In this document: in pieces, positions 1-64,000 of the stretch | How positions within the stretch are numbered: position 1 is the stretch's first letter | Layout of the letters: each line of letters starts with the position of its first letter | NCBI GenBank assembly: GCA_040285825.1 | Contig: JAUPSS010000004.1 | Span: 5,671,784-5,735,783 of the forward strand | Direction of reading: 5' to 3' | Source of the DNA: Eukaryota sp. TZLM1-RC | Lineage: Eukaryota > Protista > Metamonada: BaSk clade | DNA length: 64,000 bases | Position numbers and translations under genes: made by a program | The notes under the pieces: generated by a model | Told to the model about the DNA's origin: nothing | Seen by the model: the letters and a program-made list of their open reading frames with translations, nothing else | Database searches by the model: none

Positions 1-246
1 GAATACAAACTTCTGTCTGGAATTTCTTGAATGGATATGGGGAAACATGATTGCCATAAGTCGGGAGATAAACTGGATATTTCTTCTCTTAAGTTATCCA
101 GGAATAGGCTACTTGTATTTTCAAGAAGATTTTCGGCAAAAGGATATCTTCTAGAGAATTCAAATACAAAATTTTTTCCACCACCAATAAATGCAGCTTT
201 GGTCAAATATTTTGATGAATTGAATCCAACACCGCCAAGTTGAACA
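1..246 (-). mobile_element. Family B internal fragment (post-RT region)
   Basis: Reverse complement of B sequence as at 7555-7797 and 61930-62175. Confidence 0.85.
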
Positions 247-619
247 CACATATCTTGTAAAAGTATGTTAAAAAAAAGTAAAAGATTTGCAAAAGCGGGA
301 TTCTTTTTCTTGGCCAAGCCAAGTCTAACATCAAAATCCAAGCTTTCAAAAATCTTTGACAATTTTTGTTGAAGTTTTTTACAGCAAAACTGTAAATTAA
401 ATAGAGATCGGTTTGGAATTTCTTGAATTGATTGAGGAAAACATTTGGTCCAAATTTGTGGCGGTAATTTTTCAAGTTCACAAGATAACTCATACAAATT
501 TTTTTTTAAAAAAAAATAGGGACATACAAATAGGGACTACAATTGGGGACTAACAGATGAGAATCATCAGGAAATCTACGAGAAAATTCATAAATAAAAT
601 TTTTGCCACCACCCAAGAA
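245..619 (-). mobile_element. Family A internal fragment carrying two tail-only micro-insertions
   Basis: Matches 33600-33920. Extra sequence at 264-277 (TSD gtaaaag) and 500-522 (TSD catacaaat). Confidence 0.8.
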
Positions 620-635
620 AAAATTGTACTAAAAA

Positions 636-2414
636 TTGTACTAAACCAGATTCAGTTGATTATTGGCTGCAAAATCCTGTCAATGCTTCTGAGGTATTGA
701 AACTGATTCAGCAAATGCCCACTGGAAAAGCTCCTGGGCCATCTTTGTTGAATTTTGACATGATCAAATCAGCTGTTGGACAGTGTCCTGAAATTGCTGA
801 TGATCTTGTTCTTTTTTTCAACAATCTTCTTACGTTAAAAATTAAAGTCCCTTTTGAGATGACCAGTGCTCGCTTAATTGCCCTTAAAAAAAGTCAATCC
901 AAAATCCGTCCAATTGCAATTGGAGAATCGTTTTCAAGAATTCTTGCGTCTCTTGTTTTCAATAGAATTGGGAAAAAAGCCAAGGAATTTTTCAGTCCGT
1001 TTCAATTTGGAATCAAGACAATTGATGGTGCTATTTCTGCTGCTCTTTCGTCGGATGTGTTTTTTAATTCTAGTGATTCTAATTACATCTTCAATTTAGA
1101 TTTTAAGAATGCTTTCAATTCTGTATCTCGTTCTTCCATTTTACCTTTGCTGCAAAAGCATTTTCCTGAAGTTGAGCCTTTTTTCTATTCATTTTATGGA
1201 AAATCATCCACATTGGTCTATGAAAACTTTGACCTGCTTTCGTCTTCAGGTGTTAAACAAGGTGATCCACTTGGTCCTTTTTTCTTTTGTCTGGCAATTC
1301 ATCCATTAATGTGCGAATTGAAAGAAAAATTCCCAGAAATAGATATTGCAGCATATATGGATGACATTTCTGTAATTGCAAGGATTTTATTGTTCGACTT
1401 AGCACGGCTAAGAAAGAAAATCCTGTTTTTGCAAATTTTTTGATTGATTTGAAGGACAGTTCATCTGCAGTTTTGATAAATCAAATTCCCCAGATTTATG
1501 GTCTATTTTTGAATGACGACCAATGGACCACTGCTATGAGAATGCGTTGTTATTTATGGCCTTGTAATTTGCCCAATGATTTGTTTTGCAAATGTGGAGC
1601 TGGTTTGACATTATCACATTTATTTAATCGTAATAGATTTATTTCCTATCGTTCTACGTTGCATGATGCAGTCAGAGATCAAATCCATGCAATGTGTAAT
1701 TCCTATCATATTGAATCTTTTGTAGAACCTTTGTTGAGGTCTCTTGATATAACTGAAAGCGTAAGAGATTCAGGATATGGAAAACGACGTGCTGATGTTG
1801 TTGTGCCCTCGTTTGATGATGTCATGAATGTTGTTGATGTCGTAACAGTGGATGTTTGCAAGAAAAATGCCTTGAAAAATGCTCAATCCGAAGTATCCCC
1901 CCTTGATGACTCCGAATTGTACAAACGGAAAAAGTATGCAAATCCTTTAAAAGAATTGAAACATGTTCGCCATGTAGATTACCAAATTTGCCCATTTGCT
2001 ATATCGTTGTATGGTCGTCTTGGAAAAACTGCTATGAATTTTATTGATGATTTTGAAAATCTTGTGAAAAGAAGAATGAATAAGCGTTTTGATCGTCGCT
2101 TGTGGCTAAATCGTATTGTTTTTACTATTTTCAAATCAATTCCTAAAATGATTTCGAAAGCTTTGATGTCTGTCAGTGCACATTACGAAGAAATTGCTGT
2201 TGTGAGGTTTGATGGTGTGGAAGCTTGTTTTGAAGATATTGACTTTTAGACTGTAGTTTAATAATAAATTAAAATTTTTCAAAAAAAAAGTAATTGCTCC
2301 TATTACAATTCTGAAACAAATAGCAACTTTTATTCAACAGCGTTATGAAGATATTGGTCTCTCATTGAATATCTCCAAATGTTTTATTGGCCATGAACCA
2401 ATTGATTTTTTCAT
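636..2414 (+). mobile_element. Family E RT fragment interrupted by a B insertion
   Basis: ORF 697-1443 is nearly identical to ORF 28285-29442. E resumes at 2290. Confidence 0.88.
1380..2289 (+). mobile_element. 5'-truncated family B copy (CCHC + RLE, poly-A) inserted in E
   Basis: ORF 1440-2249 ends EDIDF*, followed by AATAAA and an A-tail. TSD gtaattgc at 1372-1379 and 2290-2297. Confidence 0.9.
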
Positions 2415-2843
2415 TTTTTTTTGAAAAATTTTAATTTATTATTAAACTACAGTCTAAAAGTCAATATCTTCAAAACAAGCTTCCACACCATCAAACCTCA
2501 CAACAGCAATTTCTTCGTAATGTGCACTGACAGACATCAAAGCTTTCGAAATCATTTTGGGAATTGATTTGAAAATAGTAAAAACAATACGATTTAGCCA
2601 CAAGCGACGATCAAAACGCTTATTCATTCTTCTTTTCACAAGATTTTCAAAATCATCAATAAAATTCATAGCAGTTTTTCCAAGACGACCATACAACGAT
2701 ATAGCAAATGGGCAAATTTGGTAATCTACATGGCGAACATGTTTCAATTCTTTTAAAGGATTTGCATACTTTTTCCGTTTGTACAATTCGGAGTCATCAA
2801 GGGGGGATACTTCGGATTGAGCATTTTTCAAGGCATTTTTCTT
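2415..2843 (-). mobile_element. 5'-truncated family B 3' end
   Basis: Poly-T, then the reverse complement of the B 3' end; inverted near-copy of 1860-2289. Confidence 0.88.
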
Positions 2844-2847
2844 CAAA

Positions 2848-3968
2848 ATCAAAAGTAATTCCAGATGGACCTGGAGCTTTTCCAGATGGAAGACGGAAAA
2901 TGGCAGTTTCAACTTCTTTTTCAGAAAGTTTTTTTTTAAAAAAATTTAATTTTATTCTAAACCTATAAATCAACATCTAAAAAATCCATCTCTCCCAAAA
3001 CAAAAACACTAGATGCAACTCTCTCATAGTGAGATCCAAGAGAAAGCAAAGCATCAGAAACCATCTTCAACATCCCCTTAAAAATAGAAAACACAATTCT
3101 ATTTTGCCAAAACAATCTGTTGAAATTTCTGCCAGTTCTTCTCTTTACAATCATTTCAAAATCATCCAAAAAACGTAAAGCAGTTGGTGCAAGTGAGCCA
3201 AAAAGGGAAAATACAAATGGATACAAATTGTATTTTTGCATGCTGTAGACTGGCCAATTTGGACAAAGGTTCATTATATTTTTTTGAATTTAAAATTTTC
3301 AGCATTTGAAAGGGGATTATGAATTTCAGAATTAACAAGCCTTTCATTTGAGGCATTACAAGGATCAACAGACATTACATCCAATAAAAAATTAATAAAA
3401 TTAATAAAAAATTTTCAGAAAGTGGATTTTGTTTCCAAAATTGTGAAGCAGATGGTTTATCCAAATTAAGAAATTCAGCTGGATGCAGATCCACTAATTG
3501 ATTTACAGTTTCATCAGTCACAGGAGCAAGATCAGATGAGAACAGAGCGTTTTTCCCTGAACCATATCTCCCACGTAGCAAAAGTTTTCGTACAGTCTTA
3601 TTCTTGGGTTGTTTCTTTGGAGTGAAAACCTTTTGGGGACGAGAACCTGATTTTTGTTCAAGGAAGAATTTCCAAATAGAAAATATATCCCATTCTCCTT
3701 TTTTCAAAGCAAGACTGAATGTTCTAAACGCAACAGAAAAGGGAATTGAAGCCTTGGGACTAAGAACATTCGGAATCTTACATGGAGGCCGTAGTGTATC
3801 AAGTGAGGAGCAAACATGGCATACATATAAATTATTTTTTAAAATATATCTTTCAGCTTTTTCATTACAAATAGCACAATTATCAATTTGACCTGCTTCA
3901 CTACAAATGTCTAACATCACTGCATCATTGTCTTCTGCAGTGCACTCATGTTTGGGAGGTAAATTAAA
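2848..3968 (-). mobile_element. Family B N-terminal fragment (C4 finger) with a nested 5'-truncated A (2930-3411, -)
   Basis: ORF 3375-3920 has CAIC-x15-CHVC. The A insert is flanked by TSD ttttcagaaagt at 2918-2929 and 3412-3423. Duplicated at 10666-11147. Confidence 0.88.
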
Positions 3969-3973
3969 TTAAA

Positions 3974-4145
3974 TCTATTTTTAAGGGAATGGTAACACTA
4001 ATTTCTGATTCACTATCTTCTTTTGGGAAATTTTATGAATCTTTAGCGATTAATTGTTTTGATGTAGGGGAGGCAGGTTTTGAGGATGTGGAGTTTTAAT
4101 TGTGTATTTCATATTTGTTGTTGAATAAAAATAAATCAAAAAAAA
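3974..4145 (+). mobile_element. Family D 3' end (also about 11710-11880)
   Basis: Matches 21457-21620, ends EDVEF*, A-tail. Confidence 0.85.
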
Positions 4146-4155
4146 GAAGAAATTG

Positions 4156-4780
4156 ATTATATGCCATGTGCAAAAGTTTCAATATAGAGGCATTTATTGA
4201 GCCACTAGTACGTAAGCTGTCTTCAGATCAAACAGATGATTCCTTTGGTAAAAGAAGGGCAGATTTAGTAGCTCCAGGGATCGATGGTGTTCTCAATGTT
4301 GTAGACGTTGTCTCAGTGGATGTTTGCAAAAATTCTGCTGCTCGTTTATTGTATTCCGCTGACTCGCCGTTATCTAACGCCGAAAAAAAGAAGATAAAAA
4401 AATATGAATAACCTTTGGCACAGTTAGGTAGAGTGGAACATGTGAAATATCAGTTTGTGCCGTTTGCAATTTCTCTTTTTGGCAATATTGGACCTTCAGG
4501 CTTGCACTTTTTGGAAAATTTTAAAAAAGTGTTACTGAATAGGTCTGGTAAAACAATGAACTCCACTTTCTGGTTAAATAGAATTGTTTTTTGCATTTTC
4601 AAGTCTATTCCAACAATGATTTCAAAGGCACTTTTAGCTATTGGTGTAGAATATGAACGTAATGCTGTGAGTAGGTTCAGTAATAGTGACGCTTGTTTGG
4701 AGGATATTGAATTCTAGATGGGTTTTTTATCTCAATAATTATTCCAGTTTTAAAAATAAAAATTATTCCAGTAAAAAAAA
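4156..4780 (+). mobile_element. Family E 3' end, RLE domain (also about 11892-12514)
   Basis: ORFs 4166-4717 end EDIEF*; reverse complement of 22694-23318. Confidence 0.88.
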
Positions 4781-5327
4781 TGTAGAAGCTTTGTCTTTGA
4801 CACGATCGAAGACAATTGATGCTAGCAAACGAGAAAGAGATTCACCAACAGCAATTGGGCGTATTCCATCAGGTTTGATTCCGTTTCCAGGCTTTACTAA
4901 AGCAATCAGACGTGCTGCGAGTAATTCAAATGGAGGATTAATTTTCAAAACAATCAATTGTTGAAAATAGTGGGCTAGATCATCAGCAATTTCGGGAGCA
5001 CTGGAACACGCTATTTTTAACAGATCAAAAGAAATTCCAGATGGGCCTGCTGCTTTCCCCTTTGGCAATTTTTGAATAGCTTTATGAACTTCAATTGCAG
5101 TAATAGGATTTTCAATCCAAAAAGGACACACTTCAGGCTTGCTGCACTTGAAATTTTCTTGAGGATGCAACTTTTGAAGTTTTTCAAGGGTATCAGAGTT
5201 TGCATCAGCCAAAGAAGAGGAAAACAAAGACTGCTTTGCGGCACCATAACGACCACGTAAGCACAATTTACGGCAAATTTTTGATTTTACAATTTTTCTA
5301 TTTCCAAATTTTTTCTTAAAACAATTT
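4781..5327 (-). mobile_element. Family A fragment, start of RT (also about 12515-13061)
   Basis: ORF 4763-5266 is nearly identical to 22208-22711. Confidence 0.88.
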
Positions 5328-5328
5328 C

Positions 5329-5632
5329 TGGAAAAAAATCAGACTTAATTTTTGACTCCTTTACCCTTGAATCTTCTTCTGGTGTGAAACAAGGTGATCC
5401 TCTTGGCCCTTTGCTGTTTTGTTTGGCTATTCATAATATTATTAAAATGACACAACAAGATTTCCCTGATTTGCGTATTGTTGCCTATATGGATGACATT
5501 TCTACTATTGGTTCTTTTGAAAGCATTTCTAGGGTTTCTGAAGACATTGCGGCGAAATACAAAGAAATTGGTTTAGCTTTGAACCCATCTAAATGTCTCT
5601 TGATTGGTAAAGAAAAACAATCTTTGATGATT
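5329..5632 (+). mobile_element. Family D RT core fragment (also about 13063-13366)
   Basis: QGDPLGP...YMDD, matches 19759-20060. Confidence 0.85.
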
Positions 5633-6781
5633 TTTTTTAAGTACTTTTAATTTATTTTCAAAACCACAGTCTAAAAGTCAATATCTTCAAAACAAGCTTC
5701 CACACCATCAAACCTTACAGCAGCAATGTTTTCATAATGTGCACTGACAGATATTAAAGCTTTCGAAATCATTTTAGGAATTGATTTGAAAATAGTAAAA
5801 ACAATACGATTTAGCCACAAGCGACGATCAAAACGCTTATTCATTCTTTTTTTCACAAGATTTTCAAAATCATCAATAAAATTCAAAGCAGTTTTTCCAA
5901 GACGACCATACAACGATATAGCAAATGGGCAAATTTGGTAATCTACATGGCGAACATGTTTCAATTCTTTTAAAGGATTTGCATACTTTTTCCGTTTGTA
6001 CAATTCGGAGTCATCAAGGGGGGATACTTCGGATTGAGCATTTTTCAAGGCATTTTTCTTGCAAACATCCACTGTTACGACATCAACAACATTCATGACA
6101 TCATCAAACGAGGGCACAACAACATCAGCACGTCGTTTTCCATATTCTGAATCTCTTACACTTTCATTTATATCAAGAGACCTCAACAAAGGTTCTACAA
6201 AAGATTCAATATGATAGGAATTACACATTGCATGGATTTGATCTCTGACTGCATCATGCAACGTAGAACGATAGGAAATATATCTATTACAATTAAATAA
6301 ATGTGATAATGTCAAACCAGCTCCACATTTACAAAACAAATCATTGGGCAAATTACAAGGCCATAAATAACAACGCATTCTCATAGCAGTGGTCCATTGG
6401 TCGTCATTCAAAATAGACCATAAATCTGGGGAATTTGATTTATCAAAACTGCAGATGAACTGTCCTTCAAATCAATCAAAAAATTGGCAAAAGCAGGATT
6501 TTCTTTCTTAGCCGTGCTAAGTCAACAATAAAATCCTTGTTTTCAAAATTTTTCAAAAGATGTCGTTGGAGCTTTTTCAACGCAAATTTTAATGAATATA
6601 AACTTCTGTCTGGAATTTCTTGAATGGATATGGGGAAACATGATTGCCATAAGTCGGGAGATAAACTGGATATTTCTTCTCTTAAGTTATCCAGGAATAT
6701 GCTATTTGTATTTTCAAGAAGATTTTCGGCAAAAGGATATCTTCTAGAGAATTCAAATACAAAATTTTTTCCACCACCAAT
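5633..6781 (-). mobile_element. 5'-truncated family B copy (also about 13367-14514)
   Basis: ORFs 5671-6411 and 6476-6787; T-tail at 5633. Confidence 0.88.
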
Positions 6782-7798
6782 TGTCACGAAAATAGTTGCA
6801 TTTTTAATCTTGATTTCAAAAATGCTTTCAATTCAGTGAAAAGAGATTCAATTTGGAAAGAAATCAAATCAAATTTTCCTGAACTCGAAACCTTTTTTTA
6901 TAGGTTTTATGGTAATTCATCTGATTTAATTTTTTAATTCTTTTTAATCTGGATTCTTTATCAGGAGTTAAACAAGGAGACCCTTTAGGTCCTTTCTTTT
7001 TTTGTCTTGCAATTCACCCAATTTTGAAAAAATTAAAAGAAGAAAATTCTGACCTTCAAGTGGTAGCTTACATGGATGACATTTCTTGTATTGGTCCAGA
7101 AAGTACAATTAATAGGGTTGCTAATGAAGCTGCTACATTATACCAATCCATAGGTCTTGATTTGAATGTTCAAAAATGTTTTTGTATTTCTAGAAAAAAT
7201 GTTAAGTTAATAATTAATTCCCTCGAAGTTCCATATATTGATTATACTTCAACTAGTTTCTGCTTTCTGGGTTGCTATTTAGGTTCCGCCGAAAAAACAC
7301 TTGATAGCCTTGAAAATTATTTAAATTCAATTAAAAAAGAGCTGGAAGTCATAAAGACTCTTGAATTGGAAAAACATCTTAAGTTTTTTCTTTTGAAAAT
7401 TTGTTATGCTGGAAAAATTACTCATTTACTGAGATCATTACCTCCATCCCTAACTTACAATTTTTGTAGACAATTTAACAAAATACGTACCCAATTTTTG
7501 GCTTATTTAATGGCTGTTGATCCATCAATTTTGAAAAATCATATTGTTTCTGATGTTCAACTTGGCGGTGTTGGATTCAATTCATCAAAATATTTGACCA
7601 AAGCTGCATTTATTGGTGGTGGAAAAAATTTTGTATTTGAATTCTCCAGAAGATATCCTTTTGCCGAAAATCTTCTTGAAACTACAAATAGCCTATTCCT
7701 CGATAACTTAAGAGAAGAAATTTCCAGTTTATCTCCAGACTTATGGCAATCATGTTTCCCCATATCTATTCAAGACATTCCAGACAGAAGTTTGTATT
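6778..7798 (+). mobile_element. Family B RT/thumb fragment (also about 14511-15527)
   Basis: N-terminal part of ORF 7024-8313 (YMDD). Confidence 0.88.
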
Positions 7799-7801
7799 GT
7801 A

Positions 7802-8267
7802 TTTTTTTTCCTCCCTCCCTTAGTCAACCCTTTCATATTTCACTTTCTGTCAAAGCGTCAAAGTCGTACTGTTTCTCTGTCAAAACGATGCCTTTGGCTG
7901 ATAGTGACTCTGATACTGATTGGAACGCCCAAGCAAAGATTCTACCAGTCAGATCAAGCTCATCCACTCCACTTCCCCACTCTCCCCACAATACAAGCTA
8001 TGCTCGAAATTCATCTCAAAAAAATTTTCATTCAAAAACTGATCATTGTACCAGAAAAAACACAGAAAAACCACCATTACGTTCCTTGCGTTCTGTTGCG
8101 CGTTCTATTAACAACTCCGTTTCTCGAAATTTGTTTTCTCCAGCTGAAACTGCAAAAAGTCAAAAGTCTATTTCTACTTTTAACTCACAAATTAACAAAA
8201 TTGAAAGAACTGAAAAAATGAAACCACTGCCATTAAAAGGTTCTAAAAAATGTTCGATTTGTGATAT
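7802..8267 (+). mobile_element. Family A 5' end (oligo-T leader, 5' UTR, ATG 7888)
   Basis: Matches 23370-23835. Confidence 0.88.
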
Positions 8268-8282
8268 GATGCTTTCAATTCT

Positions 8283-9623
8283 AAAAATTAATTTATTGAA
8301 TTTGCACACTTGATTAAATTAAATCATAACTAATGGGACGACTATCATTAAACCAAGATTTCCTCTACAAAATCTTGATTTGCTTGCTGTCTAGCTAAAG
8401 CTTCTCTAATTCGATTGAAAAACCGCGGTAATCTATTAATAATGGCAAATTGAATCCGTGAACGCCGAAAAAAATATCAAATCTTTTCATTGTTTTTTCT
8501 TTCACCATTTTTTGGAAGTCATCCAAAAAAGTTTCTGCTTCAACTGATAATCTTCCATTTATCGAAAATGGAAAAGCAATAAAAACCAGCTGTGTATTTC
8601 TATCGATATTTGCATCTTCAATTTCTTTATCATATTTTCTATGTTTTTCTTTTGCTTTAAAATCCAGAGCAGCCACAGGATTAAGTTTTCTTCTGTGAAC
8701 CAAAGTATCGTTTGCAACATTACATGAGACAAAGTCAACAATAGCTTCAGAATTATCAATCCAATCACAGTATACATCACCTCTATCATCAGAACCAAAA
8801 TTATTCAGAGAAAGTGTTTCTTTCAGCAGGGGCTCTTTGATACACGATATCCTTGCAGTTTGTGCCATATTGAAAACAGTGTCTCTAACAGCATCATGTA
8901 ATGAAGAACGATAAGTTATCAATTTAGAGCAATTTAGAGCATGGCGCAAAGTGAGTTGAGGTGAATTCGAACAAATACATTTTTCTTTTGATAATAATTG
9001 GTTAATGGGGATGTTCAAATATAATCTCATTTTTGTTACAAATGCTTCATTAGTAGCACACAATCCAAATCTTCGTGGTACAATGGTTACAAAAAGTGAA
9101 GAATCTGACACCTTGTTTTCACAAACACCCTTTTCCAATAACAATGAATGAAGATCTTGATTTAAAACAGCCGAGCTGCAAATATTATTATAAAGATCTT
9201 TTTCATACATTCCAGTCAATCTTTTCTGTAATGTTCGAAGAGTGTACTTCAAATTTAAAACATTTTTTTCTGGAATATTGCCATTGAATGATTGGGGAAA
9301 ACATCGACCCCATTTTTCTACATCAATTCTTGAAATTTCTTCATTTAATGCAAAAACAGTGGAACTTTGCGTTGTCATCAATAAATCTTCCCAATCTGCA
9401 AATCTTTCGGAGAACTCAAAGATTGCATTTCTGCATCCACCAACAAAAGCACACGAGGTAAGAATAGAAGCCTTCGTCCACCCTAAACCACCATATTGTG
9501 GACTAAGGTAAGCATGATCTGGAATTTGAAACATTTTACATCCCAGTAATTGAGACAGAACTTTTGCACGTAACTCATTAAACTTTTGAGCCAAAGGTCT
9601 AGTGACGAGAGGATTTGTAGATC
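8283..9623 (-). mobile_element. Family C 3' portion
   Basis: Reverse complement of 50849-52185. Confidence 0.9.
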
Positions 9624-10032
9624 TCAGTAAATGTGTAATTTTTCCAGCATAACAAATTTTCAAAAGAAAAAACTTAAGATGTTTTTCCAATTCAAGAGTC
9701 TTTATGACTTCTAGCTCTTTTTTAATTGAATTTAAATAATTTTCAAGGCTATCAAGTGTTTTTTCGGCGGAACCTAAATAGCAACCAAGAAAGCAGAAAC
9801 TAGTTGAAGTATAATCAATATATGGAACTTCAAGGGAATTAATTATTAACTTAACATTTTTCCTAGAAATACAAAAACATTTTTGAACATTCAACTCAAG
9901 ACCTATGGATTGGTATAATGTAGCAGCTTCATTAGCAACCCTATTAATTGTACTTTCTGGACCAGTACAAGAAATGTCATCCATGTAAGCTACCACTTGA
10001 AGGTCAGAATTTTCTTCTTTTAATTTTTTCAA
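8395..10032 (-). CDS. In-frame chimeric ORF: family B RT fused to the family C C-terminal half (CCHC-RLE)
   Basis: B sequence up to GKITHLLRS, then C sequence from TNPLVTRP; shared gatc at 9620-9623. Confidence 0.8.
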   Translation of the reverse strand: MKKLKEENSDLQVVAYMDDISCTGPESTINRVANEAATLYQSIGLELNVQKCFCISRKNVKLIINSLEVPYIDYTSTSFCFLGCYLGSAEKTLDSLENYLNSIKKELEVIKTLELEKHLKFFLLKICYAGKITHLLRSTNPLVTRPLAQKFNELRAKVLSQLLGCKMFQIPDHAYLSPQYGGLGWTKASILTSCAFVGGCRNAIFEFSERFADWEDLLMTTQSSTVFALNEEISRIDVEKWGRCFPQSFNGNIPEKNVLNLKYTLRTLQKRLTGMYEKDLYNNICSSAVLNQDLHSLLLEKGVCENKVSDSSLFVTIVPRRFGLCATNEAFVTKMRLYLNIPINQLLSKEKCICSNSPQLTLRHALNCSKLITYRSSLHDAVRDTVFNMAQTARISCIKEPLLKETLSLNNFGSDDRGDVYCDWIDNSEAIVDFVSCNVANDTLVHRRKLNPVAALDFKAKEKHRKYDKEIEDANIDRNTQLVFIAFPFSINGRLSVEAETFLDDFQKMVKEKTMKRFDIFFGVHGFNLPLLIDYRGFSIELEKL

Positions 10033-11704
10033 AATTGGGTGAATTGCAAGACAAAAAAAGAAAGGACCTAAAGGGTCTCCTTGTTTAACTCCTGATAAAG
10101 AATCCAGATTAAAAGAATTAAAAATTAAATCAGATGAATTACCATAAAACCTATAAAAAAAGGTTTCGAGTTCAGGAAAATTTGATTTGATTTCTTTCCA
10201 AATTGAATCTCTCTTTTCACTGAATTGAAAGCATTTTTGAAATCAAGATTAAAAATGCAACTATTTTCGTGACAATTGAAAAACAAATCAGATGTCAAAG
10301 CTGCAACTGAAGCTCCATCTATGGTTTTGATTCCATATTGGAATGGAGAAAAGTATTCTTTAGCTTTTGTTGAAACTCGATTAAAAATTACTGAAGACAT
10401 CAGGCGATAAATGGCTTCACCTATAGCAATTGGGCGAACTTTTCCATTAGGTTTAGTTAAAGCCACTAACCGTGATGCACTTAATTCTTTGGGTGGAACA
10501 ATTTTCATTGTCAAAACATCTTGAAAAAAGGAACATAAATCTTTAATAATAAAGGAATTTTGGCGGCACACAGATTTCAGCATATCAAAAGTAATTCCAG
10601 ATGGACCTGGAGCTTTTCCAGATGGAAGACGGAAAATGGCAGTTTCAACTTCTTTTTCAGAAAGTTTTTTTTTTAAAAAAAATTTAATTTTATTCTAAAC
10701 CTATAAATCAACATCTAAAAAATCCATCTCTCCCAAAACAAAAACACTAGATGCAACTCTCTCATAGTGAGATCCAAGAGAAAGCAAAGCATCAGAAACC
10801 ATCTTCAACATCCCCTTAAAAATAGAAAACACAATTCTATTTTGCCAAAACAATCTGTTGAAATTTCTGCCAGTTCTTCTCTTTACAATCATTTCAAAAT
10901 CATCCAAAAAACGTAAAGCAGTTGGTGCAAGTGAGCCAAAAAGGGAAAATACAAATGGATACAAATTGTATTTTGCATGCTGTAGACTGGCCAATTTGGA
11001 CAAAGGTTCATTATATTTTTTGAATTTAAAATTTTCAGCATTTGAAAGGGGATTATGAATTTCAGAATTAACAAGCCTTTCATTTGAGGCATTACAAGGA
11101 TCAACAGACATTACATCCAATAAAAAATTAATAAAATTAATAAAAAATTTTCAGAAAGTGGATTTTGTTTCCAAAATTGTGAAGCAGATGGTTTATCCAA
11201 ATTAAGAAATTCAGCTGGATGCAGATCCACTAATTGATTTACAGTTTCATCAGTCACAGGAGCAAGATCAGATGAGAACAGAGCGTTTTTCCCTGAACCA
11301 TATCTCCCACGTAGCAAAAGTTTTCGTACAGTCTTATTCTTGGGTTGTTTCTTTGGAGTGAAAACCTTTTGGGGACGAGAACCTGATTTTTGTTCAAGGA
11401 AGAATTTCCAAATAGAAAATATATCCCATTCTCCTTTTTTCAAAGCAAGACTGAATGTTCTAAACGCAACAGAAAAGGGAATGGAAGCCTTGGGACTAAG
11501 AACATTCGGAATCTTACATGGAGGCCGTAGTGTATCAAGTGAGGAGCAAACATGGCATACATATAAATTATTTTTTAAAATATATCTTTCAGCTTTTTCA
11601 TTACAAATAGCACAATTATCAATTTGACTTGCTTCAAGGGGAATATCTAACATCACTGCATCATTGTCTTCTGCAGTGCACTCATGTTTGGGAGGTAAAT
11701 TAAA
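9620..11704 (-). mobile_element. Family B fragment (N-terminal to RT) with nested A (10666-11147)
   Basis: ORFs 10125-10583 and 11111-11656; TSD at 10654-10665 and 11148-11159. Confidence 0.88.
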
Positions 11705-14700
11705 TTAAATCTATTTTTAAGGGAATGGTAACACTAATTTCTGATTCACTATCTTCTTTTGGGAAATTTTATGAATCTTTAGCGATTAATTGTTTTTGAT
11801 GTAGGGAGGCAGGTTTTGAGGATGTGGAGTTTTAATTGTGTATTTCATATTTGTTGTTGAATAAAAATAAATCAAAAAAAAGAAGAAATTGATTATATGC
11901 CATGTGCAAAAGTTTCAATATAGAGGCATTTATTGAGCCACTAGTACGTAAGCTGTCTTCAGATCAAACAGATGATTCCTTTGGTAAAAGAAGGGCAGAT
12001 TTAGTAGCTCCAGGGATCGATGGTGTTCTCAATGTTGTAGACGTTGTCTCAGTGGATGTTTGCAAAAATTCTGCTGCTCGTTTATTGTATTCCGCTGACT
12101 CGCCGTTATCTAACGCCGAAAAAAAGAAGATAAAAAAATATGAAGAACCTTTGGCACAGTTAGGTAGAGTGGAACATGTGAAATATCAGTTTGTGCCGTT
12201 TGCAATTTCTCTTTTTGGCAATATTGGACCTTCAGGCTTGCACTTTTTGGAAAATTTTAAAAAAGTGTTACTGAATAGGTCTGGTAAAACAATGAACTCC
12301 ACTTTCTGGTTAAATAGAATTGTTTTTGCATTTTCAAGTCTATTCCAACAATGATTTCAAAGGCACTTTTAGCTATTGGTGTAGAATATGAACGTAATGC
12401 TGTGAGTAGGTTCAGTAATAGTGACGCTTGTTTGGAGGATATTGAATTCTAGATGGGTTTTTTATCTCAATAATTATTCCAGTTTTAAAAATAAAAATTA
12501 TTCCAGTAAAAAAATGTAGAAGCTTTGTCTTTGACACGATCGAAGACAATTGATGCTAGCAAACGAGAAAGAGATTCACCAACAGCAATTGGGCGTATTC
12601 CATCAGGTTTGATTCCGTTTCCAGGCTTTACTAAAGCAATCAGACGTGCTGCGAGTAATTCAAATGGAGGATTAATTTTCAAAACAATCAATTGTTGAAA
12701 ATAGTGGGCTAGATCATCAGCAATTTCGGGAGCACTGGAACACGCTATTTTTAACAGATCAAAAGAAATTCCAGATGGGCCTGCTGCTTTCCCCTTTGGC
12801 AATTTTTGAATAGCTTTATGAACTTCAATTGCAGTAATAGGATTTTCAATCCAAAAAGGACACACTTCAGGCTTGCTGCACTTGAAATTTTCTTGAGGAT
12901 GCAACTTTTGAAGTTTTTCAAGGGTATCAGAGTTTGCATCAGCCAAAGAAGAGGAAAACAAAGACTGCTTTGCGGCACCATAACGACCACGTAAGCACAA
13001 TTTACGGCAAATTTTTGATTTTACAATTTTTCTATTTCCAAATTTTTTCTTAAAACAATTTCTGGAAAAAAATCAGACTTAATTTTTGACTCCTTTACCC
13101 TTGAATCTTCTTCTGGTGTGAAACAAGGTGATCCTCTTGGCCCTTTGCTGTTTTGTTTGGCTATTCATAATATTATTAAAATGACACAACAAGATTTCCC
13201 TGATTTGCGTATTGTTGCCTATATGGATGACATTTCTACTATTGGTTCTTTTGAAAGCATTTCTAGGGTTTCTGAAGACATTGCGGCGAAATACAAAGAA
13301 ATTGGTTTAGCTTTGAACCCATCTAAATGTCTCTTGATTGGTAAAGAAAAACAATCTTTGATGATTTTTTTTAAGTACTTTTAATTTATTTTCAAAACCA
13401 CAGTCTAAAAGTCAATATCTTCAAAACAAGCTTCCACACCATCAAACCTTACAGCAGCAATGTTTTCATAATGTGCACTGACAGACATTAAAGCTTTCGA
13501 AATCATTTTAGGAATTGATTTGAAAATAGTAAAAACAATACGATTTAGCCACAAGCGACGATCAAAATGCTTATTCATTCTTTTTTTCACAAGATTTTCA
13601 AAATCATCAATAAAATTCAAAGCAGTTTTTCCAAGACGACCATACAACGATATAGCAAATGGGCAAATTTGGTAATCTACATGGCGAACATGTTTCAATT
13701 CTTTTAAAGGATTTGCATACTTTTTCCGTTTGTACAATTCGGAGTCATCAAGGGGGATACTTCGGATTGAGCATTTTTCAAGGCATTTTTCTTGCAAACA
13801 TCCACTGTTACGACATCAACAACATTCATGACATCATCAAACGAGGGCACAACAACATCAGCACGTCGTTTTCCATATTCTGAATCTCTTACGCTTTCAT
13901 TTATATCAAGAGACCTCAACAAAGGTTCTACAAAAGATTCAATATGATAGGAATTACACATTGCATGGATTTGATCTCTGACTGCATCATGCAACGTAGA
14001 ACGATAGGAAATATATCTACTACAATTAAATAAATGTGATAATGTCAAACCAGCTCCACATTTACAAAACAAATCATTGGGCAAATTACAAGGCCATAAA
14101 TAACAACGCATTCTCATAGCAGTGGTCCATTGGTCGTCATTCAAAAATAGACCATAAATCTGGGGAATTTGATTTATCAAAACTGCAGATGAACTGTCCT
14201 TCAAATCAATCAAAAAATTGGCAAAAGCAGGATTTTCTTTCTTAGCCGTGCTAAGTCAACAATAAAATCCTTGTTTTCAAAATTTTTCAAAAGATGTCGT
14301 TGGAGCTTTTTCAACGCAAATTTTAATGAATATAAACTTCTGTCTGGAATTTCTTGAATGGATATGGGGAAACATGATTGCCATAAGTCGGGAGATAAAC
14401 TGGATATTTCTTCTCTTAAGTTATCCAGGAATATGCTATTTGTATTTTCAAGAAGATTTTCGGCAAAAGGATATCTTCTAGAGAATTCAAATACAAAATT
14501 TTTCCACCACCAATTGTCACGAAAATAGTTGCATTTTTAATCTTGATTTCAAAAATGCTTTCAATTCAGTGAAAAGAGATTCAATTTGGAAAGAAATCAA
14601 ATCAAATTTTCCTGAACTCGAAACCTTTTTTTATAGGTTTTATGGTAATTCATCTGATTTAATTTTTAATTCTTTTAATCTGGATTCTTTATCAGGAGTT

Positions 14701-17363
14701 AAACAAGGAGACCCTTTAGGTCCTTTCTTTTTTTGTCTTGCAATTCACCCAATTTTGAAAAAAATTAAAAGAAGAAAAATTCTGACCTTCAAGTGGTAGC
14801 TTACATGGATGACATTTCTTGTATTGGTCCAGAAAGTACAATTAATAGGGTTGCTAATGAAGCTGCTACATTATACCAATCCATAGGTCTTGATTTGAAT
14901 GTTCAAAAATGTTTTTGTATTTCTAGAAAAAAATGTTAAGTTAATAATTAATTCCCTCGAAGTTCCATATATTGATTATACTTCAACTAGTTTCTGCTTT
15001 CTGGGTTGCTATTTAGGTTCCGCCGAAAAAGACACTTGATAGCCTTGAAAATTATTTAAATTCAATTAAAAAAGAGCTGGAAGTCATAAAGACTCTTGAA
15101 TTGGAAAAACATCTTAAGTTTTTTCTTTTGAAAATTTGTTATGCTGGAAAAATTACTCATTTACTGAGATCATTACCTCCATCCCTAACTTACAATTTTT
15201 GTAGACAATTTAACAAAATACGTACCCAATTTTTGGCTTATTTAATGGCTGTTGATCCATCAATTTTGAAAAATCATATTGTTTCTGATGTTCAACTTGG
15301 CGGTGTTGGATTCAATTCATCAAAATATTTGACCAAAGCTGCATTTATTGGTGGTGGAAAAAATTTTGTATTTGAATTCTCCAGAAGATATCCTTTTGCC
15401 GAAAATCTTCTTGAAACTACAAATAGCCTATTCCTCGATAACTTAAGAGAAGAAATTTCCAGTTTATCTCCAGACTTATGGCAATCATGTTTCCCCATAT
15501 CTATTCAAGACATTCCAAGTTTGTATTGTATTTTTTTTCCTCCCTCCCTTAGTCAACCCTTTCATATTTCACTTTCTGTCAAAGCGTCAAAGTCGTACTG
15601 TTTCTCTGTCAAAACGATGCCTTTGGCTGATAGTGACTCTGATACTGATTGGAACGCCCAAGCAAAGATTCTACCAGTCAGATCAAGCTCATCCACTCCA
15701 CTTCCCCACTCTCCCCACAATACAAGCTATGCTCGAAATTCATCTCAAAAAAATTTTCATTCAAAAACTGATCATTGTACCAGAAAAAACACAGAAAAAC
15801 CACCATTACGTTCCTTGCGTTCTGTTGCGCGTTCTATTAACAACTCCGTTTCTCGAAATTTGTTTTCTCCAGCTGAAACTGCAAAAAGTCAAAAGTCTAT
15901 TTCTACTTTTTAACTCACAAATTAACAAAATTGAAAGAACTGAAAAAAATGAAACCACTGCCATTAAAAAGGTTCTAAAAAAATGTTCGATTTGTGATAT
16001 GATGCTTTCAATTCTAAAAATTAATTTATTGAATTTGCACACTTGATTAAATTAAATCATAACTAATGGTACGACTATCATTAAACCAAGATTTCCTCTA
16101 CAAAATCTTGATTTGCTTGCTGTCTAGCTAAAGCTTCTCTAATTCGATTGAAAAACCGCGGTAATCTATTAATAATGGCAAATTGAATCCGTGAACGCCA
16201 TAAAAAAATATCAAATCTTTTTCATTGTTTTTTTCTTTCACCATTTTTGGAAGTCATCCAAAAAAAGTTTCTGCTTCAACTGATAATCTTCCATTTATCG
16301 AAAATGGAAAAGCAATAAAAACCAGCTGTGTATTTCTATCGATATTTGCATCTTCAATTTCTTTATCATATTTTCTATGTTTTTCTTTTGCTTTAAAATC
16401 CAGAGCAGCCACAGGATTAAGTTTTCTTCTGTGAACCAAAGTATCGTTTGCAACATTACATGAGACAAAAGTCAACAATAGCTTCAGAATTATCAATCCA
16501 ATCACAGTATACATCACCTCTATCATCAGAACCAAAATTATTCAGAGAAAGTGTTTCTTTCAGCAGGGGCTCTTTGATACACGATATCCTTGCAGTTTGT
16601 GCCATATTGAAAACAGTGTCTCTAACAGCATCATGTAATGAAGAACGATAAGTTATCAATTTAGAGCAATTTAGAGCATGGCGCAAAGTGAGTTGAGGTG
16701 AATTCGAACAAATACATTTTTCTTTTGATAATAATTGGTTAATGGGGATGTTCAAATATAATCTCATTTTTGTTACAAATGCTTCATTAGTAGCACACAA
16801 TCCAAATCTTCGTGGTACAATGGTTACAAAAAGTGAAGAATCTGACACCTTGTTTTCACAAACACCCTTTTCCAATAACAATGAATGAAGATCTTGATTT
16901 AAAACAGCCGAGCTGCAAATATTATTATAAAGATCTTTTTCATACATTCCAGTCAATCTTTTTCTGTAATGTTCGAAGAGTGTACTTCAAATTTAAAACA
17001 TTTTTTTCTGGAATATTGCCATTGAATGATTGGGGAAAACATCGACCCCATTTTTCTACATCAATTCTTGAAATTTCTTCATTTAATGCAAAAACAGTGG
17101 AACTTTGCGTTGTCATCAATAAATCTTCCCAATCTGCAAATCTTTCGGAGAACTCAAAGATTGCATTTCTGCATCCACCAACAAAAAGCACACGAGGTAA
17201 GAATAGAAGCCTTCGTCCACCCTAAACCACCATATTGTGGACTAAGGTAAGCATGATCTGGAATTTGAAACATTTTACATCCCAGTAATTGAGACAGAAC
17301 TTTTGCACGTAACTCATTAAACTTTTTGAGCCAAAGGTCTAGTGACGAGAGGATTTGTAGATC
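10584..17363. repeat. Segmental direct duplication, copy 2
   Basis: Near-identical to 2848-9623; many of the differences are homopolymer lengths. Confidence 0.93.
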
Positions 17364-19672
17364 GAAATATATGATTAAAATTGGAACTAAAAACACAGTC
17401 TTATAATGGTAAATTTGATGTGTTTTTTTATATCTAAATTCATCATTCGGTCAATTTTGTCAGAAATTGAGTTCAACTTTTCAAACAATTTTTTTGGTAA
17501 TTTCATCATTATTTCCTAAAAACGAACCCAAATGACGAATAGCATCAATTGAATATAATTTGGCTTGAATTTCAATATCATCAATTATTGTGGAAACTGG
17601 AGAATTCGATAACAAAACACATTTAAGTAAATTAAGTCGGAGACCAATTTTGGTAAATAATTCTTTAAAACATACAGTTGCTTTTTTTCACAATATTTAA
17701 TTCACCAATAAGCACAACATCATCCATATATGCAATCATTTTTAGTGAAGGAAACATCTCTTGAATTTGCAGTAGAATAGGATGAATGGCCAAACAAAAC
17801 AAAAAGAGGTCCTAACGGATCTCCTTGCTTTACGCCACTTGATGAAATCAAAATGTTGTTACCAAAATGTAAATTAGAATATGTGCAATATGTTGATTGA
17901 AAATATGGTATTAATTCTGGCATATATTGCAATAGAGCACCATGGATACTGCGACGACTTATCGAATTGAAAGCATTACTAAAAATCCAATGACATGCAA
18001 ACATTGGATTCATTTTTGACGAAATAAGACATCAGTAGCAAAAATCGCTGAAGAGACTCCATCTGTAGTATTTATACCATATTGAAAGGGTAATAAAATC
18101 TTTTTAGCTTTTTCATTGAACCTGCTTAAGCAACACGCAGAAAAAAATATTATGTAAGCTCTCAGAGACTGCAATAGGACGAACATCCATTTTTGAATTT
18201 TTGACAAGTGCAGTCAAACGAGAACTTCTTAATTCTTCTGGGTACTTGCGTTGACCAGATAATATTTGGTTGAAAAATTTGGTCAATAAACCAAGGCAAT
18301 CTTCTGAAGAAATAATCGCGGCTTTTACATGATCAATAGTAATACCAGAAAGTCCGGCAGACTTACCACGAGGTCTCTTTTTGATAACCGAAAAAAACTT
18401 CTGATGGCATCAATGGATAATTTTCCCAGTATGTGCCGTAAAAATTTTGATCCATAACAGGGTCTTCATAAGGATGAAGTATTTTCAGTTTATCTACTGT
18501 ATTTTCATTGTTCGGTGCTTTGACTCCGGGACTTAAAGCTGACAAAGCCTTGGACCATTTGTTGTCAAAGCATTTGTCTTCAAAAATTTTACTTAATTTC
18601 TCGGATGACTGATTTCTCGGTGCTATATTGGTTAAATCTTCGGAAATATTAACGAAATTTTGTTCAAAAGGAGGACAAAAGAACCAAAAAATTCCCAAAT
18701 AATATTGATAGCATACTTTCCTTTACATAATTGATCCAAAAATCTTTGAAAAACGAAAGCAAATTCATTGCATTTGGTCGGATGAATTTCTTGAGGTATT
18801 CTTATGGGAGGATGGTAGTTATCAACTATGCGGCATTTCAAGCAGCGATCAGAAGTTTTTCCTTTTGCATTTTTTCTAAAAGAAATACCACAAGTGTTGC
18901 AAGTTTTGTGCTTCAATCGATTGCTAACTGGTTTTGCAACAACTTGTGGAGCATTATTTATGGGTTCTACCTTAGACTCTATGTATCCATTTGTATTTTC
19001 CCTTTTTGGTTCACTTGCACCAACTGCTTTACGTTTTTTGGATGATTTTGAAATGATTGTAAAGAGAAGAACTGGCAGAAATTTCAACAGATTGTTTTGG
19101 CAAAATAGAATTGTGTTTTCTATTTTTAAGGGGATGTTGAAGATGGTTTCTGATGCTTTGCTTTCTCTTGGATCTCACTATGAGAGAGTTGCATCTAGTG
19201 TTTTTGTTTTGGGAGAGATGGATTTTTTAGATGTTGATTTATAGGTTTAGAATAAAATTAAATTTAAAAAAAACCTTAGACTCTTTCCTTCTAATAAATT
19301 TTCTTTTACATTTTGTTTCAGAATTTGCCGCATCATTTTTTCCAACATTGGGGCATGTTCGAGCATTATGTCCCTGTTGTCGACACTTTGAGCATCTGTA
19401 GGAGCGTGGCTTTGTTTTTGAACAAACTTTTTTTTCATCGTGATTGTCTAAAAATTCTTGATCAGAATTTTTTTTGTCCAAAAATGAAGAGAGAAGAGGT
19501 TGAGGAGGAGAGGTGGAAAGGACGTCTTGAGCATCTTGTTGACTATCGTTCTTTCTTTTGACTCCATTAGAATCAGAAACTGATTCAGACATCAACAAGA
19601 AAGAATAGAAGCAATGATCTCGGTTCAGCCAGGTTTTAAGTTAAACGGTTATATGTAGAGGAAGAATTCATT
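16016..19672 (-). mobile_element. Full-length family C copy inserted in D
   Basis: TSD ctttcaattct at 16005-16015 and 19673-19683. 5' UTR at 19600-19666. Many homopolymer frameshifts. Confidence 0.9.
18981..19272 (+). mobile_element. 5'-truncated family A copy inserted in C
   Basis: TSD accttagactct at 18969-18980 and 19273-19284; ends DVDL* plus tail. Confidence 0.92.
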
Positions 19673-21582
19673 CTTTCAATTCTGTGAAACGTAATTGTAT
19701 TTTTGATGTGCTTCTTCATGATTTTCCTGAACTTTCTGCATATTTTTATTTATTTTATGGAAAAAATCAGACTTAATTTTTGACTCCTTTACCCTTGAAT
19801 CTTCTTCTGGTGTGAAACAAGGTGATCCTCTTGGCCCTTTGCTGTTTTGTTTGGCTATTCATAATATTATTAAAATGACACAACAAGATTTCCCTGATTT
19901 GCGTATTGTTGCCTATATGGATGACATTTCTATTATTGGTTCTTTTGAAAGCATTTCTAGGGTCTCTGAAAACATTGCGGCGAAATACAAAGAAATTGGA
20001 TTAGCTTTGAACCCATCTAAATGTCTCTTGATTGGTAGAGAAAAACAATCTTTGATGATTGGTGGAGCTCAGATTCAATTATGACCAACAAGCTTTTAAG
20101 TTTCTTGGATGTTGGCTTGGCAATTTGGATGAAATTTATTCCCAGTTAAACAATTTATTGGAGAAGTTTGACAAGGATCTTAGTTTTATTGCTGAATGTG
20201 ACATTGAGAAACACATCAAATTTTTTATTTTAAAAATTTGTTATTCTGGAAAATTCACTCATGTTTTAAGGTCAACTCCCCCTTCGGTATCTCTCAATTT
20301 TTGCAGATCTTTTAACAAACTTCGAGTCAAATTTTTTTCTTTTTTATTAGAAGTAAATGAATCTTTAATTCGAAGTCATGTATTTTGTTCAGCAGATTTG
20401 GGTGGCATTGGATTCACCAAATCTTCGATTCTGTGTAAAGCAGCATTTTTGGGAGGTGGTAAAAATTTTGTTTTTGAATTTTTCCAAAGGTTCCCTTTTG
20501 ATGTTCATCTGATCAATGGTGAATCAAATTTTTATTTGAATCAACTTCAAATCGAATTAGATAATTTGCCTAGTGATATCTGGATTCAGTGTTTTCCTCA
20601 AAATGTTCAAGAAATTCCCACTCGATCACTTCCAAATTTACGTTTTTGCTTGAAAAAGCTTCAGCACCATCTGGTTAAATTATATGAAGGCTTGGATTAT
20701 GAAGTAAGACTTGGCTTGGCCAAAACTAAAAATCCCGCTTTCGGTAATTTTTTAAAGGATATTTGTGATAGTTCAGCTGCTGCTTTAGTAACTCAAGTTC
20801 CCTCTGTTTATGGACTTTTGTTAAAAGACAATGAATGGCTTCTAAACATGCGTTTTCGTTGTTTTCTGTGGCCAAACAATTTGCCCAATCATTTAACTTG
20901 TAAATGTGGTAAACCTCTTTTGTTTACTCATCTTTTGAACTGTAAACATTTCATTACGTTTAGAAGCAAAGTGCATAATAACGTCAGGGACCAAATTTAT
21001 GTAATGTGCAAATCATATCAAGTAGATTCCTTTTTAGAACCGCTGTTATCGAAATTAATTCTTGATGATCCCAATATTGATAGTACGCGTTACAACAGAG
21101 CTTCTATGGGTCTGACTAGAAGTGATCTAGTTGTTCCTGGTTTAAATGGTAGTTTTACTATTTTGGACGCCATGTCTATTGACCCTTGTAATTCCTCTAA
21201 CGAACATTTAATTAACTCGGATGTAAATAATCCTCTTCTTGCAGGCGAAAAATATAAAATTGCTAAATATGCGAAACCCATTTCCTCGGTTAATGAAAAT
21301 TCTCATGCCCAATATAATTTATGTCCATTTGTTTTTTCTTTGCTTGGATCTCTAGGTAAGGCTGCTATGGCTTTCCTTGAGGATTTTGTTGTAGTTGTAA
21401 AGGAAAGAACTGGAAGAATTTTCAATCGTGTTTACTGGCAAAACAGGATTGTATTTTCTATTTTTAAGGGAATGGTAACACTAATTTCTGATTCACTATC
21501 TTCTTTTGGGAAATTTTCTGAATCTTTAGCGATTAATTGTTTTGATGTAGGGGAGGCAGGTTTTGAGGATGTGGAGTTTTAA
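19673..21582 (+). pseudogene. Family D polyprotein, RT C-half + CCHC + RLE (frameshift near 20075)
   Basis: ORFs 19812-20084 and 20059-21582 (CKC..HLLNC, EP, R[S/G]D, EKYKIAKY, EDVEF*). Confidence 0.88.
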
Positions 21583-21669
21583 TTGTGTATTTCATATTTG
21601 TTGTTGAATAAAAATAAATTAAGGAAAAAAAAAATTGTGATATCAGTGGTCATAATTCGAGAACGTGCC

Positions 21670-21737
21670 ATTAATGATAGTCGTCCCATTAGTTATGATT
21701 TAATTTAATCAAATGTGCAAATTCAATAAATATAAAT
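21670..21737 (+). mobile_element. Family C 3'-UTR-only insertion in A
   Basis: TSD agaacgtgcc at 21660-21669 and 21738-21747; matches 52122-52185. Confidence 0.9.
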
Positions 21738-23363
21738 AGAACGTGCCCTGAGAAACAAAAAAGAGAATTCGAAATAAAATCTGCTCAACAAATTCTCAAA
21801 TGTTCTGTTCCAGCTGTTGCCGTTGTGAAAGGTGATGAAAATAATGTTTCTGACGATCAACAGTTAAATGCTTCTAGTGTTCCCTCTTCTTCCCCTTCTG
21901 AAAACAGTAATTTTTGTTGTCCATTTTGCAAAAAAGATGTTGCAGATTCACGAAATGGTCGAAAACTTCTGTTTTGTACGAATTGTAAAGCCGTTGATAC
22001 CGTAAGACCCCCGATCCGGATCCCAGTAGAAATAAGTCCCGCCAGCACAATCCCCTTCTCAATGGAAATGAGAAATTTTACTTCAGAATTGAAAAATAAT
22101 AAGTGGAATATTTCATCTTTCTGGAAATGTTTTGCTCGAAAAAACAAAAATTGTTTTAAAAAAAATTTGGAAATAGAAAAATTGTAAAATCAAAAATTTG
22201 CCGAAAATTGTGCTTACGTGGTCGTTATGGTGCTGCAAAACAGTCTTTGTTTTCCTCTTCTTTGGCTGATGCAAACTCTGATACCCTTGAAAAACTTCAA
22301 AAGTTGCATCCTCAAGAAAATTTCAAGTGCAGCAAGCCTGAAGTGTGTCCTTTTTGGATTGAAAATCCTATTACTGCAATTGAAGTTCTTAAAGCTATTC
22401 AAAAATTGCCAAAGGGGAAAGCAGCAGGCCCATCTGGAATTTCTTTTGATCTGTTAAAAATAGCGTGTTCCAGTGCTCCCGAAATTGCTGATGATCTAGC
22501 CCACTATTTTCAACAATTGATTGTTTTGAAAATTAATCCTCCATTTGAATTACTCGCAGCACGTCTGATTGCTTTAGTAAAGCCTGGAAACGGAATCAAA
22601 CCTGATGGAATACGCCCAATTGCTGTTGGTGAATCTCTATCTCGTTTGCTGGCATCAATTGTCTTCGACCGTGTCAAAGACAAAGCTTCTACATTTTTTT
22701 TACTGGAATAATTTTTATTTTTAAAACTGGAATAATTATTGAGATAAAAAACCCATCTAGAATTCAATATCCTCCAAACAAGCGTCACTATTACTGAACC
22801 TACTCACAGCATTACGTTCATATTCTACACCAATAGCTAAAAGTGCCTTTGAAATCATTGTTGGAATAGACTTGAAAATGCAAAAAACAATTCTATTTAA
22901 CCAGAAAGTGGAGTTCATTGTTTTACCAGACCTATTCAGTAACACTTTTTTAAAATTTTCCAAAAAGTGCAAGCCTGAAGGTCCAATATTGCCAAAAAGA
23001 GAAATTGCAAACGGCACAAACTGATATTTCACATGTTCCACTCTACCTAACTGTGCCAAAGGTTCTTCATATTTTTTTATCTTCTTTTTTTCGGCGTTAG
23101 ATAACGGCGAGTCAGCGGAATACAATAAACGAGCAGCAGAATTTTTGCAAACATCCACTGAGACAACGTCTATAACATTGAGAACACCATCGATCCCTGG
23201 AGCTACTAAATCTGCCCTTCTTTTACCAAAGGAATCATCAGTTTGATCTGAAGACAGCTTACGTACTAGTGGCTCAATAAATGCCTCTATATTGAAACTT
23301 TTGCACATGGCATATAATTGATCACGAACTGAGTCATGAACAAGTGAGCGATAAGTTATGAAA

Positions 23364-26300
23364 GTTAAGTTTTTTTTTCTCCCTCCCTTAGTCAACCCTC
23401 TCATATTTCACTTTCTGTCACGGCGTCAAAGTCGTACTGTTTCTCTGTCAAAACGATGCCTTTGGCTGATAGTGACTCTGATACTGATTGGAACGCCCAA
23501 GCAAAGATTCTACCAGTCAGATCAAGCTCATCCACTCCACTTCCCCACTCTCCCCACAATACAAGCTATGCTCGAAATTCATCTCAAAAAAATTTTCTTT
23601 CAAAAACTGATCATTGTACCAGAAAAAACACAGAAAAACCACCATTACGTTCCTTGCGTTCTGTTGCGCGTTCTATTAACAACCCCGTTTCTCGAAATTT
23701 GTTTTCTCCAGCTGAAACTGCAAAAAGTCAAAAGTCTATTTCTACTTTTAACTCAAAAATTGATAAAATTGAAAGAACTGAAAATATGAAACCACTGCCA
23801 TTAAAAGGTTCTAAAAAGTGTTCGATTTGTGGTATCAGTGGTCATAATTCGAGAACGTGCCCTGAGAAGCAAAAAAAGAGAATTTGAATTAAAAATCTGC
23901 TCAACAAATTCTCAAATGTTCTGTTCCAGCTGTTGCCGTTGTGAAAGGTGCTGAAAATGATGTTTCTGACGATCAACAGTTAAATGCTTCTAGTGTTTCC
24001 TCTTCTTCCTCTTCTGAAAACAGTAATTTTTGTTGTCCATTTTGCAAAAAGATGTTGCAGATTCACGAAATGGTCGAAAACTTCTGTTTTGTACGCATTG
24101 TGAAGCCGTTGATACCGTAAGACCCCCGATCCGGATCCCAGTAGAAATAAGTCCCGCCAGCACAATCCCCTTCTCAATGGAAATGAGAAATTTTACTTCT
24201 GAATTGAAGAATAATAAGTGGAATATTTCATCCTTCTGGAAATATTTTGCTAGAAAAAACAAAAATTGTTTTAAGAAAAAATTTGGAAATAGAAAAATTG
24301 TAAAATCAAAAATTTGCCGAAAATTGTGCTTACGTGGTCGTTATGGTGCCGCAAAGCAGTCTTTGTTTTCCTCTTCTTTGGCTGATGTAAACTCTGATAC
24401 CCTTGAAAAACTCCAAAAGTTGCATCCTCAAGAAAATTTCAAGTGCAGCAAGCCTGAAGTGTGTCCTTTTTGGATTGAAAATCCTATTACTGCAATTGAG
24501 GTTCTTAAAGCTATTCAAAAATTACCTAAGGGGAAAGCAGCAGGCCCATCTGGAATTTCTTTTGATCTCTTAAAAATAGCGTGTTCCAGTGCTCCCGAAA
24601 TTGCTGATGATCTAGCCCACTATTTTCAACAATTAATTGTTTTGAAAATAAATCCTCCATTTGAATTGCTCGCAGCACGTCTGATTGCTTTAGTAAAGCC
24701 TGGAAACGGAATCAAACCTGATGGAATACGCCCAATTGCTGTTGGTGAATCGCTTTCTCGTTTGCTGGCATCAATTGTCTTCGATCGTGTCAAAGACAAA
24801 GCTTCTACTTTTTAAATCCTCATCAATTTGGAATCAAAACAATTGATGGTGCTTCTGTTGCTGCTATTGCCTCTGATACCTTTTTTAATGCAGAGGAAAA
24901 TAATTTTATTTTTAATCTCGACTTTAAAAATGCTTTTAATTCTGTAAAGCGAGAAGCAATTTTTGAAGTTATTAAATCTGATTTTCCTGAGCTATCGAGT
25001 TTTTTCTACCATTTTTATGGTAAAGAATCAGATTTAATTTTTAATTCATTTGCTCTTAAATCATCTTCTGGTGTGAAGCAAGGTGACCCTTTAGGTCCAT
25101 TATTGTTTTGTTTAGCTATTCACAAAACTTTAAATATCATTAAGCAAAAATACCCTTCTATAAAAATAGTTGCTTATATGGATGATATATCCTTGATTGG
25201 TTCATTTGATTTACTAGAATTGGTCGCTCAAGAAATTGCCGATTCATATGAAAATATTGGGCTTCATCTTAATGCCAGCAAATGCCTTCTGATTGGCTCT
25301 TCTGCTCAAGACCTCGTGATAAACGATTCTATTGTCCCTTTTACTAATTATAGTAGTGATGCTTTTAAGTTCCTTGGTTGTTGGTTAGGAAATGTGCCTC
25401 AAATTCAGAATGAATTGCAAGTTATTTTGGAAAAAATGAAAATTGAACTTGATTCAATTTCTTCTTTAGATATAGAAAAGCATATTAAATTTTTTATGCT
25501 TAAAATTTGCTACACTGGGAGAATAACCCACATTTTGAGATCTTGTGCTCCTTCCATAGCATTAGATTTTTGTCGTTCTTTTAATTCATTGAGAACAGAA
25601 TTTTTTTGCTGATTTATTGGATGTAGAACCAGGAATGTTGAAAAGCCATTTATTTTCTTCAGCAAATTTGGGGGTATTGGATTTACTAAATCTTCAATTT
25701 TGTGTCAATCAGCATTCTTGGGTGGTGGCAAAATTTTATTTATGAATTTTCTCGTAGATTTCCTGATGATTCCCATCTGTTAGTCCCCAATTGTAGTCCC
25801 TATTTGTATGAGTTATCTTGTGAACTTGAAAAATTACCGCCACAAATTTGGACCAAATGCTTTCCTCAATCAATTCAAGAAATTCCAAACCGATCTCTAT
25901 TTAATTTACAGTTTTGCTGTAAAAAGCTTCAACAAAAATTGTCAAAGATTTTTGAAAGCTTGGATTTTGATGTTAGACTTGGCTTGGCCAAGAAAAAGAA
26001 TCCCGCTTTTGCAAATCTTTTTACAAGATATGTGTGACAGTACTTCTTCTGCCTTAGTAACAACAATTCCACAAGTTTATGGTACTCTCTTATCCGATTC
26101 TGCTTGGACTCTGAATATGAGATTTCGTTCCTTTATCTGGCCTGATAATTTACCTCATAATTTAATTTGTAAATGTTCTCGAGAAATTACAACTACTCAT
26201 TTGTTAAATTGTAAACATTTTATTACTTTTAGAAGCAAGGTTCATGATGCTGTAAGAGACCAGTTATATTGTATGTGTAAATCTCATAGAATTGAATCCT

Positions 26301-26848
26301 TCTTGGAACCTCTGTTGTCAAATCTGTTTGATGCTGAAAATGATTTTCATAAGAATAATAGAGGTGATGTCATATTACCTGGATTAGATGGAAGCTTTAT
26401 TTTATTGGATGTAATGTCTGTTGATCCTTGTAATGCCTCAAATGAAAGGCTTGTTAATTCTGAAATTCATAATCCCCTTTCAAATGCTGAAAATTTTAAA
26501 TTCAAAAATACAATGAACCTTTGTCCAAATTGGCCAGTCTACAGCATGCAAAATACAATTTGTATCCATTTGTATTTTCCCTTTTGGTTCACTTGCACCA
26601 ACTGCTTTACGTTTTTTGGATGATTTTGAAATGATTGTAAAGAGAAGAACTGGCAGAAATTTCAACAGATTGTTTTGGCAAAATAGAATTGTGTTTTCTA
26701 TTTTTAAGGGGATGTTGAAGATGGTTTCTGATGCTTTGCTTTCTCTTGGATCTCACTATGAGAGAGTTGCATCTAGTGTTTTTGTTTTGGGAGAGATGGA
26801 TTTTTTAGATGTTGATTTATAGGTTTAGAATAAAATTAATTTTTTAAA
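23364..26848 (+). mobile_element. Full-length family A element inserted in E
   Basis: Oligo-T 5' end at 23370, AATAAA tail at 26829, TSD aagttatgaaa at 23353-23363 and 26849-26859. Confidence 0.93.
23456..26822 (+). CDS. Family A polyprotein (about 1120 aa: Zn knuckle, C4 finger, RT, CCHC, RLE), broken mainly by homopolymer frameshifts
   Basis: Consecutive ORFs 23456, 24030, 25073, 25702, 25808 and 26616. The breaks fall in A/T/G runs that are in frame in other copies. Confidence 0.8.
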
Positions 26849-27625
26849 AAGTTATGAAATACTTACAGTTTAAAATATGGGAAAGCGTAACAACACTCTT
26901 GCAGCGACAAATTAAATCATTTGGCAATGAACAAGGCCATAGAAAACATCTCAATCTCATTGCAGTGGTCCATTGGTGATCATTAAGTAGAAGGCCGTAA
27001 ATGTTGGGAATTTGGGAGATTAAGCAACTTGAGCAACTGTCTTCAAGATCAATCAAAAAGTTTGCAAAAACGGGATTTTTTTCCTTAGCCAAGCTAAGAC
27101 GTACAATATAATCCAAGTTTTCTAAAACTTTCAAAATTTTTTCTGCAATTTTGCAAAAGTCAATGGTAAGGAGAGCAAGCTTCTTGAAGGAAGTTCCACA
27201 ATATCAGAGGGGAAACATTTAGCCCAAATATTGGGTGAAAGAGTTTCAATTTCCTGTTGCAAAGAAATAAGATAGGAGCTGCCACAATTTTCAATGAGAT
27301 GAATTTTTTCAGGAAAACGATTCACAAATTCATAAATAAAATTCTTTCCACCTCCAATAAAGGCAGCTTTACAAAGGTAGCTTGACTTATGAAAATCAAC
27401 ACCACCAAAATTTGTACCACAAAAAAATGTGGCTTCGTAACTGAGATGCATCAATTTCCAATAATTTTGCTAAAAAATTAGTTCTTTGTTCATTAAAAAT
27501 GCGACAGAACTCCAAGGAAATTGATGGTGATGTTGATCTCAAAATATGAGTAAATTTTCCAGAATAACAGATTTTGAGGAAAAAGAATTTCAAATGTTTC
27601 TCAATATTTAAATTTTCTATTGATT

Positions 27626-28307
27626 TTTTTTTCGGCAAATTTTTATTTATTTATTGAATTTGCACACTTGATTAAATTAAATCATAACTAATGGGACGAC
27701 TATCATTAAACCAAGATTTCCTCTACAAAATCTTGATTTGCTTGCTGTCTAGCTAAAGCTTCTCTAATTCGATTGAAAAACCATGGTAATCTATTAATAA
27801 TGGCAAATTGAATCCGTGAACGCCATAAAAAAATATCAAATCTTTTCATTGTTTTTTCTTTCACCATTTTTTTGGAAGTCATCCAAAAAAAGTTTCTGCT
27901 TCAACTGATAATCTTCCATTTATCGAAAATGGAAAAGCAATAAAAACCAGCTGTGTATTTCTATCGATATTTGCATCTTCAATTTCTTTATCATATTTTC
28001 TATGTTTTTCTTTTGCTTTAAAATCCAGAGCAGCCACAGGATTAAGTTTTCTTCTGTGAACCAAAGTATCGTTTGCAACATTACATGAGACAAAGTCAAC
28101 AATAGCTTCAGAATTATCAATCCAATCACAGTATACATCACCTCTATCATCAGAACCAAAATTATTCAGAGAAAGTGTTTCTTTCAGCAGGGGCTCTTTG
28201 ATACACGATATCCTTGCAGTTTGTGCCATATTGAAAACAGTGTCTCTAACAGCATCATGTAATGAAGAACGATAAGTTATCAATTTAGAGCAATTTAGAG
28301 CATGGCA
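27626..28307 (-). mobile_element. 5'-truncated family C copy inserted in E
   Basis: TSD tttctattgatt at 27614-27625 and 28308-28319. Confidence 0.92.
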
Positions 28308-30159
28308 TTTCTATTGATTCTAATTCATTTCCAAATTGAGTCAACAGAGTCGAAAGTTGGCTTTTGACTTCATCAATATTTCCGAGATAACAACCCAAAA
28401 AACGAAAACCAGACTGATCATAATTGATAAAGGGGACATTGACATCATTAATGAAAAAATCAATTGGTTCATGGCCAATAATCAAACATTTGGAGATATT
28501 CAATGAGAGACCAATATCTTCATAACGCTGTTGAATAAGAGTTGCTATTTGTTTCAGAATTGTAATAGGAGCAATTACAGAAATGTCATCCATATATGCT
28601 ACAATATCTATTTCTGGGAATTTTTCTTTCAATTCGCACATTAATGGATGAATTGCCAGACAAAAGAAAAAAGGACCAAGTGGATCACCTTGTTTAACAC
28701 CTGAAGACGAAAGCAGGTCAAAATTTTCATAGACCAATGTGGATGATTTTCCATAAAATGAATAGAAAAAAGGCTCAACTTCAGGAAAATGCTTTTGCAG
28801 CAAAGGTAAAATGGAAGAACGAGATACAGAATTGAAAGCATTCTTAAAATCTAAATTGAAGATGTAATTAGAATCACTAGAATTAAAAAACACATCCGAC
28901 GAAAGAGCAGCAGAAGAAGCACCATCAATTGTCTTGATTCCAAATTGAAACGGACTGAAAAATTCCTTGGCTTTTTTTCCAATTCTATTGAAAACAAGAG
29001 ACGCAAGAATTCTTGAAAAAGATTCTCCAATTGCAATTGGACGGATTTTGGATTGACTTTTTTTAAGGGCAATTAAGCGAGCACTGGTCATCTCAAAAGG
29101 GACTATAATTTTTAACGTAAGAAGATTGTTGAAAAAAAGAACAAGATCGTCAGCAATTTCAGGACACTGTCCAACAGCTGATTTGATCATGTCAAAATTC
29201 AACAAAGATGGCCCAGGAGCTTTTCCAGTAGGCATTTGCTGAATCAGTTTCAATACCTCAGAAGCATTGACAGGATTTTGCAGCCAATAATCAACTGAAT
29301 CTGGTTTAGTACAATGAAAATTTTCTTCTGGATGAAGATTATTCAATTGGAACAATGTGCTTTCATTACATTCAGCTAAATCAGAAGAAAATAAACATTG
29401 TTTTGCAGATCCAAAACGTCCTTTTAAAGCTAATTTTCTCACTAATTTTTCTTTCGAAAAACATTTTTTTTAAAATTTGATTTTTTCGATAAAAGTTTTT
29501 ATCTTTTTTCAGAAAAATTTCCAAATAGGCGTAACATCCCATAATCCTTTACGGAGATTTTCAGTAAAGGCACGAAGAACAACAGCAAAAGGTATCGAAG
29601 CCAACGGACTAAGCTGAGCAGGAACACGAATGGGACAACGTAGCTGATCAGCAGCAACACAAGAATCACAAAAAAGTAAAGGTCGACCGGAATCATTGAC
29701 AGCAACAAGCTTTCGACAAAAAACACATTTTTTTTCATACTTTTGATCTTCTTTGATAGGAGTGTTATCGGGAATCTCACTTAAAAATTCATTTTTAGGA
29801 TTGTGTGATAACGAAAAATTTAAATCAGCAGTTGCAGCACGAGCATTCAGTTTTTCCTTTTGAATAAGCGGACAAGTTGCAATGTTATGTCCGGATTTTC
29901 GACATTTACTACATTTGCGGCGGGGTTTAGAAAAATTTTCATTTAAATTTTTTTCCAATGATTTTCTAGCATGGAGTGACAGGTGGGGAGAATGAGAACG
30001 ATTGGTGGTTGAGGAGGTTGGTTTGTCAAGATCACGTTCGGTACTTTTTGCAGTCCAGTCAGTATCACTGAGAGTGTCTGACATTAAGACTGGAGGAATT
30101 CAATCGAACCGACAATAGGACGTCAAGTTAAGAAAAAGGAGGACGTTGAAAGTGAATTT

Positions 30160-30732
30160 TCTCATAGAATTGAATCCTTCTTGGAACCTCTGTTGTCAAA
30201 TCTGTTTGATGCTGAAAATGATTTTCATAAGAATAATAGAGGTGATGTCATATTACCTGGATTAGATGGAAGCTTCATTTTATTGGATGTAATGTCTGTT
30301 GATCCTTGTAATGCCTCAAATGAAAGGCTTGTTAATTCTGAAATTCATAATCCCCTTTCAAATGCTGAAAATTTTAAATTCAAAAAATACAATGAACCTT
30401 TGTCCAAATTGGCCAGTCTACAGCATGCAAAATACAATTTGTATCCATTTGTATTTTCCCTTTTTGGTTCACTTGCACCAACTGCTTTACGTTTTTTGGA
30501 TGATTTTGAAATGATTGTAAAGAGAAGAACTGGCAGAAATTTCAACAGATTGTTTTGGCAAAATAGAATTGTGTTTTCTATTTTTAAGGGGATGTTGAGG
30601 ATGGTTTCTGATGCTTTGCTTTCTCTTGGATCTCACTATGAGAGAGTTGCATCTAGTGTTTTTGTTTTGGGAGAGATGGATTTTTTAGATGTTGATTTAT
30701 AGGTTTAGAATAAAAAGGTTTCGCAAAAAAAA
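30160..30732 (+). mobile_element. 5'-truncated family A copy with variant tail (aataaaaaggtttcgc-An)
   Basis: ORF 30181-30702 ends DVDL*. Confidence 0.88.
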
Positions 30733-31040
30733 ATTTTATTTATGAATTTTCTCGTAGATTTCCTGATGATTCTCATCTGTTAGTCCCCAATTGTAGTCCC
30801 TATTTGTATGAGTTATCTTTTGAACTTGAAAAATTACCGCCACAAATTTGGACCAAATGTTTTCCTCAATCAATTCAAGAAATTCCAAACCGATCTCTAT
30901 TTAATTTACAGTTTTGCTGTAAAAAGCTTCAACAAAAATTGTCAAAGATTTTTGAAAGCTTGGATTTTGATGTTAGACTTGGCTTGGCCAAGAACAAGAA
31001 TCCCGCTTTTGCAAATCTTTTACAAGATATGTGAAAAAGC

Positions 31041-32080
31041 TTTTTTTTTTGAAAAATTTTAATTTATTATTAAACTACAGTCTAAAAGTCAATATCTTCA
31101 AAACAAGCTTCCACACCATCAAACCTTACAGCAGCAATGTTTTCATAATGTGCACTGACAGACATTAAAGCTTTCGAAATCATTTTAGGAATTGATTTGA
31201 AAATAGTAAAAACAATACGATTTAGCCACAAGCGACGATCAAAACGCTTATTCATTCTTCTTTTCACAAGATTTTCAAAATCATCAATAAAATTCATAGC
31301 AGTTTTTCCAAGACGACCATACAACGATATAGCAAATGGGCGAATTTGGTAATCTACATGGCGAACATGTTTCAATTCTTTTAAAGGATTTGCATACTTT
31401 TTCCGTTTGTACAATTCGGAGTCATCAAGGGGGGATACTTCGGATTGAGCATTTTTCAAGGCATTTTTCTTGCAAACATCCACTGTTACGACATCAACAA
31501 CATTCATGACATCATCAAACGAGGGCACAACAACATCAGCACGTCGTTTTCCATATTCTGAATCTCTTACGCTTTCATTTATATCAAGAGACCTCAACAA
31601 AGGTTCTACAAAAGATTCAATATGATAGGAATTACACATTGCATGGATTTGATCTCTGACTGCATCATGCAACGTAGAACGATAGGAAATAAATCTATTA
31701 CAATTAAATAAATGTGATAATGTCAAACCAGCTCCACATTTGCAAAAACAAATCATTGGGCAAATTACAAGGCCATAAATAACAACGCATTCTCATAGCA
31801 GTGGTCCATTGGTCGTCATTCAAAAATAGACCATAAATCTGGGGAATTTGATTTATCAAAACTGCAGATGAACTGTCCTTCAAATCAATCAAAAAATTTG
31901 CAAAAACAGGATTTTCTTTCTTAGCCGTGCTAAGTCGAACAATAAAATCCTTGCTTTCAAATTTTTTCAAAAGATGTCGTTGGAGCTTTTTCAACGCAAA
32001 TTTTAGAGAATACAAACTTCTGTCTGGAATGTCTTGAATAGATATGGGGAAACATGATTGCCATAAGTCTGGAGATAAAC
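31041..32080 (-). mobile_element. 5'-truncated family B inserted at the A/B junction
   Basis: TSD tgtgaaaaagc at 31030-31040 and 32081-32091. Confidence 0.88.
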
Positions 32081-32780
32081 TGTGAAAAAGCCGAAAAGAC
32101 ACTTGACAGCCTTGAAAATTATTTAAATTCAATTAAAAAAGAGCTAGAAGTCATAAAGACTCTTGAATTGGAAAAACATCTTAAGTTTTTTCTTTTGAAA
32201 ATTTGTTATGCTGGAAAAATTACTCATTTACTGCGATCATTACCTCCATCCCTAACTTACAATTTTTGTAGACAATTTAACAAAATACGTACCCAATTTT
32301 TGGCTTATTTAATGTCTGTTGATCCATCAATTTTGAAAAATCATATTTTTTCATCAAAATATTTGACCAAAGCTGCATTTATTGGTGGTGGGTGGAAAAA
32401 ATTTTGTATTTGAATTCTCTAGAAGATATCCTTTTGCCGAAAATCTTCTTGAAAATACAAGTAGCCTAATCCTGGATAACTTAAGAGAAGAAATATCCAG
32501 TTTATCTCCCGACTTATGGCAATCATGTTTCCCCATATCCATTCAAGAAATTCCAGACAGAAGTTTATATTCATTAAAATTTGCGTTGAAAAAGCTCCAA
32601 CGACATCTTTTGAAAAATTTTGAAAACAAGGATTTTATTGTTCGACTTAGCACGGCTAAGAAAGAAAATCCTGCTTTTGCCAATTTTTTGATTGATTTGA
32701 AGGACAGTTCATCTGCAGTCTTGATAAATCAAATTCCCCAGATTTATGGTCTATTTTTGAATGAAGACCAATGGACCACT

Positions 32781-34616
32781 TTTTTTTTAAATTTAATTTT
32801 ATTCTAAACCTATAAATCAACATCTAAAAAATCCATCTCTCCCAAAACAAAAACACTAGATGCAACTCTCTCATAGTGAGATCCAAGAGAAAGCAAAGCA
32901 CCAGAAACCATCTTCAACATCCCCTTAAAAATAGAAAACACAATTCTATATTGCCAAAAAAATCAGTTGAAATTTCTGCCAGTTCTTCTCTTTACAATCA
33001 TTTCAAAATCATCCAAAAAACGTAAAGCAGTTGGTGCAAGTGAACCAAAAAGGAAAAATACAAATGGATACAAATTGTATTTTGCATGCTGTAGACTGGC
33101 CAATTTGAACAAAGGTTCATTGTATTTTTTGAATTTAAAATTTTCAGCATTTGAAAGGGGATTATGAATTTCAGAATTAACAAGCCTTTCATTTGAGGCA
33201 TTACATGGATCAACAGACATTACATCCAATAAAATGAAGCTTCCATCTAATCCAGGTAATATGACATCACCTTTATTATTCTTATGAAAATCATTTTCAG
33301 CATCAAACAGATTTGACAACAAAGGTTCCAAGAAGGATTCAATTCTATGAGATTTACACATACAATATAACTGGTCTCTTACAGCATCGTGAACCTTGCT
33401 TCTAAAAGTAATAAAATGTTTACAATTTAACAAATGAGTAGTTGTAATTTCTCGAGAAAATTTTGCAAATTAAATTATGAGGTAAATTATCAGGCCAGAT
33501 AAAGGAACGAAATCTCATATTCAGAGTCCAAGCAGAATCGGATAAGAGAGTACCATAAACTTGTGGAATTGTTGTTACTAAGGCAGAAGAAGTACTGTCA
33601 CACATATCTTGTAAAAGATTTGCAAAAGCGGGATTCTTTTTCTTGGCCAAGCCAAGTCTAACATCAAAATCCAAGCTTTCAAAAATCTTTGACAATTTTT
33701 GTTGAAGCTTTTTACAGCAAAACTGTAAATTAAATAGAGATCGGTTTGGAATTTCTTGAATTGATTGAGGAAAACATTTGGTCCAAATTTGTGGCGGTAA
33801 TTTTTCAAGTTCACAAGATAACTCATACAAATAGGGACTACAATTGGGGACTAACAGATGAGAATCATCAGGAAATCTACGAGAAAATTCATAAATAAAA
33901 TTTTTGCCACCACCCAAGAATGCTGATTGACACAAAATTGAAGATTTAGTAAAACCAAGTGCACATTATGAAAACATTGCTGCTGTAAGGTTTGATGGTG
34001 TGGAAGCTTGTTTTGAAGATATTGACTTTTAGACTGTGGTTTTGAAAATAAATTAAAATTAAAAAAAAGTAAAACCAATACCATCCAAATTTACTGAAGA
34101 AAATAAATGGCTTTTCAACATTTCTGGTTCTACATCCAATAAATCAGCAAAAAATTCAGTTCTCAATGAATTAAAAGAACGACAAAAATCTAATGCTATG
34201 GAAGGAGCACAAGATCTCAAAATGTGGGTTATTTTCCCAGTGTAGCAAATTTTAAGCATGAAAAATTTAATATGCTTTTCTATATCTAAAGAAGAAATTG
34301 AATCAAGTTCAATTTTCATTTTTTCCATAATAACTTGCAATTCATTTTGAATTTGAGGCACATTTCCTAACCAACATCCAAGGAACTTAAAAGCATCACT
34401 ACTATAATTAGTAAAAGGGACAATAGAATCGTTTATCACGAGGTCTTGAGCAGAAGAGCCAATCAGAAGGCATTTGCTGGCATTAAGATGAAGCCCAATA
34501 TTTTCATATGAATCGGCAATTTCTTGAGCAACCAATTCTAGTAAATCAAATGAACCAATCAAGGATATATCATCCATATAAGCAACTATTTTTATAGAAG
34601 GGTATTTTTGCTTAAT
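32781..34616 (-). mobile_element. 5'-truncated family A inserted in B; contains a mini-B (33959-34067, +)
   Basis: TSD gaccaatggaccact at 32766-32780 and 34617-34631. Mini-B TSD agtaaaaccaa at 33948-33958 and 34068-34078. Confidence 0.92.
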
Positions 34617-36984
34617 GACCAATGGACCACTGCTATGAGAATGCGTTGTTATTTATGGCCTTGTAATTTGCCCAATGATTTGTTTTGCAAATGTGGAGCT
34701 GGTTTGACATTATCACATTTATTTAATCGTAATAGATTTATTTCCTATCGTTCTACGTTGCATGATGCAGTCAGAGATCAAATCCATGCAATGTGTAATT
34801 CCTATCATATTGAATCTTTTGTAGAACCTTTGTTGAGGTCTCTTGATATAAATGAAAGCGTAAGAGATTCAGAATATGGAAAACGACGTGCTGATGTTGT
34901 TGTGCCCTCGTTTGATGATGTCATGAATGTTGTTGATGTCGTAACAGTGGATGTTTGCAAGAAAAATGCCTTGAAAAATGCTCAATCCGAAGTATCCCCC
35001 TTGATGACTCCGAATTGTACAAACGGAAAAAGTATGCAAATCCTTTAAAAGAATTGAAACATGTTCGCCATGTAGATTACCAAATTTGCCCATTTGCTAT
35101 ATCGTTGTATGGTCGTCTTGGAAAAACTGCTTTGAATTTTATTGATGATTTTGAAAATCTTGTGAAAAAAAGAATGAATAAGCATTTTGATCGTCGCTTG
35201 TGGCTAAATCGTATTGTTTTTACTATTTTCAAATCAATTCCTAAAATGATTTCGAAAGCTTTAATGTCTGTCAGTGCACATTATGAAAACATTGCTGCTG
35301 TGAGGTTTGATGGTGTGGAAGCTTGTTTTGAAGATATTGACTTTTAGACTGTGGTTTTGAAAATAAATTAAAATTAAATTAAAAAAAACAAGATATGTGT
35401 GAATAAATTAAAATTAAATTAAAAAAAAAAGATATGTGTGACAATACTTCTTCTGCCTTAGTAACAACAATTCCACAAGTTTATGGTACAAAGTTTAAAA
35501 TACAAATAGCCTATTCCTGGATAACTTAAGAGAAGAAATATCCAGTTTATCTCCCGACTTATGGCAATCATGTTTCCCCATATCCATTCAAGAAATTCCA
35601 GATAGAAGTTTATATTCATTAAAATTTGCGTTGAAAAAGCTCCAACGACATCTTTTGAAAAATTTTGAAAACAAGGATTTTATTGTTCGACTTAGCACGG
35701 CTAAGAAAGAAAATCCTGCTTTTGCCAATTTTTTGATTGATTTGAAGGACAGTTCATCTGCAGTTTTGATAAATCAAATTCCCCAGATTTATGGTCTATT
35801 ATTGAATGACGACCAATGGACCACTGCTATGAGAATGCGTTGTTATTTATGGCCTTGTAATTTGCCCAATGATTTGTTTTGTAAATGTGGAGCTGGTTTG
35901 ACATTATCACATTTATTTAATTGTAATAGATATATTTCCTATCGTTCTACGTTGCATGATGCAGTCAGAGATCAAATCCATGCAATGTGTAATTCCTATC
36001 ATATTGAATCTTTTGTAGAACCTTTGTTGAGGTCTCTTGATATAAATGAAAGCGTAAGAGATTCAGAATATGGAAAACGACGTGCTGATGTTGTTGTGCC
36101 CTCGTTTGATGATGTCATGAATGTTGTTGATGTCGTAACAGTGGATGTATGCAAGAAAAATGCCTTGAAAAATGCTCAATCCGAAGTATCCCCCTTGATG
36201 ACTCCGAATTGTACAAACGGAAAAAGTATGCAAATCCTTTAAAAGAATTGAAACATGTTCGCCATGTAGATTACCAAATTTGCCCATTTGCTATATCGTT
36301 GTATGGTCGTCTTGGAAAAACTGCTTTGAATTTTATTGATGATTTTGAAAATCTTGTGAAATAAAGAATGAATAAGCGTTTTGATCGTCGCTTGTGGCTA
36401 AATCGTATTGTTTTTACTATTTTCAAATCAATTCCTAAAATGATTTCGAAAGCTTTAATGTCTGTCAGTGCACATTATGAAAACATTGCTGCTGTGAGGT
36501 TTGATGGTGTGGAAGCTTGTTTTGAAGATATTGACTTTTAGACTGTGGTTTTGAAAATAAATTAAAATTAAATTAAAAAAAACAAGATATGTGTGAATAA
36601 ATTAAAATTAAATTAAAAAAAAAAGATATGTGTGACAATACTTCTTCTGCCTTAGTAACAACAATTCCACAAGTTTATGGTACAAAGTTTAAAATACAAA
36701 TAGCCTATTCCTGGATAACTTAAGAGAAGAAATATCCAGTTTATCTCCCGACTTATGGCAATCATGTTTCCCCATATCCATTCAAGAAATTCCAGATAGA
36801 AGTTTATATTCATTAAAATTTGCGTTGAAAAAGCTCCAACGACATCTTTTGAAAAATTTTGAAAACAAGGATTTTATTGTTCGACTTAGCACGGCTAAGA
36901 AAGAAAATCCTGCTTTTGCCAATTTTTTGATTGATTTGAAGGACAGTTCATCTGCAGTTTTGATAAATCAAATTCCCCAGATTT
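34617..36984. repeat. Tandem duplication, period 1194 bp
   Basis: B stop at 35347/36541; identical micro-insertion and junctions at about 35390-35500 and 36584-36694. Confidence 0.9.
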
Positions 36985-38612
36985 TTTTTTAAATTTAATT
37001 TTATTCTAAACCTATAAATCAACATCCAAAAAATCCATCTCTCCCAAAACAAAAACACTAGATGCAACTCTCTCATAGTGAGATCCAAGAGAAAGCAAAG
37101 CATCAGAAACCATCTTCAACATCCCCTTAAAAATAGAAAACACTATTCTATTTTGCCAAAACAATCTGTTGAAATTTCTGCCAGTTCTTCTCTTTACAAT
37201 CATTTCAAAATCATCCAAAAACGTAAAGCAGTTGGTGCAAGTGAACCAAAAAGGGAAAATACAAATGGATACAAATTGTATTTTGCATGCTGTAGACTGG
37301 CCAATTTGGACAAAGGTTCATTGTATTTTTTGAATTTAAAATTTTCAGCATTTGAAAGGGGATTATGAATTTCAGAATTAACAAGCCTTTCATTTGAGGC
37401 ATTACAAGGATCAACAGACATTACATCCAATAAAAATAAAGCTTCCATCTAATCCAGGTAATATGACATCACCTCTATTATTCTTATGAAAATCATTTTC
37501 AGCATCAAACAGATTTGACAACAGAGGTTCCAAGAAGGATTCAATTCTATGAGATTTACACATACAATATAACTGGTCTCTTACAGCATCATGAACCTTG
37601 CTTCTAAAAGTAATAAAATGTTTACAATTTAACAAATGAGTAGTTGTAATTTCTCGAGAACATTTACAAATTAAATTATGAGGTAAATTATCAGGCCAGA
37701 TAAAGGAACGAAATCTCATATTCAGAGTCCAAGCAGAATCGGATAAGAGAGTACCATAAACTTGTGGAATTGTTGTTACTAAGGCAGAAGAAGTACTGTC
37801 ACACATATCTTCCCCAGATTTATGGTCTATTATTGAATGACGACCAATGGACCACTGCTATGAGAATGCGTTGTTATTTATGGCCTTGTAATTTGCCCAA
37901 TGATTTGTTTTGTAAATGTGGAGCTGGTTTGACATTATCACATTTATTTAATTGTAATAGATATATTTCCTATCGTTCTACGTTGCATGATGCAGTCAGA
38001 GATCAAATCCATGCAATGTGTAATTCCTATCATATTGAATCTTTTGTAGAACCTTTGTTGAGGTCTCTTGATATAAATGAAAGCGTAAGAGATTCAGAAT
38101 ATGGAAAACGACGTGCTGATGTTGTTGTGCCCTCGTTTGATGATGTCATGAATGTTGTTGATGTCGTAACAGTGGATGTATGCAAGAAAAATGCCTTGAA
38201 AAATGCTCAATCCGAAGTATCCCCCTTGATGACTCCGAATTGTACAAACGGAAAAAGTATGCAAATCCTTTAAAAGAATTGAAACATGTTCGCCATGTAG
38301 ATTACCAAATTTGCCCATTTGCTATATCGTTGTATGGTCGTCTTGGAAAAACTTCTTTGAATTTTATTGATGATTTTGAAAATCTTGTGAAAAAAAGGAT
38401 GAATAAGCGTTTTGATCGTCGCTTGTGGCTAAATCGTATTGTTTTTACTATTTTCAAATCAATTCCTAAAATGATTTCGAAAGCTTTAATGTCTGTCAGT
38501 GCACATTATGAAAACATTGCTGCTGTAAGGTTTGATGGTGTGGAAGCTTGTTTTGAAGATATTGACTTTTAGACTGTGGTTTTGAAAATAAATTAAAAGT
38601 ATGTTAAAAAAA
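36684..38612 (+). mobile_element. 5'-truncated family B inserted in A; contains A(-) at 36985-37809
   Basis: TSD aagtttatggtac at 36671-36683 and 38613-38625. Nested A has TSD ttccccagattt at 36973-36984 and 37810-37821. Confidence 0.88.
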
Positions 38613-39009
38613 AAGTTTATGGTACTCTCTTATCCGATTCTGCTTGGACTCTGAATATGAGATTTCGTTCCTTTATCTGGCCTGATAATTTACCTCATAA
38701 TTTAATTTGTAAATGTTCTCGAGAAATTACAACTACTCATTTGTTAAATTGTAAACATTTTATTACTTTTAGAAGCAAGGTTCATGATGCTGTAAGAGAC
38801 CAGTTATATTGTATGTGTAAATCTCATAGAATTGAATCCTTCTTGGAACCTCTGTTGTCAAATCTGTTTGATGCTGAAAATGATTTTCATAAGAATAATA
38901 GAGGTGATGTCATATTACCTGGATTAGATGGAAGCTTCATTTTATTTTTTTTTGCGAAACCTTTTTATTCTTTTTTTTTTAAAATTTAATTTTATTCTAA
39001 ACCTATAAA

Positions 39010-40167
39010 TCAACATCTAAAAAAATCCATCTCTCCCAAAACAAAAACACTAGATGCAACTCTCTCATAGTGAGATCCAAGAGAAAGCAAAGCATCAGAA
39101 ACCATCTTCAACATCCCCTTAAAAATAGAAAACACAATTCTATTTTGCCAAAACAATCTGTTGAAATTTCTGCCAGTTCTTCTCTTTACAATCATTTCAA
39201 AATCATCCAAAAAACGTAAAGCAGTTGGTGCAAGTGAACCAAAAAGGGAAAATACAAATGGATACAAATTGTATTTTGCATGCTGTAGACTGGCCAATTT
39301 GGACAAAGGTTCATTGTATTTTTTGAATTTAAAATTTTCAGCATTTGAAAGGGGATTATGAATTTCAGAATTAACAAGCCTTTCATTTGAGGCATTACAA
39401 GGATCAACAGACATTACATCCAATAAAATGAAGCTTCCATCTAATCCAGGTAATATGACATCACCTCTATTATTCTTATGAAAATCATTTTCAGCATCAA
39501 ACAGATTTGACAACAAAGGTTCCAAGAAGGATTCAATTCTATGAGATTTACACATACAATATAACTGGTCTCTTACAGCATCATGAACCTTGCTTCTAAA
39601 AGTAATAAAATGTTTACAATTTAACAAATGAGTAGTTGTAATTTCTCGAGAACATTTACAAATTAAATTATGAGGTAAATTATCAGGCCAAAACAATCTG
39701 TTGAAATTTCTGCCAGTTCTTCTCTTTACAATCATTTCAAAATCATCCAAAAAACGTAAAGCAGTTGGTGCAAGTGAACCAAAAAGGGAAAATACAAATG
39801 GATACAAATTGTATTTTGCATGCTGTAGACTGGCCAATTTGGACAAAGGTTCATTGTATTTTTTGAATTTAAAATTTTCAGCATTTGAAAGGGGATTATG
39901 AATTTCAGAATTAACAAGCCATTCATTTGAGGCATTACAAGGATCAACAGACATTACATCCAATAAAATGAAGCTTCCATCTAATCCAGGTAATATGACA
40001 TCACCTCTATTATTCTTATGAAAATCATTTTCAGCATCAAACAGATTTGACAACAAAGGTTCCAAGAAGGATTCAATTCTATGAGATTTACACATACAAT
40101 ATAACTGGTCTCTTACAGCATCATGAACCTTGCTTCTAAAAGTAATAAAATGTTTACAATTTAACAA
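39010..40167 (-). CDS. ORF with two in-frame copies of the family A CCHC-RLE module
   Basis: 385 aa containing a 180-aa repeat; junction microhomology gcca at 39687-39690. Confidence 0.75.
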   Translation of the reverse strand: MLNCKHFITFRSKVHDAVRDQLYCMCKSHRIESFLEPLLSNLFDAENDFHKNNRGDVILPGLDGSFILLDVMSVDPCNASNEWLVNSEIHNPLSNAENFKFKKYNEPLSKLASLQHAKYNLYPFVFSLFGSLAPTALRFLDDFEMIVKRRTGRNFNRLFWPDNLPHNLICKCSREITTTHLLNCKHFITFRSKVHDAVRDQLYCMCKSHRIESFLEPLLSNLFDAENDFHKNNRGDVILPGLDGSFILLDVMSVDPCNASNERLVNSEIHNPLSNAENFKFKKYNEPLSKLASLQHAKYNLYPFVFSLFGSLAPTALRFLDDFEMIVKRRTGRNFNRLFWQNRIVFSIFKGMLKMVSDALLSLGSHYERVASSVFVLGEMDFFRC

Positions 40168-41538
40168 ATGAGTAGTTGTAATTTACAAATTAAATTATGA
40201 GGTAAATTATCAGGCCAGATAAAGGAACGAAATCTCATATTCAGAGTCCAAGCAGAATCGGATAAGAGAGTACCATATACTTGTGGAATTGTTGTTACTA
40301 AGGCAGAAGAAGTACTGTCACACATATCTTGTAAAAGATTTGCAAAAGCGGGATTCTTTTTCTTGGCCAAGCCAAGTCTAACATCAAAATCCAAGCTTTC
40401 AAAAATCTTTGACAATTTTTGTTGAAGCTTTTTACAGCAAAACTGTAAATTAAATAGAGATCGGTTTGGAATTTCTTGAATTGATTGAGGAAAGCATTTG
40501 GTCCAAATTTGTGGCGGTAATTTTTCAAGTTCACAAGATAACTCATACAAATAGGGACTACAATTGGGGACTAACAGATGAGAATCATCAGGAAATCTAC
40601 GAGAAAATTCATAAATAAAATTTTGCCACCACCCAAGAATGCTGATTGACACAAAATTGAAGATTTCGTAAATCCAATACCCCCCAAATTTGCTGAAGAA
40701 AATAAATGGCTTTTCAACATTCCTGGTTCTACATCCAATAAATCAGCAAAAAATTCTGTTCTCAATGAATTAAAAGAACGACAAAAATCTAATGCTATGG
40801 AAGGAGCACAAGATCTCAAAATGTGGGTTATTCTCCCAGTGTAGCAAATTTTAAGCATAAAAAATTTAATATGCTTTTCTATATCTAAAGAAGAAATTGA
40901 ATCAAGTTCAATTTTCATTTTTTCCAAAATAACTTGCAATTCATTCTGAATTTGAGGCACATTTCCTAACCAACAACCAAGGAACTTAAAAGCATCACTA
41001 CTATAATTAGTAAAAGGGACAATAGAATCGTTTATCACGAGGTCTTGAGCAGAAGAGCCAATCAGAAGGCATTTGCTGGTATTAAGATGAAGCCCAATAT
41101 TTTCATATGAATCGGCAATTTCTTGAGCAACCAATTCTAGTAAATCAAATGAACCAATCAAGGATATATCATCCATATAAGCAACTATTTTTATGGAAGG
41201 GTATTTTTGCTTAATGATATTTAAAGTTTTGTGAATAGCTAAACAAAACAATAATGGACCTAAAGGATCACCTTGCTTCACACCAGAAGATGATTTAAGA
41301 CCAAATGAATTAAAAATTAAATCTGATTCTTTACCATAAAAATGGTAGAAAAAACTCGATAGCTCAGGAAAATCAGATTTAATAACTTCAAAAATTGCTT
41401 CTCGCTTTACAGAATTAAAAGCATTTTTAAAGTCGAGATTAAAAATCAAATTATTTTCCTCTGCATTAAAAAAGGTATCAGAGGCAATAGCAGCAACAGA
41501 AGCACCATCAATTGTTTTGATTCCAAATTGATGAGGAT

Positions 41539-42923
41539 CTGGAAAATTCACTCATATTTTAAGGTCAACTCCCCCTTCGGTATCTCTCAATTTTTGCAGA
41601 TCTTTTAACAAACTTCGAGTCAAATTTTTTTCTTCTTTATTAGAAGTAAATGAATCTTTGATTCGAAGTCATGTATTTTGTTCAGCAGATTTGGGTGGAA
41701 TTGGATTCACCAAATCTTCGATTCTGTGTAAAGCAGCATTTTTGGGAGGTGGTAAAAATTTTGTTTTTGAATTTTTCCAAAGGTTCCCTTTTGATGTTCA
41801 TCTGATCAATGGTGAATCAAATTTTTACTTGAATCAACTGCAATTTGAATTAGAAAATTTGCCTAGTGATATCTGGATTCAGTGTTTTCCTCAAAATGTT
41901 CAAGAAATTCCCACTCGATCACTTCCAAATTTACGTTTTTGCTTGAAAAAGCTTCAGCACCATCTGGTTCAATTATATGAAGGCTTGGATTATGAAGTAA
42001 GACTTGGCTTGGCCAAAACTAAAAATCCCGCTTTCGGTAATTTTTTTAAAGGATATTCGTGATAGTTCTGCTGCTGCTTTAGTAACTCAAGTTCCCTCTG
42101 TTTATGGACTTTTGTTAAAAGACAATGAATGGCTTCTAAACATGCGTTTTCGTTGTTTTCTGTGGCCAAACAATTTGCCCAATCATTTAACTTGTAAATG
42201 TGGTAAACCTCTTTTGTTTACTCATCTTTTGAACTGTAAACATTTCATTACGTTTAGAAGCAAAGTGCATAATAACGTCAGGGACCAAATTTATGTAATG
42301 TGCAAATCATATCGTGTAGATTCCTTTTTAGAACCGCTGTTATCAAAATTAATTCTTGATGATCCCAATATTGATAGTACGCGTTACAACAGAGCTTCTA
42401 TGGGTCTGACTAGAGGTGATCTAGTTGTTCCTGGTTTAAATGGTAGTTTTACTATTTTGGACGCCATGTCTATTGACCCTTGTAATTCCTCTAACGAACA
42501 TTTCATTAACTCGGATGTAAATAATCCTCTTCTTGCAGGCGAAAAATATAAAATTGCTAAATATGCGAAACCCATTTCCTCGGTTAATGAAAATTCTCAT
42601 GCCCAATATAATTTATGTCCATTTGTTTTTTCTTTGCTTGGATCTCTAGGTAAGGCTGCTATGGCTTTCCTTGAGGATTTTGTTGTAGTTGTAAAGGAAA
42701 GAACTGGAAGAATTTTCAATCGTGTTTACTGGCAAAACAGGATTGTATTTTCTATTTTTAAGGGAATGGTAACACTAATTTCTGATTCACTATCTTCTGT
42801 TGGGAAATTTTCTGAATCTTTAGCGATTAATTGTTTTGATGTAGGGGAGGCAGGTTTTGAGGATGTGGAGTTTTAATTGTGTATTTCATATTTGTTGTTG
42901 AATAAAAATAAATATCTATAAAT
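41539..42923 (+). mobile_element. 5'-truncated family D inserted in A
   Basis: TSD aattgatgaggat at 41526-41538 and 42924-42936; ORF 42004-42876 ends EDVEF*. Confidence 0.92.
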
Positions 42924-44083
42924 AATTGATGAGGATTTAAAAATGTAGAAGCTTTGTCTTTGACACGATCGAAGACAATTGATGCCAGCAAACGAGAAAG
43001 AGATTCACCAACAGCAATTGGGCGTATTCCATCAGGTTTGATTCCGTTTCCAGGCTTTACTAAAGCAATCAGACGTGCTGCGAGCAATTCAAAAGGAGGA
43101 TTTATTTTCAAAACAATTAATTGTTGAAAATAGTGGGCTAGATCATCAGCAATTTCGGGAGCACTGGAACACGCTATTTTTAAGAGATCAAAAGAAATTC
43201 CAGATGGGCCTGCTGCTTTCCCCTTAGGTAATTTTTGAATAGCTTTAAGAACCTCAATTGCAGTAATAGGATTTTCAATCCAAAAAGGACACACTTCAGG
43301 CTTGCTGAACTTGAAATTTTCTTGAGGATGCAACTTTTGGAGTTTTTCAAGGGTATCAGAGTTTACATCAGCCAAAGAAGAGGAAAACAAAGACTGCTTT
43401 GCGGCACCATAACGACCACGTAAGCACAATTTTCGGCAAATTTTTGATTTTACAATTTTTCTATTTCCAAATTTTTTTCTTAAAACAATTTTTGTTTTTT
43501 CTAGCAAAATATTTCCAGAAGGATGAAATATTCCACTTATTATTTTTCAATTCAGAAGTAAAATTTCTCATTTCCATTGAGAAGGGGATTGTGCTGGCGG
43601 GACTTATTTCTACTGGGATCCGGATCGGGGGTCTTACGGTATCAACGGCTTTACAATTCGTACAAAACAGAAGTTTTCGACCATTTCGTGAATCTGCAAC
43701 ATCTTTTTTGCAAAATGGACAACAAAAATTACTGTTTTCAGAAGGGGAAGAAGAGGGAACACTAGAAGCATTTAACTGTTGATCGTCAGAAACATTATTT
43801 TCAGCACCATTCACAACGGCAACAGCTGGAACAGAACATTTGAGAATTTGTTGAGCAGATTTTAATTCAAATTCTCTTTTTTGTTTCTCAGGGCACGTTC
43901 TCGAATTATGACCACTGATACCACAAATCGAACATTTTTTAGAACCTTTTAATGGCAGTGGTTTCGTTTTTTCAGTTCTTTCAATTTTGTCAATTTTTGA
44001 GTTAAAAGTAGAAATAGACTTTTGACTTTTTGCAGTTTCAGCTGGAGAAAACAAATTTCGAGAAACGGAGTTGTTAATAGAAC

Positions 44084-44727
44084 CTTTTTATTCTAAACCT
44101 ATAAATCAACATCTAAAAAATCCATCTCTCCCAAAACAAAAACACTAGATGCAACTCTCTCATAGTGAGATCCAAGAGAAAGCAAAGCATCAGAAACCAT
44201 CTTCAACATCCCCTTAAAAATAGAAAACACAATTCTATTTTGCCAAAACAATCTGTTGAAATATCTGCCAGTTCTTCTCTTTACAATCATTTCAAAATCA
44301 TCCAAAAAACGTAAAGCAGTTGGTGCAAGTGAACCAAAAAGGGAAAATACAAATGGATACAAATTGTATTTTGCATGCTGTAGACTGGCCAATTTGGACA
44401 AAGGTTCATTGTTTTTTTGAATTTAAAATTTTCAGTATTTGAAAGGGGATTATGAATTTCAGAATTAACAAGCCTTTCATTTGAGGCATTACAAGGATGA
44501 ACAGACATTACATCCAATAAAATGAAGCTTCCATCTAATCCAGGTAATATGACATCACCTCTATTATTCTTATGAAAATCATTTTCAGCATCAAACAGAT
44601 TTGACAACATAGGTTCCAAGAAGGATTCAATTCTATGAGATTTACACATACAATATAACTGGTCTCTTACAGCATCATGAACCTTGCTTCTAAAAGTAAT
44701 AAAATGTTTACAATTTAACAAATGAGT
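44084..44727 (-). mobile_element. 5'-truncated family A 3' portion
   Basis: ORFs 44099-44401 and 44287-44736. Confidence 0.87.
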
Positions 44728-45285
44728 TATTATCAAAATCCATCTACTTCTTATTCTGTAACTGCCGCTGCTGCTGAATTAAATAATTTAGAATTTAATT
44801 TACCTCCCAAACATGAGTGCACTGCAGAAGACAATGATGCAGTGATGTTAGACATTTGTAGTGAAGCAGGTCAAATTGATAATTGTGCTATTTGTAATGA
44901 AAAAGCTGAAAGATATATTTTAAAAAATAATTTATATGTATGCCATGTTTGCTCCTCACTTGATACACTACGGCCTCCATGTAAGATTCCGAATGTTCTT
45001 AGTCCCAAGGCTTCCATTCCCTTTTCTGTTGCGTTTAGAACATTCAGTCTTGCTTTGAAAAAAGGAGAATGGGATGTTTTTTCTATTTGGAAATTCTTCC
45101 TTGAACAAAAATCAGGTTCTCGTCCCCAAAAGGTTTTCACTCCAAAAAAACAACCCAAGAATAAGACTGTACGAAAACTTTTGCTACGTGGGAGATATGG
45201 TTCAGGGAAAAACGCTCTGTTTTCATCTGATCTTGCTCCTGTGACTGATGAAACTGTAAATCAATTAGTAGATCTGCATCCAGCT

Positions 45286-47651
45286 TTTTTTTTTTTAAAA
45301 AAAATTAATTTTATTCTAAACCTATAAATCAACATCTAAAAAATCCATCTCTCCCAAAACAAAAACACTAGATGCAACTCTCTCATAGTGAGATCCAAGA
45401 GAAAGCAAAGCATCAGAAACCATCTTCAACATCCCCTTAAAAATAGAAAACACAATTCTATTTTGCCAAAACAATCTGTTGAAATTTCTGCCAGTTCTTC
45501 TCTTTACAATCATTTCAAAATCATCCAAAAAACGTAAAGCAGTTGGTGCAAGTGAACCAAAAAGGGAAAATACAAATGGATACAAATTGTATTTTGCATG
45601 CTGTAGACTGGCCAATTTGGACAAAGGTTCATTGTATTTTTTGAATTTAAAATTTTCAGCATTTGAAAGGGGATTATGAATTTCAGAATTAACAAGCCTT
45701 TCATTTGAGGCATTACAAGGATCAACAGACATTACATCCAATAAAATAAAGCTTCCATCTAATCCAGGTAATATGACATCACCTCTATTATTCTTATGAA
45801 AATCATTTTCAGCATCAAACAGATTTGACAACAGAGGTTCCAAGAAGGATTCAATTCTATGAGATTTACACATACAATATAACTGGTCTCTTACAGCATC
45901 ATGAACCTTGCTTCTAAAAGTAATAAAATGTTTACAATTTAACAAATGAGTAGTTGTAATTTCTCGAGAACATTTACAAATTAAATTATGAGGTAAATTA
46001 TCAGGCCAGATAAAGGAACGAAATCTCATATTCGGAGTCCAAGCAGAATCGGATAAGAGAGTACCATAAACTTGTGGAATTGTTGTTACTAAGGCAGAAG
46101 AAGTACTGTCACACATATCTTGTAAAAGATTTGCAAAAGCGGGATTCTTTTTCTTGGCCAAGCCAAGTCTAACATCAAAATCCAAGCTTTGAAAATAAAT
46201 TTATTTTAAAAAAAAAATCCAAGCTTTCAAAAATCTTTGACAATTTTTGTTGAAGCTTTTTACAGCAAAACTGTAAATTAAATAGAGATCGGTTTGGAAT
46301 TTCTTGAATTGATTGAGGAAAGCATTTGGTCCAAATTTGTGGCGGTAATTTTTCAAGTTCACAAGATAACTCATACAAATAGGGACTACAATTGGGGACT
46401 AACAGATGGGAATCATCAGGAAATCTACGAGAAAATTCATAAATAAAATTTTTGCCACCACCCAAGAATGCTGATTGACACAAAATTGAAGATTTAGTAA
46501 ATCCAATACCCCCAAATTTGCTGAAGAAAATAAATGGCTTTTCAACATTCCTGGTTCTACATCCAATAAATCAGCAAAAATTCTGTTCTCAATGAATTAA
46601 AAGAACGACAAAAATCTAATGCTATGGAAGGAGCACAAGATCTCAAAATGTGGGTTATTCTCCCAGTGTAGCAAATTTTAAGCATAAAAAATTTAATATG
46701 CTTTTCTATATCTAAAGAAGAAATTGAATCAAGTTCAATTTTCATTTTTTCCAAAATAACTTGCAATTCATTCTGAATTTGAGGCACATTTCCTAAACAA
46801 CAACCAAGGAACTTAAAAGCATCACTACTATAATTAGTAAAAGGGACAATAGAATCGTTTATCACGAGGTCTTGAGCAGAAGAGCCAATCAGAAGGCATT
46901 TGCTGGCATTAAGATGAAGCCCAATATTTTCATATGAATCGGCAATTTCTTGAGCAACCAATTCTAGTAAATCAAATGAACCAATCAAGGATATATCATC
47001 CATATAAGCAACTATTTTTATGGAAGGGTATTTTTGCTTAATGATATTTAAAGTTTTGTGAATAGCTAAACAAAACAATAATGGACCTAAGGGGTCACCT
47101 TGCTTCACACCAGAAGATGATTTAAGAGCAAATGAATTAAAAATTAAATCTGATTCTTTACCATAAAAATGGTAGAAAAAACTCGATAGCTCAGGAAAAT
47201 CAGATTTAATAACTTCAAAAATTGCTTCTCGCTTTACAGAATTAAAAGCATTTTTAAAGTCGAGATTAAAAATAAAATTATTTTCCTCTGCATTAAAAAA
47301 GGTATCAGAGGCAATAGCAGCAACAGAAGCACCATCAATTGTTTTGATTCCAAATTGATGAGGATTTAAAAAAGTAGAAGCTTTGTCTTTGACACGATCG
47401 AAGACAATTGATGCCAGCAAACGAGAAAGCGATTCACCAACAGCAATTGGGCGTATTCCATCAGGTTTGATTCCGTTTCCAGGCTTTACTAAAGCAATCA
47501 GACGTGCTGCGAGCAATTCAAATGGAGGATTTATTTTCAAAACAATTAATTGTTGAAAATAGTGGGCTAGATCATCAGCAATTTCGGGAGCACTGGAACA
47601 CGCTATTTTTAAGAGATCAAAAGAAATTCCAGATGGGCCTGCTGCTTCCAG
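45286..47651 (-). mobile_element. 5'-truncated family A (RT to 3' end) inserted in B; contains a 23-nt B-tail micro-insertion (46191-46213)
   Basis: TSD ctgcatccagct at 45274-45285 and 47652-47663. Micro-insert TSD aaaatccaagcttt at 46177-46190 and 46214-46227. Confidence 0.92.
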
Positions 47652-47839
47652 CTGCATCCAGCTGAATTTCTTAATTTGGATAATCCATCTGCTTCACAAT
47701 TTTGGAAACAAAATCCACTTTCTGAAAAAGAAGTTGAAACTGCCATTTTTCGTCTTCCATCTGGAAAAGCTCCAGGTCCATCTGGAATAACTTTTGATAT
47801 GCTGAAATCTGTGTGCCGCCAAAATTCCTTTATTATTAA

Positions 47840-47918
47840 TTTTTTTTTTAATTTAATTTTAATTTATTTTCAAAACCACAGTCTAAAAGTCAATATCTTC
47901 AAAACAAGCTTCCACACT
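47840..47918 (-). mobile_element. Mini family B 3' end inserted in B
   Basis: TSD tttattattaa at 47829-47839 and 47919-47929. Confidence 0.88.
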
Positions 47919-48849
47919 TTTATTATTAAAGATTTATGTTCCTTTTTTCAAGATGTTTTGACAATGAAAATTGTTCCACCCAAAGAATTAAGTGCATCAC
48001 GGTTAGTGGCTTTAACTAAACCTAATGGAAAAGTTCGCCCAATTGCTATAGGTGAAGCCATTTATCGCCTGATGTCTTCAGTAATTTTTAACCGAGTTTC
48101 AACAAAAGCTAAAGAATACTTTTCTCCATTCCAATATGGAATCAAAACCATAGATGGAGCTTCAGTTGCGGCTTTGACATCTGATCTTTTTTTCAATTGT
48201 CACGAAAATAGTTGCATTTTTAATCTTGATTTCAAAAATGCTTTCAATTCAGTGAAAAGAGATTCAATTTGGAAAGAAATCAAATCAAATTTTCCTGAAC
48301 TCGAAACCTTTTTTTATAGGTTTTATGGTAATTCATCTGATTTAATTTTTAATTCTTTTAATCTTGATTCTTTATCAGGAGTTAAACAAGGAGACCCTTT
48401 AGGTCCTTTCTTTTTTTGTCTTGCAATTCACCCAATTTTGAAAAAATTAAAAGAAGAAAATTCTGACCTTCAAGTGGTAGCCTACATGGATGACATTTCT
48501 TGTATTGGTCCAGAAAGTACAATTAATAGGGTTGCTAATGAAGCTGCTACATTATACCAATCCATAGGTCTTGAGTTGAATGTTCAAAAATGTTTTTGTA
48601 TTTCTAGGAAAAATGTAAAGTTAATAATTAATTCCCTTGAAGTTCCATATATTGATTATACTTCAACTAGTTTCTGCTTTCTTGGTTGCTATTTAGGTTC
48701 CGCCGAAAAAACACTTGATAGCCTTGAAAATTATTTAAATTCAATTAAAAAAGAGCTAGAAGTCATAAAGACTCTTGAATTGGAAAAACATCTTAAGTTT
48801 TTTCTTTTGAAAATTTGTTATGCTGGAAAAATTACTCATTTACTGCGAT

Positions 48850-51800
48850 TTTTTTTTCTTCCTCTACATATAACCGTTTAACTTAAAACCTGGCTGAACC
48901 GAGATCATTGCTTCTGTTCTTTTTTGTTGATGTCTGAATCAGTTTCTGATTCTAATGGAGTCAAAAGAAAGAACGATAGTCAACAAGATGCTCAAGACGT
49001 CCTTTCCACCTCTCCTCCTCAACCTCTTCTCTCTTCATTTTTGGACAAAAAAAATTCTGATCAAGAATTTTTAGACAATCACGATGAAAAAAAAGTTTGT
49101 TCAAAAACAAAGCCACGCTCCTACAGATGCTCAAAGTGTCGACAACAGGGACATAATGCTCGAACATGCCCCAATGTTGGAAAAAAATGATGCGGCAAAT
49201 TCTGAAACAAAATGTAAAAAGAAAATTTATTAGAAGGAAAGAGTCTAAGGTAGAACCCATAAATAATGCTCCACAAGTTGTTGCAAAACCAGTTAGCAAT
49301 CGATTGAAGCACAAAACTTGCAACACTTGTGGTATTTCTTTTAGAAAAAATGCAAAGGAAAAACTTCTGATCGCTGCTTGAAATGCCGCATAGTTGATAA
49401 CTACCATCCTCCCATAAGAATACCTCAAGAAATTCATCCGACCAAATGCAATGAATTTGCTTTCGTTTTTCAAAGATTTTTGGATCAATTATGTAAAGGA
49501 AAGTATGCTATCAATATTATTTGGGAATTTTTTGGTTCTTTTTGTCCTCCTTTTGAACAAAATTTCGTTAATATTTCCGAAGATTTAACCAATATAGCAC
49601 CGAGAAATCAGTCATCCGAGAAATTAAGTAAAATTTTTGAAGACAAATGCTTTGACAACAAATGGTCCAAGGCTTTGTCAGCTTTAAGTCCCGGAGTCAA
49701 AGCACCGAACAATGAAAATACAGTAGATAAACTGAAAATACTTCATCCTTATGAAGACCCTGTTATGGATCAAAATTTTTACGGCACATACTGGGAAAAT
49801 TATCCATTGATGCCATCAGAAGTTTTTTCGGTTATCAAAAAGAGACCTCGTGGTAAGTCTGCCGGACTTTCTGGTATTACTATTGATCATGTAAAAGCCG
49901 CGATTATTTCTTCAGAAGATTGCCTTGGTTTATTGACCAAATTTTTCAACCAAATATTATCTGGTCAACGCAAGTACCCAGAAGAATTAAGAAGTTCTCG
50001 TTTGACTGCACTTGTCAAAAATTCAAAAATGGATGTTCGTCCTATTGCAGTCTCTGAGAGCTTACATAATATTTTTTCTGCGTGTTGCTTAAGCAGGTTC
50101 AATGAAAAAGCTAAAAAGATTTTATTACCCTTTCAATATGGTATAAATACTACAGATGGAGTCTCTTCAGCGATTTTTGCTACTGATGTCTTATTTCGTC
50201 AAAATGAATCCAATGTTTGCATGTCATTGGATTTTAGTAATGCTTTCAATTCGCTAAGTCATCGCAGTATCCATGGTGCTCTATTGCAATATATGCCAGA
50301 ATTAATACCATATTTTCAATCAACATATTGCACATATTCTAATTTACATTTTGGTAACAACATTTTGATTTCATCAAGTGGCGTAAAGCAAGGAGATCCG
50401 TTAGGACCTCTTTTGTTTTGTTTGGCGATTCATCCTATTCTACTGCAAATTCAAGAGATGTTTCCTTCACTAAAAATGATTGCATATATGGATGATGTTG
50501 TGCTTATTGGTGAATTAAATATTGTGAAAAAAGCAACTGTATGTTTTAAAGAATTATTTACCAAAATTGGTCTCCGACTTAATTTACTTAAATGTGTTTT
50601 GTTATCGAATTCTCCAGTTTCCACAATAATTGATGATATTGAAATTCAAGCCAAATTATATTCAATTGATGCTATTCGTCATTTGGGTTCGTTTTTAGGA
50701 AATAATGATGAAATTACCAAAAAATTGTTTGAAAAGTTGAACTCAATTTCTGACAAAATTGACCGAATGATGAATTTAGATATAAAAAAACACATCAAAT
50801 TTACCATTATAAGACTGTGTTTTAGTTCCAATTTTAATCATATATTTCGATCTACAAATCCTCTCGTCACTAGACCTTTGGCTCAAAAGTTTAATGAGTT
50901 ACGTGCAAAGTTCTGTCTCAATTACTGGGATGTAAAATGTTTCAAATTCCAGATCATGCTTACCTTAGTCCACAATGTGGTGGTTTAGGGTGGACGAAGG
51001 CTTCTATTCTTACCTCGTGTGCTTTTTGTTGGTGGATGCAGAAATGCAATCTTTGAGTTCTCCGAAAGATTTGCAGATTGGGAAGATTTATTGATGACAA
51101 CGCAAAGTTCCACTGTTTTTGCATTAAATGAAGAAATTTCAAGAATTGATGTAGAAAAATGGGGTCGATGTTTTCCCCAATCATTCAATGGCAATATTCC
51201 AGAAAAAAATGTTTTAAATTTGAAGTACACTCTTCGAACATTACAGAAAAGATTGACTGGAATGTATGAAAAAGATCTTTATAATAATATTTGCAGCTCG
51301 GCTGTTTTAAATCAAGATCTTCACTCATTGTTATTGGAAAAGGGTGTTTGTGAAAACAAGGTGTCAGATTCTTCACTTTTTGTAACCATTGTACCACGAA
51401 GATTTGGATTGTGTGCTACTAATGAAGCATTTGTAACAAAAATGAGATTATATTTGAACATCCCCATTAACCAATTATTATCAAAAGAAAAATGTATTTG
51501 TTCGAATTCACCTCAACTCACTTTGCGCCATGCTCTAAATTGCTCTAAATTGATAACTTATCGTTCTTCATTACATGATGCTGTTAGAGACACTGTTTTC
51601 AATATGGCACAAACTGCAAGGATATCGTGTATCAAAGAGCCCCTGCTGAAAGAAACACTTTCTCTGAATAATTTTGGTTCTGATGATAGAGGTGATGTAT
51701 ACTGTGATTGGATTGATAATTCTGAAGCTATTGTTGACTTTGTCTCATGTAATGTTGCAAACGATACTTTGGTTCACAGAAGAAAACTTAATCCTGTGGC

Positions 51801-52186
51801 TGCTCTGGATTTTAAAGCAAAAGAAAAACATAGAAAATATGATAAAGAAATTGAAGATGCAAATATCGATAGAAATACACAGCTGGTTTTTATTGCTTTT
51901 CCATTTTCGATAAATGGAAGATTATCAGTTGAAGCAGAAACTTTTTTGGATGACTTCCAAAAAATGGTGAAAGAAAAAACAATGAAAAGATTTGATATTT
52001 TTTTATGGCGTTCACGGATTCAATTTGCCATTATTAATAGATTACCGCGGTTTTTCAATCGAATTAGAGAAGCTTTAGCTAGACAGCCAGCAAATCAAGA
52101 TTTTGTAGAGGAAATCTTGGTTTAATGATAGTCGTCCCATTAGTTATGATTTAATTTAATCAAGTGTGCAAATTCAATAAATTAAT
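48850..52186 (+). mobile_element. Full-length, uninterrupted family C element inserted in B
   Basis: Oligo-T 5' end, 3' UTR with AATAAA, TSD atttactgcgat at 48838-48849 and 52187-52198. Confidence 0.94.
48930..52125 (+). CDS. Family C polyprotein (about 1065 aa: Zn knuckle, C4 finger, RT, CCHC, RLE) with homopolymer frameshifts
   Basis: ORFs 48924, 49166, 49378-50988 (YMDD) and 51019-52125 (CIC..HALNC, RGD, KEKHRKY). Confidence 0.82.
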
Positions 52187-53525
52187 ATTTACTGCGATCA
52201 TTACCTCCATCCCTAACTTACAATTTTTGTAGACAATTTAACAAAATACGTACCCAATTTTTGGCTTATTTAATGTCTGTTGATCCATCAATTTTGAAAA
52301 ATCATATTTTTTCTGATGTTCAACTTGGTGGTGTTGGATTCAATTCATCAAAATATTTGACCAAAGCTGCATTTATTGGTGGTGGAAAAAATTTTGTATT
52401 TGAATTCTCTAGAAGATATCCTTTGCCGAAAATCTTCTTGAAACTACAAATAGCCTATTCCTCGATAACTTAAGAGAAGAAATTTCCAGTTTATCTCCCG
52501 ACTTATGGCAATCATGTTTCCCCATATCCATTCAAGAAATTCCAGACAGAAGTTTGTATTCATTAAAATTTGCGTTGAAAAAGCTCCAACGACATCTTTT
52601 GAAAATATTTGAAAGCAAGGATTTTATTGTTCGACTTAGCACGGCTAAGAAAGAAAATCCTGCTTTTGCCAATTTTTTGATTGATTTGAAGGACAGTTCA
52701 TCTGCAGTTTTGATAAATCAAATTCCCCAGATTTATGGTCTATTTTTGAATGACGACCAATGGACCACTGCTATGAGAATGCGTTGTTATTTATGGCCTT
52801 GTAATTTGCCCAATGATTTGTTTTGCAAATGTGGAGCTGGTTTGACATTATCACATTTATTTAATTGTAATAGATATATTTCCTATCGTTCTACGTTGCA
52901 TGATGCAGTCAGAGATCAAATCCATGCAATGTGTAATTCCTATCATATTGAATCTTTTGTAGAACCTTTGTTGAGGTCTCTTGATATAAATGAAAGCGTA
53001 AGAGATTCAGAATATGGAAAACGACGTGCTGATGTTGTTGTGCCCTCGTTTGATGATGTCATGAATGTTGTTGATGTCGTAACAGTGGATGTATGCAAGA
53101 AAAATGCCTTGAAAAATGCTCAATCCGAAGTATCCCCCTTGATGACTCCGAATTGTACAAACGGAAAAAGTATGCAAATCCTTTAAAAGAATTGAAGCAT
53201 GTTCGCCATGTAGATTACCAAATTTGCCCATTTGCTATATCGTTGTATGGTCGTCTTGGAAAAACTGCTTTGAATTTTATTGATGATTTTGAAAATCTTG
53301 TGAAAAAAAGAATGAATAAGCGTTTTTATCGTCGCTTGTGGCTAAATCGTATTGTTTTTACTATTTTCAAATCAATTCCTAAAATGATTTCGAAAGCTTT
53401 AATGTCTGTCAGTTCACATTATGAAAACATTGCTGCTGTAAGGTTTGATGGTGTGGAAGCTTGTTTTGAAGATATTGACTTTTAGACTGTGGTTTTGAAA
53501 ATAAATTAAAAGTATGTTAAAAAAA

Positions 53526-56500
53526 TGCAGCTTTGACATCTGATCTGTTTTTCAATTGTCACGAAAATAGTTGCATTTTTAATCTTGATTTCAAAAATGC
53601 TTTCAATTCAGTGAAAAGAGATTCAATTTGGAAAGAAATCAAATCAAATTTTCCTGAACTCGAAACCTTTTTTTATAGGTTTTATGGTAATTCATCTGAT
53701 TTAATTTTTAATTCTTTTAATCTGGATTCTTTATCAGGAGTTAAACAAGGAGACCCTTTAGGTCCTTTCTTTTTTTGTCTTGCAATTCACCCAATTTTGA
53801 AAAAAATTAAAAGAAGAAAATTCTGACCTTCAAGTGGTAGCTTACATGGATGACATTTCTTGTATTGGTCCAGAAAGTACAATTAATAGGGTTGCTAATG
53901 AAGCTGCTACATTATACCAATCCATAGGTCTTGATTTGAATGTTCAAAAATGTTTTTGTATTTCTAGAAACAATGTTAAGTTAATAATTAATTCCCTCGA
54001 AGTTCCATATATTGATTATACTTCAACTAGTTTCTGCTTTCTGGGTTGCTATTTAGGTTCCGCCGAAAAGACACTTGACAGCCTTGAAAATTATTTAAAT
54101 TCAATTAAAAAAGAGCTAGAAGTCATAAAGACTCTTGAATTGGAAAAACATCTTAAGTTTTCTCTTTTGAAAATTTGTTATGCTGGAAAAATTACTCATT
54201 TACTGCGATTTTTTTTTCTTCCTCTACATATAACCGTTTAACTTAAAACCTGGCTGAACCGAGATCATTGCTTCTGTTCTTTTTTGTTGATGTCTGAATC
54301 AGTTTCTGATTCTAATGGAGTCAAAAGAAAGAACGATAGTCAACAAGATGCTCAAGACGTCCTTTCCACCTCTCCTCCTCAACCTCTTCTCTCTTCATTT
54401 TTGGACAAAAAAAATTCTGATCAAGAATTTTTAGACAATCACGATGAAAAAAAAGTTTGTTCAAAAACAAAGCCACGCTCCTACAGATGCTCAAAGTGTC
54501 GACAACAGGGACATAATGCTCGAACATGCCCCAATGTTGGAAAAAATGATGCGGCAAATTCTGAAACAAAATGTAAAAGAAAATTTATTAGAAGGAAAGA
54601 GTCTAAGGTAGAACCCATAAATAATGCTCCACAAGTTGTTGCAAAACCAGTTAGCAATCGATTGAAGCACAAAACTTGCAACACTTGTGGTATTTCTTTT
54701 AGAAAAAATGCAAAGGAAAAACTTCTGATCGCTGCTTGAAATGCCGCATAGTTGATAACTACCATCCTCCCATAAGAATACCTCAAGAAATTCATCCGAC
54801 CAAATGCAATGAATTTGCTTTCGTTTTTCAAAGATTTTTGGATCAATTATGTAAAGGAAAGTATGCTATCAATATTATTTGGGAATTTTTTGGTTCTTTT
54901 TGTCCTCCTTTTGAACAAAATTTCGTTAATATTTCCGAAGATTTAACCAATATAGCACCGAGAAATCAGTCATCCGAGAAATTAAGTAAAATTTTTGAAG
55001 ACAAATGCTTTGACAACAAATGGTCCAAGGCTTTGTCAGCTTTAAGTCCCGGAGTCAAAGCACCGAACAATGAAAATACAGTAGATAAACTGAAAATACT
55101 TCATCCTTATGAAGACCCTGTTATGGATCAAAATTTTTACGGCACATACTGGGAAAATTATCCATTGATGCCATCAGAAGTTTTTTCGGTTATCAAAAAG
55201 AGACCTCGTGGTAAGTCTGCCGGACTTTCTGGTATTACTATTGATCATGTAAAAGCCGCGATTATTTCTTCAGAAGATTGCCTTGGTTTATTGACCAAAT
55301 TTTTCAACCAAATATTATCTGGTCAACGCAAGTACCCAGAAGAATTAAGAAGTTCTCGTTTGACTGCACTTGTCAAAAATTCAAAAATGGATGTTCGTCC
55401 TATTGCAGTCTCTGAGAGCTTACATAATATTTTTTTCTGCGTGTTGCTTAAGCAGGTTCAATGAAAAAGCTAAAAAGATTTTATTACCCTTTCAATATGG
55501 TATAAATACTACAGATGGAGTCTCTTCAGCGATTTTTGCTACTGATGTCTTATTTCGTCAAAATGAATCCAATGTTTGCATGTCATTGGATTTTAGTAAT
55601 GCTTTCAATTCGCTAAGTCGTCGCAGTATCCATGGTGCTCTATTGCAATATATGCCAGAATTAATACCATATTTTCAATCAACATATTGCACATATTCTA
55701 ATTTACATTTTGGTAACAACATTTTGATTTCATCAAGTGGCGTAAAGCAAGGAGATCCGTTAGGACCTCTTTTGTTTTGTTTGGCGATTCATCCTATTCT
55801 ACTGCAAATTCAAGAGATGTTTCCTTCACTAAAAATGATTGCATATATGGATGATGTTGTGCTTATTGGTGAATTAAATATTGTGAAAAAAGCAACTGTA
55901 TGTTTTAAAGAATTATTTACCAAAATTGGTCTCCGACTTAATTTACTTAAATGTGTTTTGTTATCGAATTCTCCAGTTTCCACAATAATTGATGATATTG
56001 AAATTCAAGCCAAATTATATTCAATTGATGCTATTCGTCATTTGGGTTCGTTTTTAGGAAATAATGATGAAATTACCAAAAAATTGTTTGAAAAGTTGAA
56101 CTCAATTTCTGACAAAATTGACCGAATGATGAATTTAGATATAAAAAAACACATCAAATTTACCATTATAAGACTGTGTTTTAGTTCCAATTTTAATCAT
56201 ATATTTCGATCTACAAATCCTCTCGTCACTAGACCTTTGGCTCAAAAGTTTAATGAGTTACGTGCAAAAGTTCTGTCTCAATTACTGGGATGTAAAATGT
56301 TTCAAATTCCAGATCATGCTTACCTTAGTCCACAATATGGTGGTTTAGGGTGGACGAAGGCTTCTATTCTTACCTCGTGTGCTTTTGTTGGTGGATGCAG
56401 AAATGCAATCTTTGAGTTCTCCGAAAGATTTGCAGATTGGGAAGATTTATTGATGACAACGCAAAGTTCCACTGTTTTTGCATTAAATGAAGAAATTTCA

Positions 56501-59500
56501 AGAATTGATGTAGAAAAATGGGGTCGATGTTTTCCCCAATCATTCAATGGCAATATTCCAGAAAAAATGTTTTAAATTTGAAGTACACTCTTCGAACATT
56601 ACAGAAAAGATTGACTGGAATGTATGAAAAAGATCTTTATAATAATATTTGCAGCTCGGCTGTTTTAAATCAAGATCTTCACTCATTGTTATTGGAAAAG
56701 GGTGTTTGTGAAAACAAGGTGTCAGATTCTTCACTTTTTGTAACCATTGTACCACGAAGATTTGGATTGTGTGCTACTAATGAAGCATTTGTAACAAAAA
56801 TGAGATTATATTTGAACATCCCCATTAACCAATTATTATCAAAAGAAAAATGTATTTGTTCGAATTCACCTCAACTCACTTTGCGCCATGCTCTAAATTG
56901 CTCTAAATTGATAACTTATCGTTCTTCATTACATGATGCTGTTAGAGACACTGTTTTCAATATGGCACAAACTGCAAGGATATCGTGTATCAAAGAGCCC
57001 CTGCTGAAAGAAACACTTTCTCTGAATAATTTTGGTTCTGATGATAGAGGTGATGTATACTGTGATTGGATTGATAATTCTGAAGCTATTGTTGACTTTG
57101 TCTCATGTAATGTTGCAAACGATACTTTGGTTCACAGAAGAAAACTTAATCCTGTGGCTGCTCTGGATTTTAAAGCAAAAGAAAAACATAGAAAATATTT
57201 TTTTTTTAAAATTTAATTTTATTCTAAACCTATAAATCAACATCTAAAAAATCCATCTCTCCCAAAACAAAAACACTAGATGCAACTCTCTCATAGTGAG
57301 ATCCAAGAGAAAGCAAAGCATCAGAAACCATCTTCAACATCCCCTTAAAAATAGAAAACACAATTCTATTTTGCCAAAACAATCTGTTGAAATTTCTGCC
57401 AGTTCTTCTCTTTACAATCATTTCAAAATCATCCAAAAAACGTAAAGCAGTTGGTGCAAGTGAACCAAAAAGGGAAAATACAAATGGATACAAATTGTAT
57501 TTTGCATGCTGTAGACTGGCCAATTTGGACAAAGGTTCATTGTATTTTTTGAATTTAAAATTTTCAGCATTTGAAAGGGGATTATGAATTTCAGAATTAA
57601 CAAGCCTTTCATTTGAGGCATTACAAGGATCAACAGACATTACATCCAATAAAATGAAGCTTCCATCTAATCCAGGTAATATGACATCACCTCTATTATT
57701 CTTATGAAAATCATTTTCAGCATCAAACAGATTTGACAACAAAGGTTCCAAGAAGGATTCAATTCTATGAGATTTACACATACAATATAACTGGTCTCTT
57801 ACAGCATCATGAACCTTGCTTCTAAAAGTAATAAAATGTTTACAATTTAACAAATGAGTAGTTGTAATTTCTCGAGAACATTTACAAATTAAATTATGAG
57901 GTAAATTATCAGGCCAGATAAAGGAACGAAATCTCATATTCAGAGTCCAAGCAGAATCGGATAAGAGAGTACCATAAACTTGTGGAATTGTTGTTACTAA
58001 GGCAGAAGAAGTACTGTCACACATATCTTGTAAAAGATTTGCAAAAGCGGGATTCTTTTTCTTGGCCAAGCCAAGTCTAACATCAAAATCCAAGCTTTAA
58101 ACATAGAAAATATGATAAAGAAATTGAAGATGCAAATATCGATAGAAATACACAGCTGGTTTTTATTGCTTTTCCATTTTCGATAAATGGAAGATTATCA
58201 GTTGAAGCAGAAACTTTTTTGGATGACTTCCAAAAAATGGTGAAAGAAAAAACAATGAAAAGATTTGATATTTTTTTATGGCGTTCACGGATTCAATTTG
58301 CCATTATTAATAGATTACCGCGGTTTTTCAATCGAATTAGAGAAGCTTTAGCTAGACAGCAAGCAAATCAAGATTTTGTAGAGGAAATCTTGGTTTAATG
58401 ATAGTCGTCCCATTAGTTATGATTTAATTTAATCAAGTGTGCAAATTCAATAAATTAATATTTACTGCGATCATTACCTCCATCCCTAACTTACAATTTT
58501 TGTAGACAATTTAACAAAATACGTACCCAATTTTTGGCTTATTTAATGTCTGTTGATCCATCAATTTTGAAAAATCATATTTTTTCTGATGTTCAACTTG
58601 GTGGTGTTGGATTCAATTCATCAAAATATTTGACCAAAGCTGCATTTATTGGTGGTGGAAAAAATTTTGTATTTGAATTCTCTAGAAGATATCCTTTTGC
58701 CGAAAATCTTCTTGAAACTACAAATAGCCTATTCCTCGATAACTTAAGAGAAGAAATTTCCAGTTTATCTCCCGACTTATGGCAATCATGTTTCCCCATA
58801 TCCATTCAAGAAATTCCAGACAGAAGTTTGTATTCATTAAAATTTGCGTTGAAAAAGCTCCAACGACATCTTTTTGAAAATATTTGAAAGCAAGGATTTT
58901 ATTGTTCGACTTAGCACGGCTAAGAAAGAAAATCCTGCTTTTGCCAATTTTTGATTGATTTGAAGGACAGTTCATCTGCAGTTTTGATAAATCAAATTCC
59001 CCAGATTTATTTTTTTTTTTAAAAAAAAATTAATTTTATTCTAAACCTATAAATCAACATCTAAAAAATCCATCTCTCCCAAAACAAAAACACTAGATGC
59101 AACTCTCTCATAGTGAGATCCAAGAGAAAGCAAAGCATCAGAAACCATCATCAACATCCCCTTAAAAATAGAAAACACAATTCTATTTTGCCAAAACAAT
59201 CTGTTGAAATTTCTGCCAGTTCTTCTCTTTACAATCATTTCAAAATCATCCAAAAAACGTAAAGCAGTTGGTGCAAGTGAACCAAAAGGGAAAATACAAA
59301 TGGATACAAATTGTATTTTGCATGCTGTAGACTGGCCAATTTGGACAAAGGTTCATTGTATTTTTTGAATTTAAAATTTTCAGCATTTGAAAGGGGATTA
59401 TGAATTTCAGAATTAACAAGCCTTTCATTTGAGGCATTACAAGGATCAACAGACATTACATCCAATAAAATAAAGCTTCCATCTAATCCAGGTAATATGA

Positions 59501-61129
59501 CATCACCTCTATTATTCTTATGAAAATCATTTTCAGCATCAAACAGATTTGACAACAGAGGTTCCAAGAAGGATTCAATTCTATGAGATTTACACATACA
59601 ATATAACTGGTCTCTTACAGCATCATGAACCTTGCTTCTAAAAAGTAATAAAATGTTTACAATTTAACAAATGAGTAGTTGTAATTTCTCGAGAACATTT
59701 ACAAATTAAATTATGAGGTAAATTATCAGGCCAGATAAAGGAACGAAATCTCATATTCAGAGTCCAAGCAGAATCGGATAAGAGAGTACCATATACTTGC
59801 GGAATTGTTGTTACTAAGGCAGAAGAAGTACTGTCACACATATCTTGTAAAAAGATTTGCAAAAGCGGGATTCTTTTTCTTGGCCAAGCCAAGTCTAACA
59901 TCAAAATCCAAGCTTTCAAAAATCTTTGACAATTTTTGTTGAAGCTTTTTACAGCAAAACTGTAAATTAAATAGAGATCGGTTTGGAATTTCTTGAATTG
60001 ATTGAGGAAAGCATTTGGTCCAAATTTGTGGCGGTAATTTTTCAAGTTCACAAGATAACTTATACAAATAGGGACTACAATTGGGGACTAACAGATGGGA
60101 ATCATCAGGAAATCTACGAGAAAATTCATAAATAAAATTTTTGCCACCACCCAAGAATGCTGATTGACACAAAATTGAAGATTTAGTAAATCCAATACCC
60201 CCCAAATTTGCTGAAGAAAATAAATGGCTTTTCAACATTCCTGGTTCTACATCCAATAAATCAGCAAAAATTCTGTTCTCAATGAATTAAAAGAACGACA
60301 AAAATCTAATGCTATGGAATCTAATGCCCCAGATTTATGGTCTATTTTTGAATGACGACCAATGGACCACTGCTATGAGAATGCGTTGTTATTTATGGCC
60401 TTGTAATTTGCCCAATGATTTGTTTTGCAAATGTGGAGCTGGTTTGACATTATCACATTTATTTAATTGTAATAGATATATTTCCTATCGTTCTACGTTG
60501 CATGATGCAGTCAGAGATCAAATCCATGCAATGTGTAATTCCTATCATATTGAATCTTTTGTAGAACCTTTGTTGAGGTCTCTTGATATAAATGAAAGCG
60601 TAAGAGATTCAGAATATGGAAAACGACGTGCTGATGTTGTTGTGCCCTCGTTTGATGATGTCATGAATGTTGTTGATGTCGTAACAGTGGATGTATGCAA
60701 GAAAAATGCCTTGAAAAATGCTCAATCCGAAGTATCCCCCCTTGATGACTCCGAATTGTACAAACGGAAAAAGTATGCAAATCCTTTAAAAGAATTGAAG
60801 CATGTTCGCCATGTAGATTACCAAATTTGCCCATTTGCTATATCGTTGTATGGTCGTCTTGGAAAAACTGCTTTGAATTTTATTGATGATTTTGAAAATC
60901 TTGTGAAAAAAAGAATGAATAAGCGTTTTTATCGTCGCTTGTGGCTAAATCGTATTGTTTTTACTATTTTCAAATCAATTCCTAAAATGATTTCGAAAGC
61001 TTTAATGTCTGTCAGTTCACATTATGAAAACATTGCTGCTGTAAGGTTTGATGGTGTGGAAGCTTGTTTTGAAGATATTGACTTTTTAGACTGTGGTTTT
61101 GAAAATAAATTAAAAGTATGTTAAAAAAA
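53526..61129 (+). mobile_element. Head-to-tail 5'-truncated B unit 2 with nested C (54210-58459) and A (59011-60326)
   Basis: C TSD atttactgcgat at 54198-54209 and 58460-58471. A TSD ccccagatttat at 58999-59010 and 60327-60338. Confidence 0.9.
54210..58459 (+). mobile_element. Full-length family C (duplicate of 48850-52186) with nested A(-) at 57199-58098
   Basis: A TSD aaacatagaaaatat at 57184-57198 and 58099-58113. Confidence 0.92.
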
Positions 61130-64000
61130 TGCAGCTTTGACATCTGATCTGTTTTTCAATTGTCACGAAAATAGTTGCATTTTTAATCTTGATTTCAAAA
61201 ATGCTTTCAATTCAGTGAAAAGAGATTCAATTTGGAAAGAAATCAAATCAAATTTTCCTGAACTCGAAACCTTTTTTTATAGGTTTTATGGTAATTCATC
61301 TGATTTAATTTTTAATTCTTTTAATCTGGATTCTTTATCAGGAGTTAAACAAGGAGACCCTTTAGGTCCTTTCTTTTTTTGTCTTGCAATTCACCCAATT
61401 TTGAAAAAATTAAAAGAAGAAAATTCTGACCTTCAAGTGGTAGCTTACATGGATGACATTTCTTGTATTGGTCCAGAAAGTACAATTAATAGGGTTGCTA
61501 ATGAAGCTGCTACATTATACCCAATCCATAGGTCTTGATTTGAATGTTCAAAAATGTTTTTGTATTTCTAGAAAAAATGTTAAGTTAATAATTAATTCCC
61601 TCGAAGTTCCATATATTGATTATACTTCAACTAGTTTCTGCTTTCTGGGTTGCTATTTAGGTTCCGCCGAAAAGACACTTGACAGCCTTGAAAATTATTT
61701 AAATTCAATTAAAAAGAGCTAGAAGTCATAAAGACTCTTGAATTGGAAAAACATCTTAAGTTTTCTCTTTTGAAAATTTGTTATGCTGGAAAAATTACTC
61801 ATTTACTGCGATCATTACCTCCATCCCTAACTTACAATTTTTGTAGACAATTTAACAAAATACGTACCCAATTTTTGGCTTATTTAATGTCTGTTGATCC
61901 ATCAATTTTGAAAAATCATATTTTTTCTGATGTTCAACTTGGTGGTGTTGGATTCAATTCATCAAAATATTTGACCAAAGCTGCATTTATTGGTGGTGGA
62001 AAAAATTTTGTATTTGAATTCTCTAGAAGATATCCTTTTGCCGAAAATCTTCTTGAAACTACAAATAGCCTATTCCTCGATAACTTAAGAGAAGAAATTT
62101 CCAGTTTATCTCCCGACTTATGGCAATCATGTTTCCCCATATCCATTCAAGAAATTCCAGACAGAAGTTTGTATTCATTAAAATTTGCGTTGAAAAAGCT
62201 CCAACGACATCTTTTGAAAATATTTGAAAGCAAGGATTTTATTGTTCGACTTAGCACGGCTAAGAAAGAAAATCCTGCTTTTGCCAATTTTTTGATTGAT
62301 TTGAAGGACAGTTCATCTGCAGTTTTGATAAATCAAATTCCCCAGATTTATTTTTTTTTTTAAAAAAAATTAATTTTATTCTAAACCTATAAATCAACAT
62401 CTAAAAAATCCATCTCTCCCAAAACAAAAACACTAGATGCAACTCTCTCATAGTGAGATCCAAGAGAAAGCAAAGCATCAGAAACCATCATCAACATCCC
62501 CTTAAAAATAGAAAACACAATTCTATTTTGCCAAAACAATCTGTTGAAATTTCTGCCAGTTCTTCTCTTTACAATCATTTCAAAATCATCCAAAAAACGT
62601 AAAGCAGTTGGTGCAAGTGAACCAAAAAGGGAAAATACAAATGGATACAAATTGTATTTTGCATGCTGTAGACTGGCCAATTTGCACATTATGAAAACAT
62701 TGCTGCTGTAAGGTTTGATGGTGTGGAAGCTTGTTTTGAAGATATTGACTTTTAGACTGTGGTTTTGAAAATAAATTAAAATTAAATTAAAAAAAAAATT
62801 TGGACAAAGGTTCATTGTATTTTTTGAATTTAAAATTTTCAGCATTTGAAAGGGGATTATGAATTTCAGAATTAACAAGCCTTTCATTTGAGGCATTACA
62901 AGGATCAACAGACATTACATCCAATAAAATAAAGCTTCCATCTAATCCAGGTAATATGACATCACCTCTATTATTCTTATGAAAATCATTTTCAGCATCA
63001 AACAGATTTGACAACAGAGGTTCCAAGAAGGATTCAATTCTATGAGATTTACACATACAATATAACTGGTCTCTTACAGCATCATGAACCTTGCTTCTAA
63101 AAGTAATAAAATGTTTACAATTTAACAAATGAGTAGTTGTAATTTCTCGAGAACATTTACAAATTAAATTATGAGGTAAATTATCAGGCCAGATAAAGGA
63201 ACGAAATCTCATATTCAGAGTCCAAGCAGAATCGGATAAGAGAGTACCATATACTTGCGGAATTGTTGTTACTAAGGCAGAAGAAGTACTGTCACACATA
63301 TCTTGTAAAAGATTTGCAAAAGCGGGATTCTTTTTCTTGGCCAAGCCAAGTCTAACATCAAAATCCAAGCTTTCAAAAATCTTTGACAATTTTTGTTGAA
63401 GCTTTTTACAGCAAAACTGTAAATTAAATAGAGATCGGTTTGGAATTTCTTGAATTGATTGAGGAAAGCATTTGGTCCAAATTTGTGGCGGTAATTTTTC
63501 AAGTTCACAAGATAACTTATACAAATAGGGACTACAATTGGGGACTAACAGATGGGAATCATCAGGAAATCTACGAGAAAATTCATAAATAAAATTTTTG
63601 CCACCACCCAAGAATGCTGATTGACACAAAATTGAAGATTTAGTAAATCCAATACCCCCCAAATTTGCTGAAGAAAATAAATGGCTTTTCAACATTCCTG
63701 GTTCTACATCCAATAAATCAGCAAAAAATTCTGTTCTCAATGAATTAAAAGAACGACAAAAATCTAATGCTATGGAATCTAATGCCCCAGATTTATGGTC
63801 TATTTTTGAATGACGACCAATGGACCACTGCTATGAGAATGCGTTGTTATTTATGGCCTTGTAATTTGCCCAATGATTTGTTTTGCAAATGTGGAGCTGG
63901 TTTGACATTATCACATTTATTTAATTGTAATAGATATATTTCCTATCGTTCTACGTTGCATGATGCAGTCAGAGATCAAATCCATGCAATGTGTAATTCC
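61130..64000 (+). mobile_element. Head-to-tail B unit 3 (no C insertion) with nested A(-) at 62352-63784, itself carrying a mini-B (62685-62796)
   Basis: Same start junction as 53526. Single atttactgcgat at 61801. A TSD at 62340-62351 and 63785-63796. Mini-B TSD aatttg. Confidence 0.88.

Follow-up and report, generated by a model that had tools for sequence, protein, structure and literature searches.

The 64-kb stretch of DNA analysed here (the window; JAUPSS010000004.1:5,671,784-5,735,783 of the Skoliomonas litria TZLM1-RC genome) is probably the middle of an island of more than 100 kb, in which LINE-like retrotransposons with a restriction-like endonuclease (RLE) and a low target specificity have piled into one another. 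The most fitting reading of the island is a transposon pile-up; that it is a centromere is only a possibility. The S. litria genome measures 32 Mb. It is 55.4% repetitive, and the genome paper, whose assembly is built on 41x Nanopore data, states this repeat fraction; transposons and centromeres are not analysed there (PMC11316075).

Window 1..64000, part of record JAUPSS010000004.1:5,652,884-5,755,185 or more, no strand: gene-free island of RLE-type LINEs of families A to E.

The length of the island, at least 102 kb, is a lower bound, as both edges lie beyond the sequence examined. Five reference copies, one for each family, match 63,492 of the 64,000 bases of the window (99.2%) at 85% identity or more, in 76 fragments; these references are real window copies of 2 to 3.5 kb, stitched across insertions, and not consensus sequences. 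Family D makes up 34.5% of the window, followed by A (30.6%), B (18.9%), C (8.5%) and E (6.7%). For 96.4% of the bases a second copy exists within the window, and over most of the aligned length the copies are 97-99.8% identical. A profile of the RLE-LINE ORF2 spans 82.8% of the window, the gaps of at most 950 bp being non-coding 5' and 3' ends, and coding matches are found on both strands (28.6 kb on the plus and 25.9 kb on the minus strand). No host genes were found in the island, and no tRNA genes, Rfam RNA genes or satellite array in the window, where the sole repeat is a duplicated 40-bp two-copy repeat. The preliminary description of this DNA had claimed 64 kb devoid of host DNA, near-identical copies within each family and insertion in both orientations, and all three claims hold. 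The island is internal, with 1.15 Mb between the window and the contig end, and no TTAGGG-type telomere repeats were found across 102 kb; a telomeric or subtelomeric reading is thereby ruled out.

The families are RLE-bearing non-LTR (LINE-like) retrotransposons. All five encode a reverse transcriptase (RT), a CCHC knuckle and an RLE of the PD-(D/E)xK type. The RTs, which share 35-55% protein identity with each other, are recognized by Pfam RVT_1 on the window ORFs (E = 5e-25 to 3e-20), and a search of a structure database places R2 proteins as their closest solved relatives. With R2 chain 9nl3_A, the family profile aligns at E = 7e-38 (profile 130-834 on residues 409-1137 of 1169), in an alignment that runs from the RT via the CCHC knuckle into the endonuclease. 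A profile was needed for this, given that a single-sequence search with the C-terminal ORF of B against solved structures gave no match. The five C-terminal regions align across the CCHC and RLE motifs, with invariant C..C..H..C, R..H, E, D and D columns. A K..KY motif, judged by eye, follows the endonuclease columns. An AP endonuclease (Exo_endo_phos) is absent: Pfam gives RVT_1 alone in the products P0034, P0060 and P0027 (880-906 aa), of which at least P0034 is a spliced gene model bridging a frame break. The hallmarks of target-primed reverse transcription are present as well. The 3' ends carry an AATAAA-like motif and then a short variable tail, which finishes in poly(A) in A, D, E and C, and lacks an A-run in B. 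Truncation at the 5' end is frequent and truncated copies have their 3' ends in common. That this applies genome-wide can be seen in the depth of read contigs on B, which is about 20-60 at the 5' end and reaches 400-1200 at the 3' end, in a comparison made with short-read contigs from the 2023 runs only, which carry no long-range information. A label such as 'CRE-like', or any other assignment to a clade, is putative.

The elements that best illustrate the build of the window are the following.

48850..52189, plus strand: full-length family B element of 3.34 kb, inserted in A, with target site duplication (TSD) TTACTGCGAT.
23370..26850, plus strand: full-length family D element of 3.48 kb inside a family C copy, its 3' end consisting of a T-run and poly(A).
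45286..47651, minus strand: 5'-truncated family D element of 2.37 kb, antisense in A, TSD CTGCATCCAGCT, with a 366-aa RT ORF at 46557-47657.
47652..53525, plus strand: family A element, split at 47840-47918 by an inverted A 3' end of 79 bp and again by the full B element.
22700..30159, minus strand: family C element in three pieces (28307-30159, 26851-27652 and 22700-23369).
19667..21619, plus strand: family E element of 1.95 kb, starting inside the RT.
41539-42923: second E 3' fragment, inserted in D, TSD AATTGATGAGGAT.
32781..34616, minus strand: D insertion at a hot spot in the 3' half of A, TSD GACCAATGGACCACT, within which a 109-bp 3' end of A is nested (33959-34067).
36985..37809, minus strand: second D insertion at this A hot spot, independent of the first, TSD TTCCCCAGATTT, and truncated at another 5' point.
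59011..60326, minus strand: third independent D insertion at this hot spot, TSD CCCCAGATTTAT, offset by 2 bp from the second.

In the full-length B copy, the RT, CCHC and RLE are preceded by a short ORF that has a CCHC knuckle of its own; the frame is disrupted in the stretch from about 50906 to 51023, and the copy differs from the majority read-contig variant by a +1/-1 indel pair. The A element that hosts it finishes at 53525 with a poly(A) tail, immediately adjoined by the next, 5'-truncated A. Two elements interrupt the C copy, a 3' fragment of B at 27653-28306 and the full-length D, and the third D of the hot spot is duplicated with its flanks at 62352-63784. A contiguous D copy of 3.45 kb is present in the left flank of the window.

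Thirteen independent nested insertions were verified by an intact TSD of 8-15 bp together with an empty site elsewhere in the window, or 16 when duplicated composites are included. The preliminary description had counted about 25 clean TSDs, which is right in order of magnitude and too high as a count. The nesting comprises A in D, D in A, B in A, D in B, E in D, C in D and A in C. This reciprocity, together with the RLE motifs in every family, bears out the earlier proposal of five RLE families whose activity overlapped in time. In 12 of the 13 events a pyrimidine precedes the TSD, and in 10 the TSD begins with an A; no longer motif than pyrimidine|A was found across the 13 aligned pre-insertion sites. 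The 3' flanks have no common sequence either, with about 20 distinct flanks for D, nine for B and nine for A in the 102-kb region and four other loci, and those of E are likewise diverse. Strict site-specific targeting is rejected on these diverse 3' flanks, and the absence of a fixed target sequence, as proposed before, is confirmed.

A considerable part of the structure was generated in another way, which had not been noticed in the preliminary description: composite blocks, made up of several elements, were duplicated.

2848..17363, no strand: composite direct duplication (2848-9623 and 10584-17363) of 6.8 kb, 99.25% identical, period 7,736 bp.
48167..57198, no strand: composite direct duplication of A and B (48167-51840 and 53526-57198) of 3.7 kb, 99.4% identical.
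58452..64000, no strand: tandem copies of a 5'-truncated A with a D insertion, period 3,340 bp.
8395..10032, minus strand: open frame of 545 aa running through an in-frame A/B chimera.

The junction between an A end and an A start in the block at 58452..64000 has five occurrences across the 102-kb region. Large direct and inverted duplications of composite blocks, with periods of 1.2, 3.3, 5.4 and 7.7 kb, yield many such repeated junctions. The A/B chimera switches at 9621-9623, within homologous codons that have 3 nt common to both families. Tandem and inverted composite duplication, together with recombination between families as in this chimera and in mosaic elements, accounts for about one third of the repeated junctions.

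The same families occur outside the island. On the contig of the window, B copies of greater age (90-94.5% identity) are interspersed with housekeeping genes at 0.31 and 4.84 Mb. A full-length B copy, 99.2% identical, is found in a nest of just about 7 kb. A near-full-length D copy, 98.07% identical and flanked by a clean 12-bp TSD, has two host genes of an expressed type as neighbours, one for a glycosyl hydrolase at a distance of about 3 kb and one for an Spb1 methyltransferase at about 5 kb. According to a tally of locus tags, B- and D-like ORFs are spread over 15 contigs, where they occupy more than 150 separate places, and dense islands number about 12 genome-wide, with one to three per large contig, although a contig does not necessarily correspond to a chromosome. 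JAUPSS010000004.1 holds another RLE-only island near 2.95 Mb, 2.7 Mb from that of the window (5.65-5.76 Mb), and this second island is the larger of the two by locus-tag span.

These observations can be combined in a model of piled-up elements with a low specificity. The RLE would nick the bottom strand at the minimal pyrimidine|A motif, and the resulting T-ended primer would anneal to the poly(A) tail of the element RNA, from which target-primed reverse transcription could start; a second nick, 8-15 bp from the first, would give rise to the TSD. With such a low specificity the elements may land anywhere, as the TSD-bearing copies beside genes show. Copies would persist and build up where nothing is selected against, so that an existing gene-free patch would grow. 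Further growth takes place without transposition, by the tandem and inverted composite duplications and the recombination between families. Selection and retention are inferred to be behind the growth of the island. There is one aspect for which passive accumulation seems less suited: pure RLE islands seem rare and about as numerous as the large contigs, which is expected of a specialised domain rather than of passive accumulation. Recent insertion could also favour islands, since the two examined genic B copies are older than the island copies. The 98% identical D copy beside genes counts against such a bias, as a single case.

The specialised domain that comes to mind is a regional centromere, of which the island could be, or be a part, made up of LINE-like elements that are tolerated at, or attracted to, CenH3 chromatin. 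We consider this doubtful. The island is gene-free, exceeds 100 kb, contains no satellites and consists solely of mutually nested retroelements, and the number of dense clusters is suggestive. Moreover, self-nesting LINE clusters serve as the centromeric repeat of Coccomyxa and of Chlamydomonas (PMC8226300), and an association of such clusters with CENH3 has been reported (bioRxiv 10.1101/2025.03.28.645958). However, a monocentric chromosome allows at most one centromere, and contig JAUPSS010000004.1 has two RLE-only islands, the larger of which is not that of the window. The presence of the families at more than 150 other places, where copies adjoin host genes, is also unlike the situation of ZeppL, which is absent outside centromeres. 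The broader proposition, that Skoliomonas has its regional centromeres in the islands of more than 100 kb, with about one functional island per chromosome and an insertion bias towards the occupied chromatin, is similarly tentative.

Zepp and ZeppL of Coccomyxa, Chlorella and Chlamydomonas are nevertheless the closest parallel in architecture, being self-inserting LINE-like elements in gene-free nested clusters in which 3' ends dominate through 5' truncation, and their clusters are candidate or proven centromeric DNA (PMC8226300). They belong to the L1 clade and use an AP endonuclease, whereas the S. litria island is of the RLE type and brings five families together. Also, Zepp and ZeppL reportedly form one cluster per chromosome and are absent elsewhere, in contrast to S. 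litria with its copies among genes and its two islands on one contig.

A somewhat less probable reading is that integration is directed to a heterochromatin state induced by the elements themselves, in a domain that is self-renewing and independent of sequence. This is close to the preliminary description, in which the families are steered to a domain that they build. The families are not confined to such a domain, as the genic B and D copies and the more than 150 places demonstrate. In favour of chromatin steering, the target sequence that the insertions share is limited to the pyrimidine|A dinucleotide and, in a small sample, most young copies (97-99.8%) are found in islands while the two oldest (90-94.5%) are among genes. 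On the other hand, the young D copy close to host genes and the full-length B copy in its nest of only about 7 kb are not expected, the identity within the island is partly a product of segmental duplication instead of new insertion, and Pfam identified no chromodomain or other domain that might tether the elements. In a region composed entirely of transposons every insertion hits a transposon, and therefore nesting alone is no evidence of targeting.

Far less plausible is a mutual site-specificity, by which each family would target a site within another family in the way that R2 targets rDNA. Some near-coincidences do occur: three independent D insertions lie within 35 bp of A, all antisense and with differing TSDs and truncation points; the insertion sites of C and E in D are about 20 bp apart; and A 3' ends are repeatedly found at one D site. 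These three cases hint at some local preference. The D hot spot exceeds chance only marginally, with a simulated p of about 0.02 for 3 of 11 events and of 0.09 for 3 of 18. In contrast, the variety of distinct D, B and A flanks largely refutes mutual targeting, and B is hosted by A, by D and by non-element DNA. A fixed target outside the families finds no more support, given the diverse A, B, D and E flanks and the absence of RNA genes in the window. In this respect the S. litria families depart from R2, CRE/SLACS, NeSL and Utopia, with which they have the succession of RT, CCHC knuckle and C-terminal RLE in common. Site-specific RLE lineages have a fixed repeat as their integration site, for example rDNA, spliced-leader genes, snRNA genes or microsatellites (PMC4640811), while the S. 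litria island lacks such a target.

Finally, it is very improbable that repeats were mis-joined or mis-copied in the assembly: its basis is 41x Nanopore data (PMC11316075), tandem composites 99.3-99.8% alike are difficult to resolve and the B copy of the window has its indel pair, but mis-joins do not produce 13 insertions with exact TSDs and matching empty sites, independent loci on other contigs show the same families in the same kind of nesting, and the units, of at most 3.5 kb, are far under the typical Nanopore read length. Read contigs show A copies without B, as well as B with other flanks.

The pile-up of low-specificity elements also has counterparts elsewhere. In the intergenic nests of maize and the heterochromatin of Drosophila, young elements reside in older ones, genes are lacking and secondary rearrangements have followed, as is the case here. 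Those nests consist mostly of LTR elements of many kinds, whereas the S. litria island is formed by one RLE-LINE superfamily. Among metamonads, the RLE-type GilM and GilT elements of Giardia are likewise LINE-like and form multi-copy arrays in a gene-poor compartment (PMC7000408, PMC10999387). These occupy chromosome ends and point to the telomere, unlike the S. litria island, which is internal, has no telomere repeats and holds elements in both orientations.

Part of the 55.4% repeat fraction of S. litria can now be ascribed to a guild of RLE-type LINEs, which differs from the textbook members of this group by having no fixed target site and by forming islands of more than 100 kb. For annotation this means that hundreds of S. 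litria 'hypothetical proteins' are fragments of RLE-LINE elements. The about 12 loci with dense islands constitute a short list of centromere candidates. Unless they are centromeric, the islands are transposon graveyards of the ordinary kind. Should one island per chromosome be centromeric, S. litria would offer an independent example, outside the green algae, of centromeres built from LINEs. In that event these would be without precedent, both as described centromeres of a free-living metamonad and as centromeres made of RLE LINEs.

The window is part of a real, large island of mutually nested LINE-like retrotransposons with restriction-like endonucleases (RLE) and very low target specificity, and the island has been further enlarged by local duplication and recombination. 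The G+C content of the window is 33% throughout, and it occupies positions 5,671,784-5,735,783 of JAUPSS010000004.1, the largest of the 16 contigs (6,907,603 bp). The genome of Skoliomonas litria is 31.9 Mb in 16 contigs, with 35.8% G+C, 55.4% repeats and 41x Nanopore coverage; transposons and centromeres were not analysed in the genome paper (PMC11316075).

At least one further copy within the window exists for 96.4% of its bases, and within-window alignments give inter-copy identities of 97-99.8% over most of the aligned length. There are five kinds of reverse transcriptase (RT), with pairwise protein identities of 35-55%. One reference was taken for each family, consisting of real window copies joined across insertions. 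Together these references account for 99.2% of the window, in 76 fragments distributed over both strands.

Families of the window (reference length; share of the window)
Family A: 2.9 kb; 30.6%
Family B: 3.3 kb; 18.9%
Family C: 3.3 kb; 8.5%
Family D: 3.5 kb; 34.5%
Family E: at least 1.95 kb; 6.7%

A protein profile built from full-length relatives matches 82.8% of the window, and its gaps, all of 950 bp or less, are 5' and 3' non-coding ends. The 64-kb window contains no tRNAs, Rfam RNAs or telomere repeats, and no satellite array except a duplicated 40-bp two-copy repeat. Since the copy, reference, profile, RNA and repeat checks agree, the preliminary description was correct as to composition: five families, near-identical copies in both orientations and no host DNA. 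The same families continue into the flanks, sampled in two outward steps per side. On the left, over 18.9 kb, they make up 99.6% and 100% of the steps, and on the right, over 19.4 kb, 98% and 78%. This gives the island a minimum length of 102 kb.

Solved R2 retrotransposon proteins match the family profile (E = 7e-38) over a region that starts with the RT, includes the CCHC knuckle and extends as far as the end of the restriction-like endonuclease. The C-terminal open reading frames of all five families are mutually alignable. Conserved in all of them are the C..C..H..C knuckle and, in the endonuclease, the R..H pair and the E, D and D columns, after which a K..KY motif can be recognised by eye. 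RVT_1 is the sole Pfam domain found, with no match to an AP endonuclease. Judged by this R2-like match, the RLE motifs and the absence of an AP endonuclease, families A to E are RLE-bearing LINE-like elements. Family B also has a short upstream reading frame carrying a gag-like CCHC knuckle.

Insertions were called from pairs of alignments, unbroken in one copy and split in another, an empty site within the window being required. Thirteen independent events have such a site and an exact target-site duplication (TSD) of 8-15 bp, most commonly 12; this is fewer than the roughly 25 TSDs noted earlier, but of the same order.

Nested insertions (number of events)
A in C: 1
A in D: 2
A in A: 1
B in A: 1
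D in A: 5
D in B: 2
E in D: 1

An insertion of C in D is also present. As A lies within D and D within A, their activity periods overlapped, in line with the co-activity proposed before. In ten of the 13 nested events, the inserted element runs antisense to its host (one-sided binomial p of about 0.05).

A family-specific tail followed by poly(A) closes the elements of families A, C, D and E, and all families have an AATAAA-like motif close to their 3' end. When the 13 events are aligned on the TSD start, a pyrimidine precedes the TSD in 12 and the TSD opens with A in 10, with no further common base around that position. Across the 102 kb and four other loci, about 20 distinct 3' flanks of D, nine of A and nine of B reveal no fixed target sequence; the pyrimidine and A pattern alone recurs, which upholds the earlier view that these families do not seek a sequence. 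Integration probably begins with a bottom-strand nick, whose T-ended primer could anneal to the poly(A) tail; target-primed reverse transcription would follow, and then a second nick, staggered relative to the first.

Some insertion sites were used repeatedly. The same 35-bp stretch of A was entered three times by D, each time antisense, with differing TSDs, tails and truncation points; the C and E insertions in D lie about 20 bp or less apart, and one site in D repeatedly carries A 3' ends. In simulations on the real window, three insertions shared a site by chance in 2% of trials for 11 insertions and in 9% for 18, and hot spots in A and D are suggestive only. At one D site, two family A 3' ends stand in tandem, 40 bp apart, and this pair is present both at 35362-35441 and at 36556-36635. 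The two ends look like insertions, each drastically 5'-truncated, that used one nick site in succession; the pair would later have been duplicated along with its 1.19-kb block. At 47650, a 5'-truncated D on the minus strand abuts, head to head, a 5'-truncated A on the plus strand, the two being broken at homologous RT-gene positions; a D-in-A insertion with the TSD CTGCATCCAGCT explains part of this junction, the homologous break points falling outside that explanation.

Much of the repetition in the window arose without transposition, a point absent from the preliminary description.

Composite duplications in the window
2848-9623 and 10584-17363: direct, 99.25% identity
48167-51840 and 53526-57198: direct
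58452-64000: direct, 3,340-bp period
34617-36984: direct, 1,194-bp period
4156-5330 and 22145-23318: inverted

Furthermore, a single A-end/A-start junction is seen five times across the 102-kb region. An A/B chimera (8395-10032, minus strand) joins a family A RT to the C-terminal part of family B in an open frame of 545 amino acids. Its junction (9621-9623) links homologous codons, where 3 nt are common to both families, and suggests that a template switch took place or that the families recombined. Mosaics with A-like ends and a differing RT core occur just outside the window and also in a second island. One, immediately to the right (L008:10396-13588; record 5,741,598-5,744,790), is annotated as a 1038-aa protein and recurs at L010:644-3559. 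It matches family A at 97-99% identity in its 5' and 3' portions, and its RT core is at most 75% identical to anything in the window, which points either to an exchange of modules among families or to the existence of a sixth one.

Short-read contigs from four 2023 DNA runs were compared with window positions 47600-53599. They include A copies without B and alternative flanks at both B ends, and their depth over B climbs in the 5'-to-3' direction, the pattern that 5'-truncated copies would give. In the window copy of B, the conserved GG.G.T...FLGG segment between 50906 and 51023 is in the wrong frame. In the majority variant, carried by high-depth read contigs, an indel pair (+1 at 50906, -1 at 51023) restores the conserved frame; the window copy is therefore frameshifted or mis-polished, and broken reading frames of the assembly may partly be polishing errors in repeats. 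Run X3, from the same study but labelled as another organism and sample, contains 56% of the words sampled from this stretch, at 95-100% identity, yet for the relatives annotated in two sister strains, GEM-RC1 and TZLM3-RCL, protein identities are just 34-59%. Differing labels, a mixed culture or a very closely related strain could account for this.

Young copies next to genes, wide dispersal and the presence of two islands on one contig weaken the proposal that the families are steered to a chromatin domain of their own making, possibly a centromere. A near-full-length D copy, 98.07% identical to a window copy and flanked by the 12-bp TSD GGTGGAAGTCAC, lies at about 3.13 Mb on the same contig (L011:9512-12873); its neighbours are genes for a GH20 hydrolase, about 3 kb away, and an Spb1 methyltransferase, about 5 kb away. 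This D copy is annotated as a 906-aa protein whose 'intron' apparently spans a frame break. On this contig, B copies of 94.5% (4.84 Mb) and 90% (0.31 Mb) identity sit amid ordinary genes, with neighbours including Vps4, acetyltransferase, transaldolase, kinase, OST3 and Brr2; a full-length B copy (99.2%) occurs within a small nest on another contig. In one genic region, a reading frame with a hAT-dimerisation domain (L001:15151-16074) is situated close to a solitary B copy, and other transposon classes are intermixed with genes in this genome. In the second island, which is on the window's own contig, a 21-kb sample at 2.946-2.968 Mb consists to 99.5% of window families. By locus tags, a rough ruler on a biased sample whose counts are indicative only, at least 319 annotated B- or D-like reading frames among the matches listed fall in more than 150 separate places on 15 contigs, with about 12 dense clusters, 1-3 per large contig. 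The families are not confined to these clusters.

Since dense islands are about as many as large contigs, a centromeric role is still conceivable, though we consider it rather improbable. Among described systems, the Zepp/ZeppL LINE clusters known from green algae (PMC8226300) come closest; the S. litria island differs from them in its type of endonuclease, in being made of several families and in that these families also occur outside clusters.
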